This document shows, piece by piece, positions 1-64,000 of a stretch of DNA of 64,000 bases. Where the stretch lies: positions 9,811 through 73,810 of the IMG/VR virus record IMGVR_UViG_3300049845_000008; one strand, 5' to 3'. Position 1 is the stretch's first letter. Every line of letters begins with the position of its first letter. Below the pieces are notes generated by a model. That model searched no databases, was not told where the DNA came from, and saw only the letters and a list, made by a program, of their open reading frames with translations. This stretch comes from a virus. The position numbers and the translations under genes were made by a program.

Positions 1-519
1 GACCACCGCGTTCATGCTAGAGAAGATCTGAATATCCAACAGGTCTTCGATGACCTCGCGGCGATCCGCAGCCTTCAACTGCATGAATGGTGTGAAACTG
101 GCTGTGCCTAGCAGGACGATCTGTGTGAAAGACTTGTAGTTCATCTTGAGAATGAACCGAGTGAGCATGTCCTGATAATCAGCCGCTCGCGCATCCTGAT
201 GCATGAGCGTACCGTTAAGAACGATTTCGAACACCGCAGGCTTGATGCCCCGGCGAACGAGATAGCGGTTGCTGCCGACGCTGAATTCAACTTCAGTTAG
301 ACATTCCTTGCCATTGATACTATTGATGATCAAAGGCTTATTGATATTACGGAATGGCTTACCAAACAGTGCGAAAGTCAGAGCGTCCAGAATGGTACTC
401 TTACCCGCGCCATTCTCACCCACAATCAGTGTGTTCTGGTGTGCATCTAATTTGATTTCGGTCCAGACGTTCCCGGTACTAAGGAAGTTCTTCCACCGAA
501 TAGTGTGGAATGTAATCAT
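1..519 (-). CDS. gp46: Recombination endonuclease ATPase subunit (T4 gp46/SbcC-Rad50-like), N-terminal part; runs off the window
   Basis: Hand translation MITFHTIRWKNFLSTGN...IVGENGAGKSTILDALTFALFGKPFRNINK (Walker A); ATG 517-519 overlaps the gp47 stop; not in the ORF track. Confidence 0.95.
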   Translation of the reverse strand, partial: MITFHTIRWKNFLSTGNVWTEIKLDAHQNTLIVGENGAGKSTILDALTFALFGKPFRNINKPLIINSINGKECLTEVEFSVGSNRYLVRRGIKPAVFEIVLNGTLMHQDARAADYQDMLTRFILKMNYKSFTQIVLLGTASFTPFMQLKAADRREVIEDLLDIQIFSSMNAVV

Positions 520-1586
520 AATTCAGAAGCTAACGCCTCATTGTATACTTCTCTCAGTATACTCTTCAATCGCGGCTTTTGCAAGTCAATTTCCATACCT
601 TCCACCACCTTGTCGATGATGGATAGTGTGTCGTCAGCCTGATCCACCACACCGTCGCCGTTCGCATCGATTATGCTTATGTCGGTGAAATCTTCCACGA
701 TGGTAACGTCTATCGGATTTGCTTTTCCGAGAGCTTCTATCAATGTCTCAAACAGGAACGAGTTGGACTTCTTCTCCACAACCACCTTGACGTACTTGCC
801 GGTGAATGCGGAGTAGTCACCATTCTGCACTTCATCGAAGAACAGGTTGTCATCGTTGTAACCGATCTTCACGTAGATTTCGTGCGGGTTGCGAATGAAC
901 TCTAGCTCGCGAGTCTCGGTGTCGAATACGTGGAATCCCTTGGGATCGTTCCAGTCTGCCCATGTCATCTGGTATGGCACGCCGGTATACAGGACGTTGC
1001 CCTTCTCTGACCGATGGTGAAAGTGTCCGGAGATTACTTTCTCATACTTCGACAACATCCCTACGTCCATACCCTCATGGCAGAAGTTGCCGCGATCCAT
1101 TTCGAATCCCGCTAACTCAAAATGCCCGAAGCAGAAGTCAGACTTGGACTTCTTGATGAAGTCGGCAATCTCTTTCTCGTTCTCTTCGCAGATCCACGGA
1201 ATCAGGTCTACGGGGTTGCCGCCGAAGACAATGGTGGATGGGGAGTCGATCAGACACACTCGCCCGTACTCTTGCAATACCAGAGAGGGTGAGTTAATCT
1301 TGAGCGTATTGCGGTAGTAGATATCGTGATTGCCTAGCAGCGCGTACAGGGTCATGCCGCGACGGTCTAGTTCCGAGAAGAAGTATTCCTTGGCACTCGC
1401 AAGAATGTTGAAGTTGATGAACTTGCGTCGGTCGAACAGGTCGCCCAACTGAATCACGTTACCGATGCCGTGCTGCTCAAGATACGGGAAGAAGACCTCT
1501 GTGTAGAACTTGCGAGCAAGCTCATTGAACACAGCCGAGTCGTTTCTCATGCCGAAGTGGGTATCACCCAAGATTGCGATTTTCAA
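516..1586 (-). CDS. gp47: Recombination endonuclease nuclease subunit (T4 gp47/SbcD-Mre11-like)
   Basis: Metallophosphoesterase motifs GDTHFG, GDLFD, GNHD, GHFE, SGHFH; adjacent to gp46. Confidence 0.95.
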   Translation of the reverse strand: MKIAILGDTHFGMRNDSAVFNELARKFYTEVFFPYLEQHGIGNVIQLGDLFDRRKFINFNILASAKEYFFSELDRRGMTLYALLGNHDIYYRNTLKINSPSLVLQEYGRVCLIDSPSTIVFGGNPVDLIPWICEENEKEIADFIKKSKSDFCFGHFELAGFEMDRGNFCHEGMDVGMLSKYEKVISGHFHHRSEKGNVLYTGVPYQMTWADWNDPKGFHVFDTETRELEFIRNPHEIYVKIGYNDDNLFFDEVQNGDYSAFTGKYVKVVVEKKSNSFLFETLIEALGKANPIDVTIVEDFTDISIIDANGDGVVDQADDTLSIIDKVVEGMEIDLQKPRLKSILREVYNEALASEL

Positions 1587-1675
1587 AACTTAACACCCAT
1601 GAAATAGAGAACTACCTCTACCACGAAAACAATGAACATGGCGATGAACACGCCTTGGGCTATTCTCTTAGTCAA
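1583..1675 (-). CDS. 30-aa single-transmembrane peptide (MTKRIAQGVFIAMFIVFVVEVVLYFMGVKF)
   Basis: Fills the gp55-gp47 gap exactly; TTG start overlaps the end of gp55, TGA overlaps the gp47 TTG start; GGAG 7 nt upstream. Confidence 0.6.
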   Translation of the reverse strand: MTKRIAQGVFIAMFIVFVVEVVLYFMGVKF

Positions 1676-2201
1676 TGAACTTCTCCAATCCTTTTGCGGC
1701 TGCGACCTTGGCTTTCTTTACTGCTTTCGCATCTTCGAATTTCTTGATGAATTCGCTGATGTTTTCATACATTTCAAACTGCCGGGTATTGCCGTCGTCG
1801 GATTCCATCTGATCAAACTCATCCAAGATGCCATGCAACTCAGTTGACTTATACTTCACATAGAGTTCTTTCTTTTCGAACTTAATGCGCCTCAAGAATG
1901 CATAATAGCATATTGTCGAGAAATATGCAAATGGATTCTTGGATTTCGCAGGATTAAAGTTATCCACGTAGCGCAGACAGTTTTCAATGGCATCGTTCAC
2001 CATTTCGTCCCGCCATGAGTAGGTCAGGAAATTATACTTATGACTCATATTCTCTGCGATCAGCAGAAAGCACTTGCCAATGTACTCAGGCACGCGAGGC
2101 TTCGGTGCCTTCTCGCGCTTGGCTTTGCGGACAGCCTTGCGATAGGCTGTAATCTCCTTTAGAAAGAGTTTGTTGTCAACGTAGTTATTAGTTTTAGCCA
2201 T
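1668..2201 (-). CDS. gp55: Late-transcription sigma factor
   Basis: NYVDNK, YIGKCFLLIAE, RDEMVNDAIENC, SKNPFAYFSTICYYAFLRRI motifs; synteny with gp47/gp46. Confidence 0.95.
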   Translation of the reverse strand: MAKTNNYVDNKLFLKEITAYRKAVRKAKREKAPKPRVPEYIGKCFLLIAENMSHKYNFLTYSWRDEMVNDAIENCLRYVDNFNPAKSKNPFAYFSTICYYAFLRRIKFEKKELYVKYKSTELHGILDEFDQMESDDGNTRQFEMYENISEFIKKFEDAKAVKKAKVAAAKGLEKFID

Positions 2202-2210
2202 GATTTAGAT

Positions 2211-2239
2211 TTGACAGAACCTCGACTGATGTGTATAAT
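2211..2239 (+). promoter_or_regulatory. Consensus sigma70 promoter TTGACA-N17-TATAAT, antisense to the upstream uvsW operon
   Basis: TTGACA 2211-2216, TATAAT 2234-2239, 17-nt spacer, in an intergenic gap. Confidence 0.8.
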
Positions 2240-2281
2240 GAGCGTGTGGCTCTTTGAAGGGTTGATTTAATAAGAAGGGAA

Positions 2282-2656
2282 TCAATTGGGCTTAGTAGAA
2301 GGATCACGGAGAAGAAAGGGAACAACCTTATCTCCTTTAGACTTAGGAGCCTTTCTAGGCGTAACAGAGTAGAAGAACTCAGCAGCACTGGTAAACTCTT
2401 CCTTGAAAGTGTCTTTCACATCCGTAGAGAACATAATAAACTCCTTGGGAAGAAAGATGGTGTCATTGGCACAGACGATGGGTGGAACCCACTCTCTCAC
2501 ATTGAGCATCTGCCTTCCTTCAATAATCTCATTGTCCACGGTAAAGGCTAATGGGCGTTTGATCTGAATATGTCCCTTTGTGACCTGAACCTCAAATGCG
2601 ACAATATCCTCGTTGGTCTTTAGCTTGTAGAACTTGATAGGGAATTGGGTGTTCAT
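2282..2656 (-). CDS. Hypothetical protein at the conserved uvsW-gp55 position (possible Sm-like fold)
   Basis: KLKTNEDIVA N-terminal motif; ATGA overlap with uvsW. Confidence 0.7.
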   Translation of the reverse strand: MNTQFPIKFYKLKTNEDIVAFEVQVTKGHIQIKRPLAFTVDNEIIEGRQMLNVREWVPPIVCANDTIFLPKEFIMFSTDVKDTFKEEFTSAAEFFYSVTPRKAPKSKGDKVVPFLLRDPSTKPN

Positions 2657-4107
2657 TGGCTTAGTCCTATGTTGATTGATTTGATGGGAAACTTTTCTTC
2701 GTTGTAAATGCGAACTCGTTCCTCATAGTGTTTCAATGCGAAGTTGACGTATGCTCCATACCGAAGATCGTCAACAATGTCATAAAGGACTGCCTTACTC
2801 TTATTCTCACCGAGGCGTAATCCTCTGCCGATGGACTGTAATGTTCTAATCTGACTCTTCGTTGGTGAGGCGAAGATAACATTATGTAGGTGTTTTATGT
2901 TGATGCCTGTGGAGAACGTGCCATAGGAAGCCACGATCACCGAGTCTGTCTCATCCTCAGTGATTCTACGTACTTCCTCTCGGTCAAGAGTCTCTACGTC
3001 ACCATGGATGAAATGCACCTTCCGATTCGGCAGACGATCCTTGATCAACTGGTGCAGAATCCTTCCGTGCTTGTCCACGTAATTATACAGGATCAGCGTG
3101 TTGCCGTCAAGTGATTCTGCTAATTTCGCTATGAATTTGTTGCGTGCTTCGTTGGCACAGAGGAAGGAAATCTCGTCCGGATAGGACTGTCCCTTGACTA
3201 CCTTAGTGACCTCTTCCGGATACTTTAATACCAGACACTTGATTTCAAGTTTAGCGAGGTATCCTTTATTTTGTAGCTCCTGTGTGGAAGCCACACGCTG
3301 CACCGGACCAAACAATCCCTCTAGGACTAACTTGTGTACCTTAGACCCATCGAGGGTGCCGGTAGTTCCAATGCGGTAGTCGCAATTAACTAGCTGCTCC
3401 ATGATGTGCTTGAGGGAATCAGCCTTGAACTGGTGAGCCTCGTCACCGATCACGTAGTCGAACTGAGCAAAGTATTTCTTCGGCAGATCATAGACTGACT
3501 GCCACGTAGAGATAACCAACGGCGCATAGGCATCCGTCGTGAATCCCTGATAGATGCGTTGGCAGTTCTTCTCTACGTCCCACCCGTAAGAGGCAAAGTC
3601 AGAGTACATCTGCTCGACAAGAGAGGTAGTCGGCACGATCAGCAGCCCACGCTTCTTACCGCGTTCGATCAGCCATCGTGATATCATGTAGATGATCATC
3701 GACTTGCCGGATGCGGTAGGCGAAATGACGATGCCACGCTTCTTAGTAAGGCTCCATAGATAGGCTACCCATTGATAATCGCGGGGAGCCATAGAAACCT
3801 TCCATGACTCAACGTGTTCTTTCTGTGGTAGAAGGGCGATATTACCCTTGACAAGCGTTGAACTGTAAGTGTAGTTGAAGTCCTTGGCGAACTGTCGAAC
3901 GTATGGTTCTAATCCGGCGTAGATCTTGTGAGTTCTAAGATGGAATAGACGAATCTTCCCGTCCCAATACTTCTTTTTCTCTTTGGGAAGGAACTTAGCG
4001 GAGGGTACTGAATAGGTGAAGAACTCTGATAGCTCCTGTGCGGTGCTATCCTCGCATCTTATCTTCGCCCATACGTTACTGACTTGTTCAAAATGGATAT
4101 CACTCAC
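2653..4107 (-). CDS. uvsW: UvsW SF2 DNA/RNA-DNA helicase
   Basis: WDGKIRLF, SPTASGKS, DEAH, GTTGT, QSIGRGLR motifs. Confidence 0.96.
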   Translation of the reverse strand: MSDIHFEQVSNVWAKIRCEDSTAQELSEFFTYSVPSAKFLPKEKKKYWDGKIRLFHLRTHKIYAGLEPYVRQFAKDFNYTYSSTLVKGNIALLPQKEHVESWKVSMAPRDYQWVAYLWSLTKKRGIVISPTASGKSMIIYMISRWLIERGKKRGLLIVPTTSLVEQMYSDFASYGWDVEKNCQRIYQGFTTDAYAPLVISTWQSVYDLPKKYFAQFDYVIGDEAHQFKADSLKHIMEQLVNCDYRIGTTGTLDGSKVHKLVLEGLFGPVQRVASTQELQNKGYLAKLEIKCLVLKYPEEVTKVVKGQSYPDEISFLCANEARNKFIAKLAESLDGNTLILYNYVDKHGRILHQLIKDRLPNRKVHFIHGDVETLDREEVRRITEDETDSVIVASYGTFSTGINIKHLHNVIFASPTKSQIRTLQSIGRGLRLGENKSKAVLYDIVDDLRYGAYVNFALKHYEERVRIYNEEKFPIKSINIGLSQ

Positions 4108-4238
4108 AACTCAACCATTTTCCCACACCGCTTACACGGACCTGCCGCAGTGCGGTTACTGTAAAAGATCAGATCAATATCACCATGCCCACGCAAAGCA
4201 CACCAGAACTGCTTCCACCATTCTCTAATCTTCATCAT
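4104..4238 (-). CDS. 44-aa putative Zn-binding protein (C-x4-H...CxxCG; DUF1660-like pattern)
   Basis: MMKIREWWKQFWCALRGHGDIDLIFYSNRTAAGPCKRCGKMVEL; stop overlaps the uvsW GTG; start overlaps the upstream stop. Confidence 0.65.
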   Translation of the reverse strand: MMKIREWWKQFWCALRGHGDIDLIFYSNRTAAGPCKRCGKMVEL

Positions 4239-4393
4239 CCATCTTCCCATACGAACCCGAAGAACAACTTCATCATGGTGCGATGAAACCAGTTGGGTTT
4301 CTTGGGGAAGTTTAGACGGCAGTGTTGATAGCGATAGCCGCCCACCATCTTAGGTAGGGCTGAAATGACGTTGTATTGAGTGTTAGTGTCCAC
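4235..4393 (-). CDS. 52-aa hypothetical protein
   Basis: MDTNTQYNVISALPKMVGGYRYQHCRLNFPKKPNWFHRTMMKLFFGFVWEDG; overlaps the uvsY end and the next ORF start, tiling the gap. Confidence 0.6.
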   Translation of the reverse strand: MDTNTQYNVISALPKMVGGYRYQHCRLNFPKKPNWFHRTMMKLFFGFVWEDG

Positions 4394-4835
4394 CGCGTTC
4401 AAACCTCTCCCATGCCATCCATTCCTTCATCTGCCATGTACGGTTGTTGAGTTCCTTCATGACGTAGGTGCAGAAAGACACGCACTCTTCATGGAACGTG
4501 ATCTGCGCCTTGATCTTAGCCAGATCGTCGTCAGCATCCATGTACACGTTGAGGTCAGCCTTGAGAGTGAACGGGAAGGGTTCCCAATCCAACATAGCCA
4601 ACTCTTCCTGAGAAAGCTTGCCGTTGTAGTAGCACCACTTGAGCTTGCGCATCTTGTTGAACTCAGCCTCGCGTCGAGCGACCGCAAGTTTGTGCATCGA
4701 CAAATACTTGTTGTACTTAGAGTGAAGGACAGGAATCTTGATCATCTGTCCACCCGCATCCGTTGTGTCAACGTGCGAGTCTGTTTCCCATTCCGAAATC
4801 AACTGTTCGACATTGGGTGCAATCATATTAGCCAT
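4383..4835 (-). CDS. uvsY: Recombination mediator UvsY
   Basis: KIPVLHSKY, YYNGK, YMDADDDL, ELNNRTWQMK..W..F..G; between gp3 and uvsW. Confidence 0.92.
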   Translation of the reverse strand: MANMIAPNVEQLISEWETDSHVDTTDAGGQMIKIPVLHSKYNKYLSMHKLAVARREAEFNKMRKLKWCYYNGKLSQEELAMLDWEPFPFTLKADLNVYMDADDDLAKIKAQITFHEECVSFCTYVMKELNNRTWQMKEWMAWERFERGGH

Positions 4836-4866
4836 AGCAAAGAATCTCCATCAAAAGCATATGGTT

Positions 4867-4895
4867 ATCATACCATATTTCGGTTAGAGAGTCAA
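4867..4895 (-). promoter_or_regulatory. sigma70-type promoter TTGACT-N17-TATGAT for the uvsY-uvsW-gp55 unit
   Basis: -35 at 4890-4895, -10 at 4867-4872 on the minus strand; GGAG RBS follows. Confidence 0.7.
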
Positions 4896-5440
4896 ATTCT
4901 TTCGATGTTGTAATACGAATATCTGAAAGTTACGTCGGATGTGATGATGTTCTCAGCCGAGTCGAGCGAGCTAAATTGAATTCCACCTAGACTTGTCGGG
5001 AACAAATCTTTGTATTGAATGCGGACATTAGGGTTATTCTTATTAGTGAATACTGTCATGGAGGCGTCCGAATACTGTGGCGGCAGTTTCACACCCGATC
5101 CACGCCGAACCTGAGTGTCACGGAACTTGGTGTCCATCTTGGCATACTCTTCGAATTCCTTGGGGAAGGTCATCGCACGAATCCAGTCATGAATAGCTTC
5201 CCAATCCTTGAGGTCTTCGTCAATCAACATGGTCACGTTCAGGGTATCGTAGATAGCCTTTTCGCCCGGTTGCCATAGATCGACAAACGGCGTCGGACGC
5301 TGAATTTCTGTCAAGGAAATGCCGGGGAGATTTGCAGTCTGGCAAAAGAAAGTCAACCCCGGCAGGCGCATGAAGTTGAGTTTGAACTTCGTGCTTTGCA
5401 GGATATCACGATTCGATGGATTGCGGGTGATTGCGCTCAT
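4892..5440 (-). CDS. gp3: Tail completion/tube terminator
   Basis: FFCQTANLPGISL, PG.K..YDTLNVT..IDEDL..W..IHDW, DLFPTSL; position downstream of gp23. Confidence 0.9.
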   Translation of the reverse strand: MSAITRNPSNRDILQSTKFKLNFMRLPGLTFFCQTANLPGISLTEIQRPTPFVDLWQPGEKAIYDTLNVTMLIDEDLKDWEAIHDWIRAMTFPKEFEEYAKMDTKFRDTQVRRGSGVKLPPQYSDASMTVFTNKNNPNVRIQYKDLFPTSLGGIQFSSLDSAENIITSDVTFRYSYYNIERI

Positions 5441-5465
5441 GCGTATTCTCCAAGGGAGTGTGATC

Positions 5466-5472
5466 TATTTAG
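5466..5472 (-). promoter_or_regulatory. Late promoter CTAAATA (gp3)
   Basis: T4 TATAAATA-like box 25 nt upstream of the start. Confidence 0.7.
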
Positions 5473-5480
5473 CAGACAAC

Positions 5481-5510
5481 AAAAAGGGGCGGGAGTTGCC
5501 TCCCGCCCCT
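5481..5510 (-). terminator. Rho-independent terminator after gp23
   Basis: GGGGCGGGAG-GCAA-CTCCCGCCCC-TTTTT on the minus strand. Confidence 0.9.
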
Positions 5511-5554
5511 GAGTCACTTGGGATTGCTCCCTCGTTATTATTGGCGACCAGTTA

Positions 5555-6898
5555 TCAACCGATTAGGTTGACGACTTGGAACTTACGGTAGTAAGTGTTG
5601 GTGCCGTTTGCCAGAGTTCCCGAGACAGCCGTTTCAGCACCCTGCGAAGAGTTCTGGAATGGGTTGCCAACCATGCCGTAGCGGGTCTTGAACCCGATCT
5701 TAGGCTGGAAGGTGTCTGGATCGATTGCGCGAACCATCTGTAGAGGAACGTATGGGCAGTAGAACACACCTGCGTCATAAGGGGTTGGACCCTTATAGCC
5801 AACGATTACGTAGTCTGCGCCCGTTACCGAGTATGGATCCACGTAGACCTTGAGGCGACCGAATAGCGTACCTGCGAAGGTGTTGCCAGTGTCGTCAACC
5901 GAAAGGTTGGTGTTGTTGGTGAGTGCGCCCTGATAGTCAAGCAGACCGGTCATCGACAGAGCCGATGCAACGTCCGTGCTGACGATCAGAATGTTGCCCT
6001 TGCCACGGCGAGTGTCCTTAGCAATCTTGTTGCAAGAACGCTCAACAGCGAACAGAAGTCCCTTGAACTTTTCAACTGCCCAACGTCCGGACGTATCCGA
6101 AGTGCTGTTCAGGTTGAACTGTGCCGAGGTAAGCCCCGTAACACCAACGTTTGCCACTGCGTAAACCGTGCGAATGACTTCGCGGTTGATTTCTGCAAGG
6201 ATTTCGGTGGAAAGGATGTTCGATAGCTCGGCTTCTGCGTCAAGACCGTGAATCGCCTTCAAATCTTGAGCGAGTTCAAGCGTGTACTGTGCCTTAAGAG
6301 CGCGGCTCTTAGCGACAACCGACACACGCTCAATCGTGAAGCCCATTTCTGCCATCGTCGAGCCGAGGTTTTCAGCCGTAGACGTAGACATGCCGGTACC
6401 GGTGTTAGCCAGAACGACATTAGCAATGTTACCGCCGAGTGCAGCAGCAGTGTGAGTGCCGGTGCCTGCCCATGCAGTGTTAGCTTCGTTGTAGAACGAT
6501 TCAGGGGTCGATGCTGTGTTGAGGACAGCGTTGCCAGTGTTAGCATACTTAGCCTGCATCGCGAAGATCAAGCCGGTAGGACCGGTCATTGGCTGCACGC
6601 CGCAAACGTCATATGCCATTAGGTTAGGAAGTGCACGACGAACCAATCCGATTAGGATAGGATCGAAGCCCTTGATGTTGCCTGCGCCAGTCTCTAGCGA
6701 GCCTACGCCTGCGCCGACCGAGTTAGGAACGGCTTCGAACATGTTGCCATAAGCAGCAGCTTCTTCGCGCATTGCCTTTTCTTGGTTCTCAAGAATGACA
6801 GCCGTGACTGCCTTCTTGTATGGGTCCGTGATCTTAGCCAGTTCAGGGTGATCAAGGACTGGTGCCCACTTCTGGACATGAGTTTCTGATAGATACAT
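5555..6898 (-). CDS. gp23: Major capsid protein
   Basis: GVQPMTGPTGLIFAM, ELAQDLKAIHGLDAEAELSNILSTEI, FQPKIGFKTRYG. Confidence 0.98.
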   Translation of the reverse strand: MYLSETHVQKWAPVLDHPELAKITDPYKKAVTAVILENQEKAMREEAAAYGNMFEAVPNSVGAGVGSLETGAGNIKGFDPILIGLVRRALPNLMAYDVCGVQPMTGPTGLIFAMQAKYANTGNAVLNTASTPESFYNEANTAWAGTGTHTAAALGGNIANVVLANTGTGMSTSTAENLGSTMAEMGFTIERVSVVAKSRALKAQYTLELAQDLKAIHGLDAEAELSNILSTEILAEINREVIRTVYAVANVGVTGLTSAQFNLNSTSDTSGRWAVEKFKGLLFAVERSCNKIAKDTRRGKGNILIVSTDVASALSMTGLLDYQGALTNNTNLSVDDTGNTFAGTLFGRLKVYVDPYSVTGADYVIVGYKGPTPYDAGVFYCPYVPLQMVRAIDPDTFQPKIGFKTRYGMVGNPFQNSSQGAETAVSGTLANGTNTYYRKFQVVNLIG

Positions 6899-6940
6899 TT
6901 GGTTTTCTCCGTAAGAGGTTTGGTTTAGTTCGCAGTTGCC

Positions 6941-8182
6941 TTACTTGGCTAGCTGCTTGCTGATTGCTGATACATAACGATCCATACTTGGGGTTACTTC
7001 CTTGGTTTCAGTCTCTACGAGAGCCTGTGGTGCTTCACTGACCTTTTTACCCGATGGGAAGTAATTCTCGCGAATCACTGCGAGCTTCTGCGAATACTCA
7101 CCCTCTGTGGTGAACTCTACGCCCTCTGCGAGCGACTTAATCTTTTCGACCTGAACTTCAGTCAGACCTTCGCAAATCTTGCGTAGGACTTCCTGAGACT
7201 TAGACTCTGCCAATGCCTTGACGAGCTTCGTGTTCTGTTCAGCCTGTTCCTTTAGCATTTCCTGAGAGCTAGCAACCTGTGCTGCAAGTTCTTCTAGGAG
7301 GTCTGCCTTCTCTTCTGGAACTTCAATGTAGTGTTCCGTGAAGAGATTCTTGAGTCCTGCCATGAAGTCTTCGGCAATTTCTGCGCGTAGACCAGACTCG
7401 ACTGCAAGCTTGTTGTCTTCCATCCACTGCTCGACCACGTAGTTGAGGTATTCGTCAACCTGCGAGGTCATCTGCTCTTCAAGCTCAGACACGGTGGATT
7501 CCATGATTGCTTCGTTCTCAGCCGAAACCTTCTCGACAATCGCTTCGACGCGGCTGCGGACAGCGGCTTCGAAAATCGTCGTTGCTTTGGTCTTGAACTC
7601 TTCCGACAGATTCTCGCCGCTGAATAGAGCGTCGATATCCTGTGCGCAAGAACCCATGTTCTCGGAAACCAGAGCCTTGAGTGCTTCGGTACGAGCGGCT
7701 TGAACTTCTTCTTCGGTCAACTCAGGAGCTACTTCTTCCTTCACTTCCTTCTTGTCTTCCTCATCTTCGTCCTCGTCCTTCTCATCTTCATCGTCATCAC
7801 ACTTCTCGCCCTTGGCTTCGGTGACAACTTCTTCGGATGATTCCTCTTCCTCGGACAGTGCTGCAAGTTCTGCTAGCTCTTCTTCGGATAGGGTGTCGAG
7901 GTATGCGTCGATTTCTTCTTCGGTCAGTTCAGGAAGATCTTCCTCAGAAGACTCTTCTTCCTTAACAGCCTTAGCGGATAGCGGCTGCCCTTCCTTTGGA
8001 GTGACAGCTTCCTTAGCCTTAGCGGAAACCTTTGGTCCGGTTGCCTCTGGCTCAGTTGTAGGGGTTTGTCCACCGAGGTCTTCGGCTCCTGCGCCGGGAC
8101 CGGCTTCCAACGGATCCTTCTTGGCAGAGCCAAGGGACGTTGCGAGGATTTCGGCAGCAGATTCAGATAGGGACTTGCTCAT
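6941..8182 (-). CDS. gp22: Prohead core scaffold protein
   Basis: Acidic; LSEEFKTKATTIFEAAV, YLNYVVEQWM.DN.LAVE.G, HYIEVPEEK. Confidence 0.93.
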   Translation of the reverse strand: MSKSLSESAAEILATSLGSAKKDPLEAGPGAGAEDLGGQTPTTEPEATGPKVSAKAKEAVTPKEGQPLSAKAVKEEESSEEDLPELTEEEIDAYLDTLSEEELAELAALSEEEESSEEVVTEAKGEKCDDDEDEKDEDEDEEDKKEVKEEVAPELTEEEVQAARTEALKALVSENMGSCAQDIDALFSGENLSEEFKTKATTIFEAAVRSRVEAIVEKVSAENEAIMESTVSELEEQMTSQVDEYLNYVVEQWMEDNKLAVESGLRAEIAEDFMAGLKNLFTEHYIEVPEEKADLLEELAAQVASSQEMLKEQAEQNTKLVKALAESKSQEVLRKICEGLTEVQVEKIKSLAEGVEFTTEGEYSQKLAVIRENYFPSGKKVSEAPQALVETETKEVTPSMDRYVSAISKQLAK

Positions 8183-8207
8183 GTTCTAACTCCTGTTAGG
8201 GTACGTT

Positions 8208-8214
8208 TATTTAG
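8208..8214 (-). promoter_or_regulatory. Late promoter CTAAATA (gp22/gp23)
   Basis: Intergenic, followed by an AGGAG RBS. Confidence 0.7.
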
Positions 8215-8219
8215 TAAAC

Positions 8220-8864
8220 TTAAAGTTTTGACAAGAAATTCTCAAAGATTCTCAAGGAGATATCTTCGATCTGTCTAGACTTTGCGTTGCGGATTTCATC
8301 ATACATTTGGACAACATCGACCTCACGGACGATTCCATTGTCCCAAACCCATTCCTTACCTTCCATGATGCCTTGTACAAAGGCTCCGGGTGCGGATGGG
8401 TCAGCCACGATATCTGCTGCTGTAGCGAGATAGTAGTCATCTTGAACCATGTTCACGCCATTGACTTCCTTGAGGGAACCCATGCCGCGTGAAGACACGC
8501 CTAGGCTTGCGCCGCCGTCCAGAAGCCCCTTTGCGGTCTTGCCGTATGGGGTTTCAAGGATTTTAGCCTTGCCGTAGAATGTGGATCCTTCCTGACGTAG
8601 ATTGACGATCAGGTGGGAAACACGGTCTAGATTGATGGATGGAGAGTCAGGATGCCCCAACTCACCGAATGCTCTGTTCTTAGTGATATACTCTTCATTG
8701 TAGCGGCGAACTTCCCGCTCAAGAATGGACTTGGAATAGACACGCCCGTTGCGGTTCTTCTGCTCGCCCACTAGGAACGGACCAGTGATGAAAAGGCTCT
8801 TGACACCGTTCTTTTCTTCGGTGAGTACCTTCACATCCTGTAGTGTTTCTGTGATAAGTTTCAT
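8220..8864 (-). CDS. gp21: Prohead maturation protease
   Basis: KNRNGRVY, GELGHP, GVSSRGMGSL, DIVADPSAPGAFV. Confidence 0.97.
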   Translation of the reverse strand: MKLITETLQDVKVLTEEKNGVKSLFITGPFLVGEQKNRNGRVYSKSILEREVRRYNEEYITKNRAFGELGHPDSPSINLDRVSHLIVNLRQEGSTFYGKAKILETPYGKTAKGLLDGGASLGVSSRGMGSLKEVNGVNMVQDDYYLATAADIVADPSAPGAFVQGIMEGKEWVWDNGIVREVDVVQMYDEIRNAKSRQIEDISLRIFENFLSKL

Positions 8865-8869
8865 TAGAC

Positions 8870-9196
8870 TTAAACTCCTAGTGACTGTCTCTTGCGCATG
8901 GAACGCTTGCGCTTCATCATGCTTCTTGCCATCTTTGCCTTACGCTTGACCTTGCCCTTTCGTGCTGCTTGCTTACGCTTCATTCTCTCGGAAGAGGACA
9001 TGCGAACAAGCTTGCCGCCGCGCATCGTGTAGCCGGGGCGAGTCGAGACTTTCTTCTTTCTCTGAATCTTGCCACCGCGCACACGCGCCTTGACGATCTT
9101 GAAATTGGCTTCGTCCAGACTCGTCGCGACTGCTACCTTGTAGGCTTGCAGCTTCGCTTCGGCAATCTGGTCGAGGTACACAAACAGGTTATCCAT
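8870..9196 (-). CDS. gp68: Basic prohead core protein (gp68-like)
   Basis: Highly K/R-rich C-terminus ending KRKRSMRKRQSLGV, L-D-E cleavage-like site, directly upstream of gp21. Confidence 0.6.
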   Translation of the reverse strand: MDNLFVYLDQIAEAKLQAYKVAVATSLDEANFKIVKARVRGGKIQRKKKVSTRPGYTMRGGKLVRMSSSERMKRKQAARKGKVKRKAKMARSMMKRKRSMRKRQSLGV

Positions 9197-9431
9197 TTGG
9201 ATACCCCGGCTGTCCTACAATCGGTGCGCCCATGTCCGAGTTTCCTGCGGATCCACCATAAGGAATGGTGAACACCAAATTGTATTTATCATTAGTGTAA
9301 AGTGCAACATGCTTTCCATCAGGGAAAATACGAATGCCGCGCCGACGCAGAACGAGCATAGGCGCAGGAATGGATTCATCCCTGAGTGCCTTATCCTCAT
9401 TCAACTTGGAACGTAGTTCGCGGAACTTCAT
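9189..9431 (-). CDS. Head-cluster hypothetical protein (probable start MKFRELRSKLNE)
   Basis: PMLVLRRRGIRIFPDGKHVALY motif; start at 9431 abuts the upstream stop. Confidence 0.65.
   Translation of the reverse strand: MKFRELRSKLNEDKALRDESIPAPMLVLRRRGIRIFPDGKHVALYTNDKYNLVFTIPYGGSAGNSDMGAPIVGQPGYPNG
9283..9289 (-). promoter_or_regulatory. Possible intragenic late promoter ATAAATA
   Basis: About 90 nt upstream of the gp68-like start. Confidence 0.4.
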
Positions 9432-9432
9432 G

Positions 9433-10353
9433 TTACTTGAATCTCTTGATGCGTTGCAGTGCTTGATTGAATTCGTTTGGATTGGCTTCAAGCGACTGTC
9501 CGAGCGGAACGCCAGACTGCGAAAGCGACTGCACAGCCTGTGCCTTCTGTGCGCCTAGCTTGCGCATGAGCATGTAGCCGGGAGCCTTTGGATTCTTGGC
9601 TGCGAGCTTGGAGAAGTCACGATGCCCTGCGGCTGCTTGCGTAGGGTTGATACCCTTGATTCGAAGCGTCTGCATCGCACGGCGAATGTTCGTCATGACA
9701 TTACGGTTGAGTGTAGCATTCGAAGGAGCAACGGCACTCTTCGAACCGCCCGACAGAACTTCGTCTAGCTGCGTGTCTTCGTTGACTCCTGCTGCTGCCA
9801 TGAACTTCGCACGATCAAATCGTGGGTTCTGCTGCTTGAACAGGGATGCATGGTGATTAGCCATTTCCTTGCGCTTTTCAGGATGTTCGATGCTCTTGAT
9901 CAGGTCTGCGGTCTGCTGAAAGTGCTTGCGAGTAGGACCGCCTTCTTCAAGGGTTTCTTCCTTGACAGCTTTTCTCTTGACAGCACTGCGAGCGTCCTTG
10001 ACGAACTTTGCGCCACGGTCAACATACTCCGCGCCTACACCACCGGGAACGCCACCCATGTTCTTGAAATACTTGCGTGCAGCCCCTTTGAGTTCCTGAC
10101 GATGCACGGAAACCTTATGTCCTAGTCCACCCTCATAGTCTTTGCCGATTGCGGAAACGTGACGAGTCCACCGACGCTGCGCGTCCATGCCCTGCCCTTC
10201 CTGTAGATCGTCCATGATGGTCGAAGCGAGTTCTACCTTGCGGACTTCCAGATGATCAGCCAAACGGTCTTGAATCATGGATTCAAAAGCGGAATTTGCT
10301 GCATCCTTGTTGTCTGCTGCAAGAGCGTTGATCAGGTGATTTGCTGTGGTCAT
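9433..10353 (-). CDS. gp67: gp67-like prohead core protein with long C-terminal extension
   Basis: N-terminal AF.SMIQDRL...LEVRKVELASTI gp67-type helix; follows the portal gene; several L-x-E sites. Confidence 0.6.
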   Translation of the reverse strand: MTTANHLINALAADNKDAANSAFESMIQDRLADHLEVRKVELASTIMDDLQEGQGMDAQRRWTRHVSAIGKDYEGGLGHKVSVHRQELKGAARKYFKNMGGVPGGVGAEYVDRGAKFVKDARSAVKRKAVKEETLEEGGPTRKHFQQTADLIKSIEHPEKRKEMANHHASLFKQQNPRFDRAKFMAAAGVNEDTQLDEVLSGGSKSAVAPSNATLNRNVMTNIRRAMQTLRIKGINPTQAAAGHRDFSKLAAKNPKAPGYMLMRKLGAQKAQAVQSLSQSGVPLGQSLEANPNEFNQALQRIKRFK

Positions 10354-11963
10354 TGTGGAACTCCGGAAGGTATGCCTGTATTTATGTTTGTTGGACTTCC
10401 TGCCTGTGGATTAGAACCCGCAAGAACCTGCTGCTTCGCCATTTCTGCCTGTGCCATGGCTGCGTAGATTTCCTGCTCTTCGGCAATCTCTTCATCCATC
10501 GTTTCGATTTCTTCTTCGGAAAGATGTAGAACGTTCTTCTTGATCCACTTCATCGAATAGTAAGTTCCGACATAAGGAACCAATCCGTTCAGAAGTGTGA
10601 CGCGAGAGGTTAGTAGTTCTGCGTCCTTTAGCTCAGAGAAGTTGTTGTCTTCAAGGTAGTCATAGTAGACGAATTCCTTGATCTGATCCCATTCTTCGTA
10701 GGATGCGATGCCCTTGAGCGCAAGCTGACGCTTCATCAGTTCATCGAACAGGGTAGAGAACTTAGCACGAATACGCTCAACGAACTTGTTGAACTTCAAC
10801 TCGTCGCGAGTAATCTCGTTGCTTCTGCCGATGGAGAATCCCTGCTGTGGTTCTAGGCGACCGACTGGCACGCCGAGCGAACGATAGAGAACCTGTTGGA
10901 AATACTTTACGTCGTCCAACTGTCCAAGTGTCTGTCCACCTTGCAGCGTAGTGATTTCGGTAGACTTACCTTCACCACGGCGAGGAATCCAGAAGTCTTC
11001 GATCATGGAAGTGAACTTACGGTCATCCTTGACTTCGCCAGTGTTCGCATCATAGACGATCTTGTTACGGAACTTCGTCATGATATCGTTCATGTACTGG
11101 TCAGCCTTCATCTTAGGCAGATTACCAACGTCGATGTAGAACACACGGCGTTCTGGTGCGCGGGACAGGCGATAGATTACCACCGCGTCTTCGATCATTC
11201 TAAGTTGATTTAGAGGCTTGATAGCCTTGTGCAGATAGGACAGAACCATGTTGCGTGATACGTCCATCAACCCGGAGTTGATGTTCACCACTGCGTCTTC
11301 TGCGATCTTCATGGATGCATCGACCGGCGACGACATGACCATGTTGCCACTCGTCATCGACTTGTCGTTGTACACATAGAAGTCTGCGTAGCCAGAAACA
11401 AACTCTACGCCTGTGCGCGGATCCTTGTTCTTGATGACCGTGCGAACCTTGCGGATCTTGCGCGGGTCGAGATAGACAAGTCCTATGATTCCGTTCTTTG
11501 GATTGGTTTCATCTATCTGTACCTGATAGAACAGGCGACCATCGACATACCAACGGCGGAAGATATCGTGTCCATTGTTGTCGAAGTCCAACATGCGTAA
11601 CAGAGACTTGAACTCTTCGCGCAGCATGTTCTTGATGGATTCGGATTGCTTGAGTTCATCAAGCACAATCTCAACAGACATACCCTTTTCGTCGTGGACG
11701 ATTGCTTCGTTGACGATTTCATCGATGGCTGCTTCCACTTCGGGTTGCATAGCCATGGTGCGATAACGAGAGATTAGCTCGTTCTCGTTCTTGAATGCGG
11801 ACTCTAGATTGAGGTAGGTGCCATAGTAGCCACCGAGAGCGCCTGCGTTGATGACGTATGCGCCATCATCTGTCTGTGGCGGTGCGATAGCGGGTGCTTG
11901 GGCAACTACGGTGTCGTTTTCCGCTGCCCGAGTGATCTGCCAACCGAATAGGTTAATAGCCAT
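10350..11963 (-). CDS. gp20: Portal vertex protein
   Basis: IFRRWYVDGR, SYLHKAIKPLNQLRMIEDAVVIYRLSRAPERRVFYIDVGNLPK. Confidence 0.98.
   Translation of the reverse strand: MAINLFGWQITRAAENDTVVAQAPAIAPPQTDDGAYVINAGALGGYYGTYLNLESAFKNENELISRYRTMAMQPEVEAAIDEIVNEAIVHDEKGMSVEIVLDELKQSESIKNMLREEFKSLLRMLDFDNNGHDIFRRWYVDGRLFYQVQIDETNPKNGIIGLVYLDPRKIRKVRTVIKNKDPRTGVEFVSGYADFYVYNDKSMTSGNMVMSSPVDASMKIAEDAVVNINSGLMDVSRNMVLSYLHKAIKPLNQLRMIEDAVVIYRLSRAPERRVFYIDVGNLPKMKADQYMNDIMTKFRNKIVYDANTGEVKDDRKFTSMIEDFWIPRRGEGKSTEITTLQGGQTLGQLDDVKYFQQVLYRSLGVPVGRLEPQQGFSIGRSNEITRDELKFNKFVERIRAKFSTLFDELMKRQLALKGIASYEEWDQIKEFVYYDYLEDNNFSELKDAELLTSRVTLLNGLVPYVGTYYSMKWIKKNVLHLSEEEIETMDEEIAEEQEIYAAMAQAEMAKQQVLAGSNPQAGSPTNINTGIPSGVPQ
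10379..10385 (-). promoter_or_regulatory. Late promoter ATAAATA (gp67-like), inside the gp20 3' end
   Basis: 25 nt upstream of the 10353 start. Confidence 0.6.
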
Positions 11964-11985
11964 GCGTTACTCCATATCAAAGGAA

Positions 11986-12015
11986 GGGTGCGTTGACCTT
12001 GGGATCAACGCACCC
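11986..12015 (-). terminator. Hairpin/terminator between gp19 and gp20
   Basis: 11-bp stem GGGTGCGTTGA...TCAACGCACCC followed by TTCCTTT. Confidence 0.65.
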
Positions 12016-12023
12016 ATTTCAAG

Positions 12024-12611
12024 TTAAGCCGACTTCTGAGGAACAGCCGAGCGAGTGTCGTCACTCTCCCAATACTGGTACGAAAGGGTTACTGAGAACT
12101 CTTCGACCGCATCGTTGCTGCCCCAATCAAGATCGATTGCTGCGAGGTCATTAGGGAACATACCAACGAAGCGATACTTCTTGATAGGCGTTCCACCAGC
12201 CTTCGAATACTGGTACACTTCTGCATCGACAGCGTAGGACGTTCCCGGCGTGAGTGGCGAAGTGCTGACTGCACCCGGCTCACGGAGGTTGGTCTTGTTG
12301 CCGTTGATACCACGGTGCCAACGTTCAAATGCGTTGCGGATCGTGAAGTCTTCGTCGTTGATGACTGTGACTGACCAATCAGCGAAGGTACGGTTGCCTG
12401 CGACCTTGACTTCGCGACCGAAGTAAGGCACGGTGACTGCGCCCAAAGTCGAGCCGGGAAGCTGCGCGGTCTTCACGAAGAATCGTGAGAGTGCCGATGC
12501 TTGGCTTCCAAGCTGAACGAACGTTGGGAACTGCAACACAACTTCGAAGAGGTTGGGACGCGCACCATCGAACTGCATGGCTGTTCTGAAATTGTCTACG
12601 TTAAATGACAT
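12024..12611 (-). CDS. gp19: Tail tube protein
   Basis: GARPNLFEV, GREVKVAGNRTFADWSVTVINDEDF, EEFSVTLSYQYW. Confidence 0.96.
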   Translation of the reverse strand: MSFNVDNFRTAMQFDGARPNLFEVVLQFPTFVQLGSQASALSRFFVKTAQLPGSTLGAVTVPYFGREVKVAGNRTFADWSVTVINDEDFTIRNAFERWHRGINGNKTNLREPGAVSTSPLTPGTSYAVDAEVYQYSKAGGTPIKKYRFVGMFPNDLAAIDLDWGSNDAVEEFSVTLSYQYWESDDTRSAVPQKSA

Positions 12612-12639
12612 TTGTTTCTACTCCTGTGAGCCTGTTAGC

Positions 12640-12646
12640 TATTTAT
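12640..12646 (-). promoter_or_regulatory. Late promoter ATAAATA (gp19)
   Basis: At the gp18 stop, followed by AGGAG. Confidence 0.7.
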
Positions 12647-14361
12647 CAGAACTTGCCGACGACTTCTTCAAAGGCGACACCCGTGCGGACTGCGACGAAG
12701 TTCAACTGGATAAAGTTGATCGACTTAGCAGGCTTGACGTAGATATCACCAATGAACTCGTTACGGTCAATGACTTCTGCGGTGTTGTTGGTTTCGTCGC
12801 AGACTACGCGATAGTCGTAGATACCACGGCGACCCTGAACGGTACGCAGGAATGGCTCAACCAAGTTCACGAACTGTGCGCGAGTGAATTCATCGTTGAA
12901 CTCAAACAGCGAGGAACGTGCGGCTTTCGCAATGCTCTTCTCAAGAACGATGAACAGACGGCGAACGTTGATTCGGTCGAATGCGCTTGGGCGTCCGAGA
13001 AGCGTCTTGTCACCATAGAGAAGTGTGCCTTCACCGGGATTCGAAATGACAGGGTTAATGCCATTCTTGTATAGCTCGTCGCGGTTAGCCTTGTTAGGGC
13101 TGTAGGCTAGCTTGATGACGTTCTTGATCTGTCCGCGAGTCAGACCCGCAGGCGAGAACCAAGGGTCACGATCCGTGTCGGTGCGTGCGCATAGACCGGC
13201 GATATCGCCGTTCAGTGGAATCCAACGGTACGTATCGTTGTACTTGTCGTACATGTACTTCCAACCAGAGTCCATGACTACGTAGGAAGACGAGAGGTTC
13301 GACAGTGCATTGTTACGGTAGTTGATGACAGCCGTGGTTGCGTCCGAAGCCTGTACGTTTGCGAGTGCAGGCGAGAGGAACAACACTGCGTCCTTACGGT
13401 TCTCAACGGTCGAAGCAGCCGACAGTGCCACAGTCTGTGAGTGTCCTGCACCCATGACTAGGGAAACGTCGATCTTCTCAGCGTTACCGATCAGGTCATA
13501 GCCGCGAATAACGTCACCATCGGTGAGGGTGATATCCGAGCCATTCGTGAACGTGTAATCATTCTGAGTGTTGTCGTTCTTCGTGGTCTGGTAGGAAGAG
13601 GTTGCGTTAGCGACCGTGTTCCAGTTATCGACAACCGTTCCGGATGCCTGTAGAGGCAGACCGGTGATGAGGATGTACTTCGACTTACGGAAGATTACGT
13701 CCTTCCAGTAGATCGATTCGCCCTGCTCGTTCTTGGCATTCGTAGCCTTGGAGAGATTTGCGAACTTCTCAAGTACCGTGTTAGCAACACCCGTGATGGA
13801 GCCGTCTTCGTCCACAACGACAAGGTGCAATTCGTCGTTAGCCGTTGCGTTGCCGAAGGAGCTAGACACAAAGTAGGAAGTGCCGGGTGCCTTATCGAAC
13901 AGGCTACCGTATGCCCAAGTTCCGAGCGAAGTGTTCGCTAGAAGACTGAGCTTGAGGGTGTTGCCCTTACCACCGGGATAGCGTGCGATTGCTACCGAGT
14001 TGGTAATCGTGTTGAGGGATGAATTAGCTTCATACGCTTCTTCGTTAGGGCAGTACACAGCCGTCATGACACCCGTGTTGGCGTATGCGTTACGCGAACC
14101 GGTGTTTGCTGTACGGACAACGCGGAGGTCGCCTGCGTAAGCAAGGAAGCTTGCTGCGGTGAAGAAGGTCGGTGCGGAGTTGGTCGATGGCTTACCAAAC
14201 GTCGAGGCTAGCTCGTTTTCATTGGTAATTTGGCGAACGGACTCAACCGGACCCCAATCGAACGGACCCGCGACGGCTCCCGAAGAAGTCGATACGGCAG
14301 GGATTACCGTAGTTAGATCAATTTCGGAAGTGTTGATGCCGGGAGATACTTGAAATGTCAT
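12646..14361 (-). CDS. gp18: Contractile tail sheath protein
   Basis: VSPGINTSEIDLT, PWFSPAG..RG, SAFDRINVRRLF, IYVKPAKSINFIQLNFVA. Confidence 0.97.
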   Translation of the reverse strand: MTFQVSPGINTSEIDLTTVIPAVSTSSGAVAGPFDWGPVESVRQITNENELASTFGKPSTNSAPTFFTAASFLAYAGDLRVVRTANTGSRNAYANTGVMTAVYCPNEEAYEANSSLNTITNSVAIARYPGGKGNTLKLSLLANTSLGTWAYGSLFDKAPGTSYFVSSSFGNATANDELHLVVVDEDGSITGVANTVLEKFANLSKATNAKNEQGESIYWKDVIFRKSKYILITGLPLQASGTVVDNWNTVANATSSYQTTKNDNTQNDYTFTNGSDITLTDGDVIRGYDLIGNAEKIDVSLVMGAGHSQTVALSAASTVENRKDAVLFLSPALANVQASDATTAVINYRNNALSNLSSSYVVMDSGWKYMYDKYNDTYRWIPLNGDIAGLCARTDTDRDPWFSPAGLTRGQIKNVIKLAYSPNKANRDELYKNGINPVISNPGEGTLLYGDKTLLGRPSAFDRINVRRLFIVLEKSIAKAARSSLFEFNDEFTRAQFVNLVEPFLRTVQGRRGIYDYRVVCDETNNTAEVIDRNEFIGDIYVKPAKSINFIQLNFVAVRTGVAFEEVVGKF

Positions 14362-14401
14362 GAGGGTCTACTCCTGATAAGAGGAATTCGGAATTGCTGA
14401 T

Positions 14402-14408
14402 TATTTAG
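14402..14408 (-). promoter_or_regulatory. Late promoter CTAAATA (gp18)
   Basis: Intergenic, followed by an AGGAG RBS. Confidence 0.7.
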
Positions 14409-14413
14409 GTTTT

Positions 14414-16048
14414 CTAGTGGTTCACTATTTCCCATACACTACCCTCTTCGACGTATCTGGAATCGGCTGAATCCTGTCCGTCGTTGTATAGGGGTGATGG
14501 GAGCATTTGGTTGTCGATCTGTGCCATCTGTTCTCGGTAGAGCTTTTCCTTGATATTGGTGTTGCAAAGGTCCGAAAAGAACGGTTGGTTGGTCATCCAA
14601 GAAAACAGAACTAGGCACATTACGAGGTCATCGTTTGACCCCTCATCCGCTTCGTAACTGTTGCGCTTATTTATGAAAGTTGAGAGTTCCGAAATGATGT
14701 TGAAGTCTTGGAACGTCAACTGGTAGGACTCAATCAGGGACTTCATGAGGGAACAGCCGAGCCGCTTGACGCTCTTTGTGGTAATGATACCACGGGCTGC
14801 ACCGGTTCCACCCATTGCCCAAGACAGGACGACCTTGTTCTTGGATACCTGAGTGGAGAGGATGTTCTCATACTCGTAGTCATCGAACAGGGAGTCCACC
14901 ACCTGTTGCCCGTTGTCGTTGATTTCGACCAGAGCATAGGCTTCGTTATACCACTTAGCCATCTTAGCGATAATGGAAGGGTACAGGATAGGACTAATAT
15001 CGTTGTCCTTGTAGGTACAGACGACCCTATATGGAATCTCGGTTACATCGATAATCACGAATGCGGAATAGTCAAGCCCCTTTCCACGCGAAGTATCCGC
15101 GACGAGTACGTATTTCCGCCCCTTCTGAGGCTTCTCGTAGAAGCACAGCCCGACGATTCCTTCGAAGGTTTCAGGCTTGACAAACGCAAGAGTCTTCAAG
15201 ACTCTTCCTGAAATTAGAGTTCCGGACGAGCCGTGGAACTCGCACTCCATTTCCTGCATGTATTTTTCGTCACCGAGGGCTTTCCGCTGCCGCTCTGCCC
15301 ATTCTGCCGTGCGCCCCGGAACCGAACGCCAGTTGGCATCGATGGTCTTGAAGCCGTTGCGCCCTTCGATAGCGTCGATCCACATCTTGTAGTAGTGATT
15401 CATGCCGTTTGGCGTGGAGGATATGAGGATCTTGGCTGTCTCACCCGAGGTGATGGTTGGATAGACCGAGGTGAAGAACTCTTCGGCAATGTTGTTTGGG
15501 ACGAACGCGAATTCGTCCAGATACAGGAAGTTGATAGACCAACCACGGATGGCTGACGATGCGGTAGAGTCTGCAAGGACGCGGGACATGTTCTCTAGCT
15601 CAATGTCACCCTTGTTCCAGACGCGAACGCCTTGCTGAATCCAGTGAGGAAGCTCTTCATAGGCTACCTTGATACGGTTGAGGATTTCGCGAGCGGTCTT
15701 AGCTTTGTTGGCTAGAATAGCAACCGTCTTGGCTTCATGGAACAGGACGTACCAGAGAATGATACCCACGGTCAGCGTTGTCTTACCGATCTGGCGACCG
15801 GCTTTGATGATGACCTGACGATTGTTGACGATGACCGGAACCGCATCTTTCTGGTATGGATACAGGTCGATGTTCACCAAACCCTTGTCCAGAGTGATGA
15901 TCTTGACGTAGCGATTGATGAAGTATTCGGCGTCGGTGGCGCAGCGAACGTATTCGTTCACCTGATCCTGCGTCATCTTTTGTTGGACCCCTACCCTCTT
16001 TAGCTTTTTGTTGCCGAGGTAGGGGCGAAAGTCAATGATATCAACCAT
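14414..16048 (-). CDS. gp17: Terminase large subunit
   Basis: RQIGKTT Walker A, YLDEFAFV, STPNGMNHYY, D.SRG.G.DYSAF, NDDLVM. Confidence 0.98.
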   Translation of the reverse strand: MVDIIDFRPYLGNKKLKRVGVQQKMTQDQVNEYVRCATDAEYFINRYVKIITLDKGLVNIDLYPYQKDAVPVIVNNRQVIIKAGRQIGKTTLTVGIILWYVLFHEAKTVAILANKAKTAREILNRIKVAYEELPHWIQQGVRVWNKGDIELENMSRVLADSTASSAIRGWSINFLYLDEFAFVPNNIAEEFFTSVYPTITSGETAKILISSTPNGMNHYYKMWIDAIEGRNGFKTIDANWRSVPGRTAEWAERQRKALGDEKYMQEMECEFHGSSGTLISGRVLKTLAFVKPETFEGIVGLCFYEKPQKGRKYVLVADTSRGKGLDYSAFVIIDVTEIPYRVVCTYKDNDISPILYPSIIAKMAKWYNEAYALVEINDNGQQVVDSLFDDYEYENILSTQVSKNKVVLSWAMGGTGAARGIITTKSVKRLGCSLMKSLIESYQLTFQDFNIISELSTFINKRNSYEADEGSNDDLVMCLVLFSWMTNQPFFSDLCNTNIKEKLYREQMAQIDNQMLPSPLYNDGQDSADSRYVEEGSVWEIVNH

Positions 16049-16475
16049 TCTTGATCTGCTTCAACAGGTCTGCGGTGGAGCCGGTGAATACAGCCTTGTC
16101 AATGTTTACGGTCTGCTGAGTGGGCGCAGGACCGCCTTCTCTGCCGTCGAGCGCCTTCTTCTTTTCGTGCAAGATCATGAGCTTGTCTGCCATGTCGGAC
16201 AGATTCTTGAGTAGCCCCGATGCGACTTCATACGCACGCGGATGCTGCGATTCCTTAGCCACCTTGAGGAGTTCTGGCAGTGCGTCCTGTCCTTGCTCTA
16301 GAAGGTCGCGATGAAGATTGCGAGTGTACTCATAGTCATATTCCACATCACGATTAGTGTCTGGAACCGGGTCCGACGCAACCACCACGGGATGCTCTTC
16401 CACCGGGACGACTTCATTCACAACCTCCGGAACGATTTCCAGAATGGTGTTGAGATTCTGTTCTACTTCACTCAT
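16041..16475 (-). CDS. gp16: Terminase small subunit
   Basis: DYEYTR, ESQHPRAYEVA, AVFTGSTADL. Confidence 0.95.
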   Translation of the reverse strand: MSEVEQNLNTILEIVPEVVNEVVPVEEHPVVVASDPVPDTNRDVEYDYEYTRNLHRDLLEQGQDALPELLKVAKESQHPRAYEVASGLLKNLSDMADKLMILHEKKKALDGREGGPAPTQQTVNIDKAVFTGSTADLLKQIKNG

Positions 16476-17488
16476 TACATGTACTCTGTGATATTGGTGG
16501 AGAAGCCAAACGCTTCTTCGATACTGTTGGCAGTGTTAGGAATTGGCTCGACTGTGATGTTGACTAACTGGTTTGGATCCGTGGAATAGGACACCACGTT
16601 ATATCTAGCTCCCGAAGCAGCGCCCACCAGAATAGTATTCGGACGGAAGGTGCCATTGGTATCGTAGACGATCATGGTGTTCGAAGTCTCATTCCAATTA
16701 CGAACATAGGCGGTGGCTGTGGCTTCTGAAACGTCCGGTCCCTGATAGACCAGTTCGTTGTACTTGTAGGTTCCGCAATCCGTATTCGCCACGGACGGAG
16801 CAAGCACAATCTCACGCAATGGATTAGTCTCAAAGGTGGCATCGTACACGTTCGCGGTGGCTTTCTTGATAGGGCGAATGTCTGCGATAGGTCCGAAGAG
16901 ATAGCCCTTTGCGGTGAAGTTCAGCGTCCAGATGATGCTTCGCGTAGACTCAGGATCACCTTCATGCGAGTCATCGTAGGTAATGGAGTTGAACACAATC
17001 GGAACGTCGAGTTTCATGTCGTTGATGCCGACGAAATCCAGAGTCACGGTGTAGTCGGGCGTGAAGTAGGGAAGAATTTGCTCGACCAACTGTGCACCGT
17101 CTTCCGTGTTACGCACGAAGATGTACAGGTTGAAGTCGAAGTTGTATGGAGTGTAGCGTGCTTTCTTCAAGCCGAGAGGAAGCCCCTCTGCGAACTGCTC
17201 TGAGAAGTTGCTGACCTTGCGCAGCGGATCATACGAGATACCGTTCATTTCGAATGCCATGCGCGGCAGCGTGAGGTTCATTGGATTCACGAAGTCGGGT
17301 GAACTGCTGATGCGCATGTAGAACTTTTCCTTCGATGCGTACATCAGAGGAACCGTGACACGCTCAATCTCAATGTCCGAGTTGGTGGACTGATCGTAGC
17401 GCACAAGCCGCATGTCATTGAACAGCGATCCGAAAGCCACTACGAGCTTACGAATGATGCGATGATAGTAGTGAGTTTGTGCGAGCAT
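16475..17488 (-). CDS. gp15: Tail sheath stabiliser/terminator
   Basis: YYHRIIRKLVVAFGSLFND, LPRMAFEM, QLVEQILPYFTP, WTLNFTAKGYLFGP. Confidence 0.95.
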   Translation of the reverse strand: MLAQTHYYHRIIRKLVVAFGSLFNDMRLVRYDQSTNSDIEIERVTVPLMYASKEKFYMRISSSPDFVNPMNLTLPRMAFEMNGISYDPLRKVSNFSEQFAEGLPLGLKKARYTPYNFDFNLYIFVRNTEDGAQLVEQILPYFTPDYTVTLDFVGINDMKLDVPIVFNSITYDDSHEGDPESTRSIIWTLNFTAKGYLFGPIADIRPIKKATANVYDATFETNPLREIVLAPSVANTDCGTYKYNELVYQGPDVSEATATAYVRNWNETSNTMIVYDTNGTFRPNTILVGAASGARYNVVSYSTDPNQLVNITVEPIPNTANSIEEAFGFSTNITEYM

Positions 17489-18360
17489 TATGGGCTACCA
17501 AATGGATTAGACTCAGAGAAGTCGAGGTAGTTGTTGGCTTCCTCTTCGATGATTTCGTTGTCGCCAATCTCACCCTGCGGAATCGTCGCATTGTAGAGAA
17601 CGTTGTAGTCGGTCAGTGTGGCTGTCGCATTGGAGGTTAGACCAGTGATGACACCGTTAGCCACGAACTCGCCACGGATATTGCGCAGCCGCAGAATACC
17701 TTCCGGACGATCATACTTCACCACGATGCCAAAGATATTGGATCCGGTGTTCGCACCTTGGAATGCAACCTCACCGCGTTCGAAAGAAGCGGTCGAAGTT
17801 GGAGCCACGTTGTATTGTAGCGAAAGCGCGGATTCGTCACCCATGAGGTCAATCTCTTCGATGCCTGTGTTGATGAACTCGCCGTTGTACTTGAAGGTTT
17901 CAAGCGAGAGAACATACATGTAAGGAATGACCTTGCCCAACTGATAGAACGATGCGTCCTTTTCCACGAATCTAATTTCCATTAGCTTTCGCTGAGTCGG
18001 CATGAAGATCAGGTCGCCTTCCTTTGGCAGCACGCGCAGGGAAGTCGGCACGTACTTTTCGAACGTGCGACGAGCCATAGCCAATCGTGCGGTCTTTTCG
18101 ATCTGCAAACCGAACTTGGAGAAGAATTCCTGCTGTCCACCGAAGTCCTGAAACGTTTCAAGGTACATGTCGATCTTGATGGCTTGATCGTAATACTTGA
18201 CCGGATCATCACCAAACAGGGAGTCGAGAATGCCCTGCGAAGTGCGCGGCAGATAGTATACGTCGATGCCATGATTGCGAATGCTCTCAATGACAAGATC
18301 CTCAAGGAGCATCTGCTCCCGAGTGGCGTTCTGATTGTTGAAATAGACGCTAGTAGGCAT
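17488..18360 (-). CDS. gp14: Neck protein
   Basis: EDLVIESI..HGIDVYYLPR, PKEGDLI, FYQLGK, LDFSESNPFG. Confidence 0.95.
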   Translation of the reverse strand: MPTSVYFNNQNATREQMLLEDLVIESIRNHGIDVYYLPRTSQGILDSLFGDDPVKYYDQAIKIDMYLETFQDFGGQQEFFSKFGLQIEKTARLAMARRTFEKYVPTSLRVLPKEGDLIFMPTQRKLMEIRFVEKDASFYQLGKVIPYMYVLSLETFKYNGEFINTGIEEIDLMGDESALSLQYNVAPTSTASFERGEVAFQGANTGSNIFGIVVKYDRPEGILRLRNIRGEFVANGVITGLTSNATATLTDYNVLYNATIPQGEIGDNEIIEEEANNYLDFSESNPFGSP

Positions 18361-18363
18361 GGC

Positions 18364-19188
18364 TTATCCTACGAGAAAATCTGGTGGCATTTCCCATGTG
18401 CTTCGAAGTTGTTCTTCTAGGCGAATGATATCGGCTACAGCCTCTTCGTAGATGCCTTGCCCGTTGATGATCATACCTCCCGGCAATGTGTAGTTACCGT
18501 ACTTCTTCATGTTCTCGCCCCACTGCTTCTTGATAAGCTGCGTAGAGTATTCCTTGAGCCACTCGTCGTTGTAGACCTTGGGGAAGTCCACGGGTTCGAT
18601 GACGCGGGTGCATTCGATCATGAGGTAGGTGTCAGCCGGAACTTCTGGCGCATTCCAGTGCATATCGATGTAGAGCCTGCCCATGTGCTTGCTGAACCGA
18701 ATCGGGTTCTGCCCGATAAGAATCATTTCCAACATGCGAATGTGGGTACGGGCAATCCAGTAATACTGGTAGGATGAACTGGTGAATTCGTAGAGTTCGT
18801 TCAGGCGCAACTGGTAGTTCAGGTCAAAGATATTGAAATTAGCACTAGAGCCGCCACCCGAAATGACTTCGCCGGTCAGAGGGAAGATGCGATTAACACC
18901 GACAACCCCTTCTGGCAGCGGAACCCAACCGTAACTGGAATTAGCGACTGTCGAGTTAGCCGAGGTCGCAGAAGCCACGTTGCTGCCGTTCGCCAACATG
19001 TCCGCAGTCATCTTGATGGCTAGGTAGTCGGGGAAGGTCGCATCGTAGTGGAACTGGACGTACTTCTGCAACGCATCGTCAATCCGGTCATCGACCTGAT
19101 CTTCGTCTACGTTAATGTCAATGACTGGAAAGCCTAGCTTGCGTAGGCAGTAGTCCTTGAGTGATGCTTTGTCGGTTGGTTTTGCCAT
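18364..19188 (-). CDS. gp13: Neck protein
   Basis: LKDYCLRKLGFPVIDINVDEDQVDDRIDDALQ, WLKEY...LIKKQWGENMKKY...LPGG. Confidence 0.95.
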   Translation of the reverse strand: MAKPTDKASLKDYCLRKLGFPVIDINVDEDQVDDRIDDALQKYVQFHYDATFPDYLAIKMTADMLANGSNVASATSANSTVANSSYGWVPLPEGVVGVNRIFPLTGEVISGGGSSANFNIFDLNYQLRLNELYEFTSSSYQYYWIARTHIRMLEMILIGQNPIRFSKHMGRLYIDMHWNAPEVPADTYLMIECTRVIEPVDFPKVYNDEWLKEYSTQLIKKQWGENMKKYGNYTLPGGMIINGQGIYEEAVADIIRLEEQLRSTWEMPPDFLVG

Positions 19189-19227
19189 CGGGTTCTGTCC
19201 CTGTGGATGCTGTGAGGTGTGGTGAAT

Positions 19228-19234
19228 TATTTAG
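19228..19234 (-). promoter_or_regulatory. Late promoter CTAAATA (gp13-gp17)
   Basis: Overlaps the stop of the upstream ORF. Confidence 0.7.
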
Positions 19235-19884
19235 GCAAACTTGATGCCCCTACTCTCAAGGAATCGGTAGTCTTCCTCAAGGTAGTCCCGAATCTCAGCC
19301 TCTTCGTGCGGGGCGAGCGCATCCCGATCCGGCAGGGTGATGGAATCGTTGATTTTGGGAATCGGCATGGGATTATCCACCCCGAGTTGAGTCAGAATCT
19401 TCGAAACCTCGTTTTGGTAGTCTTCGAAGTTCAACGGAATGACGGGACCGGAGAGCCATGGCTTGTGGGTTTTGCCATAGGGACCGCGCTCCATATGCAT
19501 CTTAAGCTTGCGAAACACTTCGATCATGGGAATACAGTCACACATTTGCCTCATTTCGTGCTTCTCCCATTCCCAATAGTTCTCCTGAGAGGTATAGGAT
19601 GCAGGTAAATAGCTACCATAGAATGCACGAAAGAACTTGGCGTGGTGTCGTCCGCGCCGCAGATAGTTCATGATGGAGATACACCGGTCAAGCGGATTCC
19701 GATAGAATGCGTAACATGTGTACTCATTCAAATTAGGGTATTCTTTCATTTCCTCGTATCTGGTATGAGCCTCGTCACACACGGCTAGTGGAATACCCAA
19801 ACCGGCAACCGCCGTTCGAAGTGCCTTGCTTCCGGTCCTAGGTGTGAAGAAAACCATGACCTTTCTTTCAGTGGAAAGTATCAT
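19231..19884 (-). CDS. Sulfotransferase-like protein (Sulfotransfer_2 type), paralogue 1
   Basis: 5'-PSB loop TPRTGSKAL, 3'-PB FYRNPLDRCIS, C-terminal EIRDYLEEDYRF. Confidence 0.8.
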   Translation of the reverse strand: MILSTERKVMVFFTPRTGSKALRTAVAGLGIPLAVCDEAHTRYEEMKEYPNLNEYTCYAFYRNPLDRCISIMNYLRRGRHHAKFFRAFYGSYLPASYTSQENYWEWEKHEMRQMCDCIPMIEVFRKLKMHMERGPYGKTHKPWLSGPVIPLNFEDYQNEVSKILTQLGVDNPMPIPKINDSITLPDRDALAPHEEAEIRDYLEEDYRFLESRGIKFA

Positions 19885-20180
19885 TGCCCATCTTTCAACT
19901 TGCGTTCTTCGTCTGTCAGAGGAATGGTTTCCATCAGATCAGCCGCGATTTCATACTTGTTGCCCTTGTAGCCGTGGCGAATGGATTCCCACAGGTACGA
20001 GAGGTAGAACTTGAACCAACCCTCTTCTTCGACCTGATAGATATGTTCTAGCTCATGGCGGAATAGGCGATCCGTGACTTCCTCTCGCGTGCGCTTGAAG
20101 AAGATGAATGGGTAGATGGTGATGCCGCCGATCCACGTTTTGCGGAGCGGAAGAAAGTGATAGACGATTCTGATTTTCAT
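19881..20180 (-). CDS. Small zincin-like metallopeptidase (HEXXH)
   Basis: GITIYPFIF...RHELEHIYQ...Y.GNKYEIAA (HExxH plus downstream Glu). Confidence 0.7.
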   Translation of the reverse strand: MKIRIVYHFLPLRKTWIGGITIYPFIFFKRTREEVTDRLFRHELEHIYQVEEEGWFKFYLSYLWESIRHGYKGNKYEIAADLMETIPLTDEERKLKDGQ

Positions 20181-20184
20181 TTTG

Positions 20185-20742
20185 TTATACCTTGAAGGTG
20201 ATGCCTCTTGATTCGAAAAACTCGTAGTCCTGCTTGTAGAATTCCTTTATGTACGTCACTTCTTCGGGAGTCAGGTCATTGACCGTTCTCCTGTTGTCAC
20301 TGGCATTCAGCCTAGGAATGTGAATGTTGTCTGGTATGCCAACGATGCGCAACACCTTTCTCATTTCGTTTTCGAAGTCGGCGTAGTCTAGCAGGTTGAC
20401 CTTCACCTCCTCCGGATTGAGCCACCGCACCTGCGGCACAAAGTAACCATACTTAGAAACATACTCCATGACGTTGCTGACTGGAACCATGTGTGAATAC
20501 TTCCTGTAGTTGAATGCCATGAAGGACAGAAACTTCTCCACCGGTTCCCGATAGAACGCATAGACCTGATATTCATCAACATTTGGAATATCGAGTTGTT
20601 TGATGCTAGGGTGATTGGTCTGATTCTCTGTATAGATCTTATCGATTTTACCATGATCCAGTAGAATCTGTCGCAATGTATGCGTACCCGTCTTGTGTGG
20701 GTAGAGGATAATGACTTTCTTTTTGGTGTCTACGTATGCCAT
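20185..20742 (-). CDS. Sulfotransferase-like protein, paralogue 2
   Basis: PHKTGTHTL, FYREPVEKFLS, PQVRWL, IKEFYKQDYEFF. Confidence 0.8.
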   Translation of the reverse strand: MAYVDTKKKVIILYPHKTGTHTLRQILLDHGKIDKIYTENQTNHPSIKQLDIPNVDEYQVYAFYREPVEKFLSFMAFNYRKYSHMVPVSNVMEYVSKYGYFVPQVRWLNPEEVKVNLLDYADFENEMRKVLRIVGIPDNIHIPRLNASDNRRTVNDLTPEEVTYIKEFYKQDYEFFESRGITFKV

Positions 20743-21182
20743 TATTTTTCTGCCGTAGCTGACATGGTATGAGTACCAGTTGCAATAAGAACACTGTTTG
20801 AGGTGTACCGAATTTCGACAGTGAGTGTTGCATCAAGAGTACCTGCGTTCTGTTGGTCGATTGAATAGCTTCTATCAGTTGCCATACCGATCCATGTGTT
20901 GTTTGCCCACCCTGCTGAGAATGTTGGAACTGTCGTTCCAGAAGTAAACGTGGCTCTCAACTGATAATCAGCCGAAGCACCCGCCAATCTCCACGCATAG
21001 GAAGAGGCTCCCGTGGTACCAAATACTTGACATGTTCCGTTTGCCCAATGCCAAATAGAAGCATTGGACGAATCTAAACCAGAATCAGCCACAGTCTTGT
21101 TCTGAACCTGCGCGTCAAGCACAGGCGGTGCAGCCGCCGCTTGCGCGTTGCCATAGGATAGGAGAATGTTGCGAATGCTCAT
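20742..21182 (-). CDS. Small beta-rich putative virion/fibre-tip protein
   Basis: Thr/Ser/Gly/Trp-rich; shares a YQ.RA...NTW...L.IR domain with 22171..23004 and 36074..37297. Confidence 0.55.
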   Translation of the reverse strand: MSIRNILLSYGNAQAAAAPPVLDAQVQNKTVADSGLDSSNASIWHWANGTCQVFGTTGASSYAWRLAGASADYQLRATFTSGTTVPTFSAGWANNTWIGMATDRSYSIDQQNAGTLDATLTVEIRYTSNSVLIATGTHTMSATAEK

Positions 21183-21850
21183 GGGAAGGTTATTCCCTTG
21201 GATGTGAAGAAGTCATAGTCATCCTGATAGAACGCACGAATCTCAGCCGCGTCTTCTGGTGAGAGAATATCGATATCGGGACGCTTCGGTTGTTCGTTCT
21301 CGTTGGGAAGAACCCTGTCAGGATTTGCTCCGAACGCAGTCAGTAGTCTTCTCATTTCCGCGTCGTGATCGTGGAAGTTAAGAAGGATTAGATTGATGGA
21401 CGGCTGATTTAGCCAGTTCACTTGCTTCGACCACGCCGCCAATCGCCCACTGTTGATTCGATCCTGCATTGCTCGCCAGACCTGAATCGGAGTGATGGTG
21501 TCGTTTGCAGCCTGCAATTCAGGAGAAAGATCCTCATAGAACTTTCGATTGAGGCATGAAATTCTTGCGCCGTTTCCCAAGACTCTGTGCATGATTTCAG
21601 CACACCACCGACGCTTCATGAACATCAGCATGGAGAGCGCACGATCTAATGGTTCCCGATAGAACGCATAGAAGGTGAACGCACCCAACTGTGATTGCAT
21701 CTGAGGAAACTGAACGAGCATTCCGTCCAGATTGATGTGATCGTGTGAGACATGCGTAAGCGATGCATCCCTGAACACTTCGTAGAGGGAATGTGTGGCT
21801 GTCTTTGGCGGCATGAATACCGCTAGTTTTCGGGTGTTATCAATGATCAT
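21179..21850 (-). CDS. Sulfotransferase-like protein, paralogue 3
   Basis: PPKTATHSL, FYREPLDRALS, KQVNWL, EIRAFYQDDYDFF. Confidence 0.8.
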   Translation of the reverse strand: MIIDNTRKLAVFMPPKTATHSLYEVFRDASLTHVSHDHINLDGMLVQFPQMQSQLGAFTFYAFYREPLDRALSMLMFMKRRWCAEIMHRVLGNGARISCLNRKFYEDLSPELQAANDTITPIQVWRAMQDRINSGRLAAWSKQVNWLNQPSINLILLNFHDHDAEMRRLLTAFGANPDRVLPNENEQPKRPDIDILSPEDAAEIRAFYQDDYDFFTSKGITFP

Positions 21851-22161
21851 TCTGTGTACGTCCCGTTGTAGATGCTCAGAATAACATCCACGTTATGATC
21901 CTGCATGGCAAGCACATCTGAGTTATTCTCAACCCAACTATCCAACACCAGATCCCGAACGTCGGCGGATGGAATGAAAGTCTGTGGTGTGGGAGGAGGA
22001 AGATCAACCCAATGTGCGCTGCGATACATCTGCCCTGTTTCCAGATCAGTTGTGAGAAGGAACACTCGCAGTCTGGTGTAGACAGTATCGTTGAAGGTTG
22101 CGTCGAAATAGGATTCAGCGTCTTCTAATGGTATGTAGACCTTATGCTTATACGATGCCAT
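21847..22161 (-). CDS. Hypothetical protein (possibly fibre-associated)
   Basis: 104-aa ORF with stop overlapping the next start; acidic; VDLPPPTPQTFIP...SWV. Confidence 0.55.
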   Translation of the reverse strand: MASYKHKVYIPLEDAESYFDATFNDTVYTRLRVFLLTTDLETGQMYRSAHWVDLPPPTPQTFIPSADVRDLVLDSWVENNSDVLAMQDHNVDVILSIYNGTYTE

Positions 22162-22170
22162 GATGTAATC

Positions 22171-23004
22171 TCACTTAAAGTTGTGGCTCAATACGCCTTC
22201 CATGAAGTATGTATGCGCGTCTTCGACTTCGAAGCTTACCACTTCACCGGCACCTACGTAGTCGATTGCGGTGATGGTACTCTTTCCGAGTCTCATGCCG
22301 ACGTTCAGCTTACAGGCGCGTATCAGAGTGTCACCGTCTTCCAGATAGAAACGATGCAAGTCCGAACAGATAATTTCCTTGCCATCATCGAATCTGATGC
22401 GAAACTTGATGGCTTGCTGTATCTTGATGTTGGTGATTGGATAGGAACCCAATTCTTTTGTCGTTTCGTGAACCGCAAGCACTTTCATTCCGACCTTTAG
22501 TTCACCCGCACGGATAGTGGATCCATTCGCAAGCGTGATGCGCATACTTGGATCCGGACAACCCAAATACTCATACTCTGCCGAACATTCACAATAGACG
22601 TTGGATATTAGTTTTAGAGAATTCTTTTCTCGCAATTGCAACCAAAACCGTATGTTGACTGCGGTAGTGGTTGTATAGATTCCCCACCACGGATCTGCAC
22701 CACAATCAATCCACGTATTTGCGGATGAACCCACAAGAGTTCCTCCCGATTGAGAGAAAAATCTTGCGTTGGCTTGATAGTTGTTTGCGCCGCCACCCTG
22801 CAACCAAATCATCTTCGGAAGTGTAGTGGTGAGTGTATTGGCTGTATAGAACGTGCCATTGCCCGTGATTGTATGTCCTCCACTATTCCATATCTTAATG
22901 TCAGCCTGAGTTCTCGGTCCCGGTGTCACAGCACCCGAATTATAGTTTCGCGATATGAAAGTCCCGAATCTAGACCACTGTTGCGTGCCACGCGCCACCG
23001 TCAT
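22171..23004 (-). CDS. Putative virion protein with C-terminal Hint (intein-like) autoprocessing domain
   Basis: G|[22 protein letters not shown] (block A), CSDLH (block B), [23 protein letters not shown] (blocks F/G). Confidence 0.85.
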
Positions 23005-26000
23005 GTGATATCTCCTGAAACAATCGCTTCACCCGTGGTGGTGTAGAAGATGGAGGCTACGGAATACCTTGCGGCAAGGTTCGATGTGATGTATCCTGCG
23101 GAGTTCAACTTCGCTACGCCCGTCGTGTTGGCAATGGTGACGTTGCCTGTGTTGGTTCTGATGATGGTGATACCGAAGCCTGCGTTGGTTGCAGCCGCGA
23201 GCGTGATCGTCATGGCTGTTGTCGAGTTGCAGAGCAGAACCTTACCTGCATGGTTATCGCTAACCGTTCGTGACGATGTTACCTGAATCATCGGCATGTC
23301 CGAGACATTGCTCGTCATTCTCACATTGCCGCTGAACAATACGTCCGAAGAAACCGTCGTGCCGAAGGACGTACCCTGAGTACCCTGTCTTCCCTGTACA
23401 CCCTGAATACCCTGCGCACCGGTAGCACCTTGCGATCCACCACCGCCACCGGTAGACTCAATGCTTCCTAGGAGATAGATGGCATTGGTTGCGGCGTAGA
23501 CGATGGTGACGGCTGAGTTCTGCGAAGCGATGTTCGAAGTGGTGAACGTCGTGCTGTTCGACTTGAGCGCAAGGTTAGCAATCGTGACATTGCCTGTTCC
23601 CTTACGAACCACCGTGACTGCAAAGCCAGAAGTAGACGAGTTAGCGAACGTGATCGTCGTCGCGGATCCGGAGTTGACTTCGACAATCTTACCTGCGGCA
23701 TTCTCAGCATAGTGCGTAGAAACGGCTGTAGTAATGATGGGTGTGTCAAACACCTGATCAGTGAACACCACGTTTGCGTTGAACGTAACGTCCGTGGCAA
23801 CTGTCGTGCCGAACGAAGTACCCTGAATACCTTGAAGCCCTGTTGCGCCCTGAGAGCCAGTACCGGTAGCACCTTGAGTGCCTGTACCTGTCGTTCCCTG
23901 CCGACCTTGAAGCCCCTGAATGCCTTGCAATCCGGTGGTGCCTTGTGCACCCGTAGCACCTTGAGTTCCTGTTCCGGTTGTGCCTTGCGATCCAGTTGCG
24001 CCTTGAGTACCGGTCAGTCCTTGTAGACCGGTCGTGCCTTGTGATCCACTTCCAGTGAGTCCTTGAAGACCCGTTGCACCTTGCGTGCCTGTTCCTGTGG
24101 TACCTTGAGTTCCAGTCAGTCCTTGTAGACCAGTGGTTCCCTGTGCGCCTGTTGCGCCTTGTGTTCCTGTGCCAGTTGCACCTTGCGTGCCGGTGCCAGT
24201 GGTTCCTTGCAGACCCGTAAGCCCTTGCAGACCAGTGGTTCCCTGCCGTCCTTGAATACCTTGCAATCCGGTCGTACCCTGAGAACCTGTAGTTCCCTGA
24301 ATGCCAGTTGTACCTTGAGAACCCGTAGTTCCCTGAATGCCAGTTGTACCTTGTGCGCCGTTCGTCCCTTGCAGTCCAGTCGTACCCTGCGCACCCTTCC
24401 GCGCAACAGCAAGCTTGATCTTGAAGTTGCTAGAGAATGAGGTTGTCGTTCCGTTGTTGATGAGTGAAAGCCCGAATTCATAGTAGCCCGTCTTATTGGT
24501 TTTAGACGTAACAGTATACGAGAAGAACTTGGACGCATCACCCGGATCTTGTAGAAGAAAAATGTCGCCTACATTCGTGTAGTTGAGGAACAAGCTTACG
24601 TCAACAGCACTATCGTTGAGAATGTCGATCCACATCAACGTTGCGAGTGTGAGGTTTGCGTTGTTCAGCTTCAACTTGCCCGAACCCGGATCAGAGTCCG
24701 TGGTGCCGGTGTCGAATCGATAGTCCGTTGCTAGCGCAGAAACACCTTCGTTGCCAGTGATGCCCTGAGTTCCTTGCGAACCTGTGGTTCCCTGCAATCC
24801 AGTCAAACCCTGTAGCCCTGTGGTTCCTTGTGAACCTGTGGTGCCTTGCGATCCAGTCAAACCCTGTAGTCCAGTCGTACCCTGCGAACCCGTCGTTCCT
24901 TGGCGACCTTGAATACCTTGCAGACCAGTAAAACCTTGAAGTCCCGTCGTGCCTTGTGCGCCTGTGGTTCCCTGTGCGCCAGTCGAACCTTGAATGCCTG
25001 TAGCACCCTGAGTTCCAGTCGCGCCTTGAGAACCTGTAATGCCCTGTAGTCCCGTTGCGCCCTGAGTTCCTGCACCGGTCGCACCTTGAGTACCGGTTCC
25101 AGTGAGTCCCTGTAGACCAGTCGTTCCCTGTGAACCCGTCGTTCCCTGTGAACCCGTTGTGCCTTGAAGACCCGTTAGTCCTTGCAGCCCTGTGGTGCCT
25201 TGTGCACCCGTGGTGCCTTGTGAACCGGTCGAACCCTGAATGCCTGTGAGTCCCTGTAGTCCGGTTGTTCCCTGTGCGCCAGTGGTGCCTTGTGATCCGG
25301 TGGACCCTTGAATGCCAGTTGCACCTTGAGTACCTGTCGTACCCTGAATCGATGTACCCTGAACACCCTGAATACCTTGTGCGCCTGTTGCACCGGCTGC
25401 GCCGCCGAGATTAACATCCCAATTGGTAAACGTGCCAGAGCCACCCGTGGTTGCAATGGATGCCACCATGGTTCCGTTTGCGACGTAGTAGGAACTGACG
25501 GACCCTTCCATCTTGTTGACAGCCGTGTTTGCGATAACAACAGACTGTCCTGTGGAGTATGCAAGTCCGGTTGCAATGGTAAGTTGCTTAGTTCCGGTGC
25601 CAATTGTCAATGAGGTTGTAGACGTTGTGGCATACTTGTCACCGGCATTGCCCGTCGTGCCTTGAACACCCTGAATTCCCTGTGCACCGATTGTTCCTTG
25701 TGCACCGGTGAATCCCTGAATGCCAGTAGCCCCTTGTGAGCCAGTCGTACCTTGAACACCCTGAATGCCTTGTGCGCCGGTCGTACCCTGAGTTCCGGTA
25801 AGTCCTTGAAGTCCGGTCGTTCCCTGCCGTCCTTGAATACCTTGCAAACCAGTGATGCCCTGTGCACCGGTCGAACCTTGTGTGCCTGTGAATCCTTGAA
25901 TTCCTGTTGCGCCTTGAGAACCAGTCGTGCCTTGTGCGCCAGTGGTTCCCTGAGAACCTGTCGAACCCTGTAGACCAGTGGTTCCCTGCCGACCTTGAAT

Positions 26001-26654
26001 GCCTTGGCTTCCGGTCGCACCTTGGCTTCCGGTCGCACCTTGGCTTCCGGTCGCGCCTTGCAACCCTGTCGTTCCCTGTGCACCCGTCGAACCCTGAATG
26101 CCCGTAGCGCCTTGAGTTCCGGTTGCGCCTTGTGCACCAGTAATACCCTGATTAGAGATACCCTGAATACCTTGAATGCCGGTGAAGCCTTGAATGCCAG
26201 TGGCACCCTGAACACCCGCGCCGGTCAGACCTTGTGTGCCTTGCAGTCCGGTCGATCCCTGAGTACCTGTCGCGCCCTGAGAACCTGTGATGCCTTGAAT
26301 GCCCTGTGCGCCGGTTGATCCCTGAGTTCCAAGTGCGCCTTGCGTACCGGTGGCACCCTGAGTGCCTGTTGTTCCTTGCGGTCCTGCGACGGTACCGGCA
26401 ATGATCATGGAAACGTTGGCGTTGCCGGTCGGTCCCTGCGTCACGGATACGAGAATGTCGCTTGTGTTTACAAAGTTGATTCCGTTGGCATTGATGGTGG
26501 ATGCAGAGTTGGCTGAGACAAGAACTTCGGAGATTCCTCCACCACCGCCGAGTCCACCGCCTGCTTTCCAAGAATAGCCATCCCACTCCCAAGATGTACC
26601 ATCATTGGAAGTGAAGATCGTACCGATGATGGGATTGGAAGGAAAGTCTGCCAT
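23001..26654 (-). CDS. Collagen-like fibre protein 1 (GxQGxT repeats interrupted by globular domains)
   Basis: Hundreds of Gly-X-Y triplets; N-terminal FPSNP..G....WEWDG..W; tandem duplicated C-terminal domain. Confidence 0.85.
26002..26055. repeat. Three tandem 18-bp units (ccttggcttccggtcgca) within the collagen gene
   Basis: Near-identical DNA copies of one hexapeptide unit. Confidence 0.8.
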
Positions 26655-26688
26655 GAATGTACTCTAAGGTGGAAAGAGCTATGCCACC

Positions 26689-26695
26689 TATTTAG
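26689..26695 (-). promoter_or_regulatory. Late promoter CTAAATA heading the collagen fibre-Hint-sulfotransferase unit
   Basis: Intergenic, 34 nt upstream of the 26654 start. Confidence 0.7.
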
Positions 26696-26701
26696 CCGCT
26701 G

Positions 26702-27454
26702 TCAGATGACGACAACTTGGGATCTAGGTCTAATCACTGCGTCTGCGGTTCCAATCAGTGCGCCTGTCCAAGCTGCCATGACGTTTGCGGCTGCGACGTT
26801 GACGCGAAGATTTCCCGTCTGTCCCGCAGAAGGTTTACGGAAAGTAAGTAGCGCAATGGCACCACCACCACCCGAAGTTGTACCCAAATCATGCTGTTTT
26901 GTCAAGTTTGTTTCATCACCCGAAGGGGAGTTAATGAAAAGTTGTCCTGCGGCATTGATAATGGCTGCGGCTGAGTCGCGTGCGTGAGTGACGTAATTCA
27001 GAACGAGTGTGTTGGCTACTGTGGTTGTGACATTTCGGAATGTTACCTGTGCCGAGGCAGTGCTGACCACAACGTTGACACCGGCTGCTGTTCCAGTATC
27101 CCACGGACTACCCGATGTTGGCACATTGTAAAATGCTGACATAACTGCCATCGTATGATCACCAAAGTCAGTGATGGATACAGCCGTCTGAGATTGTGAT
27201 GTGGCACGTTGCCACCATACGTCAACTTTTGTAGCCTGTGCACCGCCTAGTGTACCGACCGTGACGTTAGAGTTTGCAACACGCGCCCAACCATTGTTCG
27301 TCAGGTTGGTGTGGGCTTGTGCGTTGGACTGGTTTGCACCTTCCAAAGCAAGAACTAGAATGTCGTTGACCTGATAGCCGGTCGGAAAAGTAAGTGTAAT
27401 CGAACCTGTACCCGAAACATAGGAAGAGTTAGCGCGAAAGGTTGGAGCAGGCAT
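26702..27454 (-). CDS. Putative minor virion structural protein
   Basis: T/S/G/A-rich beta composition; LTFPTGYQVNDILVL motif typical of phage minor tail proteins. Confidence 0.6.
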   Translation of the reverse strand: MPAPTFRANSSYVSGTGSITLTFPTGYQVNDILVLALEGANQSNAQAHTNLTNNGWARVANSNVTVGTLGGAQATKVDVWWQRATSQSQTAVSITDFGDHTMAVMSAFYNVPTSGSPWDTGTAAGVNVVVSTASAQVTFRNVTTTVANTLVLNYVTHARDSAAAIINAAGQLFINSPSGDETNLTKQHDLGTTSGGGGAIALLTFRKPSAGQTGNLRVNVAAANVMAAWTGALIGTADAVIRPRSQVVVI

Positions 27455-27465
27455 TTCAAATCACC

Positions 27466-30303
27466 TTATGGGTCAAGATGCAACGCAACCGTGATGACGT
27501 TTGCGTTGACTACCGAAGGAGCGGAGTTTACGCGGAACTGAATGACGTTACCGGCAGCGATGACACCCGAAGACCATCCGGTGATGGAAGCACTGGTGTT
27601 CTTGCGAAGCGTGTCTAGTCGTGGAGAATTTGTCTGAGAAATCATGACTTCGTTCGTGAAGTCTGCAAGAGTAGTTGTCCAGATATCTACGCGAATCGTA
27701 GCCGATGCCGAATTTGCATCCGACATGATTGACCATCCTGCGATGTTGCAGGCTTGTGAAGTGTAGATATAGCCCTTACTCTGTGCGGCTTCCGTAGTAC
27801 CTGTCGCAATGATTGCTCCACCACCGTCGATGATGAAGTTGAGTGTGCGAGGACCGGCAATACCTTGAATGCCTGTGAGTCCTTGAAGACCCGTCGTTCC
27901 TTGCGATCCGGTTCCGGTCGTGCCTTGCGTTCCTTGAAGTCCAGTTAGCCCCTGCAAGCCGGTAGCACCTTGCGTCCCTGCACCGGTAGTACCTTGAGTT
28001 CCTTGAAGTCCAGTCAGCCCTTGAAGCCCCGTTGCGCCCTGTGTGCCTGCACCCGTGGTTCCTTGCGTCCCTTGAATGCCTTGCAGACCTGTAGTACCTT
28101 GCGAGCCGGTTCCAGTCAGACCTTGCAATCCGGTGGCACCCTGAGTTCCTGTTCCAGTTGTTCCTTGAGTTCCTTGAAGTCCAGTCAAACCCTGAATACC
28201 GGTTGCGCCTTGAGTTCCCGCGCCGGTTGTACCCTGCGTTCCTTGCAGACCAGTTAGCCCCTGAATGCCTGTTGCACCCTGAGTTCCGGTTCCGGTCGTT
28301 CCCTGAATACCTTGCAACCCGGTCGTGCCTTGTGCGCCCGTGGTGCCTTGGCTACCGGTTCCTGTGAGTCCTTGCAGACCCGTTGCACCTTGCGTGCCGG
28401 TTCCGGTTGTGCCTTGTGTTCCCTGAAGTCCGGTGAGTCCTTGCAGACCTGTTGTACCTTGGCTACCCGAACCCGTAAGTCCTTGCAGCCCCGTCGTTCC
28501 CTGCGAGCCAGTGGTTCCTTGCAGCCCCGTCGTTCCCTGCGAGCCAGTGGTTCCTTGAAGACCTGTGGTGCCTTGTGAACCGGTAGCACCCTGAGTACCT
28601 GCGCCCGTGGTTCCCTGAATACCTTGAAGTCCGGTCGTACCCTGACTTCCGCTTCCAGTCAAACCTTGCAGACCGGTTGAGCCTTGAGTACCCGTTGCGC
28701 CTTGTGTTCCCGCACCAGTGATGCCTTGAATACCCTGAATACCGGTTGCACCCTGACTTCCGCTGCCGGTCAATCCCTGTAGACCAGTGGTTCCCTGTGA
28801 TCCTGTTGTGCCTTGGCTTCCAGTGAGTCCTTGTAGTCCTGTTGCACCTTGAGTTCCGGTTGCACCCTGCGCACCCGAACCAGTCAATCCCTGTAGACCC
28901 GTCGTACCCTGTGAACCGGTGAGTCCTTGCAGCCCTGTGGTTCCTTGTGAGCCAGTGGTTCCCTGAAGTCCGGTTGTTCCCTGCCGACCTTGCAAGCCTT
29001 GGATGCCTTGTAGCCCGGTGGCACCTTGCGAACCACTCGTTCCCTGCGCACCATTCGTTCCCTGAGAACCTGTAAGTCCCTGAATGCCTGTGAGTCCTTG
29101 AAGACCCGTCGTGCCTTGTGCGCCGGTTGTTCCCTGTGAGCCTGTAAGCCCCTGTAGACCAGTTGCGCCTTGCGTACCGGTCGATCCCTGTAGCCCGGTG
29201 GTTCCTTGTGAACCTGTGGATCCCTGTAGACCAGTCGTACCCTGCGAGCCTGTGGATCCCTGTAGACCAGTGGTTCCCTGTGAGCCTGTAAGCCCCTGTA
29301 GTCCTGTAGTGCCTTGCGATCCTGTTGCGCCCTGTGTACCGGCACCGGTCGCACCTTGAGGACCAGTTGCACCGGGAGTTCCTGCGAGGTTGATGCTCCA
29401 AGAAGTGAACGTACCTGTGCCGATGACAGAAGCAACGTCAACCACCAACTGTCCGTTTCCGGCGTTGTAGGAGTTGACCGTACCTTCCATGGAGTGCGTC
29501 GAGTCATTCGCAATGATGACCGTCTGCCCTGCTGAGTAAGCCAAACCAGTGTCTACCGTCAGTGTCTTCTGTGCGACGGTAATCGAAAGAGAAGTCGTAG
29601 AGGTTGTTACGTATTGGTCGCCGGGTTCACCGAGCGTTCCTTGAACACCCTGAATGCCTTGCAGACCTGTAGTACCTTGCGTACCCGTTGAACCTTGCAA
29701 TCCGGTCGTGCCTTGAGAACCTGTAGTTCCTTGGCGACCCTGAATGCCTTGAATACCCTGCAAACCAGTGGTGCCTTGAGTGCCTGTGGTTCCTTGTGCA
29801 CCATTCGTTCCCTGTGTGCCGGTTGCACCTTGCGTGCCTGTGCCGGTGAGTCCTTGCAGACCCGTTGCACCTTGCGTACCTGTGCCTGTGGTTCCCTGTG
29901 CACCGGTCGAACCCTGCGTACCACTTCCGGTCAACCCCTGAATGCCGGTCGAACCTTGTGTGCCTGTGAGTCCTTGAAGTCCAGTGGTTCCCTGTGTTCC
30001 TGCGCCCGTGGTGCCTTGCGTTCCGGTTGCGCCTTGTAATCCAGTGGTGCCTTGAACACCCTGAATGCCTTGGGATCCGTCGCCCGTTCCACCGCCGCCT
30101 GCCGGTCCTTGAATACCCTGAATGCCTTGTGCGCCGTTGCCCGTTCCACCACCGGGACCGACAAAGTATCCGGCTGAGTTGATGACGAGTTGATTACCAA
30201 CCTGAACCTCGGCTGCATTGACAACACCGTTCGCCAACACCACGTTTGCGAGCGTGTTGCTGCTGTTAATGCGAATCTGTTTTGAGGTAGGCTTGTTTGG
30301 CAT
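27466..30303 (-). CDS. Collagen-like fibre protein 2
   Basis: Long (GxQGxT)n tracts, internal TSTTSL.I globular domain, C-terminal [12 protein letters not shown] domain. Confidence 0.85.
28481..28552. repeat. Two exact tandem 36-bp units within collagen gene 2
   Basis: ccttgcagccccgtcgttccctgcgagccagtggtt x2. Confidence 0.8.
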
Positions 30304-30327
30304 GTTCTTTTTCCGGAAGGATCCTGA

Positions 30328-30334
30328 TATTTAG
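30328..30334 (-). promoter_or_regulatory. Late promoter CTAAATA
   Basis: Intergenic, upstream of collagen fibre 2. Confidence 0.7.
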
Positions 30335-30336
30335 GC

Positions 30337-30783
30337 TTATGCCCAAATCCTTCGCCTGTTCTTTACGTTTGCAGGATCGAATAGCTTCACGTTATTCGGT
30401 CCCACATAGCCGGGAGGTTCGCCTGCGCGTGAGATATCTTCCCATACCAGACCGGGAATGAGGGAAAGAATGCGAGTTCGCTCAAAGACGTTGCCTTCTG
30501 TGGGCATTCCTTCTGTTAACAGTTCTTCTAACGCGCCACCGGCAATCAGAATATTCACATGATGCCCATAGACGATTTCGGGTGGAGTCGTCGGAATGCC
30601 ATTGACAAAGACGGATTCCTTCTTTACTAGGTTGCCAATCTCGTCCACATGAAGTCCCGGCACATAGAGTAAAGAACCGGTTTCGGTTATGGTCGCGAGT
30701 GGCGTTCCATCCGGCAGATAGGTCGAGGTCATTCCTTGAATGAATTCTTCTCTTGTCGGAACGTAGACTAGAATCTCAATCAT
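30337..30783 (-). CDS. Hypothetical protein, probable partner of the upstream repeat protein
   Basis: HVDEIG...GHHVNI...P...RRIWA; 3 nt from the upstream gene. Confidence 0.6.
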   Translation of the reverse strand: MIEILVYVPTREEFIQGMTSTYLPDGTPLATITETGSLLYVPGLHVDEIGNLVKKESVFVNGIPTTPPEIVYGHHVNILIAGGALEELLTEGMPTEGNVFERTRILSLIPGLVWEDISRAGEPPGYVGPNNVKLFDPANVKNRRRIWA

Positions 30784-30786
30784 GCG

Positions 30787-33700
30787 TCATTCTCCCTTCT
30801 TCACCATTTCTCTAAGAGCGAGGGTGGTGATTCCAAAAGGAATGAACACGAATCTCTTGATGCAGGAGTTGAAAGCATTGTTGGTTGTTTGACCAAATCG
30901 AATTGTGTAACCACCCCTAAACGTACCGTTGCCTTGAGCTTCTGAGGATGTTGTGGCTCTTGTTCCACAATATGCACGGAGCGTTCTTCCTTCGTCACCC
31001 CACGACATAGCCATCTTGTAGGTACCCGGCTTAGACAACTGAGGCATTGCCGCAGAGACAACAGCGTTAGAGAAGTTTATTGAGGCTGGATTGTTGTTGT
31101 AGCCGATGGTTTGATTGCCGATGTTTCCTAAGTTTGTAATTGTCGCATAATGCCCATAGAAGTATTGCATCGTAGGGTTCTGAACGAATTCGATGTATAT
31201 GGTTCCCTGACCGGTTGAAAATGCTGATGAATAAGCAGTATTAGACAACAGAACAGTCTCGACCGCTCTGGTAGCCGCTACCGTTTCGGTGTAGATGGGA
31301 GTCGTCATAATTCCAGAGGATGCTCCAACAGGCGGAATCTCAATCTGTGCAAAGTCGAGTGCAAGTTCATCACCAGAGGTTACGATTCTGATACCACAAG
31401 CAGGATTGCTTGTGATGGAAGACAAATACACGCGAGTCCAGTTCTCATCGATTGAGAAGTCTGTCCATATCAGCCCGTCCATGCTGATCTGAACGACACC
31501 CGTGCCGGTCAGCCGCTTCACATAGATTCCCGATGCCCACCATCCGTGTCCGCGAGTGATTTGCTGAATAATGGTTGCATTGGCTCCGGTCGCGGTAAAC
31601 CGTGTGGCGGTGTTTACTCTGCCGTCAATACCAGTCTCCGTCAGAGCAACGGTAGCATTGGTCTTTGTCCATGCTGATTGGGTGCCATCACGACACCACA
31701 GAAGTTCATTGGTTCTTGCTTCCTCTTGAAACAGCCCGTTACAGACTGGCATTGTCTTGAGAAGAGCATAGTATGGATATATCTGATTGGTTGCTTCATA
31801 CGTAGTGTTTGCATTGGCTTGTTCTAGCTGCGCACCCCAAATGCGAATGCCGTCCGATCCATTCGGTGTAAATGTGTTGAAGATTGAGTTTGAGTTCAGT
31901 CCTGCGCTCACGTTCAGGCTTGAACGGGGTCCAGTGAGAATGGTTCCGCGAGTGACTGTTGTTCCCGTATTTGCTTTCACCGAGCAACGATACCAACCAT
32001 CACCCACCGAATTGATTTCGGTCGTATTGGCGTAAACTCCGTTTGCGATGAGCGTTCCGGAAATCAGGTTGTAGGTCGCTGAGTGACCCACCGGATTTGT
32101 TGCATCCGAACCAACGCCCAACATGAGCGTATGATATTCATCAGCCTTTGCGTAGACTGAGAAAGTGTGTGGTACTGTTGATGTTGTAGCCGGTCTTTGG
32201 AAGATGCCGTGGGTATTTGAGCTTACACCAGTTCCGATGAGTTTCAGTGCGTTGTTCCCACCATCCGGTGAAGGATAGAAGATTGGAGCATATGCATATT
32301 GGGCTGTAGCGGTGGTACTGTTGGCAAAGGCTTCGTTGACATTTCCCGGCACAACCTGCGCCTTGTACAGAATCACATCGGAGTTGGCTACGGCTACATG
32401 AGAAGGTGCGCGACCATTCACGATACTATTGCCAGTGAAAGATATGGTCAAACCGGCTGCGCCGGAAGTCAGATTCGAAGTGGCTGTCATTATCAAATCG
32501 TAGACACCATTACCTACGCTAATAATGCTTGGAGTACAGTTGAAGGAGTTTTCAATTGCTCCGGTGGTGACGTTGAAGTTGGCAAATGAGTTTGGGAAGT
32601 TTGATCCACTACCAGAAAGCTGAATGATGGATTGAGCATTTGCGCCAGTTCCTTTCTTGACACGCACACTACTTGTATATTCTGTTCCGGAGTATGATTG
32701 AAAACCGGCACTGGCAATCATGTGTTGCGATGAACCCACTGTTGCGGTAAACACATTTGCGCCGGGAGAGCCGGTGACAGATCCGCCTGTTTTTGTCCAG
32801 TTAGACAGTGAGAAATCTTCAGACGATTGCACCAAACTTGCCTTGATGTTTGCAGATAGAGCGGTCCAATAGATGTAGAAGTCTTCCGAAGAAACAAGAA
32901 GATTCTTACTGGACGTATTCGCCATGTAGGACGAAAGTGGTCCTTCTTCAAACTGCGCACCCCAAATGTACATGTATTTGGTAGGGTCGCCAGTGTACGT
33001 GGCTTGTCCATCGGCTGTATTGATGTACAGGTTAGGGTTCAAGCTATTCGTTACTGATGTAAACGTGACAGAGCAACGATACCACCCGTTTCCAACATTG
33101 GCGATTGCGGCTGTGTGGAGAGAGTTTGCCGTTGCGACGGTTCCGCCTGCAATATTGAACCATGTTCTTACACCACCATCAGGACTCAAGGAAATGAAAT
33201 CTCTATTTCCTTGCTTCACATAGTAACTCAGCGTGTACACTTTACCGGGAATGAATGCGACTATGTTTGGCGACCGGTTCAGAATGTGGTTGTTATTAAC
33301 AGAGGTTTCTGAAAGCTTGGCTGCGGTGTATGAACCATCCGGAGCGGTGGTTTCCGGAGTGTCCGGAATGAGTGTTGTCGATCCTCCTGCGGTTGACCAA
33401 TTGGCACCAACGAAATTATCTGAGGATGGAATGATGTTCTTATTCGTCCATGAACAGAACTGCCAGTCGAAACGCGGCAGTCCGTAATTGGTTTCGATGA
33501 ATGGTGAAGCAGAAGCACCTGCCTCAATTTGTACACCCCAAACATACACACTGGATATATCGTCGCCAGTATAGGTGAAGTTGAGTGCGTCGGTTACTTG
33601 CTGTGCCAGAGAAAAGAAAGCACTGGATACGCCCGATGATTGAGCGACCCAAGAAACCACGCAGCGATACCAACCATCACCAACATCCGTAATAGAGGCA

Positions 33701-34344
33701 GTGGCAGAACCGGTTCCATTGACGCTTGTGGCTGTTCCGTTTTGAAGGTCGAACACTCCACCAGATGATCCGCTGACAGCAAAGTTTCCATATATCTGAA
33801 AGAATCGACTACCGACACCCGCTTTAGCATAAGCAGAATATGTGTAGGTGTTGCCACCGACAACAGTGACAACAGCAGCACTTGTCACCAATTGATGAAC
33901 AGATGAAACGCTACTCTCTGTGATCAGACAGGCTGACAGAGAACCATTTGGCGCAGGAAAATTCTCACCCAAATAAACGTTGTTTTTCTGCCATACGTTA
34001 TTGTCACCAAACCTTTGATATGCTCCTGACAAAATTTGATTTGGATTGGTCGTTGAATACTTCAACAGACCGTCTTGCCCAATATAGCTGCCGTTGGATG
34101 GACGAGTGAAGATGATCTGATCCATCGCGCTGCCCTTACCAAACCCCTTTACGTATCCAATGTTGTTGGAGAAGTCAAGGTCGATGGTGGCTCCCGGCAG
34201 AATGCCGATATCCTTGTATTCGCCTTCTGTGATTGGAAGCGTTCTGAGCTTCTTGCGCAGATTCGGACCACGCGAAAGGGCTGATCCTTGCACAGCAAGG
34301 TCAGTCGTCATGCGATTCAGCCCATGGGATAGCTTTTCACTCAT
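30787..34344 (-). CDS. Large virion spike/fibre protein with repeated carbohydrate-binding-like (jelly-roll) modules
   Basis: Three clear repeats P.G...A.(K/L)...H...(Y/H)T.S.Y.K...GWYRC...WG.Q.E plus divergent copies. Confidence 0.75.
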   Translation of the reverse strand: MSEKLSHGLNRMTTDLAVQGSALSRGPNLRKKLRTLPITEGEYKDIGILPGATIDLDFSNNIGYVKGFGKGSAMDQIIFTRPSNGSYIGQDGLLKYSTTNPNQILSGAYQRFGDNNVWQKNNVYLGENFPAPNGSLSACLITESSVSSVHQLVTSAAVVTVVGGNTYTYSAYAKAGVGSRFFQIYGNFAVSGSSGGVFDLQNGTATSVNGTGSATASITDVGDGWYRCVVSWVAQSSGVSSAFFSLAQQVTDALNFTYTGDDISSVYVWGVQIEAGASASPFIETNYGLPRFDWQFCSWTNKNIIPSSDNFVGANWSTAGGSTTLIPDTPETTAPDGSYTAAKLSETSVNNNHILNRSPNIVAFIPGKVYTLSYYVKQGNRDFISLSPDGGVRTWFNIAGGTVATANSLHTAAIANVGNGWYRCSVTFTSVTNSLNPNLYINTADGQATYTGDPTKYMYIWGAQFEEGPLSSYMANTSSKNLLVSSEDFYIYWTALSANIKASLVQSSEDFSLSNWTKTGGSVTGSPGANVFTATVGSSQHMIASAGFQSYSGTEYTSSVRVKKGTGANAQSIIQLSGSGSNFPNSFANFNVTTGAIENSFNCTPSIISVGNGVYDLIMTATSNLTSGAAGLTISFTGNSIVNGRAPSHVAVANSDVILYKAQVVPGNVNEAFANSTTATAQYAYAPIFYPSPDGGNNALKLIGTGVSSNTHGIFQRPATTSTVPHTFSVYAKADEYHTLMLGVGSDATNPVGHSATYNLISGTLIANGVYANTTEINSVGDGWYRCSVKANTGTTVTRGTILTGPRSSLNVSAGLNSNSIFNTFTPNGSDGIRIWGAQLEQANANTTYEATNQIYPYYALLKTMPVCNGLFQEEARTNELLWCRDGTQSAWTKTNATVALTETGIDGRVNTATRFTATGANATIIQQITRGHGWWASGIYVKRLTGTGVVQISMDGLIWTDFSIDENWTRVYLSSITSNPACGIRIVTSGDELALDFAQIEIPPVGASSGIMTTPIYTETVAATRAVETVLLSNTAYSSAFSTGQGTIYIEFVQNPTMQYFYGHYATITNLGNIGNQTIGYNNNPASINFSNAVVSAAMPQLSKPGTYKMAMSWGDEGRTLRAYCGTRATTSSEAQGNGTFRGGYTIRFGQTTNNAFNSCIKRFVFIPFGITTLALREMVKKGE

Positions 34345-34358
34345 GGTGAGTTAGACTC

Positions 34359-34778
34359 TTAGTAGTCTTCAGCCATCGCAACAAACGTCATCGACCTACC
34401 GGCTGTGATAGCGACCTGAGAATTGGCTCTCAGCACATAGCCTGCGGGAAGTGGCAGCACGCGCTTTCCGTTCGCATCGTATGGAAGCGAAGGGAATAGA
34501 GTACCACCGAGAAGATCAGTGGTTGCGGTAGTACCGTTGTTACCGGCAGCAACCGCAACTTGCGTAGAGCCGATGTAGATATCCTGTGCGCCATCGTGAA
34601 CATAGATGTTGACAGTTCTTGCGGCTGTGTCGGTGGAAACGGCATGAAGTGACTTCACAACAGAATCATTCGTTCCAGCCGTGAATACGTTCACGATGCC
34701 AGTGCCGTTGGCATTGACGAGAACATTGGCTGTCAGCTTGAAATTCTGCGTGAAATAGAGGTTAGTTGACTTTGGCAT
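34359..34778 (-). CDS. Hypothetical virion protein
   Basis: Beta-rich 139-aa ORF tightly packed in the fibre operon. Confidence 0.6.
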   Translation of the reverse strand: MPKSTNLYFTQNFKLTANVLVNANGTGIVNVFTAGTNDSVVKSLHAVSTDTAARTVNIYVHDGAQDIYIGSTQVAVAAGNNGTTATTDLLGGTLFPSLPYDANGKRVLPLPAGYVLRANSQVAITAGRSMTFVAMAEDY

Positions 34779-34779
34779 G

Positions 34780-35700
34780 TTAGTATCCCGTTAAAATTAG
34801 ATTGGTGAGGGTTTGAAGAGGAACGGTGTTTGCATCAGCCCCGGTTGTTCCCTGAATACCTTGTGCACCCGATCCTGTGGTTCCCTGCAAACCAAAGGAT
34901 CCCTGAATACCGGTTAAACCCTGAATGCCCGTGGTTCCTTGAATGCCTTGTGCACCAGTGATACCTTGCAGTCCACTGAAACCCTGAATGCCCGTTGCTC
35001 CTTGAGAGCCTGTGATGCCTTGAGAGCCTGTGATGCCTTGTAGTCCAACAGAACCCTGTGTGCCTGTGGCTCCTTGAATACCGGTCGATCCTTGAGTTCC
35101 GATGGCTCCCTGCGATCCTGTCGATCCCTGAGTACCTGTCGAACCCTGAATACCAGTGAGTCCCTGTGTTCCGATGATGCCTTGCGTTCCGTCAGAACCT
35201 TGAATGCCTGTCGATCCCTGAGTACCGGTGGCACCCTGAACACCCGCACCCGTGACACCCTGAACACCATAGAATCCCTGAATACCGGTCGCGCCTTGCG
35301 ATCCCGAACCCGTTGCACCCTGAAGTCCCTGAAGTCCTGTGGCACCCTGTACACCGTCGATGATGCCGATGGAAGTGAAGATACGAGCTTCGACCGTATC
35401 ACCTTCGTCGGGAGCGACCACAAAGTTAAGGGTATTCCCCGAGAGTGTGTAATGAGTATTAGGAACCTGAACGACACCGTTGAGGGTGACGATGATAAAG
35501 TCAGTTCCGTAAGGACGATGGCTCAGAACATAGGAAGACTCAGCTACGCCTGCGACAAACGTATCGCTGATGATGGTAGTGTTACCATCCGTACCGTCCG
35601 ATCCCGGCACGCCTGCGCGAATGTTGATGGTTCCTAGGGACGATACCGGGGATACCTCAACCTTGCCGACGCGATTCTGAGACTTGATTTCAACCTTCAT
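34780..35700 (-). CDS. Collagen-like fibre protein 3
   Basis: IIVTLNGVVQVP..HYTLSGNTLNF..AP domain followed by GxQGxT repeats. Confidence 0.8.
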   Translation of the reverse strand: MKVEIKSQNRVGKVEVSPVSSLGTINIRAGVPGSDGTDGNTTIISDTFVAGVAESSYVLSHRPYGTDFIIVTLNGVVQVPNTHYTLSGNTLNFVVAPDEGDTVEARIFTSIGIIDGVQGATGLQGLQGATGSGSQGATGIQGFYGVQGVTGAGVQGATGTQGSTGIQGSDGTQGIIGTQGLTGIQGSTGTQGSTGSQGAIGTQGSTGIQGATGTQGSVGLQGITGSQGITGSQGATGIQGFSGLQGITGAQGIQGTTGIQGLTGIQGSFGLQGTTGSGAQGIQGTTGADANTVPLQTLTNLILTGY

Positions 35701-36029
35701 TACCTAGTGACCTGTGGCGTAATCGTGACAATGCCTTCGATGACGCGAATGGTCACGTTGGAACTGTCTGTCATTTTGAGGTCGTAGAGATACCGTCCCG
35801 GCTTGATGTTGGCTGTGTTGGCTGCGGGAATGGAGAGGCGAACCAATCCGTTTGCGGCGTCTTCTTTCGTGACCGTGATGATGGCTGTCGCGTTGACCGA
35901 GTAATAGGACTTACGAATTTCAGCCGAAAACGTACTGTCGGTGATGTTGATCACCGAGTTGTCGTCGTTCGTTAGATTGATGGTAGACGAAAATGTTGCG
36001 CCTTGATCAATGGTGAGTTCTGCATACAT
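35700..36029 (-). CDS. Small beta-sandwich virion adaptor (IDQGATF family)
   Basis: LTIDQGATFS, IRKSYYS, PGRYLYDL, RVIEGIVTITPQVT. Confidence 0.7.
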   Translation of the reverse strand: MYAELTIDQGATFSSTINLTNDDNSVINITDSTFSAEIRKSYYSVNATAIITVTKEDAANGLVRLSIPAANTANIKPGRYLYDLKMTDSSNVTIRVIEGIVTITPQVTR

Positions 36030-36056
36030 GTGGAACGTTCCTCTGAGGATTCCAGT

Positions 36057-36063
36057 TATTTAG
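36057..36063 (-). promoter_or_regulatory. Late promoter CTAAATA
   Basis: Intergenic, followed by a GAGGA RBS. Confidence 0.7.
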
Positions 36064-36073
36064 GCGTAAGGGA

Positions 36074-37297
36074 TTACGTACCACCTTCGACGGTCGCGGT
36101 TGCCACTATGTAGCAATTGACATTGGCTACAGTAACGTTATCACTGCGTCTGCGGAACTCCAACCAACCCGTCGCAGTAGAATCTGCTTGTCCTAATCCA
36201 GTCTTTTTCGCATAGCAACCCCAAGACAAATCGTTTGAGACTTGATGCCATGTGTTTGCGGTATTGCCAAGAAGTGTGGTGTTGCCCGTGGCTGCAATTC
36301 TGGTAAATCGAACATCAAAGTTCGATGTAATCGTGGAGTCTGACGAAGAAAACAATCTTTTCAGCCATGTCTGATAATATCCAGAAGACCCATTGGCTGT
36401 GGCGTACACGAATGAACTAGCCTCGGCTGAACCCGGATCAAATCCCATCGCATCAGCAAAATATTCAAATGCAGTCTTTCCCGTAGGGTAGGTATTTCCT
36501 TTGAATCCCATCTCATCGGCACCCAAGAAATCTCTTATCTTGATGGTTCCGGAGGCTGGAATGAATCCATTATACCCCACGGCTGTTGGACTGGTCACAT
36601 AGCTGCCACCGCGTAGAAATGCTCTCAGATTATTAGCGGTCGAGTTGGTATACCACGTTAGCCTAACCTGCCCGGCTGCGCCGTCGCCACCCGTAGTGAT
36701 GGTGGAGTTAGCAGGACCGCCACCACCACCGGGCGCGGTGCCGTCGAGAGTCGGCGCACCACCTGCGCCGCCACTGGATCCTGCACCTCCGGATGACACG
36801 TTACCGTTCGCACCGGCTGTGTTGACAACATTCAGTTCCATGTATGAGTGTATGGTTGAATTAACACCTCCCGCCAAACCAGAATCCGTTTTTCCACCGC
36901 TGCCACCGTCTGCGGTCAGTGTGGCGCTACCATAACCCGGAACACTGTTGGCAGAAGAAAATCCACCAGAGGAACCATTGGCACTAGAAGCACCACCTGC
37001 GCCACCCGTACCGACTTTATATCCGATTGAGGTTGTGCCGGGAATAACAGGCACAGTGACACTGAGATAAGCACCACCGCCGCCACCATACTCTGAAAAG
37101 ATAGCATTGTAGCCGCGACCACCGCCACCGCCACCCCACAATTCGATCTTACACCAGACAGCATCCGAAGGAGCGGTCGAATATCCAGTAGCCCCGGAAG
37201 TGGTGTATGTGTCCGTGCGCGAGACACCACCATAGGTGTACGCATCCCTGATATCAGAGAGGAAGATCGTCCCCGAATTAGCAATACCGCGACCCAT
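36074..37297 (-). CDS. Glycine-rich fibre tip/adhesin-like protein
   Basis: SGTIFLSDI N-terminus, WGGGGGG/GGGGGAY poly-Gly loops; follows the chaperone-bearing fibre. Confidence 0.7.
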   Translation of the reverse strand: MGRGIANSGTIFLSDIRDAYTYGGVSRTDTYTTSGATGYSTAPSDAVWCKIELWGGGGGGRGYNAIFSEYGGGGGAYLSVTVPVIPGTTSIGYKVGTGGAGGASSANGSSGGFSSANSVPGYGSATLTADGGSGGKTDSGLAGGVNSTIHSYMELNVVNTAGANGNVSSGGAGSSGGAGGAPTLDGTAPGGGGGPANSTITTGGDGAAGQVRLTWYTNSTANNLRAFLRGGSYVTSPTAVGYNGFIPASGTIKIRDFLGADEMGFKGNTYPTGKTAFEYFADAMGFDPGSAEASSFVYATANGSSGYYQTWLKRLFSSSDSTITSNFDVRFTRIAATGNTTLLGNTANTWHQVSNDLSWGCYAKKTGLGQADSTATGWLEFRRRSDNVTVANVNCYIVATATVEGGT

Positions 37298-37299
37298 GA

Positions 37300-39930
37300 T
37301 TACTTCCCTTCAAGAACTTTGATACGTTCGCTCAGTTCCTTGATGGCTTCTAGCAGGACAGGAACCAGTCGGTCGTAGGACACGCGGAGATATCCGGCGC
37401 TGTCTTCGTGCACGGCTTCTGGCAATACAGCCAGAACTTCCTGTGCGATCACACCGATTTCATTACCCGTGGTGTTCTCATAGCCAATTTCAAGTGCAAG
37501 ATCGTTCCAACGATACTTGATCGTGTGAATCTTCTCTAGTGTGTCAACGGCATTCTCGACGTTTCCAACAATGTTCTTGAGTCGAATATCGGACGTTGCA
37601 GCGAAGTCGGTCGCATACACAATTCCGGCATTCATGTAGACCACGCCGTTGTTGATGTATGGAGTGTAGTTAGCACCGGCAGACTGAACACCGACTAGCT
37701 GCCAGTTTCCACCCGTGCTTGTGGTCGCGTTAATTGCGGTCGAAGGACCGGTGGAACCTTGCGTTCCTTGGCGACCCTGCAAACCCTGAATGCCCTGTAG
37801 ACCAGTGATACCCTGTGCGCCAGTGGTTCCTTGAGTACCGGTTGCGCCCTGCGTACCCGTAGCACCCTGCGTTCCGGCACCCGTGGTACCTTGCAGACCT
37901 AGCGTACCCTGAGAACCGGTAAAGCCTTGCAGCCCTTGAATACCCTGAATGCCTGTGGTACCCTGAGAACCGGTTGCACCTTGCGTACCCGCGCCTGTGA
38001 TACCTTGCAGACCTGTCGAACCTTGAATACCGGTCGCGCCCTGCGTACCGATACCAGACGTTCCTTGTGCGCCAGTAGTACCTTGCGTGCCTGCACCAGT
38101 GAGTCCCTGAATACCGGTGGCTCCCTGTGTACCTGTGCCGGTCGTACCTTGAATACCTGTCGAACCCGTGGTGCCTTGGCGACCCTGAATACCTTGAATA
38201 CCCTGAATACCTTGTGCACCGTCCGAACCGATGAAGCCGTTGATACCCTGTGCACCGGTTGCACCCTGAATACCCTGTGGTCCGAGCAATGCAGGATTAG
38301 AGTTATCGACGGCGAACGAAATGTTTGCGTTACCGTTGATGCCTGCGCCCACCGTGACGAGAACCGTCGCAGTGTTGTTGAAGTTGATGCCGTTTGCCTT
38401 CGCAATGGTCGAGCCGGTGTTGGCTGAGACACGTACCGTGTTGGCTGCACTGTTCGAAGATACGAGTGCGGCAATCGCGTTGATGTTCGCAGCGTTGACG
38501 AGCAAGGCGGATGCGACGTTGCCGGTATCGGTCGAGTAGACAGTCTGGACGTTGGCACTGGTGATCAGTGTTGAATACGTGCCTAGATCGTTTGCAGTTG
38601 CTCGCCACGTATTAGAGGTAGTGGAGAATGCAATCTGAGCGTTACCGTTTGTCGTGCCTTGGAACACACCGAACGAACCGTCGCCGCGAGTCGTCTGAGC
38701 AACGCGCAGTCTGTAGGATGAAGAGTCCGATTCGGATGGTGCAGAGATTGGATCCTTTACCGTGAGGCTTGTGACTTCCAGAGTCGCGATGTTTGCAAGA
38801 ATAACGTTTGCTCTGGTAGTGACATTCAGCAAGCCAATCGATGCGTTAGTGGTGACACTGTTCGCAGTCGATACGTTAGCAAAGTTGGCTGTTGCACCCG
38901 CAGCCGCGACGTTCAGAGTTGCAACGTTTGCGGTGACGATGTTGGCGAGGACTGCGTTTGCGCGAGTTGTGACGTTCAGCGTGCCGATGGATGCGTTGGT
39001 CGTCGTCGTGTTTGCGAGCGTGACGTTCGCAAAGTTAGCGGTTGCACCGGCTGCGGCGACGTTCAGTGTCGCGACATTGGCTGTGACAACGTTGGCGAGA
39101 ACCGCATTCGCAGCAGTGGTGACAACCAATGTGCCGATAGAAGCATTGGTCGTGATCGTGTTTGCGAGTGTGACGTTGGCGAAGTTCGCGACGGAACCCG
39201 TGGCTGCGACGTTCAGTGTGGTGACGTTGGCTACGGTAGCGACGAACTTGGTATAGACGTTCATGACCGATGCAACGGCATTGGTCGTATTAGAGTTAGA
39301 AGTAAAGACGTTGGCGAAGTTCGCGGTTGCGCCGGTCGTGTTCGCGTGGAGCGTCAGAACGTTCTGAGTGGTCGTGTTGGCTAGTGTGATGCGAGCGTTG
39401 CCAATTGTAGCTACGTTGGATACCTGAATGTTGCCGGTGATGTAGACGTTGGAACTGTTAGCCACCGAACGAACGACAAACACGTTGGCTACGTTCATGA
39501 TCACGTTGCCGTTGGCATAGGTTCCAGAAGTTTCGATGAATCCGGATGCGTTGACGTTGGCTAGCGACGAGAATGTGTTGTTGTAGAGGAAGCGAGTACG
39601 AGTGTTGCCGTTGGCATGAATCGTGCCGTCGCCTGCGCGGAACTTGATATCCAGAGAGTCAGAGTACAGGTAGGCTGCACCACCGTCCTGTTCGAAGTTC
39701 TTAAGCGAAACCTTACCCGATACGCGAGCGTCAGCCGTAACGTCCAACATCGTGCCGGTGGCGTTGGCTAGAACCAGTTTACCTACGGTGAAGGTGACGT
39801 TTCCGACTGGCTTGGTGAATTCACCACGCGCAATTTCATTAACGTCGTTCGCCATTAGGTTGTCACGGATTCTCCAAACCTCAAAGGTATTGGTAGTTTG
39901 GATGATCGTGCTGTTTGATACATTAGCCAT
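37300..39930 (-). CDS. Tail fibre with AN-rich repeats, collagen segment and C-terminal intramolecular chaperone (Peptidase S74)
   Basis: TNTFEVWR...N N-terminus; TSDIRLKN...Y.WN...IGVIAQEV..VLPEAV...V.YD.LVPVLLEAIKEL. Confidence 0.88.
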   Translation of the reverse strand: MANVSNSTIIQTTNTFEVWRIRDNLMANDVNEIARGEFTKPVGNVTFTVGKLVLANATGTMLDVTADARVSGKVSLKNFEQDGGAAYLYSDSLDIKFRAGDGTIHANGNTRTRFLYNNTFSSLANVNASGFIETSGTYANGNVIMNVANVFVVRSVANSSNVYITGNIQVSNVATIGNARITLANTTTQNVLTLHANTTGATANFANVFTSNSNTTNAVASVMNVYTKFVATVANVTTLNVAATGSVANFANVTLANTITTNASIGTLVVTTAANAVLANVVTANVATLNVAAAGATANFANVTLANTTTTNASIGTLNVTTRANAVLANIVTANVATLNVAAAGATANFANVSTANSVTTNASIGLLNVTTRANVILANIATLEVTSLTVKDPISAPSESDSSSYRLRVAQTTRGDGSFGVFQGTTNGNAQIAFSTTSNTWRATANDLGTYSTLITSANVQTVYSTDTGNVASALLVNAANINAIAALVSSNSAANTVRVSANTGSTIAKANGINFNNTATVLVTVGAGINGNANISFAVDNSNPALLGPQGIQGATGAQGINGFIGSDGAQGIQGIQGIQGRQGTTGSTGIQGTTGTGTQGATGIQGLTGAGTQGTTGAQGTSGIGTQGATGIQGSTGLQGITGAGTQGATGSQGTTGIQGIQGLQGFTGSQGTLGLQGTTGAGTQGATGTQGATGTQGTTGAQGITGLQGIQGLQGRQGTQGSTGPSTAINATTSTGGNWQLVGVQSAGANYTPYINNGVVYMNAGIVYATDFAATSDIRLKNIVGNVENAVDTLEKIHTIKYRWNDLALEIGYENTTGNEIGVIAQEVLAVLPEAVHEDSAGYLRVSYDRLVPVLLEAIKELSERIKVLEGK

Positions 39931-39933
39931 TTG

Positions 39934-40152
39934 TTATCTTCTCTGTGTCAGGAGTTGTCCCAACAGTTCCTTGATTTCGGAAATGTCGTTCTTGATGGTA
40001 TTTATCTCTTCCTCTTGAGCCTTTCGCTTACGAAGAGCTTCCATCTTCTGCTCATGGGTTCTGAGTTGTGAACGGTCGGTGTTCAGGATGGCGAAGTTTC
40101 CGGCATCCCGAATGAGTCGCTCATTTTCCCGCACTTTGAGTTTCATGTTCAT
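39934..40152 (-). CDS. Small coiled-coil hypothetical protein (probable start MNMKLKV)
   Basis: LIRD...AILNTD...EINTIKNDISEIKELL. Confidence 0.7.
   Translation of the reverse strand: MNMKLKVRENERLIRDAGNFAILNTDRSQLRTHEQKMEALRKRKAQEEEINTIKNDISEIKELLGQLLTQRR
39999..40005 (-). promoter_or_regulatory. Intragenic late promoter ATAAATA for the tail fibre
   Basis: About 70 nt upstream of the 39930 start. Confidence 0.5.
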
Positions 40153-43100
40153 CAGCCTTCCGGAGTAGCAATGATTCTCAAGTTCTGTACCCAAGGCGCA
40201 ACAGTGGTATCGACTGCGGTGAGGCAGACCTTGACTGCGAAGTATTTGAACTTGCCGCCGATTGGATACTGAATACCGTTTTCCATGTACTTGAGTTCAT
40301 TCTCAAGGAGGTCTGGACGGAACTGCAATTCGATGACCTGACGAGCATCCTTGGACTTCTTATCCACCACCTTGTTCATGAGAACCCAAGACTTGTCGGC
40401 AAAACGCTCTGGATCTTCGGATCCTAGCACCTTGTAGTAGCAATGAACGTCAGTTCCGTTAGGACGGACAACATCCATGAACACGCGAAGGTCGCCTGCT
40501 TCGAAGCCATCTTCCAGTGCGATCTGGCGAGTGAGGTAGCGGCAGAGGATGTTTCCGCCACGCTTGCCGTCTTCGCCCTGTGCAACAGCAGCGGCTCGGA
40601 TCATGCCGGAAGCGGCATTGCCGATAGCCACGTTGAGTCTTGGCGTCTTGATGTAGCCGGAACCTTCCGAGGTCATGACGATGTAGTTGACCGTGTTGGA
40701 TGCATCCGTGTTTGCGACTGCAAAGCCTTCTGCGCCCGTACCGAACTCATTGGCTGCGACCGAGACATAGTAGAAGCCGACGTTGAAGTTGTTGGCTAGG
40801 TAAGTCTCACGGAACAACTGAGCGATGTTGTTCTGAGTGTTATTAGCACCACCGAACACCACGTTGCCCGAGGTCGAAACTGCGTTGTAGCCTGCACCCG
40901 GATTGGTGATCGAAATGACGGTATTGGAGATACCTGCATTGTTGATGGCATGGTCAGCCGGAACAACCGCAAGGGTTTCCAGATTGAAGATAGGCGAAAC
41001 GTCCGTATCCGAAGTGGCGAACTCTGCAAGCACCTGAACACTGTTCGCATTACCCGTCAGGAGTGTGCGAGCGTTGTTGAAGTTAGCCGAGGTTTCCTTG
41101 TTCGAAGCGTCCATCAGGTCGCCATACTTGAAGATGGTCTGTGGCTTGATAGCCACGTAGTTGTCAAAGGCAGCGTTAGCCTTGAAGACACCCTTTACCT
41201 TGAAGTCGATATCGGACACAGGGAAGGAGAGCTTGTCTGCGTTGATGAACATACGATCTACGTTCATGTCGAAGGTAGGCACTTCCTTGATCTGGAACGA
41301 TGCTGAACCGGTCGAAGAGAACTTCGCCTTGTTGATGACGAACATGAGGTCTTCGTTCTGATACGGAGTCCATGTCGTCGCGTTCTGGCTACGGAAGAAC
41401 GATCCGGCGTATGGCTGCTCGGAGATTCTCTGAGGAGGATCTGCGCCTAGCACGTTGCCGCCGAGTTCTGCAATGTAGCACTCGTACTCAGGCGAGTCAG
41501 AGACTACGAGCAATGCGTATTCAGTATCCGGTGCAAGAAACACAGGGTCACGGAAGGTGAACTTCGTGATCGTGTTTGGATCGTCGTAGGAAGGAGAGGT
41601 CGAAATCTTAACGTCCTTACACTTGACCGTGGCTTCTGCAAGATAGTTCTGCGTAGGATAGCCGTTGACCACTTCTGCGATCTTGACCTGTACAGGCAAC
41701 TGCAACGATGCGCGTGCGACCGATGGCTTTGCTCCGAAGAACAATTCCACAGAGGTCACGAACACACCGTAGGACACCTTGTTGGTGTCTGGCTTTGGAG
41801 TCCAGAAGGTCTGTGCAATCGGGTCGCGGGATGGGCGACGAGGAATTAGAGATACCGGCGTGCGAACAACCGGCGCAGCCACAGGCGCAGGCGAAACTGG
41901 ACGCTGCGTTGGTGGTGGCGGAACAACCGGATTGTTAGGTGGCGTTTCAGGCAGCGGACGCATGATAGGAGTGAGGTTGACACGCTGACTAGAATTGCGC
42001 AACCCACCCGAAGAGAATCGTGCGGAAGCCTTCATCGTGAAGTCATCAGAGTCCAGACTATCTACGTCGGTGATGGTCAGCAGACGCTCGCCCGTGCGGA
42101 ACTTGAAGTTAGGCTCTTCTGGAACGTTGAGAATACCGTTGAGGGATCCGTTCTCATCGACGTAGAGGTTGCCGATGGAATACTTCGTGTTCGAAGAAGG
42201 GTCAACCGAGAATGCGGAAGAAACGGTCACACGCTTGCCCGATACAGCCGTGACGCGGCGGAACTGTCCGAGTCCCGTTCCGGAGGTCAGATACATGACG
42301 TTACCGACTGCATTGGTGTTGGCTGTTGCGTTCAGATAGACGTACTGCCCACCGCCTTCGATGGTGTTGGCTGTTGCATTAGCCACGACACCCGAAGAGT
42401 GTTCATAGAGAACCACAGCCACGTTCTTCGACGCCGTGGTTACAGAAACGATGCGGTTGTTGGAAGCAATGTCTACGAGCTTGACACCCGAAACGCGGAA
42501 CTCAGGAGTCGAAGTGTTCGAAGCATTCCAGAGGGTTGCGCGAATGTTAGCCGCAGAGGAGTTGGTGTTCATTCTGCCGTTGATTGGGCTGATGGCTAGA
42601 GAACCGGTTCCTGAATCGTAGTATTCAACCTTACCGGTGAACACTGCGTTGTTGAATTCTGCTCGTCCGGTCGTGGACTGATAGACCAAATCGCCGGGAT
42701 TGAAGTGCAGCGAACTCAGTGCCACGTTCATCTGTGCAAGGTTAGCATTGATGAAGTTCTCAGACACGTAGAGGATGTTCTCACCCGAAGAGCCGATGAC
42801 CTTCATGAACGTCTTCGTGTTGGCATTGATCACACCTTCGTTCATCGTGAAAATGTCAGACGTATTAGAACTGACTTCGCGAGTGACGGAAGCTGAGAAG
42901 GTGGTGATGCCGGTGTTCTTTTCGATGTAGACGTTGGCTGAACTGTCGAAGTTGCCGCTCATCGCGAAGATGACCAACTGCCCGGTCGCTGAGTTGTAGG
43001 ACTTGACGTTTGCGGAGAAGGTTGGGGCTACGTTCGAACTACCCTGATAGAAGTAGTCCGACGATGCGGCTGTGTACGATGTGTTAGGAACGACAGTCAG

Positions 43101-43289
43101 AATCTTCTCGGAGTTGAGAATGATCTTGTTGCCCTTCTGTGTGAAGCCATTCATCGCCACTTCATCGAAGAAGATGCGAGCTAGCTTCTGAGGACGCAGA
43201 TTGTTTGCATCAAAGGCAATGTCCTGTTTCCGCATGTACGGAATCAGGGTTGAATCACCTAGAACTGTTGCTTGTGTTACGTCAGCCAT
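40152..43289 (-). CDS. Virion structural protein (C-terminal part of a DUF4815-type giant protein)
   Basis: IPYMR, FRTGERLLTI, DPIAQTF, GVFVTSVELFF, TKFTF.DPVFL, QPYAGSFFRSQN.TTWT..Q.EDL.F, NLRIIA. Confidence 0.8.
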   Translation of the reverse strand: MADVTQATVLGDSTLIPYMRKQDIAFDANNLRPQKLARIFFDEVAMNGFTQKGNKIILNSEKILTVVPNTSYTAASSDYFYQGSSNVAPTFSANVKSYNSATGQLVIFAMSGNFDSSANVYIEKNTGITTFSASVTREVSSNTSDIFTMNEGVINANTKTFMKVIGSSGENILYVSENFINANLAQMNVALSSLHFNPGDLVYQSTTGRAEFNNAVFTGKVEYYDSGTGSLAISPINGRMNTNSSAANIRATLWNASNTSTPEFRVSGVKLVDIASNNRIVSVTTASKNVAVVLYEHSSGVVANATANTIEGGGQYVYLNATANTNAVGNVMYLTSGTGLGQFRRVTAVSGKRVTVSSAFSVDPSSNTKYSIGNLYVDENGSLNGILNVPEEPNFKFRTGERLLTITDVDSLDSDDFTMKASARFSSGGLRNSSQRVNLTPIMRPLPETPPNNPVVPPPPTQRPVSPAPVAAPVVRTPVSLIPRRPSRDPIAQTFWTPKPDTNKVSYGVFVTSVELFFGAKPSVARASLQLPVQVKIAEVVNGYPTQNYLAEATVKCKDVKISTSPSYDDPNTITKFTFRDPVFLAPDTEYALLVVSDSPEYECYIAELGGNVLGADPPQRISEQPYAGSFFRSQNATTWTPYQNEDLMFVINKAKFSSTGSASFQIKEVPTFDMNVDRMFINADKLSFPVSDIDFKVKGVFKANAAFDNYVAIKPQTIFKYGDLMDASNKETSANFNNARTLLTGNANSVQVLAEFATSDTDVSPIFNLETLAVVPADHAINNAGISNTVISITNPGAGYNAVSTSGNVVFGGANNTQNNIAQLFRETYLANNFNVGFYYVSVAANEFGTGAEGFAVANTDASNTVNYIVMTSEGSGYIKTPRLNVAIGNAASGMIRAAAVAQGEDGKRGGNILCRYLTRQIALEDGFEAGDLRVFMDVVRPNGTDVHCYYKVLGSEDPERFADKSWVLMNKVVDKKSKDARQVIELQFRPDLLENELKYMENGIQYPIGGKFKYFAVKVCLTAVDTTVAPWVQNLRIIATPEG

Positions 43290-43317
43290 TTAGAGAATAC
43301 CTTGTGCGTTAATCATT

Positions 43318-43324
43318 TATTTAT
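43318..43324 (-). promoter_or_regulatory. Late promoter ATAAATA between the two DUF4815-type halves
   Basis: Intergenic, at the upstream stop. Confidence 0.65.
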
Positions 43325-46300
43325 CATCTAAAAGTCACGAATTCCAGCGATCCCATCTTCGTAGAAAGGCTGAATCCACCACCACTCGACGCAGTGACCG
43401 GTGCTGTATAGACTGGCAGCGGCGAACTTGGTGCCGGTGGAATTGGCGCAGGCGTCTTCACCGTGAGGGTTGGGAACAGCAGTCGGATACTGTCGAAGGT
43501 GCTTCTGGTCGTCGTGGTGGTGAGTTTAGGCACCGTGAACGACAGCGATGGAATCAATGGCGACTGAGAAACCGTGGCAACCGGCGTGTTGAACGTCGTG
43601 TTAGCCGCAGGAGGATCGACACCCGGAGTGGTTGTAATCACACTGGTTGCGTTGGAGGTTGGCGTAGGAACCTGTGGCTGTGGCACTGGCTCACGCACTC
43701 TTTCAGCCGCACGCTCGGAGTTGTAGATTTCGCGAATGCGGTCATCAACTTCTGGCGCACGCAGAACATCAGGCTTGAGGGTTTCGGATACCCAAAAGTC
43801 CATTTCCGGAGACAGTGTGCAGTCACCAATGAACTGTGCGAAGAGGAACGGCTGAACCGAAACGAGCTTGTTGGAAGTCACAGTCTGTGCAACCATAGGC
43901 TCTTCGGTGAAGTTCAGCGTCACTGTACGCTCATTCATCTTAAGGTTAGTGGTGTTCAGCAGCTTCATGCCGAAAGGAACGTTGCCCACGTATGGACCCA
44001 TTTCACCTTCTTCCATCGAAACGTTGAAGTCCTGATCCTTGTAGTCAGCGATGTTGAAGTTCTTGAAGCCTTCACCGATGATGCCGTACTTAGCCTTGTC
44101 GGTGCCGTCTTCATACTTCGTAGAGTCGCCCATGGCTAGCCCTTCGATGTTGTTCAGCGAAGTGTAGTATTCCAGAGACTCAACGCGCTTGTCGATTCGC
44201 GAGATATCCTTCATGGTGTATCTGCGGTTCTCGTTGTACTTCAAGCGAATGTCTTCGGTCGAGGATACGAACGGAGCGAGATAGATCGTGTAAAGAGTCA
44301 TCGCATCTTCTGTGTCATCCGGTGGGATTGGCGCAGGCGAAGAGACACCCTTGAGAATGCGGAATTCCTTGTGCTTCGAAAGAACGAGCTTGTCGATACG
44401 TGGGAGATAGTAGTCGAAGCTCAATTCGGTCGAACTGTTTGGATCCGGCAGAATGCCCGTATCGATGGTTCCGTCCGAAACGCCGATGCGACGGGTTGGG
44501 CGGAAGTCGAGGCAGTCACGCAGGAAGTATGCACCCGAGGATTCGGAGAAGTAGACTGGAATCTGCCCATCCTCATACACGGTCGTATCATACGAGTCCA
44601 CGGAGAAGTAAGTGGAGTTAGCAGGATAACTGTGCTGATAGAAGTCAACGTGTATCGTCAACCTTGCATTCGGCGTAGGGTATCCCTGCTTGAGCGTGAT
44701 CTTGGCGTGTTCATACATTTCCTCAGTCTGTCCGAGGTCGATGGCAAAGTGGTCAGTAATGTCCTGACTGTTTGTTGCATCTGCAACATGCGTGGTGTTG
44801 CCCTTGAGAATTGCACGGACGTTGACCACATCAGGCACATAGAGGCTGATGGAATCGCCGGGGAAGATCTTAGTGACAGATGGTTCCGTGATGAAGATCA
44901 GTCCGTTTGCGACGTTGATCTTAGCCACGTTGCCCACGTTAGGGACTGCAACCGTGTAGTCGGTGTTTACGCCGCTGTCCGTTGGATAGTTGAACGGCGC
45001 AGTGGTGAGCAATGGATTCGAACGCAGGGTCTTCGTGCGCTTACGCAGATGCGCATCGTTCTGCTTGACGAGAACATATGCATCGATTCTGGTAATCGTG
45101 GATGGAAGAGTGACCGTAACTGCACCACCCAAGCCGGGAGTGACCGCGACTTCGCCAGTGTTCAGCTTGAGAACCGTTCCGTTGGCAATTGCACCGCCCG
45201 AGGTTTCACGAACCACAACGATCAGGTTGTCTTCGATGTTCGAATTGGTGACAGACCATGGAATCGATTCGTGCGCTTCAACCGTCAACGTGAAGATACC
45301 GCCTGCGCCAGTGGATTGCATGTACTTGATGTTGTTGTAATCAACATTAGTCAACGATCCGCGCTTGACGGTGTTCTGTGGCAGACGGAAGATAACCCGC
45401 TTGTCAGAAGCTTCGAAGAGTTCCGTGGAGCCGTCGATCAGCAAGGACTGGATTGCGATGTTCGCATGGGCATTAGCCTTACCGAACGTGGCGTTAGGCT
45501 TGACCCAAGACTTGAGGTTGTTGATGCCGAAGTTCAACTGGACAACGGTGTTGTTCGCAGGAACGGCATTGTCGTCCCATGGTCGATCAATCGTTGCAAC
45601 CTGAGTCGAACCCACGTAGGATGTGATCTTACGCGACTGGTTGGTGACGTTCGAAGAGTACGTGTTCTGTAGAAGAATCTGCACGTTGGCGTTTGGCGAG
45701 CCGCCCACAACCGTCTTCGTGAACGCTGAGTTGACGTAGAGGTAGTTTGTAGCCACGTTGACAACTTCACGAACTTCGTCAGCCACGCGAATGACCTGTC
45801 CTACCTGCACCGAGGCAAGAGTGGATTCCGCATTGACGCGAGTGGAGTTGATGAAGACGTTGGCTGCGTTGACAGCCGCAACAGGAGTGAGTGTAACAGG
45901 CAGAACGGTGATCGTGGTGTTCTGGTATACGTTGTCCTTCTGGCTTGATAATGGCGGCAACTTCACAGTGGTCGAGGTCGAACCGGTAGGAATGACAAGC
46001 ACTCTTGGCTTGATGTTGATATCGGTGAAGTGGAAGTCGAAGACACCGTTGGAGTCTACGTTGGCTACGCCGTCCTGCGCTGCGATATCGCGGCGAATAG
46101 CACGAATCTTGGCTGTACCGATCTTCGTGTTGGCGTAGAAGGACGAGTTCGCACCGGCTGAGACACCAATGTTGACGTTGGCAACGTCGGTGCAGTGGAG
46201 GTCTACCGTGTCAAGTCCGGTGGTGTTGATGAACGTTGCGGCGTTCGAACCCCATACGTTCTTGAACTTAAGGTAATTGCCATAAGAAGTATCGAAGTCA

Positions 46301-47343
46301 ATGTCCACAAGCGAACGAGTATCGATACCGTCCGTGCGTGGCTTGGGAGCTTCCATCTTGACCGTGCCGATGGTTTCAAATTCGAAGCCCTTGACGTAAG
46401 CCTTGCCCGGTTCGATGTTGATGATGTAGTTGTTTGCGTTCTGCGATTCGCCCACGGAAGCGCGGAAAGGAATGACGGTGTAATCGCCCGACTCATCGAA
46501 CGTTCTACGTGCGAGTGTCTTTTCGATTTCCGAGTAGATTGGATACTTGACTTGCTTCGTGATTGCGCCGTTCTCGACTCGCATGAGTTCGAAGAACTTG
46601 GATTCGTCAACTGCGGTGTCCAGAGGGCGAGTGGAGAGCGTCAGTCCGAACTGGTAGCGGTCTGCACCCGGAGCCTGATAGTTGAACGAGTCCTGTGCAG
46701 GATCCAACAGAGTTGCGTCGATAGCGTAGTCTACGATTTCGTCGGTGACTTCAAGACCGATCTTGACGTTTGCGTTCTGAGAGTAAGCAGCGACCACAGC
46801 CGTCTGTGGATTGACCGTGACGAAATAGCCGTCAACGTAGAAGATACCGTCGTTGATCGATGCGACCGTTCCCTTGCCCGACGCAGCCGAAGCGATCAGC
46901 TTGGCGCGAGTGGTGGTTCCTGCGACCTTGAATACGTCGCCGTCCGAGAAATCCACACCCGAAAGATACTTGATCAACAGGGTTGGCGTACCGCCCGATG
47001 GGTAGTACGATGCGAGAACCTTAGCCTGTACCAGAGAGTCAGAGTCGCGAAGAATGACCTTACCCACGAATAGGTCAAGCTCAACGTCTTCGTTGTTGTA
47101 GGTTTCGTCTAGCTTGATGTACGTAACAGAGTTGTCTAGGGCTAGATTGCCGCCAATGACAGGCGAACCATCCTGAAAGATGTGGTCGCCAAAGGCTTTG
47201 ATCTGGTTCTGTAGAATAGACTGAATCTGAGTCAGTTCGCGTGCCTGAACTGAGAACCCCGGCTTGAACAGGATCTTCAGATAGTTGTTGTCTTTCGCGT
47301 TCTGCTGAAAGTCGTCGTTATACGGTTCTACGTTGAATTCCAT
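43324..47343 (-). CDS. DUF4815-type large virion structural protein (N-terminal part)
   Basis: FNVEPYNDDF, KILFKPGFSVQARELTQIQSILQNQI, APGADR, LARRTFDESGDY, YYLPRIDK, RRYTMKDI. Confidence 0.85.
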   Translation of the reverse strand: MEFNVEPYNDDFQQNAKDNNYLKILFKPGFSVQARELTQIQSILQNQIKAFGDHIFQDGSPVIGGNLALDNSVTYIKLDETYNNEDVELDLFVGKVILRDSDSLVQAKVLASYYPSGGTPTLLIKYLSGVDFSDGDVFKVAGTTTRAKLIASAASGKGTVASINDGIFYVDGYFVTVNPQTAVVAAYSQNANVKIGLEVTDEIVDYAIDATLLDPAQDSFNYQAPGADRYQFGLTLSTRPLDTAVDESKFFELMRVENGAITKQVKYPIYSEIEKTLARRTFDESGDYTVIPFRASVGESQNANNYIINIEPGKAYVKGFEFETIGTVKMEAPKPRTDGIDTRSLVDIDFDTSYGNYLKFKNVWGSNAATFINTTGLDTVDLHCTDVANVNIGVSAGANSSFYANTKIGTAKIRAIRRDIAAQDGVANVDSNGVFDFHFTDINIKPRVLVIPTGSTSTTVKLPPLSSQKDNVYQNTTITVLPVTLTPVAAVNAANVFINSTRVNAESTLASVQVGQVIRVADEVREVVNVATNYLYVNSAFTKTVVGGSPNANVQILLQNTYSSNVTNQSRKITSYVGSTQVATIDRPWDDNAVPANNTVVQLNFGINNLKSWVKPNATFGKANAHANIAIQSLLIDGSTELFEASDKRVIFRLPQNTVKRGSLTNVDYNNIKYMQSTGAGGIFTLTVEAHESIPWSVTNSNIEDNLIVVVRETSGGAIANGTVLKLNTGEVAVTPGLGGAVTVTLPSTITRIDAYVLVKQNDAHLRKRTKTLRSNPLLTTAPFNYPTDSGVNTDYTVAVPNVGNVAKINVANGLIFITEPSVTKIFPGDSISLYVPDVVNVRAILKGNTTHVADATNSQDITDHFAIDLGQTEEMYEHAKITLKQGYPTPNARLTIHVDFYQHSYPANSTYFSVDSYDTTVYEDGQIPVYFSESSGAYFLRDCLDFRPTRRIGVSDGTIDTGILPDPNSSTELSFDYYLPRIDKLVLSKHKEFRILKGVSSPAPIPPDDTEDAMTLYTIYLAPFVSSTEDIRLKYNENRRYTMKDISRIDKRVESLEYYTSLNNIEGLAMGDSTKYEDGTDKAKYGIIGEGFKNFNIADYKDQDFNVSMEEGEMGPYVGNVPFGMKLLNTTNLKMNERTVTLNFTEEPMVAQTVTSNKLVSVQPFLFAQFIGDCTLSPEMDFWVSETLKPDVLRAPEVDDRIREIYNSERAAERVREPVPQPQVPTPTSNATSVITTTPGVDPPAANTTFNTPVATVSQSPLIPSLSFTVPKLTTTTTRSTFDSIRLLFPTLTVKTPAPIPPAPSSPLPVYTAPVTASSGGGFSLSTKMGSLEFVTFR

Positions 47344-47354
47344 TGCTTACTCTC

Positions 47355-48968
47355 TTAGAATGATAGAACGAGCCGAATTTGCTCGGTCTGGTCTGCGTCA
47401 CGAACGATTTTCGCTCTGTTCTCAATATATAGGAGGTCGCCACTAAACAGCCCGATATCGGGTCCGGTTTCACCTAGAACAGTCGCGGTTGCGGCTGAAG
47501 TTGCGCCCGTCAGGGTCGAACCCACCGTCACATTGCCCGACAAGTTGTTTACGTACAACTCGTTGGTGGATGCGTTCCATGTAACCACGGTGCCGGTGAA
47601 GGTTGCGTCGTTAGGACCGGTTCCGATGTACACGGTTTCGTCGTTCGAATAGTTCGAAGTGCCGGGATCCGTCAGGCTCAACTTAGTGGTCGAGCGATAG
47701 ACAGAGCCGTTGGCATAGACACCATTGGCTAGCAATGGGTCACGAATTAGAGATATCTGGCGGAAGTCGAACGGAACTACGTCCGTGCCGACAGGGATGG
47801 TGTCGCTTTCGGTGCCTTCGAAGCTTACGGCTGTCATGACCGAGTAGCATCCGAGTTCCTTGATAGGGTTGGATCCATGTCCACCGGGAGGGCTGATCAT
47901 GGCTTGGAAGATGGCTGCGTTGCCGTTCGACAATTGGTTAGGGTCTACAGCCACGACATTCGCGGAAGTGTATCCGGTGCCGCCGTTCAGAATATTCAGG
48001 TCGGTGATAACACCGGAAGAGATATTCGCAGTGACCACAGCCCCTTCGCCGTCGCCCGTGACCGTGATGATCGACAGGGAGGCTGAGTTGCCCGATTCGC
48101 CATTGTCGAGGAAGTAGCCTGTGCCGCCGTCTTCGATCATGATGATATCAAGGCGTCCGTCTGTTGCGCCTGCAACCACCGAGTTGTCCTTGATGACCGG
48201 CATCCAGTTGTTTGTGAAGAACTTCTGCTTCAAGCCGTAAGGAATCGTGTACAGGTATTTCCACTTATAGCCGTCAGCCGTGAGAATGTATGGATTCTCA
48301 GGAAGCTGCCCGTCAATGTCGATGGTCGGCTCCGTGGTAGAAGGAATGCCCACGCCCGTATCGGATCCATTGTGCAGGCACTTGAAGACCTGATCCTTGG
48401 AGTTACGGCAGTAGAAGTTGTTGGCAAAGTGTGGATAGGTGTTGTCGATTCGGACGATGGTTCCGTTCAACACAGAATAGGTAAAGGCAGTGTTGACCAC
48501 CAGATGCGTCGTATTGACACCGACAACCTGCTTAGTCTCTGCGTTGAGTGTGATCGTGTTACCGACAGAGATTACGCCTGTCCATGTGGCAGTATTAGCC
48601 ACGATTAGATTGCCGGTGGCATTGGCTGTGCCAGTGACCGTCAGCTTGTCCTCATGGGAGAATAGCTCAACGTCGTCGTGGTATTCGTCATAGGTCGTTC
48701 CTGTTACCCAATCGATGCGAGGAACCACCAGTGCGGTATCGGCTGCCGCGACTCTTTTCAGTGCGATCATGTCGCGCCAGACCTGATTACGATAGTCCGT
48801 GGTGTAGCGAACATCCTCAATCTCGTTTGCGGTTTCGGTGTCGTCTGCTCCCCAACGAATAGGGCGACCAATGCAGAGGTACGTGTTCGCATAGGTAGGG
48901 AACACGTTCGCTTTGATGATTTCCACAATCTCAAACTTGAGAAGTGGAGTGATGGCTGATTTGCTCAT
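47355..48968 (-). CDS. gp8: Baseplate wedge subunit
   Basis: VVPRIDWVTGTTYD.Y, VFKCL.N, DGYKWKYLYTI, PPGGHG, DFRQISLIRDP, SGDLLYIENR. Confidence 0.9.
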   Translation of the reverse strand: MSKSAITPLLKFEIVEIIKANVFPTYANTYLCIGRPIRWGADDTETANEIEDVRYTTDYRNQVWRDMIALKRVAAADTALVVPRIDWVTGTTYDEYHDDVELFSHEDKLTVTGTANATGNLIVANTATWTGVISVGNTITLNAETKQVVGVNTTHLVVNTAFTYSVLNGTIVRIDNTYPHFANNFYCRNSKDQVFKCLHNGSDTGVGIPSTTEPTIDIDGQLPENPYILTADGYKWKYLYTIPYGLKQKFFTNNWMPVIKDNSVVAGATDGRLDIIMIEDGGTGYFLDNGESGNSASLSIITVTGDGEGAVVTANISSGVITDLNILNGGTGYTSANVVAVDPNQLSNGNAAIFQAMISPPGGHGSNPIKELGCYSVMTAVSFEGTESDTIPVGTDVVPFDFRQISLIRDPLLANGVYANGSVYRSTTKLSLTDPGTSNYSNDETVYIGTGPNDATFTGTVVTWNASTNELYVNNLSGNVTVGSTLTGATSAATATVLGETGPDIGLFSGDLLYIENRAKIVRDADQTEQIRLVLSF

Positions 48969-51900
48969 TATTCCGTTACCTTGATGATTTCATAGGTCGT
49001 TTCGGTGTAGACTGGAACCACCTGATAGACCAGACCGGTGTTCGACGTATTGGCAGTGTTATTTAGGGAGACTACATTACCGGATACGGCTGTGACCGAA
49101 TAGAGTTCGATATTTCCGACATTGATTCGAACCACATCGCCGGTCGCGATAAAATCCGAAACCGAGTTAGTGTTGCCGCTGATCTGTAGCAGGTTATTGC
49201 CACTGTTGGTGGACGCCTTGCCCTGTCCAATCATGACAAAGTTGGACTCTACGTTCAGGCTCGTCGGAGAGGTGATGAACTTGATGATCTTAGCCTGACT
49301 GCGCAGCGGCGCGATAGGATCTGCGATTAGAAGTATGTCGCCCACGGCTGCGGTCAATGTGAAGAGGCTGTTCGCGCCCGTGACCACCACGTTGTAGGAG
49401 TTGGACACCGTGACCGTCGCATTGGCATTGACATACGGAATGGTCGAGACAACCGAAACCGGTGTGATCGATTCCGTAAGCTCGGACTTGGAGATTGTAC
49501 GCCCAAGCATGACCATGCCGATTGGGTGGACGATATCCTTCATGGAATTAGAGTAATCCGACAGCGACTTCTCAGACTCAATGACGTAGGAGTAGTTGTG
49601 ATACTGCTTGCTGTCCTGTAGTTTCTTGTCCGAAGACAGGAAGCCGTCCGTGTTCAGATAGAATCCGGTAAACTTGATCAGACCGTTGTAGAACTCTGCG
49701 TATCCCTTAGCCTTGCCATTGCCGTAGAACCATGGATTGTCCAAGCCGACCGCACGGATTTCCGCAGGGTAGGAGGAAGGAGCCGGAACCTTGGCTGCCT
49801 GATCGACAAAGAATGTGACACCACCTTCGGAAGTGAATTGCAGAGACTTGTTGAAGCTGCCGAAGCTATTGCCCGAATAGTTGAACAGGCGTAGCAGGCG
49901 AGTCGAACGGTTGTAGGACTTGATGATGCCTTGGAAGGTTGCAGTCTCAAGGGTTGGTCCCTGATAGACACGCTCGCCTTCGGAAAGGGATTCTGCTTCC
50001 AGAATTCCGTCGATGATCATGTCCACAACCTTGAACGAAACGATAGGCGTATCGATGTAGTCGAATCCACGGCTGATCATGCGAACGTCCTTGACGCGCC
50101 CGATTGCACCCGTTTCGACACCCACTTCGACACCTTCTCCGAAGCCATAGGCTGAGAGTGATGCATTAGCACCACCGGAAGTGGTGACGGAAACCGACTT
50201 GGCGTTGTAGTAGCCTTCACCACGGTTGATGATGGTGGCTGCGACGATGGCACCGTTAGCCCCGACCGTGACGTTACCGGTGAATCCATAGCCCGATCCG
50301 ATGACGGTGAGTGCGTCACCGTTGGCATAGCCGGTGCCGGGGTTATCGATGTAGATGTGCGCAATCTGTCCGGTCGCAGAGAGCAACTGGCGAGAGTTTG
50401 CATAGTCCTGCGTGCCATACTCATACGCTTCTGAGAGATACGTATCGTGATAGGACTCAGTTCTGATCACAGGCGTCGAACGGAAGCCATAGCCACCGTT
50501 GAGAATATTGTAGAGAGCTACGCCACCCGTTTCGATGCGTTCGAAGTTCAGTGCTTGGCAGATCGAAGAGTTGGCATTGATCGACATTTCAATGTCATCG
50601 ACGCTGCTGACCGTGTAGTTTCGCAACGAGTTTGTGGTGGTGATGGTGTTGCCAGTGAGAATGGTCAGCGGCTTTGTGTTCTGCACGGCGTACATGACCA
50701 CCTGTGCAGGACCGCCCACCCACGCTGCGTTCGATGTGATGATCTTGCCGACGATGTTTGCAGTCTGATAAGAGCCATTAGAATCAGCGTACCAGTCTTC
50801 GTACTGATGCCACTTGGCTGAACCCGAACCGGGAGTACCTGTGATGGTGAGCAATACGTTGCGAGCGTTGGACGAGAACAGCACCCAATCGCCCGTGTTG
50901 GAGAGTACCTGAGAGGCTGCGTACTCAATCGGCATCTTATCGACAACGATGTATTCAAGGAACTTGGCGTTGGTGTTGGCTGTGTCATCGAACGTGGTGA
51001 TACCAGCCACGCGAATGTCCGTGGACAGATTAGCATTAGGATCGTCGCCCACGGAGCGATAGACAATAGCTTCTGTGTTTGAATACGTGCGGTAGCCATA
51101 GCCTCCGAAGACCACGGACAGACCTTCGATGGATCCCACGGTGACGTTGCCGACGACAGCCACGGCATCGTTAGCTTCGGCTGTGGCTGCAAGACCACCA
51201 AAGACGATGACAGGATCACCGACGTTGTAGGATAGACCTCTACGCTTCTGCTGTGGGTCTGTACGAATCTGAGAATCCACCACGATGTTCGAAATGGATC
51301 CGATGATCTTTTCGGAGAAGAGTTGCTCGACGCCGTTTTCATCGACATACGGAATCTCTAGATCTTCACCGTTTGTGAAAGAACGGAAGACGTTGGAAAC
51401 GTACATTTCCAGAATTTCGGTTCCGAACGTGCGGTCGATGGTCTTGTTAGCCGATTCGATGATACACGTAGCCTTGGAGATAGATCCGGTAGCCTTGTGC
51501 TTCTCTAGCAGGTTAACATCGATGTTCTGATTGGCTGCGGATAGCGTCAACTGAAAGGCTTGTGGCAGCTTCCACTTACCGTCCGAGGCAATGAGAATCT
51601 GCTGCTTCGGATAGTAGACGTTGATATCTTCGCCATAGAGAACGCGGAACAGCCACTTGACAGACTCTTCGGAACCCTTCTTGATGTAGAACTCGCGTGC
51701 GCCCTTGAGGATCTTGACCAGATCCAGTTCAGAGTTCTCAGGGAAGTACGGCAGGAGTTCCTGCTTGAACAGACGAATGAACGGGTCCAGAGTTTCGTCC
51801 ACATCACGATACTTACCAGAGTTCATGATGTGGTAAACGGTATTACCCTTAGTCTCGTCCTCTAGCCAAGTGTAGTAGAGTTCAAGAAAACGCTTGAACT

Positions 51901-51976
51901 GTGGATGATCTGCGCGAACGAAATCCGGCAGTTGCCGGTTGATCAACGCGGATACTGTTTTCTCTGCTGTTGCCAT
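48968..51976 (-). CDS. gp7: Baseplate wedge initiator-like protein
   Basis: QLPDFVRADHPQF..FL..YY, EFY..KGSEES..LFR.LYG, KLQDS..Y..YSYVI, HPIGM; between gp6 and gp8. Confidence 0.75.
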   Translation of the reverse strand: MATAEKTVSALINRQLPDFVRADHPQFKRFLELYYTWLEDETKGNTVYHIMNSGKYRDVDETLDPFIRLFKQELLPYFPENSELDLVKILKGAREFYIKKGSEESVKWLFRVLYGEDINVYYPKQQILIASDGKWKLPQAFQLTLSAANQNIDVNLLEKHKATGSISKATCIIESANKTIDRTFGTEILEMYVSNVFRSFTNGEDLEIPYVDENGVEQLFSEKIIGSISNIVVDSQIRTDPQQKRRGLSYNVGDPVIVFGGLAATAEANDAVAVVGNVTVGSIEGLSVVFGGYGYRTYSNTEAIVYRSVGDDPNANLSTDIRVAGITTFDDTANTNAKFLEYIVVDKMPIEYAASQVLSNTGDWVLFSSNARNVLLTITGTPGSGSAKWHQYEDWYADSNGSYQTANIVGKIITSNAAWVGGPAQVVMYAVQNTKPLTILTGNTITTTNSLRNYTVSSVDDIEMSINANSSICQALNFERIETGGVALYNILNGGYGFRSTPVIRTESYHDTYLSEAYEYGTQDYANSRQLLSATGQIAHIYIDNPGTGYANGDALTVIGSGYGFTGNVTVGANGAIVAATIINRGEGYYNAKSVSVTTSGGANASLSAYGFGEGVEVGVETGAIGRVKDVRMISRGFDYIDTPIVSFKVVDMIIDGILEAESLSEGERVYQGPTLETATFQGIIKSYNRSTRLLRLFNYSGNSFGSFNKSLQFTSEGGVTFFVDQAAKVPAPSSYPAEIRAVGLDNPWFYGNGKAKGYAEFYNGLIKFTGFYLNTDGFLSSDKKLQDSKQYHNYSYVIESEKSLSDYSNSMKDIVHPIGMVMLGRTISKSELTESITPVSVVSTIPYVNANATVTVSNSYNVVVTGANSLFTLTAAVGDILLIADPIAPLRSQAKIIKFITSPTSLNVESNFVMIGQGKASTNSGNNLLQISGNTNSVSDFIATGDVVRINVGNIELYSVTAVSGNVVSLNNTANTSNTGLVYQVVPVYTETTYEIIKVTE
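49060..49066 (-). promoter_or_regulatory. Intragenic late promoter CTAAATA for gp8
   Basis: About 90 nt upstream of the gp8 start. Confidence 0.45.
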
Positions 51977-54030
51977 TAGCTTTGTACCGCGCCTACTCTA
52001 ATGTCGATAGCAGCGGGATCCGTGCTGTCGAGTGTGAGGATTGCATTACGTGTGGTCGAGAAGACGTTCGTGTTAGGTTGCGCCTTGAAGACCATCGTTC
52101 CGAACGGATCGTTGACCGAAATTGGATTGAAGTTGTCCAGAGTCAGGTAGCCGTCGTCGTAGTAGATCGTGCCTGCGGCGTTGTTGATGACGCGCTTGAT
52201 GGAGTTGGCATCGTAGTAGAAGATTCGAAGCGTACCCTTCTTACCCTGCAATACGCAGCGAAGTTCTGCACCCGATCCGGATCCACCTTCTACGCGAGCC
52301 ACGGCTGCGGAGTAATTCGAACCAGAGTTCGTGACCACAACGCTCTTGAGCTTGCCGTTGACAATGACGGCGGATGCGGCTGCGCCTGTACCATCGCCTT
52401 CGATCACGATCTTAGGAATCTCGGTGTACTGGTCGCCGGTTGCAACCACTTCGATTGCGTCCAGTCCGGTGAAGGACTGAGGAACTTCTTCGATGAAGCC
52501 GATACGCTCAATGCCGAACTCGTCAATGATTCCGAACGATGGCTCGGAGTAGAGTCGGTCCAGAGAGGTTCCCTTCTTGAGCGGAACGTAGAAGTCGATC
52601 TTATACGTCTTAGACTGATTGAGCAGCGGACGGAAACGCTTTTCGATGACAACCTTGATGGAGTTGTTTTCGATGGAAGGATCTGCATCATCGATAGCCC
52701 GAACCAACTTGCTCATCTTGAACGTGTTGTTGAACGTGTTGAGGTAGTCGTTGGCGAAGTTAGCCACAGCACCATAGACAGCCGTTTGAATGCCGCCTGC
52801 GGTCTTTGTGGTTTTCCGTGGGTCATAGACCACATCGACCACGAAATTCATGTAGTTGTAATCCGGAGCGATGTACTCAGGCGTGACCGTCAGCACGGAG
52901 ATAGGCTTGAGGACTTCATCCTTCATGTACTGAATCTCGGACTGCGTGACTTCGTAGTTGCCGCGAGGCTTGACCGAGAAGAAGATCTTACCATAGACAG
53001 GCGGCACATTCTCTTCGCCACCCCACACCGCAACCGAGTCGAAGTATGGATAGTTCTTGTTGATCAGTGCGATGTAATCGTTCTTAGTGACAGCACGGTT
53101 CTGAGCGATGAAGCTCTTTGGTGCGGTGAACTTGATGTTGTCCGTAGTCTCTTCCAACTTGCCCGAAGACGATTCGGTGGAAAGCGCGATGGTGACAGTC
53201 GTTCCCGGCATTGGATTGTCAGAGAGGCTAAAGGTGCGAATGCCATTGGCTTCGTCGCCCGAAGTGACCACATAGGAAACGATGACGATGTTGCCGTTCT
53301 CTAGGGCTGCACCGAGAATGCCGTCACCGAAGGAAATCTGATAGCGACCGTTGCGATTCTCTTCTAGGTAATAGACAGGCGAATCGGAGGTAACGGTGGT
53401 GGAATCTTCCGCCAGTTCAAAGGTTTCGATGGAATAGTTGTCGGCACTCTTCTGAATCTGAACACTGAGCGTTGACGTATCGACACCCACATCCGGCAGA
53501 ACGAATACCTGCTTCTCGTTGGTCTGTGAGTCGTAGGTGAAGACGTAGGAGACAGGGTTGCCTTCCTTGATCTGTAGGTTTTCGAAGTTGAAGTAGCCTG
53601 CATTGTTCTTGGAAACCACACGTTGCTCGACCGTGACAAAGCTATAGGCTTTGCCGTCCTTGGGAGCAGAAGTGAACTTCGTGAACTTAGGCAAGGTCAT
53701 CGCGGAGTTGGATCCACCGACCACTTCCTGAAAGGCAACATTGATCGTAGCCTGAGAAGCCACGCGGGATCTTGGCGTATAGCCTAGCAGCTTTGCATGG
53801 CTAACCACTGACTGCCGCAGTTGTGCGGTGTCGATGAACATTTCGTTCGCCATCATGTTCATGTAGTAGCCCATGTAATGCGTGTTGTACGCAAGAACGT
53901 CGAGCAGAATCGAAAGACCAGAGCCGTCGAAGTTGTAGTCCGAGAATTCGGGCTGAGACTTGAGGAAGGTCTTTAGGTTGGACTTGATGCTTTCAAAGTC
54001 CAGTTCTGTAATCTTGAGTGGTTGAGTCAT
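51976..54030 (-). CDS. gp6: Baseplate wedge subunit
   Basis: ELDFESIKSNLKTFL, DYNFDGSGLSILLDVLAYNTHY, QNRAVT..DY, WGGEEN.PP.YGK. Confidence 0.96.
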   Translation of the reverse strand: MTQPLKITELDFESIKSNLKTFLKSQPEFSDYNFDGSGLSILLDVLAYNTHYMGYYMNMMANEMFIDTAQLRQSVVSHAKLLGYTPRSRVASQATINVAFQEVVGGSNSAMTLPKFTKFTSAPKDGKAYSFVTVEQRVVSKNNAGYFNFENLQIKEGNPVSYVFTYDSQTNEKQVFVLPDVGVDTSTLSVQIQKSADNYSIETFELAEDSTTVTSDSPVYYLEENRNGRYQISFGDGILGAALENGNIVIVSYVVTSGDEANGIRTFSLSDNPMPGTTVTIALSTESSSGKLEETTDNIKFTAPKSFIAQNRAVTKNDYIALINKNYPYFDSVAVWGGEENVPPVYGKIFFSVKPRGNYEVTQSEIQYMKDEVLKPISVLTVTPEYIAPDYNYMNFVVDVVYDPRKTTKTAGGIQTAVYGAVANFANDYLNTFNNTFKMSKLVRAIDDADPSIENNSIKVVIEKRFRPLLNQSKTYKIDFYVPLKKGTSLDRLYSEPSFGIIDEFGIERIGFIEEVPQSFTGLDAIEVVATGDQYTEIPKIVIEGDGTGAAASAVIVNGKLKSVVVTNSGSNYSAAVARVEGGSGSGAELRCVLQGKKGTLRIFYYDANSIKRVINNAAGTIYYDDGYLTLDNFNPISVNDPFGTMVFKAQPNTNVFSTTRNAILTLDSTDPAAIDIRVGAVQS

Positions 54031-54188
54031 TGTCCGATCTTCCTACTTGCTCTCTTCTGGAACGTCTTGTGACCATCTACGGTAGCCTTCTTGACGGTTT
54101 GTTCCGGCTTCTTCGTCTTAGGCAGCATTGGCTTACCCTGATACATCAACCCTTCCAACATACTGCGAAACTCTTTGAGTGTTTTCAT
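54027..54188 (-). CDS. 53-aa basic protein with a capsid-targeting-like N-terminus
   Basis: MKTLKEFRSMLEGLMYQGKPMLPKTKKPEQTVKKATVDGHKTFQKRASRKIGQ; overlaps the gp25 stop and gp6 start; not in the ORF track. Confidence 0.7.
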   Translation of the reverse strand: MKTLKEFRSMLEGLMYQGKPMLPKTKKPEQTVKKATVDGHKTFQKRASRKIGQ

Positions 54189-54580
54189 TATCGGATTCTC
54201 TCTAGGAATAGTTCAATCGTGATAGGATTAGTCTGATTCACGATAAAGAACGTAAGGGTAACTTCATACGCATTCTGATCATAGTTTGGGGCGACATTCA
54301 CACTGGTCAGATCGACTCTAGGTTCGAATCGATTCACCACGGCTTCAATCTCGTTGCCGATGGCTGATGCCGTGATACTGTCGAGCGGTTCGAATAGATG
54401 CTGTCTCAGGTTCGAAAACAGTTTAGGCTGCATAAGCCTTTCGTATTTTCCAGCCGAAAGGAGATTCTTGAGCGACTGAATGATAGCATCGTCACCGACC
54501 TTCTTAGCCAGATCACCCGTAATCGGATGGGCTGTGAAGTTCATGTCAATGTCTTTGAATTCTCGTTTGGTGACTGCCAT
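54188..54580 (-). CDS. gp25: Baseplate wedge subunit
   Basis: FKDIDMNF..HP.TGD, AIIQSLKNL....ER, LFEP, FEPRV, FLERIR. Confidence 0.93.
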   Translation of the reverse strand: MAVTKREFKDIDMNFTAHPITGDLAKKVGDDAIIQSLKNLLSAGKYERLMQPKLFSNLRQHLFEPLDSITASAIGNEIEAVVNRFEPRVDLTSVNVAPNYDQNAYEVTLTFFIVNQTNPITIELFLERIR

Positions 54581-54582
54581 GT

Positions 54583-56253
54583 TTACTCTGCTGTATCCGA
54601 TTCAATTGCTTGGATTGTCGCACTATTTAGCGTAACTGACGGAATGGCATTGCCACTCTCGTCGGTATAGGCGACCGTGAGGTTGTAAGCAATGTCGAAC
54701 GCTTCGGTCTTGCGGCGAATCTCCACAAAGTTGTTCCAGTCGGCATCCATCTGAGCCTGAATCTCTTGCCGTCTGGAACGCAGGGTAGACGCCCATTGGA
54801 GCAATCCGGCTTGCTTCTGAGCCGTCGATTGGCTGACGAATCCACCGTTGGACACCGTAATGAGCATGTCGCGGAATTCCCGCGCAAGGTTGGCTACGAG
54901 GGACGGCTTGAGCAAGGACGCAGACATGAGGGCTACGTAGTCCACGCCGTCGTCCAGATAGACCGACATGAGTTCATGCTGTTCGATGACCTTCTGTTGG
55001 CTCATTTCGGCATAGGACTTCGAAGCCTTGGCAATCTGTAGACGGGTGCCAGAGATTACGAAATTGGTATTAGAGATATTCGATGTAGCGAGAACTTCGA
55101 CATTGTTGTTTAGGAGGCGCGTCGTATAGGTGACAAACGGCTCCTGCGTATAGATGGATGTGACTTCTCTGGTAAACGCTTGATGATTGTCATGCAGAAT
55201 GTAGATTTCGGTACCCTGATGCCCACGATCCGTGAGGTCGGCTGACGCTTGAATAAAATACTTGGCTGACCGGAACTTGCGAGCGTTGAACGAGAAGATC
55301 AGGGTAGGACCGCCCGAGAAGTCATTCAGGGTGAGCAAGTCAGAGGTCGATTCGTCCGTAGGCTCGGCGTTTGGAGAGTCTTCGTCCAGTACAAGTCCGG
55401 ACAGACGATCCGTGTGATCCTTGAAGTTGTCCAACTGAGCCACGGCTGCGGATAGCCCATCATTGCCACCGATGGAGTTCTGTAGCTCCTTGTACTCAGC
55501 CGCGAGAAGAGGATCCGTAGACACACCCGATAGCTCGGTGTTCAGGTTCGCATAGTTGCCTGCGGTGTAGTAGATCAGTAGCTCTCTAGTGTCCTCAATC
55601 AGATCCGCGAGTGGGTTGTGAGAGAACGTGGTCAGTCCTGCTTGCAGACCATTGGCATTCGCAGCCGCAGTGAGTGCAAGCTGAATCATCGCATTAGAGA
55701 GATACGGAACCGTTTCGTTCTGCTGCGTTGCAAGAGGCTCTTCGGTCTGATCCTCGGCTTCCTGATCAATCTCTTCGAAGAGCGGATCAATCTCGTCCTC
55801 ATCGGAAAGGACAATGGTATCCGTAGTAACATTTGCAACGGGCGTTGCTACATTTGCTACAGTGTTCGAAGATCCAGACGCAGAACCCTCGGTGCTTATG
55901 GTAATCTGCACACTTTCGGTGCGCGGATAGAGCCGTTTAGCCATCAGCGTGACCACATCGAATTCGGTCGGCACGCGATCAGCCTTTGGCAGCACAGAGT
56001 CGTGAAGACTGACGGTGACACCGACTGACACGCCTCTGGCGATAATCTCGGCGTTGAGGTCTTGAATCTTAACCTGTAGATCTGGCTCAAGGTTCAGAAT
56101 CTCACCCGAGAGTCCATTCATTTCATCTTCGAACGGAATAACGTCAGCTTTGGTCAAGCCGCCACGCAGCATGTCCATGGTTTCGATCATGGCATACTGA
56201 GCGGTCGTGGCTTCGACGTAGGCTGTCGGTGCAGTTGTTTTCTGAGTAGACAT
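54583..56253 (-). CDS. Hypothetical acidic virion-associated protein
   Basis: Contains an FRSAKYFIQ...HQGTEIYILHD module typical of T4-like virion proteins; lies between gp5 and gp25. Confidence 0.6.
   Translation of the reverse strand: MSTQKTTAPTAYVEATTAQYAMIETMDMLRGGLTKADVIPFEDEMNGLSGEILNLEPDLQVKIQDLNAEIIARGVSVGVTVSLHDSVLPKADRVPTEFDVVTLMAKRLYPRTESVQITISTEGSASGSSNTVANVATPVANVTTDTIVLSDEDEIDPLFEEIDQEAEDQTEEPLATQQNETVPYLSNAMIQLALTAAANANGLQAGLTTFSHNPLADLIEDTRELLIYYTAGNYANLNTELSGVSTDPLLAAEYKELQNSIGGNDGLSAAVAQLDNFKDHTDRLSGLVLDEDSPNAEPTDESTSDLLTLNDFSGGPTLIFSFNARKFRSAKYFIQASADLTDRGHQGTEIYILHDNHQAFTREVTSIYTQEPFVTYTTRLLNNNVEVLATSNISNTNFVISGTRLQIAKASKSYAEMSQQKVIEQHELMSVYLDDGVDYVALMSASLLKPSLVANLAREFRDMLITVSNGGFVSQSTAQKQAGLLQWASTLRSRRQEIQAQMDADWNNFVEIRRKTEAFDIAYNLTVAYTDESGNAIPSVTLNSATIQAIESDTAE
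54624..54630 (-). promoter_or_regulatory. Late promoter CTAAATA (gp25)
   Basis: 43 nt upstream of the gp25 start. Confidence 0.55.
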
Positions 56254-57299
56254 TATGACGGACTCTTCAAGCCAGTGTTAGATGGAGAGGACGCAGAACC
56301 GGTCGGTATGATCTTGCCGATGCCATGCTTCGTCTTGACCTTGTTGGATACCTTGCCACCGAGTTTGACGGAGCTTCCCTGAACGGTTGTAGACTTGCCC
56401 TTGAGCGATAGTGACCCACCACCGCCCACCTTGACTGCGCCTTTGCCCTTTACGTCCACGGTGTTGCCTTCTGCCATGAACTTGCCACCTGCTTTGATGC
56501 GAACATCCTTGCCTGCGGAGATATTGACATTCTTGGACGCTTCGATGTTGAGGCTTCCGCCCGTCTTGAGATTGCAGTCGCCAGTGACCGTGATGTTGCA
56601 AACACCGTCGATGGACACGCTATCGTTGCCCACAACCACTGTAAACTTGTCCTTGATAATCTTCTCGACACGGTTGCCCTGCGCATCGAACTCAATGTAG
56701 CTTCCGTTCTTGTGTGCAAGATGCACGCGCTCCTTGCCTGTGGTGTCGTCCAGTTCCAGAACGTGACCCGACTCCGATTCAATCGCGAAGTTGAATGGAT
56801 ACTGCGGAGCAAAGGTGGGTTCTGGTTCGTTCCATGTGGAACCTCCCACTTTCTTCACACCCTTCTTAAGATTGCGCGAGCGTGTCTCATGAATCGTTCC
56901 ATCCTTGCGCCCACGCGAAAGACGGTTCATGGTGGACTCGTTTAGACGCTTTGGATAGACGCCTGCGGGATCCGAGAAGCCCAAGGCTGTGTCTGGCTTG
57001 AGTTTAGGCTTGCCGGTGAGAACGCCGAGAATGACCGGGTGTTGCGCGGAGTGTGCGTCCGCAAAGAAACCCACAACCCAATCACCCTCTTTCGGGGTGT
57101 AAGAGGCTGGCACAGAATTCGGATGCACAGGATGCGCCCAAGGCAATGCATCTGTGGGTATCAAACTCTTATCATCCGTGTGCCAGCCGAAGCAGCGAAC
57201 GCGAACGCGACCCAACTGTTCCGGATCGTTGCGGTCCTCGACCACACCCATCCACCAGATGAATCCTTCCCGTCCTAAAGAGTAGCGCATGTCGTTCAT
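56253..57299 (-). CDS. gp5: Baseplate hub/spike protein without lysozyme domain
   Basis: OB-fold WWMGVVEDRNDP..LGRVRVRC.G.H...LPWA; YPFN...ESESGH..E.DDT...ER; beta-helix repeats. Confidence 0.92.
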   Translation of the reverse strand: MNDMRYSLGREGFIWWMGVVEDRNDPEQLGRVRVRCFGWHTDDKSLIPTDALPWAHPVHPNSVPASYTPKEGDWVVGFFADAHSAQHPVILGVLTGKPKLKPDTALGFSDPAGVYPKRLNESTMNRLSRGRKDGTIHETRSRNLKKGVKKVGGSTWNEPEPTFAPQYPFNFAIESESGHVLELDDTTGKERVHLAHKNGSYIEFDAQGNRVEKIIKDKFTVVVGNDSVSIDGVCNITVTGDCNLKTGGSLNIEASKNVNISAGKDVRIKAGGKFMAEGNTVDVKGKGAVKVGGGGSLSLKGKSTTVQGSSVKLGGKVSNKVKTKHGIGKIIPTGSASSPSNTGLKSPS

Positions 57300-58561
57300 G
57301 AATTAAGCCTTGCGATTTTATCCGGCAGTGTCGATGAATACGCCGGTAGTCCTTCGGGCAGAGAATCTCTTGTCAATAGACAGAGGCTAGTAAACTTGTG
57401 ATTGACCAGATCGAACTTGTGGTTGACAGCGATAATCAGGTACTTGCCACCTTTCTTCTTGTCCCACATGTCGCCTTCAGCCGGTGTAATGGTGTAGGGT
57501 ACGCGAATGTTGACCAGAGTTCCTACGTTCAATCCCATGTTACCGGGAACCGTTATCTCGGTCAGCGAGTTGTTCAGAATGGACAATGCCATGATGCGAC
57601 GAATCCAGTTTTCAATGCCATCTGCATTTAGATAGGTCATCAGATGCATGGAGGATTGTGAGAACAGATTCTTCTGATTGCTCATGGGCGTATTGCCGTA
57701 TAGCTTGTTCAACTGATCCAGATTGTATTCGAACTTGGTTCTGGACTGAGCAATCGGATCGATGCCCAAGAGTCCCATTGCGTATCCGCCCGAACCACTG
57801 GTGGAGAGGATATCGAAGTCGCGGACAGCCTCATAGTCGTCAATGGCAAACTTGTCCATGTCCAGTTCTTTCTCACCGCGCTTGTTGTCAAGCACAAAGG
57901 GAACCTTGATCTTCGTGCCAGACTTGTAGATGCTCTGAAGACTTCTGAAGAAGAATCCTTCCAGATTTTCGTAGAAGAAATAGCACGATGACTTGTCAGT
58001 ATAGGCTCTTGAGGCTAGCCAGTTGAGTGCTTCGACCGGACGCCAGTATGGAATGATGACCGAGGTTTGCCCGGTGGTTTCGTCCACAAACGCTTTGTTG
58101 GGAGCGATGCCCAAGTCGTTCTGAATGATTTCTCTGACGATATCGGAGATTGTGGTGTTCTGATAAGCACGGCTGATCTTCTTAGTGTTGGAAAGGAAGA
58201 GTTCATCCGAAACGAAATAGATCATGTACTTCTGAGTCTGATCTTCTGGCTTGCGCTTTGCGATCTTGTAAATTCTAAAGGCTTTCTTAATGATGATATC
58301 CTGTTCAGGCACCGTGAAGTGCAGGTACATGTATTCGCCGCCATGCATACTGAGGCGTGCCATCATGTCGTTGCCGTCTGTGATCATCAACTCGCCCGAC
58401 ATGAATCCAAGGTACATGTCCTGCCTGACCTGAACCTCAGAAACCATGGCTCCCACTTCGGTCGTCGTCGCATCGGACGAAACGATAGAGACAGAGACAA
58501 GTCTAAAGTCTCTGGTATCTACGTGCTGATCTTGTGGAAGCTTACTTGTTTCAGTTGTCAT
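57296..58561 (-). CDS. Baseplate hub protein (gp27-like)
   Basis: SGELMITD, IIPYWRP..A.NWL, FFYENLEGFFFRSL, VPGN...NVG, GKYLI.AVNH; between gp53 and gp5. Confidence 0.7.
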   Translation of the reverse strand: MTTETSKLPQDQHVDTRDFRLVSVSIVSSDATTTEVGAMVSEVQVRQDMYLGFMSGELMITDGNDMMARLSMHGGEYMYLHFTVPEQDIIIKKAFRIYKIAKRKPEDQTQKYMIYFVSDELFLSNTKKISRAYQNTTISDIVREIIQNDLGIAPNKAFVDETTGQTSVIIPYWRPVEALNWLASRAYTDKSSCYFFYENLEGFFFRSLQSIYKSGTKIKVPFVLDNKRGEKELDMDKFAIDDYEAVRDFDILSTSGSGGYAMGLLGIDPIAQSRTKFEYNLDQLNKLYGNTPMSNQKNLFSQSSMHLMTYLNADGIENWIRRIMALSILNNSLTEITVPGNMGLNVGTLVNIRVPYTITPAEGDMWDKKKGGKYLIIAVNHKFDLVNHKFTSLCLLTRDSLPEGLPAYSSTLPDKIARLNS

Positions 58562-59240
58562 TACGCATCAATCTCCGCAATTCACTCTCCACGCTACCGA
58601 CATAGGCGGCATCAAGTAACCTGATAGCCCTGCGCTTTTCATTCTCCAACATTTCATAGGTGTAATTAGAGACTGCTGAGTAAGAGTATTCTGTGGTGAC
58701 GATCACACCGCCGCTGAAGTCTTCGCTGTCCGAAGGACCGATGACTGTGGTATCCGCAACACCGGGTAGGAATGGTCTGTTCTCGACCAGTCCAGTATTA
58801 GGATTCTGATACTGTGCGCTGATTATGTATGTCGATGTGTTGGTCGAAGACGGCATTCCGTTGAAGAAAACAGTTCGAACGATAATCTCTTCGTAGTGGT
58901 GAATAGCCAGTTGAGACTGTTCTACCGTCTGTCCATATCTCTTCTGTATGAGCGTGTGGACTTCTTCCGTCAACAGAGGGAAGTCATAGGAAGGATCCAT
59001 TAGCTGATTGAACAGAAGAACGATCCACCTTCTACGAGGATCACCGTACAACTTGTCGGCAATGACTTCGGCTGTCTCGTTGTCCTTGACCTGATAATCA
59101 TAGAATAGAGCGGTGTTCTCAGAAATCTCCCGAATGAACGCGGAGCGTGTGAGAATGTTGGTCATGCCAACGTACTGTCCTGACCCGATGTTATCCAAAT
59201 CAGGATAGACGAGAGTGGGCATATATGAGAAGTAATCCAT
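58551..59240 (-). CDS. gp53: Baseplate wedge subunit
   Basis: YFSYMP, E.IADKLYGD....WIVLL.N...DP..D.PL, ENEKRR.I.LL. Confidence 0.92.
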   Translation of the reverse strand: MDYFSYMPTLVYPDLDNIGSGQYVGMTNILTRSAFIREISENTALFYDYQVKDNETAEVIADKLYGDPRRRWIVLLFNQLMDPSYDFPLLTEEVHTLIQKRYGQTVEQSQLAIHHYEEIIVRTVFFNGMPSSTNTSTYIISAQYQNPNTGLVENRPFLPGVADTTVIGPSDSEDFSGGVIVTTEYSYSAVSNYTYEMLENEKRRAIRLLDAAYVGSVESELRRLMRNDN

Positions 59241-59241
59241 A

Positions 59242-60423
59242 TTAGTATCCCTGCTCGCGGAGCGTCTTGTGCATCATTTCCAGTTCTGCGAAGATCATGA
59301 CCATGCGAATCTGAATCGGTGAGCCGTCTGCGTGAGTTGCCCACTGTTCCAAGCCGCCCGTGTAGTCAATGTCAAAGCTCTTAAGGACGCACGTAGAAAT
59401 CTGAGGTAGCCACTCGGAGTCAGCCCCGTTGAACTTGAAAGTGATATCGAAGTAGGAAGGAGGCACGATGTAGCGTCCCTGTCCAGACACGTATGCAGGC
59501 GAAGCGTGATACTTGAACTTACGAACGATATCCCGAATCATAATCGCTTCCTTCTCGGAACGCGGAGTCATGGTGAAATCGAACTGGAACTCACGAAGAT
59601 CAGTACCCGAATAGAGCATTTCGAACTGAGGATTGAGAGCGTATCCAAGGGCTGTCAGACCGGCATCGCGAACCACACCCGAATCCATACCGAGTGCACC
59701 CGAAGCCTTTGCGACGGCTTCCATGCCTGCGGGACCGTTCATCATGTCTCCTGCCTTCGACCAGAAACCTTCTCCACCTTCTTTACCCCAACCATCGTAT
59801 TCCTTGATGATGGAAGATCCTACTTCCACGATAGCACCGGCTGCGCCGAGAGCTTGAGTCATGGATTGCTGATTGTAGGCATTGTTGATGCGGTCATTCC
59901 ATGTTCCCTGCGGCAGATACATGGTGATCAGGTCAGAGCGGGATGCGCGGCGAGTGAAGTCCATCATGCGGTCGTTGTACTTCTTGTTGCGCGTCACCTT
60001 CATGTCGTTCGCTTCCCACTCTTCCGGAGCGGGACCATACGGACCATCCTTTGCGACCGGAATGTTGGAGGGTGGGAAAAACCCGCCAGTAACATTAGAG
60101 ATTCCTCCGGTGACAGAATTGAGTACCTGTCCTGCGCCGCTCGCGATCTTCGTACCCCAATTTCCAAGCTTGTTGTCCAGTGGCTTGAGAACGTTGTCTT
60201 GCGTAGCCTGAACCACTCCCATATCGGTAATAGGAACCGACTCAGGAAGCCATGTCTGAAACTCGACCGTGTGTGGGTATCTCTGAGAGTTGCCAACGTC
60301 CAACGGATAGCGGTATACGCTTCTATCGTATCGGTTTTCCAGAGGGGCTAGTGGTCCGTAGGTTTTTTTGACGATATCGCCAATCTGCCCTGTGGTCTTA
60401 CGGATGTTGTCGATGAAGCTCAT
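59242..60423 (-). CDS. gp48: Baseplate tail-tube cap
   Basis: YRYPLD, NP..E.LY.G..LREFQFDF...PRSEKEA..IR.I...FK, CVL...IDY, DG.P. Confidence 0.85.
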   Translation of the reverse strand: MSFIDNIRKTTGQIGDIVKKTYGPLAPLENRYDRSVYRYPLDVGNSQRYPHTVEFQTWLPESVPITDMGVVQATQDNVLKPLDNKLGNWGTKIASGAGQVLNSVTGGISNVTGGFFPPSNIPVAKDGPYGPAPEEWEANDMKVTRNKKYNDRMMDFTRRASRSDLITMYLPQGTWNDRINNAYNQQSMTQALGAAGAIVEVGSSIIKEYDGWGKEGGEGFWSKAGDMMNGPAGMEAVAKASGALGMDSGVVRDAGLTALGYALNPQFEMLYSGTDLREFQFDFTMTPRSEKEAIMIRDIVRKFKYHASPAYVSGQGRYIVPPSYFDITFKFNGADSEWLPQISTCVLKSFDIDYTGGLEQWATHADGSPIQIRMVMIFAELEMMHKTLREQGY

Positions 60424-60447
60424 TTTTCGTTCCTGTGAGAATTGGTT

Positions 60448-60454
60448 TATTTAT
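60448..60454 (-). promoter_or_regulatory. Late promoter ATAAATA (gp48)
   Basis: At the upstream stop, followed by an AGGA RBS. Confidence 0.7.
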
Positions 60455-62850
60455 CAGGCATAGACCGGATGTACGGCATCACGGTTTGCGCTACGCACTA
60501 ACGCATCATCCCTACTCACAACGTCTGCCTTAGCCGCAGGACGCTTTCCTACCGTATTGTTGGTAGTGTTGTTGATGGTTGGTCCCACCACTAAGCCGCT
60601 GCCACCGCCCGAAGGTGCGTTAGCAGCCGTCAGTTCGCGATTACCCTTATCGATAGCCGTAGCTGACGAACTTGATGCAGGCGTGACTGACCCACCACCG
60701 CCCGAAGGGGCAGGGGTTGCAGATGCCATCATCGGTGCGCTCTGTGTTGGAGTTCCACCCAAAGCTGCGGTGTATTGGTCGGCGTACTTGCCCACCTTGT
60801 TGAACAGAGTATCCTGAACTTCGCTGATCGTCTTTGGTTGTCCGTTCTTGTAGAAGATATGAGGATTAGACTTGGCTGCCGCAGGCATGACGTTTGCAGC
60901 CACGGCGTTTGGATCCGATCCGAAGAGCTTGGCTGCACCACCAGCACCCAAGAAGTGTGCCGCGTAGATGGAGGTGCCGTTAATCGGCAGTCCCTTCTTT
61001 CTCAGGAAGTCTGAGTTTTCCTTGATGAAGAGTGCGCCTGCGATAGCCGATGCGAGAGGATCCAACGGTCCCTTGTGCAGTTCTGGATACTTGGAGCCGT
61101 ACTTGCGTACCATGTCGCTCCACGTAGAGTCGATGAACTGGTACAACCCCTTGGCTGACGAGAGCTTGCGTCCGGTCTTCTTGTCGATTGGAATCGCGTT
61201 TGGATTGAATGAACTTTCCTGCTTGGCGACAGCCATCATGATTCCGGGTTCGACACCGACTTTCTTCGAAGCAGCGAGAATGTATTCCTTCACCGAGTCA
61301 CCCGGCATCGGTAGATTGCCAGAAGGTTTGGTCGAGAGCGTTCCAGTCCCGCCCGTGGCAGGAACCGATGGTGTGGAAGGTGGTGATGGAGCGACGGGTG
61401 CTGTGGTAGATTCGGTGGATACCGCAGCGGAGCGTCGTCCGCGACTCGTTGGACCTGACGTAGTGCCAGTGTCCACTGCCGCTTCTGTCTCTAGTCCCAA
61501 CTTGCGTCGAACGTTTGGAGGTAGATCCTGCTCTAGAACCTTCTTACCCTGTGCATCGACATAGCCACCACCAGAATAAGATCCGTCTTCGTTGAGTTTC
61601 ATTTCCTGCTTTTTGTAGCCCGTGCCTTCCAACTGCCGATTGATTTCAGTGTAAGACTTGTTCTTCTTTGCAACAGCCGCTTCGTCGGATGCACGAATCT
61701 TGGCTTCATTGCCCTTGCCAAACCAACCCATTGCAGTCTGAATAGCATCGTTGATCTTCTGATCTAGCTTGAACTTATCGTTCAGCCATGTACCTAACTC
61801 ATAGCCGAGATAGCCTGCCATGCCAACCAATCCTGCTTTTCCGATCAGGGATGCGAATGGCATGAGGGCTGCAAGCCCGCCGAGAATAGCCAATGGGTTC
61901 TTGAAGAATCCCATGATCTTGTCCCACAGTCCACCGAACAAACCTGAAATCCAACCGAAGATGCCCTTGTCATCTTCTTTCTTCATGTTGGCTTCAAGCT
62001 TATCGAATCGCTTGTCGATATGCTTCTTTAGTGCTGCGACAGGATCTAGCCTCTCATATTCTTCCGATTGATCTTTGTATGAGAACTTGCTCTTGAGTTC
62101 GACTTTCTTCTTTTCTTCCTCTTGCATCTTCATGACCAACTTAGCCGTTTCCAAAGCCACACGGCGACCCGCGTTCTCCTTGTCCTTTGCAGAAAGCTTC
62201 TTATAGGTCAGCCCGGTGCCACCCCTACTGTCCTTGAAAACATCCTGATACTGATGCCCTTCGGGTGAGAGTGGATTGTACTGTACATCACGATTCTTGC
62301 CAGAGGTTCCCTTGATTCTAACCAGTTTCGGCATGATGAGAGACTTGATATCAGACACATCGCTCTGCGTCTGAGAAGTGATCTGAAAGATGAAATCCAA
62401 CTTACGGTTAATTCCCCTAAGCTCACCCTTGGTTGAGGCGGCGAGCGCGACTGCCTTACGGCTAGAGATACCCTTCTTCTTTTCGTCATCATCTTTAAAC
62501 TCATCCGGATACTTCTTTTTGAGTTTTTCTCGGAATGCCTTCTCCGCTTCCTTCGCTTCCTTTTCCTTCGCATTTCTCTTTCTTGCTATCTTAATCATGT
62601 CCTTTTCAGACATGAAAAACCGCTCATACCACTCTGCGGCTTTGCCCATTCCAGTAGCTCTCATCAATCCAGAGAGGGCGGTGGCTTCATCACCAAACAT
62701 GCCAGTCTTTTTCTGTTCCCACGCTTCCCGAACACCCGCCTTGATACGGCTCTTTCCCATCAATCCGGCACGCAGCATAGATCCACGAACGCCCTGCTGT
62801 GCGCTCATCATCTTCTGCATTTCGGAGAGTGTGTTTTTCTCTTTTCCCAT
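60454..62850 (-). CDS. Tape-measure-like protein with lytic transglycosylase (SLT) domain
   Basis: Helical/charged N-terminus, hydrophobic G/A-rich segment, then VAKQESSFNPNA...SSAKGLYQFIDSTW...YAAHFLG; probable start MGKEK at 62850. Confidence 0.75.
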   Translation of the reverse strand: MGKEKNTLSEMQKMMSAQQGVRGSMLRAGLMGKSRIKAGVREAWEQKKTGMFGDEATALSGLMRATGMGKAAEWYERFFMSEKDMIKIARKRNAKEKEAKEAEKAFREKLKKKYPDEFKDDDEKKKGISSRKAVALAASTKGELRGINRKLDFIFQITSQTQSDVSDIKSLIMPKLVRIKGTSGKNRDVQYNPLSPEGHQYQDVFKDSRGGTGLTYKKLSAKDKENAGRRVALETAKLVMKMQEEEKKKVELKSKFSYKDQSEEYERLDPVAALKKHIDKRFDKLEANMKKEDDKGIFGWISGLFGGLWDKIMGFFKNPLAILGGLAALMPFASLIGKAGLVGMAGYLGYELGTWLNDKFKLDQKINDAIQTAMGWFGKGNEAKIRASDEAAVAKKNKSYTEINRQLEGTGYKKQEMKLNEDGSYSGGGYVDAQGKKVLEQDLPPNVRRKLGLETEAAVDTGTTSGPTSRGRRSAAVSTESTTAPVAPSPPSTPSVPATGGTGTLSTKPSGNLPMPGDSVKEYILAASKKVGVEPGIMMAVAKQESSFNPNAIPIDKKTGRKLSSAKGLYQFIDSTWSDMVRKYGSKYPELHKGPLDPLASAIAGALFIKENSDFLRKKGLPINGTSIYAAHFLGAGGAAKLFGSDPNAVAANVMPAAAKSNPHIFYKNGQPKTISEVQDTLFNKVGKYADQYTAALGGTPTQSAPMMASATPAPSGGGGSVTPASSSSATAIDKGNRELTAANAPSGGGSGLVVGPTINNTTNNTVGKRPAAKADVVSRDDALVRSANRDAVHPVYA

Positions 62851-62870
62851 GGGTTGAAATCTCTTTTGTG

Positions 62871-62877
62871 CTAAATA
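62871..62877 (+). promoter_or_regulatory. Late promoter CTAAATA for the homing endonuclease
   Basis: 60 nt upstream of the ATG at 62938; followed by a hairpin and GGAG RBS. Confidence 0.65.
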
Positions 62878-62937
62878 AGGCGTAGGTCGCGGAACGCCAA
62901 TTCCCACCTACTCTAGAAACTGAATGGAGTTACCAGC

Positions 62938-63555
62938 ATGTCTATTTATCCCGAATTCAAACCTACCTACCTGTATATCAAGCAACATTCGATTACAGGA
63001 CTCAAGTATCTAGGCAAGACCACCAAAACCGATCCGGATGCTTATCTTGGATCTGGCACCTATTGGCGACGGCATATCAAGGCTCATGGAGTCGAACATG
63101 TTGTCACTCTCTGGAAGCAGCTATTTACAGACCGAGAAGAACTCATTCAGGAAGCCTTGCGGCTCTCCGAAGAGCATGATGTTGCCAACAGTGAGGGGTG
63201 GGCTAATCTACAGGAAGAAAATGGTCTGGATGGTGTCACCATCGGCACAAAGCTTTCCAAGGAACATAGGGATAAGTTGGCGGCTGCGCACCGTGGAAAG
63301 AAGTTCACGGAGGAACATAAGACTAATATGAGCCGTGTTCGCATGGGAAAGACTGCCTCTCCGGAGACTAAACAGAAGATTAGTGCTAGACTACGAATCA
63401 ACAACCCATCCCACAATCCGGAAATCAGAGCAAAAATTGCAGCATCGTTACGTGGTAAGCCTAGACCAGACTTGGCTGAACGGAATCGGATTCGGTGGGA
63501 GAATTGGCGACTTCTTCGATCACAAAAAGACCAGACTGAGAATACCTCTGCTTAA
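62938..63555 (+). mobile_element. Free-standing Seg-like GIY-YIG homing endonuclease with NUMOD3-like DNA-binding repeats
   Basis: YLYIKQHSITGLKYLGKT, YLGSG.YW, WANLQEENG, then SKEHRDKL/TEEHKTNMS/SPETKQKIS repeats; the only convincing plus-strand gene. Confidence 0.85.
62943..62949 (-). promoter_or_regulatory. Late promoter ATAAATA within the first HEG codons, pointing at the tape-measure gene
   Basis: ATG TCT ATT TAT reads GATAAATAG on the minus strand. Confidence 0.5.
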
Positions 63556-63679
63556 ATCCCTCAACCGTATTGGGAATATCCATATGAGGCATCCAGAAAT
63601 TATCATGGGTGCGAACATGCCCCATAATATGTTCCATGTGAAACATTTGTCCACATAACAGACAGCGATACTGGTTCAT
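63461..63679 (-). CDS. Small C2H2 zinc-finger-like protein
   Basis: YRCLLCGQMF....I..HVRTH; ATGA overlap with the upstream gene; 3' end overlaps the HEG. Confidence 0.5.
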   Translation of the reverse strand: MNQYRCLLCGQMFHMEHIMGHVRTHDNFWMPHMDIPNTVEGFKQRYSQSGLFVIEEVANSPTESDSVQPSLV

Positions 63680-63879
63680 CTGCGTTTCGTCTGCCTTTCA
63701 AGTTTAATGCGTTCCTGCTCTTCTTTGAGATACTGTGTCGTCAGCGCAACAAAAACTTGACGTTCCCAACACAACATGTTCTCTAGATCTAGATACGAAT
63801 ACTTGTGATGATGCATCAATGCCCAATTCGTTCTAATAAAGTTCTCTAGAGTATCCCAAGAGCAGGTTAGATAAAAAAA
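63676..63879 (-). CDS. gp51-like baseplate hub assembly segment, probably expressed by -1 frameshift from the upstream gene
   Basis: FFYLTCSWDTLENFIRTNWALMHHHKYSYLDLENMLCWERQVFVALTTQYLKEEQER; no start codon before the conserved LENF..TNWALM part. Confidence 0.7.
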   Translation of the reverse strand, partial: FFYLTCSWDTLENFIRTNWALMHHHKYSYLDLENMLCWERQVFVALTTQYLKEEQERIKLERQTKRR

Positions 63880-64000
63880 TCTAGTAGGTTCTCCGCGTGT
63901 AGTTCGTGTTCAAAACCACACTTCTTACACATAACTCTATCCTCAAGGACAACCTTGGGTGAGGTAGCGAAGAAATGCCCCATCTTTTCGATTGACTCAG
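63867..64000 (-). CDS. gp26-like baseplate hub/assembly protein, C-terminal end (partial)
   Basis: ...HFFATSPKVVLEDRVMCKKCGFEHELHAENLLDFFI* (FF...P...CxxCG...L.DFF pattern). Confidence 0.7.
   Translation of the reverse strand, partial: ESIEKMGHFFATSPKVVLEDRVMCKKCGFEHELHAENLLDFFI

Follow-up and report, generated by a model that had tools for sequence, protein, structure and literature searches.

The dipeptide Ala-Asn (AN) is in excess in proteins of this uncultured T4-like phage. The excess is genuine, has its origin in the protein sequence and does not extend beyond one clade; within the virion it is confined to proteins exposed to the environment. Our reading, to which we give a probability of roughly one in three, is that A-N-(T/V) would be a surface motif selected at the protein level in one branch of the T4-like phages and read by a lineage-specific factor. 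To the branch carrying the motif belong Caulobacter phage Cr30, Stenotrophomonas phage DLP6, the phage studied here and its uncultured relatives. The most economical cause of protein-level selection restricted to the exposed surface would be a factor, specific to this lineage, that recognises the short motif while virion proteins fold or after they have folded. The likeliest candidate would be an enzyme that modifies Asn (a glycosyltransferase or one of another type), encoded outside the 74-kb contig to which the window (the whole stretch of 64,000 nucleotides analysed) belongs.

Summed over 48 genes, the AN count is 212, with about 106–122 expected (z about 10). The excess is kept in the composition-shuffled controls (z about 9.6–11.2): global shuffling yields 106.3 (z 11.2), shuffling inside 20-aa windows 118.0 (z 9.6), and shuffling inside 10-aa windows 121.6 (z 9.8). 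Local heterogeneity of composition is thus rejected as a cause, since the signal passes the local controls with 10-, 15- and 20-aa windows and the reversed pair NA (118 pooled over the same 48 genes) is not enriched. At the nucleotide level, GCNAAY is enriched in frame 0 only (212 vs. 106.5 expected), with no enrichment in frame 1 (16 vs. 20.6) or frame 2 (21 vs. 34.7). Given that the excess survives shuffling over 10–20 residues and is restricted to frame 0, it is not a DNA motif, and a codon-pair effect is rejected for the same frame restriction. GCC is preferred before AAY, but Ala-Lys shows the same preference. Among the 400 dipeptides AN ranks 2–3, sharing the top places with QG and TG, two collagen pairs.

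Protein classes differ in their AN content; the genes located below all lie on the minus strand. In the exposed classes (capsid, sheath, neck, baseplate and fibres) observed/expected (O/E) values are 2.2–2.7, with 26 AN vs. 12.0 expected for capsid, sheath and neck together, 66 vs. 30.7 for the baseplate and 97 vs. 36.4 for the fibres. Internal virion proteins have 14 vs. 19.1 (O/E 0.73), non-structural proteins 7 vs. 5.8, and replication proteins an O/E of about 1. The original prediction had been built on hand counts, all of which proved exact. The major head protein gp23 (5555..6898; phrog_138, E 6e-148) has six AN in 447 aa where 3.5 are expected, four of them at residues 118–164 (YANTG, EANTA, IANVV, LANTG). 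The tail sheath gp18 (12646..14361; phrog_23) has 10 in 571 aa (4.7 expected), eight of which lie at residues 85–252. The neck proteins gp15, gp14 and gp13 (16475..19188) have 3, 3 and 4 (1.8, 1.0 and 1.0 expected), the last within the 274 aa of gp13 at 18364–19188. The fibre block at 22171..37297, which encodes a Hint-like tip protein, three collagen-repeat proteins, a 1185-aa fibre protein, a Gly-rich protein and small accessory proteins, totals 59 vs. 24.2; this is also the fibre count without the neighbouring repetitive collagen fibre with a Peptidase_S74 chaperone domain (37300..39930), which alone holds 38 (12.2 expected). Further on, two large baseplate-distal proteins (40152..47343), one with DUF4815, have 16 and 15 (8.6 and 6.8 expected), the gp8-like wedge protein (47355..48968) 10 in 537 aa (3.1 expected), and the gp7-like and gp6-like wedge proteins (48968..54030) 14 vs. 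5.2 and 5 vs. 3.4. The contrast set at 6941..12611, made up of portal, tube, scaffold, protease and small head proteins, is counted with the other internal proteins in the total of 14 given above. The counts claimed for the contrast proteins, zero in tube, gp5, gp27-like protein, scaffold and protease and one or two in UvsW, portal, terminase and gp47, are equally exact, but the zeros taken singly are not significant because only 0.6–1.1 are expected in each.

The core of the motif is A-N-(T/V), enriched about 3.4-fold: AN[TV] occurs 52 times in the window (15.5 expected), 42 times in DLP6 (11.9) and 25 times in Cr30 (6.2). Ala is the only residue raised before Asn (2.07x; Ser 1.08–1.15, Gly 0.95–0.99, Thr 0.72), and Asn the only one raised after Ala (AD 0.91). 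A broader motif of a small residue followed by Asn is rejected in the window, where SN and GN are about 1; SN is raised in Cr30 only. The original prediction thus needs amending in two respects, the preference for Ala alone before Asn and the frequency of N-x-S/T. The latter is not enriched over all proteins (229 vs. 205 +/- 13) or in the exposed set (150 vs. 139.8, z 1.0), and sequons in the exposed set that are not preceded by Ala amount to 107 vs. 125.8 expected. The chlorovirus-type NTxT site is not enriched in the window (13 vs. 8.7, z 1.6) or in DLP6 (10 vs. 10.6); within the NT.T sites the rise is confined to ANT.T and follows from the ANT excess. Both the canonical and the chlorovirus sequon are rejected on these counts.

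The same excess is common to the uncultured relatives, DLP6 and Cr30, with O/E values of 1.9–2.2 over homologues of gp6/7/8, VrlC, sheath and capsid proteins. On the other hand, T4, S-CAM1, pf16, X1, OC and ACP17 show none (about 0.7–1.25), and the proposed comparison with orthologues from T4 and other phages bears out the contrast (0.74–1.25 vs. 1.9–2.2 in the clade), although between-phage comparisons are not phylogenetically independent. In the sheath, AN O/E climbs with identity to this phage (rho 0.63). On these sequences the trait is limited to one branch of the T4-like phages. GC content and host are rejected as causes, since the AN-rich phages span 38–56% GC and infect Caulobacter and Stenotrophomonas, while Xanthomonas phage X1 is not AN-rich.

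In the sheath the number of AN sites is maintained while their positions turn over: the sites spread over 102 alignment columns, only four of which have AN in at least 20 of the 78 sequences. The AlphaFold2 (AF2) model of gp18 (pLDDT 84; match to T4 gp18 with TM 0.73) places the Asn of AN over secondary structure like all Asn, and the excess is about equal in coil (1.51), helix (1.57) and strand (1.37), so that one local fold cannot be the explanation. They fall within a variable region of the sheath protein, at residues of about 50–350, and the columns concerned tolerate charged residues as well, which points to exposure. Because the AN excess survives composition control and the sheath sites look exposed in variable, charge-tolerant columns, the idea that exposed virion proteins have been selected for a sequence-specific motif is supported.

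It is possible, though we hold it rather doubtful, that A-N-(T/V) is the acceptor of a putative phage-encoded cytoplasmic Asn-modifying enzyme acting on capsid, sheath, baseplate and fibres. To our knowledge, Asn modification of virion proteins has not been reported so far in tailed phages. Against such a modification speak the lack of enrichment of N-x-S/T and NTxT, the uncharged, beta-rich neighbourhoods of AN, which would also fit a structural habit, and the conserved, periodic Asn of the fibre shaft at 37300–39930. No NGT/GT41 or oligosaccharyltransferase, indeed no Asn-modifying enzyme, is found among the Pfam/PHROG hits of the proteins on the 74-kb contig, which is a fragment (completeness ratings for related IMG/VR records of like size are 38–55%). 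The contig does carry a GT-A-like ORF (phrog_1574; Anp1 at 22 bits, below cut-off), which sits among replication genes in the replication module. It is also found in DLP6, Cr30, phiM12 and Ochrobactrum phage OC, and is absent from T4, S-CAM1, pf16, Mosig, X1, HTVC008M and ACP17. AN O/E is 2.23, 1.88, 2.13, 1.43 and 1.09 with this ORF and 1.44 to 0.74 without it (hand-ranked rank sum U = 28/35, not phylogenetically independent). For the suggested correlation with glycosyltransferase content there is at most a weak trend, in which the gene tracks the trait loosely; OC (1.09) and phiM12 (1.43) carry it as well. A 2OG-oxygenase/Asp-Asn hydroxylase was set aside: such genes are annotated in AN-poor and intermediate phages alike (S-CAM1, Mosig, HTVC008M), and VN is depleted in the clade, unlike at FIH-type sites.

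The original prediction had also cast the resulting glycans as substrates for sulfotransferases. Three sulfotransferase-like genes, paralogous by BLAST among the window proteins, lie at 19231..21850 on the minus strand, of which only 20185–20742 matches Sulfotransfer_2 (E 6e-7). The one paralogue queried by tblastn (21179–21850) has no match in 50,697 phage records, and none of the three has a match in the compared loci, which include about 100 kb of DLP6, with Cr30 not among them. This link is not supported: the queried paralogue has no homologue in the phage records, yet DLP6, Cr30 and many uncultured relatives share the AN excess. Taken as a whole, N-glycosylation at AN sites gains little support here.

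Among the alternatives the likeliest, only slightly less probable than our own reading, is that Ala-Asn sits unmodified at strand/turn junctions or solenoid corners of the uncharged, beta-rich outer modules of this clade, with a small residue ahead of an Asn that would use its side chain for capping or for a ladder. Around 565 AN sites D, E and P are scarce and the beta-branched T, V and I abundant, and several sheath and capsid sites read strand-ANTG-loop. In the fibre at 37300–39930 the AN sites fall mostly in the N-terminal shaft, in tandem units of roughly 50 aa with ANxxxAN spacing (ANVTLAN, ANAVLAN, ANIVTAN; Ala-Asn every five residues), and the Asn positions are kept as regularly spaced [A/S/G]-N in 14 homologues. 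The AF2 model of this shaft (pLDDT 42.7) is unusable. Ala-Asn every five residues with a conserved Asn recalls the A[D/N]LXX of pentapeptide repeats and the Asn ladders of beta-solenoids; however, the central residue in the shaft is V, T or A and not L or F, and no pentapeptide family appears among the Pfam hits of the fibre. In the shaft the dipeptide probably serves a structural purpose of its own, and the likeness to solenoids cannot account for the scattered sites of sheath, capsid and baseplate. Against a structural habit speak a sheath excess that is alike in coil, helix and strand, sheath sites that are not conserved, and homologous domains of sister lineages that lack the excess. Moreover, neither Asp replaces Asn nor Ser or Gly replaces Ala, unlike in the usual turn motifs, and the beta-like pattern following AN, counted with the AN positions kept fixed, does not exceed chance (14 vs. 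17.3).

Considerably less probable is selection of a surface property, such as carbohydrate contact, a low-charge non-sticky surface or resistance to environmental proteases or deamidation, with no enzyme recognising the site. Deamidation is slow where Thr or Val comes after Asn. In the clade NT and NV are enriched while TN and VN are depleted, the AN neighbourhoods are uncharged, and the excess is limited to environment-exposed proteins. However, this would leave the need for Ala before Asn unexplained; NG, the fastest-deamidating pair, is not depleted in the clade (0.95), and the trait is shared across different hosts (Caulobacter, Stenotrophomonas) and missing in phages from similar habitats. 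Fibres are trimeric, and ANT would fit positions c-d-e of a heptad with Asn at d, as known from the stalks of trimeric autotransporters. Such coiled coils are a very improbable source of the AN sites and are rejected in the window, where [ILVM]xAN[TS]xx[ILVM] matches at 1 of 180 AN sites (2.1 expected) and the spacing in the AN-rich shaft is 5 residues, not 7. Weakest of all is the view that the excess is artificial, produced by composition, by repeats or by a DNA motif, which is already refuted here: the tandem repeats of the fibre at 37300–39930 do inflate its count, but this is the sole repetitive protein and without it 174 AN remain vs. about 94 expected, local shuffles still give z about 9.7, the excess is reading-frame-specific, the AN-rich proteins are non-homologous in all-against-all BLAST apart from a few shared domains, and AN ranks first of the 400 dipeptides in independent relatives.

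These readings can be tested now, because the AN-rich Cr30 and DLP6 and several AN-poor relatives are in culture. If AN is a structural habit, it shows that a whole virion surface can be marked by short motifs that are peculiar to one lineage and look like sequons, a caution for glycosylation claims resting on motifs alone. If AN marks a modification, this would be a first for Asn-linked decoration of tailed-phage virions, and the new sequon could be recognised straight from genome sequence; host recognition, evasion of immunity and defence, and particle stability would all be affected.

As for known systems, glycosyltransferases encoded by mycobacteriophages reportedly decorate capsid and tail proteins through O-linkage (Freeman et al. 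in 2023 are said to have described this), a precedent for glycosylated virions in tailed phages. There, Ser/Thr-rich C-terminal tails are O-linked and the glycosyltransferase genes lie in the structural module, whereas here the motif is Asn-centred and scattered, with no glycosyltransferase in the structural module. NGT/HMW1C enzymes (GT41) of Haemophilus and Actinobacillus act in the cytoplasm and add hexose to Asn of surface proteins before export, as cited in PMC9614988 (ref. 185). Their site is N-x-S/T, for which no enrichment is seen here (z about 1), and no GT41-like protein is seen in the contig. Vp54 of chlorovirus PBCV-1 is an exposed capsid protein that virus-encoded cytoplasmic enzymes N-glycosylate at virus-specific Asn sites outside N-x-S/T, and its Asn followed by Thr resembles the A-N-T of this phage. 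It differs in that Ala before Asn is the defining residue here, NTxT is not enriched, the hosts are bacterial, and no comparable glycosyltransferase gene set is found on the 74-kb contig. If the motif does mark an Asn-directed modification, the chemically coated virion of this one T4-like branch would be the tailed-phage counterpart of chlorovirus capsid glycosylation.

The window is the structural module of a T4-like myovirus, carried on a contig that is a 73.8-kb fragment of the virus record, and the genes of the module lie on the minus strand. In gene order, gp47, gp55, UvsW and UvsY come first, followed by a tube paralogue, gp23, gp22, gp21, the portal, gp19 and gp18; then by the terminase, gp15, gp14 and gp13, a block of three sulfotransferase-like paralogues with small ORFs, a Hint-like tip protein, collagen-repeat fibres and a Peptidase_S74 fibre; then by two large distal baseplate proteins (one with DUF4815), gp8, gp7, gp6 and gp25; and last by gp5, a gp27-like protein, gp53 and an SLT tape-measure-like protein. 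Among cultured phages, its sheath protein is most similar to those of Stenotrophomonas phage DLP6 (54% identity), Pelagibacter phage Mosig (51%) and Caulobacter phage Cr30 (49%), and not to those of the marine cyanophages. Two minus-strand genes belong to the tail-tube family phrog_45 (4892-5440 and 12024-12611; 25% identical over 151 residues), and the former, near uvsY, probably encodes a gp3-like tail completion protein. The sole clear plus-strand gene (62938-63555) encodes 205 aa with a NUMOD3 motif; it is probably a homing endonuclease gene that was inserted beside the tape-measure-like SLT gene.

The original prediction held that the dipeptide Ala-Asn (AN) is enriched in outward-facing virion proteins, as a possible non-canonical N-glycosylation signal. 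Every hand count behind it was reproduced exactly, and the excess survives composition control, with z of 9.6 and above in local shuffles. Across 48 ORFs, AN occurs 212 times against 106 expected from whole-protein shuffling and 118-122 when shuffling is confined to 20- or 10-residue windows (z 9.6-11.2 across all shuffles); the reverse pair NA (118) is at expectation. Since AN ranks second or third among the 400 dipeptides, beside QG and TG from collagen repeats, its post-hoc choice is no multiple-testing artefact; in independent relatives it ranks first. The hexamer GCNAAY is raised in the coding frame (212 vs. 106.5 expected) and not outside it (16 vs. 20.6 and 21 vs. 34.7), and the signal therefore acts on protein. 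All-against-all BLAST of the enriched proteins found few shared domains, so that for the most part unrelated folds must have acquired the excess.

The excess is found in capsid, sheath and neck proteins (26 AN vs. 12.0 expected), in the baseplate (66 vs. 30.7) and in the fibres (97 vs. 36.4; 59 vs. 24.2 once the repetitive fibre is left out), and neither in internal virion proteins (14 vs. 19.1) nor in non-structural proteins (7 vs. 5.8). Eleven ORFs in the contig's first 10.4 kb, the last two of which are also counted in the window set, hold 8 further AN against ~9.6 expected.

The motif itself is sharply defined. Only Ala is favoured before Asn (2.07-fold; Ser 1.08, Gly 0.95, Thr 0.72), and only Asn after Ala (Asp 0.91). 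The preference after Asn is for Thr, Val, Ser and Gly; AN[TV] reaches 52 against 15.5 expected in 15-residue local shuffles. N-x-S/T shows no enrichment (229 vs. 205 +/- 13; z 1.0 in exposed proteins). At 565 sites of the AN-rich clade (the source phage, its uncultured relatives, DLP6 and Cr30), positions -3 to +7 show a depletion of D, E and P, and beta-branched residues are frequent; no more extended motif emerged. With AN positions fixed, a beta-like pattern (14 vs. 17.3 expected) and a coiled-coil heptad with Asn at d (1 vs. 2.1) are at or below chance. Two heptapeptides recur identically in otherwise unrelated proteins: ANVVLAN in gp23 (5555-6898) and a collagen fibre protein (27466-30303), and ANGVYAN in gp8 (47355-48968) and a 1185-aa fibre protein (30787-34344). 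A domain is common to residues 271-479 of gp8 and 536-703 of the gp7-like protein (48968-51976, minus strand; 28% identity, E 7e-5).

The AN sites form two populations. In the collagen fibre with a Peptidase_S74 domain (37300-39930), AN lies within ~50-aa tandem units at five-residue spacing (ANVTLAN, ANAVLAN, ANIVTAN); 14 homologues, which have a 2-3 fold AN excess of their own, conserve this Asn, with A, S or G before it. This pattern looks structural and solenoid-like; an AF2 model of the shaft was unusable (pLDDT 43). The shaft, together with the uncharged neighbourhoods of AN, would be accounted for if uncharged beta-rich outer modules used AN as a structural habit, a reading given only slightly less weight than the one preferred below; it leaves the sheath data unexplained. 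In the sheath, the AN sites of 78 orthologues spread over 102 alignment columns, only four of which carry AN in at least 20 sequences; nearly all fall within residues 50-350, in columns that accept charged residues as well. On a sheath model (pLDDT 84; TM 0.73 to T4 gp18), the Asn of AN is 60% in coil, 35% in helix and 6% in strand, resembling all Asn. Among the 36 closest orthologues, coil (1.51), helix (1.57) and strand (1.37) share the excess equally, which is thus explained by no single local structure; in 28 more remote ones, coil and strand drop to ~0.7.

Among other proteins of the fibre region, four minus-strand collagen-repeat proteins (23001-26654, 27466-30303, 34780-35700 and 37300-39930) make QG the most over-represented dipeptide of the window (338 vs. 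118-151 expected). GQ, GG and QT are strongly depleted, a sign that the repeats keep to a strict G-x-Q / G-x-T phase with hardly any proline. The 277-aa product of 22171-23004 (minus strand), AN-rich itself (5 vs. 1.1 expected), matches Pretoxin-HINT below threshold at residues 168-271 and resembles, at residues 89-138, the C-terminus of the Gly-rich protein 36074-37297.

Between phages, the observed/expected ratio (O/E) of AN in exposed proteins falls from 2.23 in the window to 2.13 in Cr30, 1.95 in seven uncultured relatives found via gp8 and 1.88 in DLP6, whose non-structural proteins are at ~1; then to 1.44 in Mosig, 1.43 in phiM12, 1.34 in HTVC008M, 1.25 in X1, 1.14 in pf16, 1.13 in S-CAM1, 1.11 in T4, 1.09 in OC and 0.74 in ACP17. 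Over 82 sheath orthologues, O/E rises with identity to the source phage (Spearman 0.63), and the trait is independent of GC content (38-56%) and host. Homologous proteins (gp6, gp7, gp8, VrlC/DUF4815, sheath and capsid) are therefore set apart from lineage to lineage by this single dipeptide, which a structural habit likewise fails to explain.

No glycosyltransferase gene was found within the window. The three sulfotransferase-like paralogues (19231-21850, minus strand; ~185-223 aa, 25-30% mutual identity) had been proposed to act on glycans at the AN sites. Pfam Sulfotransfer_2 is matched by just one of them (E 6e-7), and a PHROG scan of two (19231-19884 and 21179-21850) gave no match. The sole paralogue queried by tblastn, 21179-21850, matched none of 50,697 phage records, and the family therefore cannot explain a trait common to DLP6 and Cr30; the proposal is not supported. 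Outside the window, a GT-A-like ORF (contig 1437-2249, minus strand; phrog_1574, Anp1/GT62 below threshold) lies in the replication module, flanked by a dNMP kinase and an HTH gene and close to the clamp gene. Its orthologues occur in DLP6, Cr30, phiM12/phiN3 and Ochrobactrum phage OC (tblastn identity 44-54%) and in a Rhizobium phage; none was found in T4, S-CAM1, pf16, Mosig, X1, HTVC008M or ACP17. Phages with the gene have a higher mean AN O/E (hand-ranked rank sum, U = 28/35, confounded by phylogeny); OC (1.09) is a counter-example, and phiM12 with the gene equals Mosig without it. A comparison of this small size speaks for no more than a trend. The putative product could act in DNA or protein glycosylation, and a role in DNA modification would also suit the place where the gene lies. 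Mosig, with its intermediate excess of 1.44, carries two Asp_Arg_Hydrox (Asp/Asn beta-hydroxylase-like) genes near the baseplate module (9144-9746 and 41186-41371 of its locus); none was seen in the window.

Composition, repeats, DNA motifs and coiled coils were all excluded as the cause of the excess, which leaves two readings, the structural habit and a lineage-specific factor that reads the AN motif. The latter, tentatively preferred at a probability of about 0.35, would in its simplest form be a hypothetical Asn-directed modifying enzyme. Such a reader would explain why the motif is so specific and limited to exposed proteins, why its sites turn over while their number is maintained, why secondary structure makes no difference and why homologues in sister lineages lack the excess. 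The figure is held at this level by the low prior and by the search of the contig, in which no Asn-modifying enzyme was found.

To our knowledge, an Ala-Asn signature on phage virions has no published description. The chlorovirus-type NTxT motif is not enriched in the window, at 13 against 8.7 expected; the chlorovirus sites are NTGT, NTET, NTAT and NIPG (PMC9614988).

Follow-up and report, generated by a model that had tools for sequence, protein, structure and literature searches.

Three sulfotransferase-fold genes in a late-promoter-bounded fibre cassette upstream of gp13 in an uncultured T4-like myovirus

The cassette described here comes from an uncultured freshwater T4-like myovirus and lies in a window of 64,000 nucleotides, by which we mean the whole stretch of DNA that was analysed, within a contig of 74 kb that is 41% complete. 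On the minus strand, at 19231-26695, eight tightly coupled genes sit between two CTAAATA motifs and directly upstream of the neck gene gp13. In order of transcription, the features of the cassette and its flanks are:

26702..27454, minus strand: orf250, upstream flank of the cassette (homologue in locus L040, phmmer 1.6e-71)
26689..26695, minus strand: CTAAATA late-promoter motif opening the cassette; the collagen fibre ATG follows 34 nt downstream
23001..26654, minus strand: collagen-like fibre, 1217 aa (Pfam Collagen 3e-85)
22171..23004, minus strand: Hint protein, 277 aa (beta domain at the N-terminus, Hint domain at the C-terminus; Pfam PT-HINT 1.5e-4)
21847..22161, minus strand: orf104, with a 4-nt overlap between its stop and the start of ST3
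21179..21850, minus strand: ST3, 223 aa (PPKTAT ... FYREPLDRALS; nearest relative P0025, 73% identity)
20742..21182, minus strand: beta146, a small protein rich in Ser/Thr, forming an Ig-like beta-sandwich behind a disordered N-terminus (AF2 pLDDT 86.5)
20185..20742, minus strand: ST2, a minimal predicted sulfotransferase, 185 aa (PHKTGT, His44, Arg65, Ser73)
19881..20180, minus strand: HELEH protein, 99 aa, a DUF4157/eCIS_core-like mini metallopeptidase-like domain (weak Pfam/PHROG matches)
19231..19884, minus strand: ST1, 217 aa, the paralogue that diverges most (PRTGS; Arg for Lys in the 5'-phosphosulfate-binding (PSB) loop; His for Gln104)
19228..19234, minus strand: CTAAATA late-promoter motif for gp13 at the cassette end, overlapping the ST1 stop codon
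18364..19188, minus strand: gp13 neck protein, the anchor downstream of the cassette (PHROG 211, head-tail adaptor, 1e-34)

The gene order, the single CTAAATA opening and the overlapping or near-abutting junctions are exactly as a preliminary description of this DNA had given them. From the collagen fibre to ST1 the junctions measure -4, +9, -4, -4, -1, +4 and -4 nt, with start and stop codons overlapping along the cassette. CTAAATA is the late-promoter consensus published for the T4-like phage Aeh1 (PMC1524935), and the window holds 10 copies of it where 2.9 would be expected (0 of 100 shuffles reached 10), 9 of these on the minus strand, the checked sites all lying a short way ahead of gene starts. 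Between 19000 and 27500, NNTAAATA sites are found at 26689 and 19228 and nowhere else, and promoter-like or terminator-like matches inside the cassette were not above chance. The motif thus suggests that the cassette is transcribed late. Transcript signal amounts to four short contigs from one RNA library, for which carried-over DNA is a possible source, and an RNA-library contig matches 21900-22071, within orf104, at 100% identity. The assembly itself is real, since contigs from an independent study are 100% identical across the ST2-beta146-ST3 stretch.

Across related loci gp13 is 37-88% identical, and in L040 (80%) the whole cassette is absent: there the orf250 homologue abuts gp13, and the equivalent of the gp13 promoter site, TATAAATA, follows immediately after it. 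Because L040 lacks the entire cassette, we conclude that 19231-26695 forms an accessory cassette, with a late promoter at either end, in the fibre island upstream of gp13. This region has been described in pelagimyophages and cyanomyophages as the ‘host recognition cluster’ (Zaragoza-Solas et al. 2020, PMC7029224), which is likewise a hypervariable island in the structural module that ends at the neck genes gp13/gp14, mixes tail-fibre genes with carbohydrate-type tailoring enzymes and varies between close relatives. However, that paper, with no occurrence of sulfotransferases, describes glycosyltransferases, whereas the cassette has three predicted sulfotransferases, no glycosyltransferase, and a fibre gene in the same promoter-bounded unit.

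Among the other cassette genes, the collagen-like fibre lacks proline and contains 211 G-X-Y triplets, with Gln (52%) or Thr (40%) at Y and Thr (30%) at X. The Hint protein matches PT-HINT, Intein_splicing and Hint in Pfam, every one below cut-off; its Hint domain has Cys149 and a His-Asn-Phe-Lys-stop terminus, and the protein is probably self-cleaving; the N-terminal parts of its homologues in L006 and L007 match the beta146 profile. Structural matches to beta146 itself are generic Ig-like ones (Z at most 6.9), and its orthologues in L006-L010 are flanked by ST genes, as in the window. For orf104 there were zero matches in Pfam, PHROG or Atlas. The 99-aa protein had earlier been called a HEXXH peptidase; the motif (HELEH) is there, but its identity as a peptidase does not follow from an eCIS_core/DUF4157-like Pfam match at E 0.12 and a PHROG ‘protease’ match at 1e-4. 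It adjoins gp13 directly in relatives and is present in 10/10 ST-bearing loci of our gp13-anchored sample and in none of the ST-less ones, L029 being left unscored for too little upstream sequence.

ST1, ST2 and ST3 proved to be homologues, with 31-33% identity between them (tblastn E 1e-15 and 3e-11), and carry all of the motifs already pointed out in them (PRTGS/HKTGT/PKTAT, FYR.P...S and common C-termini); the PSB loop, which begins at about residue 14, is retained in all three as claimed, with the qualification that ST1 has Arg in place of Lys. Pfam Sulfotransfer_2 is matched by ST2 (6e-7, 30.3 bits against a 22-bit cut-off) and by 37 of 55 family members, none of which matches a kinase family. 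With the AF2 model of ST2 (pLDDT 86), VIA returned Z scores of 9.3-10 to NDST1, 3-OST and 2-OST over 172-177 of the 185 residues, sulfotransferases occupied every one of the best 50 VIA rows, and the Foldseek rows shown were all sulfotransferases but one, retinol dehydratase, which is a sulfotransferase-fold enzyme. A PAPS-binding fold, on which the preliminary description had made its case depend, is therefore predicted by model, Foldseek, VIA and Pfam alike, and we regard ST1-ST3 as real sulfotransferase-fold proteins. That they are instead P-loop kinases or nucleotide-binding proteins sharing the fold and nothing more seems to us very improbable: ST1 and ST3 have no Pfam match of their own, the Foldseek E-values against the PDB are weak (best 6e-4) and a profile search of PDB sequences gave zero matches, but the PSB Lys/Arg, Arg65 and Ser73, which belong to the sulfotransferase-specific PSB loop and 3'-PB Arg...Ser, are 99-100% conserved among 74 family sequences (His44 91%), and named BFVD matches are nearly all annotated sulfotransferases.

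Similar to the heparan-sulfate sulfotransferases (NDST1, 3-OST, 2-OST and 6-OST), their closest structural neighbours with Z 8-10 over 172-177 aligned residues, the phage proteins possess the PSB and 3'-PB cofactor motifs. However, sequence identity is 12-16%, and the phage proteins are stripped-down cores of 185-223 aa that do without the acceptor-binding elaborations of their Golgi-lumenal counterparts; they are predicted to be cytoplasmic, no signal peptide or membrane segment being apparent by eye at their N-termini. The common fold (BFVD TM 0.5-0.7) also extends to proteins of cultured phages, with sulfotransferase-family annotations in Synechococcus phage ACG-2014f, Prochlorococcus phage P-SSM7, Ralstonia phage phiRSL1 and Synechococcus phage S-T4, and without one in Gp5.1 of Roseobacter phage SIO1. 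The ACG-2014f protein matches the ST family profile at 1e-7.

In this analysis the ST family was found in virus sequences only, and tblastn with ST1, ST2 and ST3 gave zero matches in 50,697 GenBank phage records. The three had been taken for local duplications, which our tree contradicts: they are old subfamilies whose closer relatives lie on other contigs. The link of their homologues to structural genes did bear out, gp13 lying within 10 kb downstream in 21 of 28 ST-anchored viral loci. Most loci with enough flank have collagen-like ORFs upstream of ST, and proteins with an IQTEFGGSNP..SEYY N-terminal motif or of the beta146 type stand directly upstream in L009, L010, L038 and L039 (twice). 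Relatives too have CTAAATA ahead of the units that contain ST; in L022 an ST-GT1-DUF6445-GT2 block follows the motif at about 180 nt. Fibre and neck genes, and not metabolic ones, surround or adjoin the family in the viral contigs sampled, except in L011, where ST adjoins a deoxynucleotide monophosphate kinase. The L011 case would fit an acceptor that is a small molecule, a peptide or a nucleotide-linked metabolite, as would the link drawn by Iyer, Abhiman, de Souza and Aravind (2010, PMC2938197) between many bacterial oxygenase/sulfotransferase clusters and secondary metabolites; a related thought is that one or more paralogues are catalytically dead binding or scaffold proteins, especially ST1 with its Arg in the PSB loop and His at the otherwise 99%-conserved Gln104. 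We consider both improbable, with fibre and neck genes as the dominant context, no NRPS or ATP-grasp scaffold genes seen in the window, and 13 of the 74 family sequences carrying Arg in place of the PSB Lys, which makes it a tolerated variant.

In bacteria the same authors predicted hydroxylase-sulfotransferase systems whose targets are collagen-like or T4 tail-collar proteins. Similar to the cassette, these co-encode sulfotransferases with collagen-like proteins, the co-encoded fibre protein being the proposed substrate; their operons, however, also hold beta-hydroxylases and often a PAPS synthetase, neither of which our contig shows. Distant relatives of the cassette come closer, with ST beside 2OG-FeII_Oxy_3 (prolyl-hydroxylase-like) oxygenases, DUF6065, GT1, GT2 and a GT60-type GlcNAc transferase, in agreement with the predicted hydroxylate-then-sulfate scheme. 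Genes of sulfate metabolism are found in the fibril gene clusters of giant viruses, and Mimivirus L230 both hydroxylates viral collagen-like proteins and glucosylates them, an activity shown on peptides in vitro (review PMC9614988); as is proposed here for ST1-ST3, these virus-encoded enzymes decorate the virus's own surface fibres. Those viruses are eukaryotic, with large GT and sugar-nucleotide pathways (Tupanvirus is among those with their own SAT/APS kinase), sulfation of their fibrils is likewise unproven, and no sequence relationship of their enzymes to the ST family was found beyond the common fold (Foldseek 1e-4 to 1e-3). The idea of virion or collagen sulfation is therefore not wholly new, and the earlier statement that no such phage system has been described needs qualifying, as sulfotransferase genes are annotated in several phages, sulfation of collagen-like and tail-collar proteins was predicted for bacterial operons in 2010, and the host recognition cluster is itself a published region. 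In the literature searched we found no direct evidence of sulfate on any phage virion.

Taken together, our best reading, which we hold tentatively and at somewhat under even chances, is that ST1-ST3 sulfate the virion's own fibres. The three enzymes would work in the cytoplasm late in infection: if catalytically active with PAPS as donor, they would draw on host-made PAPS and move sulfate to hydroxyls of the phage's own fibre components before or during assembly, leaving an anionic coat on the fibres. It is above all the acceptor that we infer here, either sugars carried by the collagen-like and beta-domain proteins or the Thr, Ser or Tyr side chains of those proteins themselves. Of the virion-sulfation module first proposed, the fold, the late-motif placement with a fibre gene and the structural linkage stand. 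Counted against it, the 74-kb contig showed no GT1 or GT2 that could supply a virion glycan, no P4H-like oxygenase, DUF6065 or APS kinase, and no phage gene for PAPS synthesis. The complete relative G001 has one distant GT2 only, and the contig's collagens lack Pro and Lys for hydroxylation. Collagen-like fibres do not need ST enzymes, since many relatives' fibres occur without an ST gene, both in the closest clade (L040 and L041) and among other collagen types (L059, L066, L076-L090 and L098).

The missing glycosyltransferase is also consistent with enzymes that modify the host, sulfating its LPS O-chain, its exopolysaccharide or cytoplasmic precursors of either, which would either shut out superinfecting competitors or keep progeny from sticking to debris. 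We think this somewhat unlikely, though it has clear points in its favour. The glycosyltransferases of the host recognition cluster have been read as O-chain modifiers (PMC7029224), and the distant homologue in cyanophage ACG-2014f, a single copy far from gp13 and outside any fibre/neck unit, sits in an LPS-type sugar-nucleotide/GT cluster amid GDP-mannose dehydratase, epimerase and GT11/GT6/GT25 genes; both were counted against virion sulfation, as was the fact that the nearest solved folds to ST2 are carbohydrate, not protein, sulfotransferases. Surface remodelling for exclusion would however be expected early, whereas the ST genes lie behind a late-promoter motif, coupled to a fibre gene in a unit gained or lost whole, and relatives pair them with small fibre-like or beta-domain proteins among fibre and neck genes, L011 aside. 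Fold and motifs, the late-motif fibre-coupled unit, the conserved neighbourhood and gain or loss of the whole cassette were counted for sulfation of the virion's fibres. Within that preferred reading the three ST subfamilies probably differ in acceptor or position, because an insert of roughly 35-45 residues differs between them.

The cassette places virus-encoded tailoring enzymes in a fiber island, a kind of arrangement already known, and our sequence and modeling data suggest that its three paralogues ST1, ST2 and ST3 are very probably sulfotransferases, with an activity that is predicted from their motifs and from a model of ST2. We found that ST2 matches Pfam Sulfotransfer_2 (PF03567) at 30.3 bits (cut-off 22 bits, E 6e-7), while ST1 and ST3 gave no PF03567 match of their own in the profile HMM search; among 55 diverse family members PF03567 was matched by 37, and any other family by at most one member each. 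The three proteins are mutually homologous at 31-33% identity, and all weakly match a PHROG 'galactose-3-O-sulfotransferase' family. Their 5'-phosphosulfate-binding (PSB) loops, which would hold the sulfate donor PAPS, read PHKTGT in ST2, PPKTAT in ST3 and TPRTGS in ST1. Across 74 sequences this loop carries Lys (61) or Arg (13) as its basic residue, Gly19 is 96% conserved (ST2 numbering), and in the 3'-phosphate-binding motif FYR-x-P-xx-R-xx-S both Arg65 and Pro67 are 100% and Ser73 99% conserved. His44, a candidate catalytic base, is conserved in 91% of the same sequences and kept in all three paralogues, with ST1 being the outlier of the set through its Lys-to-Arg change in the PSB loop and a Gln104-to-His substitution. 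An AF2 model of ST2, the sole paralogue modeled, was built on a 24-sequence alignment (pLDDT 86.2, pTM 0.80), and its Foldseek matches are almost all sulfotransferases. The PAPS-type fold anticipated in the preliminary description is seen in VIA-align as well, where the model aligns to HS sulfotransferases including 2-OST at Z 9.3-10 (NDST1, 3-OST and 2-OST; rmsd 3.5-4.1 Å over 172-177 of 185 residues), to 6-OST at Z 8.0 and to cytosolic SULTs at about 7, with sulfotransferases in all of the best 50 rows. Neither phmmer nor a profile search against PDB sequences gave a useful match. The enzymes are unusually small cores (ST2 has 185 aa), and by eye their N-termini show neither a signal peptide nor a membrane segment.

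The eight genes, their order and their tight coupling were all borne out, with junctions of -4, +9, -4, -4, -1, +4 and -4 nt, and the first gene encodes a collagen-like fiber of 1217 aa.

Features of the window discussed here
19231-26695, minus strand: cassette (collagen-like fiber, Hint protein, orf104, ST3, beta146, ST2, HELEH protein, ST1)
19881-20180: 99-aa HEXXH (HELEH) protein
22171-23004, minus strand: Hint protein
36074-37297: Gly-rich orf407
37300-39930, minus strand: orf876
43324-47343: DUF4815 protein

The motif CTAAATA, which is the late-promoter consensus of the T4-like phage Aeh1 (PMC1524935), occurs in 10 copies in the window against 2.9 expected, a number that no shuffle reaches; nine copies lie on the coding strand, and those checked sit just upstream of gene starts. 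The interval 19-27.5 kb holds only two of them, at 26689 and at 19228 (the latter overlapping the ST1 stop codon), and no other NNTAAATA site, and inside the cassette sigma-70-like promoters and terminator-like hairpins are at chance level. This promoter pattern suggests that the cassette genes are likely expressed late. In the relative L040 (about 80% gp13 identity) the homologue of orf250, the gene upstream of the cassette, abuts gp13 across a canonical TATAAATA site (L040 9230-10001 versus window 19188-27454). By this comparison the whole of 19231-26695 (7.4 kb) is, relative to L040, one promoter-bounded insertion with a CTAAATA copy at each end, and late promoters may act as cassette joints. 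In a second study, contigs match ST2-beta146-ST3 and ST3-orf104-Hint at 100% identity, and therefore the arrangement is not an assembly artifact. Four short contigs from one sediment metatranscriptome library cover 21565-21700 (ST3), 21900-22071 (orf104), 23488-23745 (collagen fiber) and 27008-27236 (orf250); these are a weak hint of transcription and may stem from DNA carry-over.

The window covers positions 9811-73810 of an IMG/VR contig of 73.8 kb whose completeness is estimated at 41%, and directly downstream of the cassette PHROGs identify gp13, gp14, gp15, gp16, gp17 (the small and large terminase subunits) and gp18 (tail sheath). None of 50,697 GenBank phages has a large terminase more than 49% identical to the one found here; the best matches are OM43 phage Melnitz, Pelagibacter phage Mosig and cyanomyophages, and together with the T4-type downstream genes this identifies an uncultured T4-like myovirus. 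Public runs containing the sequence are freshwater and freshwater-sediment metagenomes. Searches of the 50,697 GenBank phage records with the 3.8-kb enzyme block (megablast/blastn) and with ST1, ST2 and ST3 (tblastn) returned no match.

The preliminary description had taken the three enzymes for local duplications, and this is contradicted by our maximum-likelihood tree. There, ST2 groups with orthologues from the viral loci L006-L009 in a clade of its own, and ST1 and ST3 share a second clade in which each has a closer relative on another contig (ST3 is 73% identical to the related protein P0025, and for ST1 the closest match, P0045, has 43% identity). Three ST genes are present in L006-L008 too, but two of those belong to other subfamilies, and phages thus assemble different sets of old subfamilies. 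Of the earlier interpretation, which is supported in part, the local duplication falls and the linkage to structural genes stands, as does the assignment to a sulfotransferase family, in which we have high confidence. The family has 2,353 representatives, and in 185,579 prokaryote species genomes no relative came up in two scans for the family signatures, which are limited to those motifs; provisionally, the family appears to be virus-only in the sequences examined here.

Conservation of the gene neighborhood, raised in the preliminary description as a check, is evident among 28 viral contigs that encode an ST relative, since gp13 lies within 10 kb downstream of the ST gene in 21/28, and collagen-like ORFs lie upstream in most loci with enough flank. 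In a second sample of 80 loci anchored on gp13, ST genes are confined to the nearest clade (gp13 identity of 63% or more), and the HEXXH (HELEH) gene is found in every ST-bearing locus and is absent from ST-free loci except L029, whose 459 bp of upstream sequence are too little to score. L040 and L041, both with gp13 about 80% identical, lack ST and HEXXH alike. In relatives the HELEH gene directly abuts gp13, whereas in the window ST1 stands inserted between them. Relatives also repeatedly show small proteins preceding ST genes with overlapping stop and start codons, either of the beta146 type or with an N-terminal IQTEFGGSNP..SEYY motif, which by gene order looks like an enzyme-partner pairing. 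Proteins with the motif IQTE[FY]GGSNP..[SN]EYY lie directly upstream of ST genes in 5/6 cases, mostly with overlapping or abutting codons; they match no Pfam family and, for the L041 protein, one PHROG family of no assigned function, and may serve as acceptors or adaptors anchored in the virion.

Proteins with the IQTE[FY]GGSNP..[SN]EYY motif, by viral locus
L009 1250-1801
L010 9426-9998
L038 484-1977
L039 5082-5609 and 7474-8967
L041 5533-6069

Of the other cassette proteins, beta146 is predicted to fold into an Ig-like sandwich whose N-terminus is disordered, and its structural matches are generic Ig-like ones only (Foldseek TM 0.3-0.4; VIA Z at most 6.9). Its link to the Hint protein is based on a profile match of the beta146 domain to the N-terminal region of the Hint homologues from L006 and L007; direct BLASTP of beta146 against Hint277 is marginal (E 0.018). 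A beta-sandwich domain of roughly 100 aa, marked by an 'NNTW' motif, is found both as a stand-alone protein and as the Hint-protein N-terminus, and apparently also at the C-terminus of orf407.

Sites of the beta-sandwich domain
Window 20742-21182 (beta146)
L010 9426-9998
L007 8189-8956
L006 1082-1963
Window 36074-37297, C-terminus (orf407)

The Hint domain runs from Cys149 to a terminal His-Asn-Phe-Lys-stop, without a +1 nucleophile and without an endonuclease, so that it cannot splice and has the character of a cleaving module. It is probably self-cleaving, judging from these residues, and cleavage would free the preceding N-terminal beta domain, perhaps as a thioester. The HELEH protein bears a weak likeness to DUF4157/eCIS_core, and orf104 gave no usable match (its Atlas model is poor, pLDDT 0.48).

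A scan for glycosyltransferase and CysC/PAPS genes, also suggested earlier, matched neither GT2 nor GT1 (PF00535, PF00534) in the 74-kb contig (41% complete), and the complete 172.6-kb relative G001 has one distant GT2 only. In neither the contig nor G001 did we find a match to P4H-like oxygenase or DUF6065 (PF13640, PF19541); a 2OG-Fe(II) oxygenase lies beside ST in the distant relatives L013, L020 and L022. APS kinase (PF01583) was likewise unmatched in the contig and in the 100%-complete G001, with the control matched in 12/14 genomes, and therefore PAPS must come from the host. Distant T4-like relatives carry ST in blocks such as 2OG-FeII_Oxy_3 - ST - DUF6065 adjoining fibers, with GT1, GT2, DUF6445 and a GT60-type polypeptide GlcNAc transferase as other neighbors, and in L022 a CTAAATA motif precedes the block by about 180 nt.

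Oxygenase, ST and glycosyltransferase-type blocks in distant relatives
L013 9408-11356
L020 9986-12024
L022 9224-13778
L017 6895-11511

Fiber genes occupy 23-40 kb of the window, and its four collagen-like proteins are essentially without Pro or Lys and have Thr at 32-40% of Y positions; hydroxyls are abundant in them, and hydroxylation would be pointless. In the window's clade the acceptor hydroxyls could be either native Ser/Thr/Tyr or host-made sugars. We favor a virion fiber component as the acceptor, at a confidence slightly short of even. The alternative, that the enzymes modify a host surface glycan, we consider rather unlikely; an ACG-2014f homologue that lies in an LPS-type sugar cluster and not near gp13 speaks for it, and the linkage of ST to fibers and gp13 speaks against it. 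L040 has the same Gln/Thr collagens and no ST gene, so the fibers do not depend on the enzymes. A tie between collagen type and ST presence was considered and rejected, being a loose trend confounded by phylogeny with L040 as an exception. By composition, phage collagens include the proline-free G-x-Q/G-x-T class of the window's clade, a G-P-Q class seen in many loci lacking ST genes, and a G-[S/Y]-[T/K] class in which Tyr takes up to 43% of the X positions, seen in L017, L018 and L020 with ST and oxygenase genes.

Loci in which the collagen composition classes were seen
Window 23001-39930
L017, L018, L020, L022, L066 and L076-L090

At present we can only speculate on a more specific version of the fiber reading, which we regard as quite improbable, namely that ST1-3 are protein O-sulfotransferases acting directly on fibers and beta-sandwich tip proteins without a glycan or hydroxylase step. 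In that case the proline-free G-x-Q/G-x-T collagen fibers and the Ser/Thr-rich tip proteins would receive sulfate on their Thr, Ser or Tyr residues, with each ST subfamily matched to its own small acceptor protein. To our knowledge the enzymes that O-sulfate Ser and Thr of proteins are not known from any organism, and if this version were true, the apparently virus-only family would supply the first of them, together with a combinatorial 'sulfo-code' on host-recognition fibers. More generally, if the fibers are sulfated, an anionic modification that is unreadable from fiber protein sequence would influence how abundant aquatic T4-like phages adsorb, which hosts they infect and how stable their particles are, and host-range prediction from fiber sequence alone would miss a layer. 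A cassette lacking glycosyltransferase and hydroxylase genes is a clean test case for virion decoration versus host surface modification, and the 185-aa cores are possibly useful as enzymes.

The cassette belongs to an island in the structural module that ends at gp13/gp14 and is non-syntenic between close relatives (L040 and L041 without ST and HEXXH, L006-L008 with another ST set), and this island is the published host recognition cluster of T4-like cyano- and pelagimyophages. The published upstream boundary of that cluster is VrlC, for which the window's DUF4815 protein would be an uncertain candidate. Its authors view glycosyltransferases as modifiers of host O-chains and leave sulfotransferases unmentioned (PMC7029224). 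Virion glycosylation systems of the chlorovirus, mimivirus and mycobacteriophage type use their own glycosyltransferase on a structural protein, whereas the cassette's contig (41% complete) has no GT1 or GT2 match, and GT1, GT2 and GT60-type genes adjoin ST in distant relatives and not in the window. Related in content is the system of Iyer et al. 2010, who predicted hydroxylation followed by sulfation of collagen-like/tail-collar proteins for bacterial operons (PMC2938197). It shares a collagen-like protein in the unit; however, it co-encodes a 2OG-Fe(II) hydroxylase and, in several but not all operons, PAPS synthetase/APS kinase, both of which the source contig and G001 lack. Giant-virus fibril gene clusters carry sulfate-metabolism genes, and Mimivirus L230 modifies viral collagen (PMC9614988). 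Several cultured phages and giant viruses have genes annotated with the sulfotransferase fold, a 2023 paper calls the role of sulfotransferases in phages unclear (PMC10580990), and in the literature we found no report of sulfate on a phage particle.

Two further observations concern the fiber genes. Metagenome contigs of other runs show many 'skips' and rearranged joints within the collagen repeats of 23400-26350, which point to repeat-length variants or assembly slippage. In orf876, collagen repeats are joined to an intramolecular chaperone domain (Peptidase_S74) at the C-terminus, and the C-terminal region of the protein has matches shortly upstream of ST genes in several relatives.

Follow-up and report, generated by a model that had tools for sequence, protein, structure and literature searches.

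What can a Hint domain do at the very end of a phage protein, where no nucleophile follows it? The question is raised by a gene in a 64,000-nucleotide stretch of viral DNA (the window), which is part of a 73.8-kb IMG/VR contig with an estimated completeness of 41%. The gene content of the contig is that of a T4-like myovirus, and its source is an uncultured freshwater T4-like phage. The gene (22171..23004, minus strand) encodes a 277-residue protein, P0001, composed of an N-domain and a C-terminal Hint domain. It stands at the end of a group of tail-fibre genes that includes several collagen-like fibres, upstream of sulfotransferase-like genes and neck genes. The original prediction had seen here a second covalent-modification activity beside the sulfotransferases, but the link between the two is one of gene neighbourhood only.

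The public gene call for this locus is shorter and gives a protein of 213 residues starting at M65. As a Shine-Dalgarno sequence, AGGAGA (23011..23016, minus strand), is found 6 nt before the ATG at 23004, and as that ATG shares ATGA with the stop codon of the preceding gene, the product was taken to be the 277-residue protein rather than the 213-residue form. The preceding gene (23001..26654, minus strand), to which the Hint gene is translationally coupled, encodes a collagen-like tail fibre of 1217 residues. Identical or near-identical DNA is present in the freshwater metagenomes of two or more studies. A megablast search of deposited phages with the region produced no match, and a search for related loci by full-length alignment returned nothing from viral contigs and one locus, matching in the Hint only, from metagenome contigs.

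The C-terminal part of P0001 is a Hint domain, with a match far beyond chance. When an AF2 model built from three sequences (pLDDT about 70-85 over the Hint part) was compared with known structures by Foldseek, the Hint matches had E values of 3.6e-9 to 2e-6 and TM scores (target) of 0.74-0.82. These matches were Tetrahymena BIL2 and the inteins Ssp DnaB and gp41-1, with E values of 3.6e-9 to 1e-7 and a probability of 1.0 for these three, and a Clostridium thermocellum BIL, whereas the Hedgehog match was clearly weaker (TM 0.60, E 1e-4). A phmmer search of the PDB found the gp41-1 mini-intein (2.6e-5), with SDLH of P0001 placed over SEEH and the HN ends aligned, and in tblastn residues 149-275 aligned end to end with true terminase inteins. 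Together, profile, phmmer, tblastn and Foldseek comparisons delimit a mini-Hint of 127 residues from C149 to N275 (22180..22560, minus strand), a size that leaves no room for an endonuclease, and no such insert is present.

Curated models fared less well. All of the Pfam matches fell under their cut-offs (PT-HINT 1.5e-4, Intein_splicing 2e-3, Hint 6e-3) and the NCBIfam intein models were at or under threshold. The comparison with Hint and PT-HINT profiles that the original prediction had proposed yielded Hint-clan matches, including one at 4e-12 with a family profile described below, but PT-HINT (PF07591) itself missed its gathering cut-off, with a score of 22.5 bits against 27.7.

The residues expected of a working Hint can be assigned from the alignments. 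Cys149 (22558..22560, minus strand) is Hint position 1 and follows Gly148 at the end of the N-domain residues ...EYEYLG; this junction is the predicted thioester and cleavage site. Block B is S214-D-L-H217 (22354..22365, minus strand), of which the His is invariant, and block G ends in His274-Asn275 (22180..22185, minus strand), both of which are invariant. What follows, on the minus strand at 22171..22179, is a tail of two residues, Phe276-Lys277 (22179..22174), and a TGA stop (22173..22171), so that the translation ends ...SHNFK; the +1 position lacks a nucleophile and the +2 position holds a Lys that is typical of the family. The description from which we began, a compact Hint of about 127 residues starting at Cys149, with SDLH, a terminal His-Asn, Phe-Lys-stop and no endonuclease, is thus borne out by the translation. 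So is its conclusion on splicing. With Phe at +1, trans-esterification and canonical splicing of classes 1-3 are impossible, and a canonical class 1 intein was ruled out on this residue together with the lack of a continuing extein, though His-Asn is present.

To which of the known Hint classes does such a domain belong? PDB entries were ranked with a Hint-only family profile. The PT-HINT of UmbC (8W20) came out at a profile E value of 4e-12, the C. thermocellum A-type BIL (2LWY) at 4.4e-12, Tetrahymena BIL2 at 1.5e-11 and the gp41-1 intein at 5.5e-11, almost as good as the BIL. By these sequence comparisons the closest known relatives are type-A BIL domains, PT-HINT domains and mini-inteins, and the curated models miss P0001. 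BILs are defined by the absence of the +1 nucleophile (PMC4031507). Those of type A keep His-Asn and can splice by aminolysis, although in experiments they mostly cleave, and those of type B are without block G (PMC4031507). As P0001 keeps His-Asn and has no +1 nucleophile, its Hint is a type-A-like BIL by the published definition, and its intact block G (...LSHN) means that it is not of type B.

The type-A BIL 2LWY and the P0001 Hint are alike in Cys1, the block B His, the C-terminal His-Asn and the lack of both a +1 nucleophile and an endonuclease. Both also belong to variable proteins of the surface type rather than to conserved sites of essential enzymes. However, the BILs described so far lie within proteins and have a domain on either side of them, whereas the P0001 Hint is followed by two residues only. 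The family to which P0001 belongs also differs from BILs in having its own signature (C-P-x-P, AHTY..G..SHN and a Lys at +1 or +2) and in its occurrence on phage tail proteins. The best structural match is BIL2 of the Tetrahymena thermophila BUBL locus (6TMM/6Y75; E 3.6e-9, TM 0.74-0.78), which processes its flanks by a route other than canonical splicing, as the P0001 Hint is predicted to do. It differs in being eukaryotic, in being flanked by ubiquitin-like domains and in having only 22-23% identity to the P0001 Hint, and its role in conjugation has no demonstrated counterpart in the P0001 Hint.

The best Pfam model is that of the PT-HINT of polymorphic toxins, such as Streptomyces UmbC, where the Hint serves release rather than splicing. 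PT-HINT precedes the C-terminal toxin domain that it releases, whereas P0001 has no C-terminal domain; since nothing lies beyond the Hint, any released part must be the N-terminal one. The best single-sequence match, gp41-1 (6QAZ), shares size (about 127 residues), block B and block G. It is, however, split, has the +1 nucleophile of a canonical class 1 intein and occupies a conserved site in a helicase, whereas the P0001 Hint has Phe at +1 and closes the protein. In Hedgehog (1AT0) a C-terminal Hint frees an N-terminal domain through a Gly-Cys thioester, as is proposed for P0001. It differs in having a sterol-recognition region after the Hint, in lacking the terminal Asn and in giving the weaker structural match noted above. 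P0001 ends two residues past the Hint and has no region for recognition of a sterol or other adduct. Of the resemblance to Hedgehog and BIL domains that had originally been suggested, it is the BIL architecture that stood, and the Hedgehog half is weak.

We favor, with a probability of roughly 55%, the reading that the Hint is a self-removing C-terminal cap, cut at G148/C149 through a thioester. The precursor of about 30.7 kDa would consist of a fibre-associated beta-sandwich module (residues 1-148) capped by the type-A-BIL-like Hint. In the folded precursor, Cys149 would carry out an N-S acyl shift at Gly148-Cys149 with the help of the block B His217. The thioester would then be resolved by water or a cytoplasmic thiol to give a mature module of 16.3 kDa, its C-terminus being that of the Hint-less paralogues described below, and the 14-kDa Hint would be discarded; the calculated masses are 30,690 Da for the precursor and 16,341 and 14,367 Da for the two fragments. 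Cyclisation of Asn275, either independent of or coupled to this cleavage, could drop the Phe-Lys dipeptide. As a removable cap, the Hint would be comparable in function to those ends of other phage fibres that act as intramolecular chaperones and cleave themselves. Peptidase_S74 C-terminal chaperones of phage fibres and tailspikes cleave themselves off after folding or assembly. The likeness to these is in the proposed role only, as their fold is unrelated and their chemistry is that of a Ser-Lys dyad, and a Pfam scan of P0001 gave no Peptidase_S74 match.

The fold, the intact catalytic residues, the missing +1 nucleophile, the conserved architecture, the setting among tail fibres and the ends of the paralogues are observed, whereas we infer that cleavage takes place, what becomes of the acyl group and what the cap is for. 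In favor of the reading, Gly at -1 and Cys1 form the classic thioester-forming pair, and in experiments type-A BILs that have His-Asn but lack a +1 nucleophile yield mainly cleavage products (PMC4031507). The catalytic set is invariant, the orthologues have the same end and the terminal viral members scanned are mostly tail proteins, as follows.

Among 5.8 billion proteins searched for full-length relatives, two were found, P0003 (283 residues, 51% identity) and P0004 (292 residues, 44% identity). Both consist of the N-domain followed by the Hint, ending ...SHNFK and ...SHNLKP, respectively, so that position +1 holds Phe in P0003, as it does in P0001, and Leu in P0004. Identity of P0001 to the two orthologues is 25% and 19% over residues 1-64, 56% and 51% over the core of the N-domain (residues 65-148) and 64% and 48% over the Hint. 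As the Hint is conserved at least as strongly as the N-domain core, it appears to be under purifying selection. Both orthologues stop 2-3 residues past His-Asn, and from this shared stop we take the truncation to be ancestral rather than the result of a recent nonsense mutation.

The last point bears on the reading of P0001 as a decaying intein that has lost its C-extein. Downstream, in frame with the Hint gene and separated from its TGA by three codons, lies a 104-aa ORF (21847..22161, minus strand) that could represent the lost C-extein, either reached by TGA read-through or cut off by a recent nonsense mutation; the nearest single-sequence PDB match is, moreover, a true phage mini-intein. 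Yet the stops of the orthologues fall at the same place, the family is nearly devoid of +1 nucleophiles (8/264, among the matches listed) and P0001 has Phe. The C-flanks of other family members contained no relative of the 104-aa ORF, and contigs of a second freshwater study carry the Hint gene unchanged down to its stop. A decaying intein with the 104-aa ORF as its C-extein is largely refuted by the orthologue stops, the family +1 residues and the C-flanks, and we regard it as barely credible; the ORF is probably a separate gene. One contig from an RNA library overlaps this ORF only and not the Hint gene.

The wider family was collected by an exhaustive HMMER search in which a three-sequence profile was run against 1.84 billion representative proteins. 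Of the 1401 proteins that it matched at E<=1e-3, 413 reached E<=1e-10, and almost all of the proteins matched in the Hint and nowhere else. A signature common to the domains begins C-P-x-P (C-P-[DAST]-P) and ends AHTY..G..SHN-(x)-K; P0001 has these motifs and scores 8e-50 against the family HMM. A degenerate DNA pattern for the family Hint was run on IMG/VR and found at least 120 loci, and 123/123 pattern-bearing IMG/VR ORFs among the matches listed were confirmed by the family HMM. In the alignment of pattern-retrieved IMG/VR sequences the residues fixed by the pattern (AHTY, G and SHN) are invariant by construction and were not counted as evidence, so that motif invariance rests on the profile-search sets. 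The PT-HINT model matched 13/34 relatives at E<=1e-3.

In these sets the catalytic residues hardly vary. Terminal HN is present in 159/160 family domains, and Cys1, the block B His and His-Asn are all invariant in the three orthologues and in 34 terminal members retrieved independently by the profile search. In the pooled set of profile-search proteins and IMG/VR pattern Hints, Cys was found at position 1 in 221/222 domains, a +1 Cys, Ser or Thr occurred in only 8 of 264, and 74 of 264 (about 28%) lay within 15 residues of the protein end, all among the matches listed. The residues for the N-S acyl shift (Cys1 and S-x-x-H) and those for Asn cyclisation (His-Asn) are intact and under selection. 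The thioester that the original prediction had placed at ...EYEYLG/C thus gains support from catalytic sets that are invariant in both the orthologues and the family. PHROG profiles assigned 7 of the 10 terminal-Hint viral proteins scanned to tail fibre, central tail fibre J or tail proteins.

Such invariance also bears on the reading in which the Hint is simply retained, as a distal knob or as a non-catalytic module for folding or assembly, with its catalytic residues serving structure. The Hint is a compact and stable beta fold, and block F:4 has no conserved Asp, the position being held by Ser, Asp, His or Lys instead. This last feature of the alignments would also count against self-cleavage. 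However, a structural role would hardly account for the invariance of precisely Cys1, the block B His and His-Asn, which extends across more than 250 divergent domains, and the Hint-less paralogues show that the module needs no Hint. We consider a retained Hint to be rather improbable.

Removal of the Hint by self-cleavage would not of itself explain one family trait. Among the matches listed, 249 of the 264 domains in the pooled set carry a Lys at one of the positions +1 and +2, with the terminal domains being predominantly of the HN-x-K type (57/74) and the internal domains predominantly of the HN-K type (142/190). Asn275 and the Lys at +1/+2 are kept even where the tail is only 2-12 residues long, which is unexpected under N-terminal cleavage alone and hints at extra chemistry. 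Neither this Lys nor membership of a very large family had been noticed in the original prediction.

One form of extra chemistry would be a splice of the BIL-A type or directed by Lys, in which an amine attacks the Gly148 thioester, either the alpha-amine that Phe276 gains when Asn275 cyclises or the epsilon-amine on the side chain of Lys277. In this scheme the conserved x-Lys tail would serve as acceptor in place of the +1 Cys of inteins, and the products would be free Hint (calculated mass about 14,075-14,092 Da, as succinimide or Asn) and a 16.6-kDa N-domain-Phe-Lys (16,616 Da), either linear or isopeptide-branched. Splicing by aminolysis in type-A BILs that lack a +1 nucleophile, which the original prediction had also passed over, is attributed to Dassa 2004 and Aranko 2013 as quoted in PMC4031507, and the invariance of His-Asn even in terminal members, like the Lys itself, would fit such a reaction. 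Against it, cleavage outweighs splicing in the BILs tested (PMC4031507), two extra residues bring no evident benefit and the Lys is equally explicable as a structural or catalytic residue. We hold a splice of this kind to be unlikely. More specifically, the Lys at +1/+2 might be the acyl acceptor, whether that of the protein's own tail, of a neighbouring fibre subunit or of a partner, giving an isopeptide-linked tip; this idea is quite speculative and we give it little chance.

If the Hint instead removes itself, as we favor, the module left behind should be able to stand without it, and two Hint-less copies of the module are present in the window. The N-domain of P0001 comprises residues 1-148 (22561..23004, minus strand), of which 1-64 are poorly conserved and the core, 65-148, is beta-rich by alignments and the model. 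One paralogue of this core is a 146-aa ORF (20742..21182, minus strand) that stops some 3 residues short of the position aligned with G148. The other (36074..36400, minus strand) is the C-terminal 105 or so residues of a 407-aa tail protein (ORF 36074..37297), which matched the N-domain core at E 1e-6 and ends within about 2 residues of the aligned G148/C149 junction. As both copies end no more than about 3 residues from G148/C149, cleavage there would leave a native-like module. Release of the 148-residue N-domain, as the original prediction had proposed, is the most economical outcome and agrees with the ends of the paralogues, with the cleavage event itself being the conjectural part of the claim.

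The fold of the module is less firmly placed. In a second AF2 model, residues 72-143 formed a beta-meander or sandwich with pLDDT values of 63-80, and a PDB structure search with the N-domain core found generic Ig-like folds only, with a best Z of 6.3. The core may thus be a small Ig-like beta-sandwich, a model-based assignment made with low to moderate confidence. That the modelled fold is limited to the core, at these values, would count somewhat against self-cleavage. The N-domain had no match in Pfam, PHROG or NCBIfam, its BFVD matches were to uncharacterised small phage proteins only, the ESM-Atlas gave no lead, and a word-based search among longer proteins found no further N-domain relative. 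Elsewhere, the N-module followed by a terminal Hint stands at the end of longer proteins, P0046 (872 residues) and P0075 (451 residues). Judged by its context, and because the module recurs at the ends of proteins, the N-domain is probably a tail fibre-associated module that may act at the fibre tip. Support for the fibre-tip domain that had originally been put forward comes from this context and recurrence rather than from a recognised fold. In P0001 the Hint sits on a small stand-alone protein beside the fibre, not on the fibre itself.

The longer proteins bear on yet another reading, in which the thioester drives a ligation. A partner that offers an amine or a hydroxyl would take over the activated Gly148, and the tip module would thereby be fixed covalently; the partner could be the adjacent collagen-like fibre of 1217 residues, a subunit next to it, an amine on a glycan or a molecule of the host surface. 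Translational coupling of the Hint gene to the long fibre gene would fit this scheme, and there are precedents. Hedgehog transfers its N-domain to cholesterol, and BIL2 of the Tetrahymena BUBL locus, the top Foldseek match, reportedly mediates conjugation to lysines (Chiarini and colleagues, 2021). However, P0001 has no recognition region beyond the Hint and so no equivalent of the Hedgehog SRR, and the Hint-less paralogues function with a free end. Moreover, in P0046 and P0075 the module and its Hint are already part of long proteins, and joining the module to a fibre therefore cannot be the general role. The ligation to another virion protein, a sugar amine or a lipid that the original prediction had allowed is kept here only as a rival, one that we think has a slim chance of being right.

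Known roles of Hint domains are those of inteins, of Hedgehog processors, of BILs in secreted bacterial proteins and of pretoxin modules, and we found no description of terminal Hints on phage fibres in open-access papers or bioRxiv. If self-removal is correct, an abundant Hint family that caps phage tail proteins would represent a new role for the fold, namely, a thioester-based maturation of receptor-binding fibres. Its members would also be compact (about 127 residues), naturally C-terminal and nucleophile-independent self-cleaving tags that could be of use for the preparation of protein thioesters. The conserved Lys could point to new chemistry. Should it be an acceptor, the reaction would represent a splicing-like chemistry of a new type and give phages a novel means of stapling their fibres covalently. 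P0001 is a clean minimal test case, having 277 residues, two domains, a two-residue tail and Hint-less paralogues as natural controls.

The distribution of the family was also followed in deposited phages and in cellular genomes. Against deposited phages, tblastn with P0001 found true terminase inteins only, among them one in a Desulfovibrio phage that has Cys at +1 and lies inside TerL, and with two other family Hints as queries the sole match was a record of an uncultured faecal phage. By these three queries, deposited phage genomes are thus practically devoid of the family. The DNA pattern occurred at 47 places in 596 Gb of cellular genomes, of which 31 were confirmed, nearly all of them terminal. 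Terminal Hints in prophage-like tail genes occur in cultured Sphingomonas melonis, S. asaccharolytica NBRC 15499, Stakelama pacifica DSM 25059, Myxococcus sp. Y35, Corallococcus carmarthensis and Anaeromyxobacter sp. PSR-1, and the carriers as a whole were Sphingomonas and relatives, myxobacteria and assorted MAGs.

We favour the 277-residue start for the Hint gene (window 22171-23004, minus strand) over Met65, where the shorter public gene call on the source contig (P0002, 213 residues) begins, because an SD sequence lies just upstream of it, its ATG overlaps the preceding stop codon as ATGA, and the orthologues have lengths that fit the longer protein, P0001. Immediately 3' of the Hint gene and in the same frame lies a 104-residue ORF (window 21847-22173, minus strand, a span that includes the Hint-gene TGA), which is separated from it only by the TGA and three codons (…HNFK-stop-DYI-M…). 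No family match was found for this ORF, nor any relative among the C-terminal flanks of other Hints. Also 3' of the Hint gene are three paralogous sulfotransferase-like ORFs and a 99-residue HExxH ORF (window 19231-21850, minus strand), all in the orientation of the Hint gene and with minimal gaps. Among the three paralogues only the 185-residue ORF passed the Pfam threshold (Sulfotransfer_2).

A small beta-rich module with the pattern …Y-Q…G-T…N-T-W…W-L/V-x-x-R… is present in three copies in the tail region of the window, all on the minus strand. One is part of the Hint gene (22561-22812), one is a stand-alone ORF of 146 residues (20742-21182) and one forms the C-terminus of a 407-residue tail protein (36074-36400). 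BFVD contains phage proteins of 134-147 residues that resemble the module, all of which are uncharacterised.

Among deposited phages, the best match to the P0001 Hint was found in the unannotated record of Nitratidesulfovibrio phage SRB7757 (L124), in which the gene for the terminase large subunit (5326-7401, plus strand) carries a canonical mini-intein of about 125 residues (…SHN|C…). In genome contigs of cultured bacteria, terminal Hints of the family end ORFs of 400-1100 residues (L136, L140, L151, L158, L159, L163, L130 and L146). The carriers, which include Sphingomonas melonis, S. asaccharolytica, Stakelama pacifica, Myxococcus, Corallococcus, Pyxidicoccus and Anaeromyxobacter, are possible experimental handles.

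Many short terminal-Hint tails have Asp-Pro a few residues past HN-x-K (…VKQADPE…, …IKVLDPD…; P0051, P0100, P0137, P0064, L110, L022, L159 and L136). This may be a second small motif, one that P0001 lacks. An internal family Hint (C-V-S/A-T-D-T…SHNKGAA) with a large insertion, followed by about 220 residues, is found in a conserved ORF of about 557 residues at about 15 viral loci among the matches listed (IMG/VR contigs; for example L018, L049, L063 and L088).

Tandem Hints, two to four per protein, occur in many family members (P0005-P0013; viral loci L047, L042 and L082), where the linker between successive domains is short and either basic or rich in proline (…SHNK-RRRP…C-P-D-P…). L047 has four copies, of which one no longer has the His-Asn (…LLSRTVK). 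In the subgroup comprising P0008, P0012, P0090, P0096, P0103, P0116, P0129 and P0136, HMMER reports two half-domains because every Hint is split, about 35 residues in, by a Lys/Glu-rich insert of about 35 residues (…HEKDL…).
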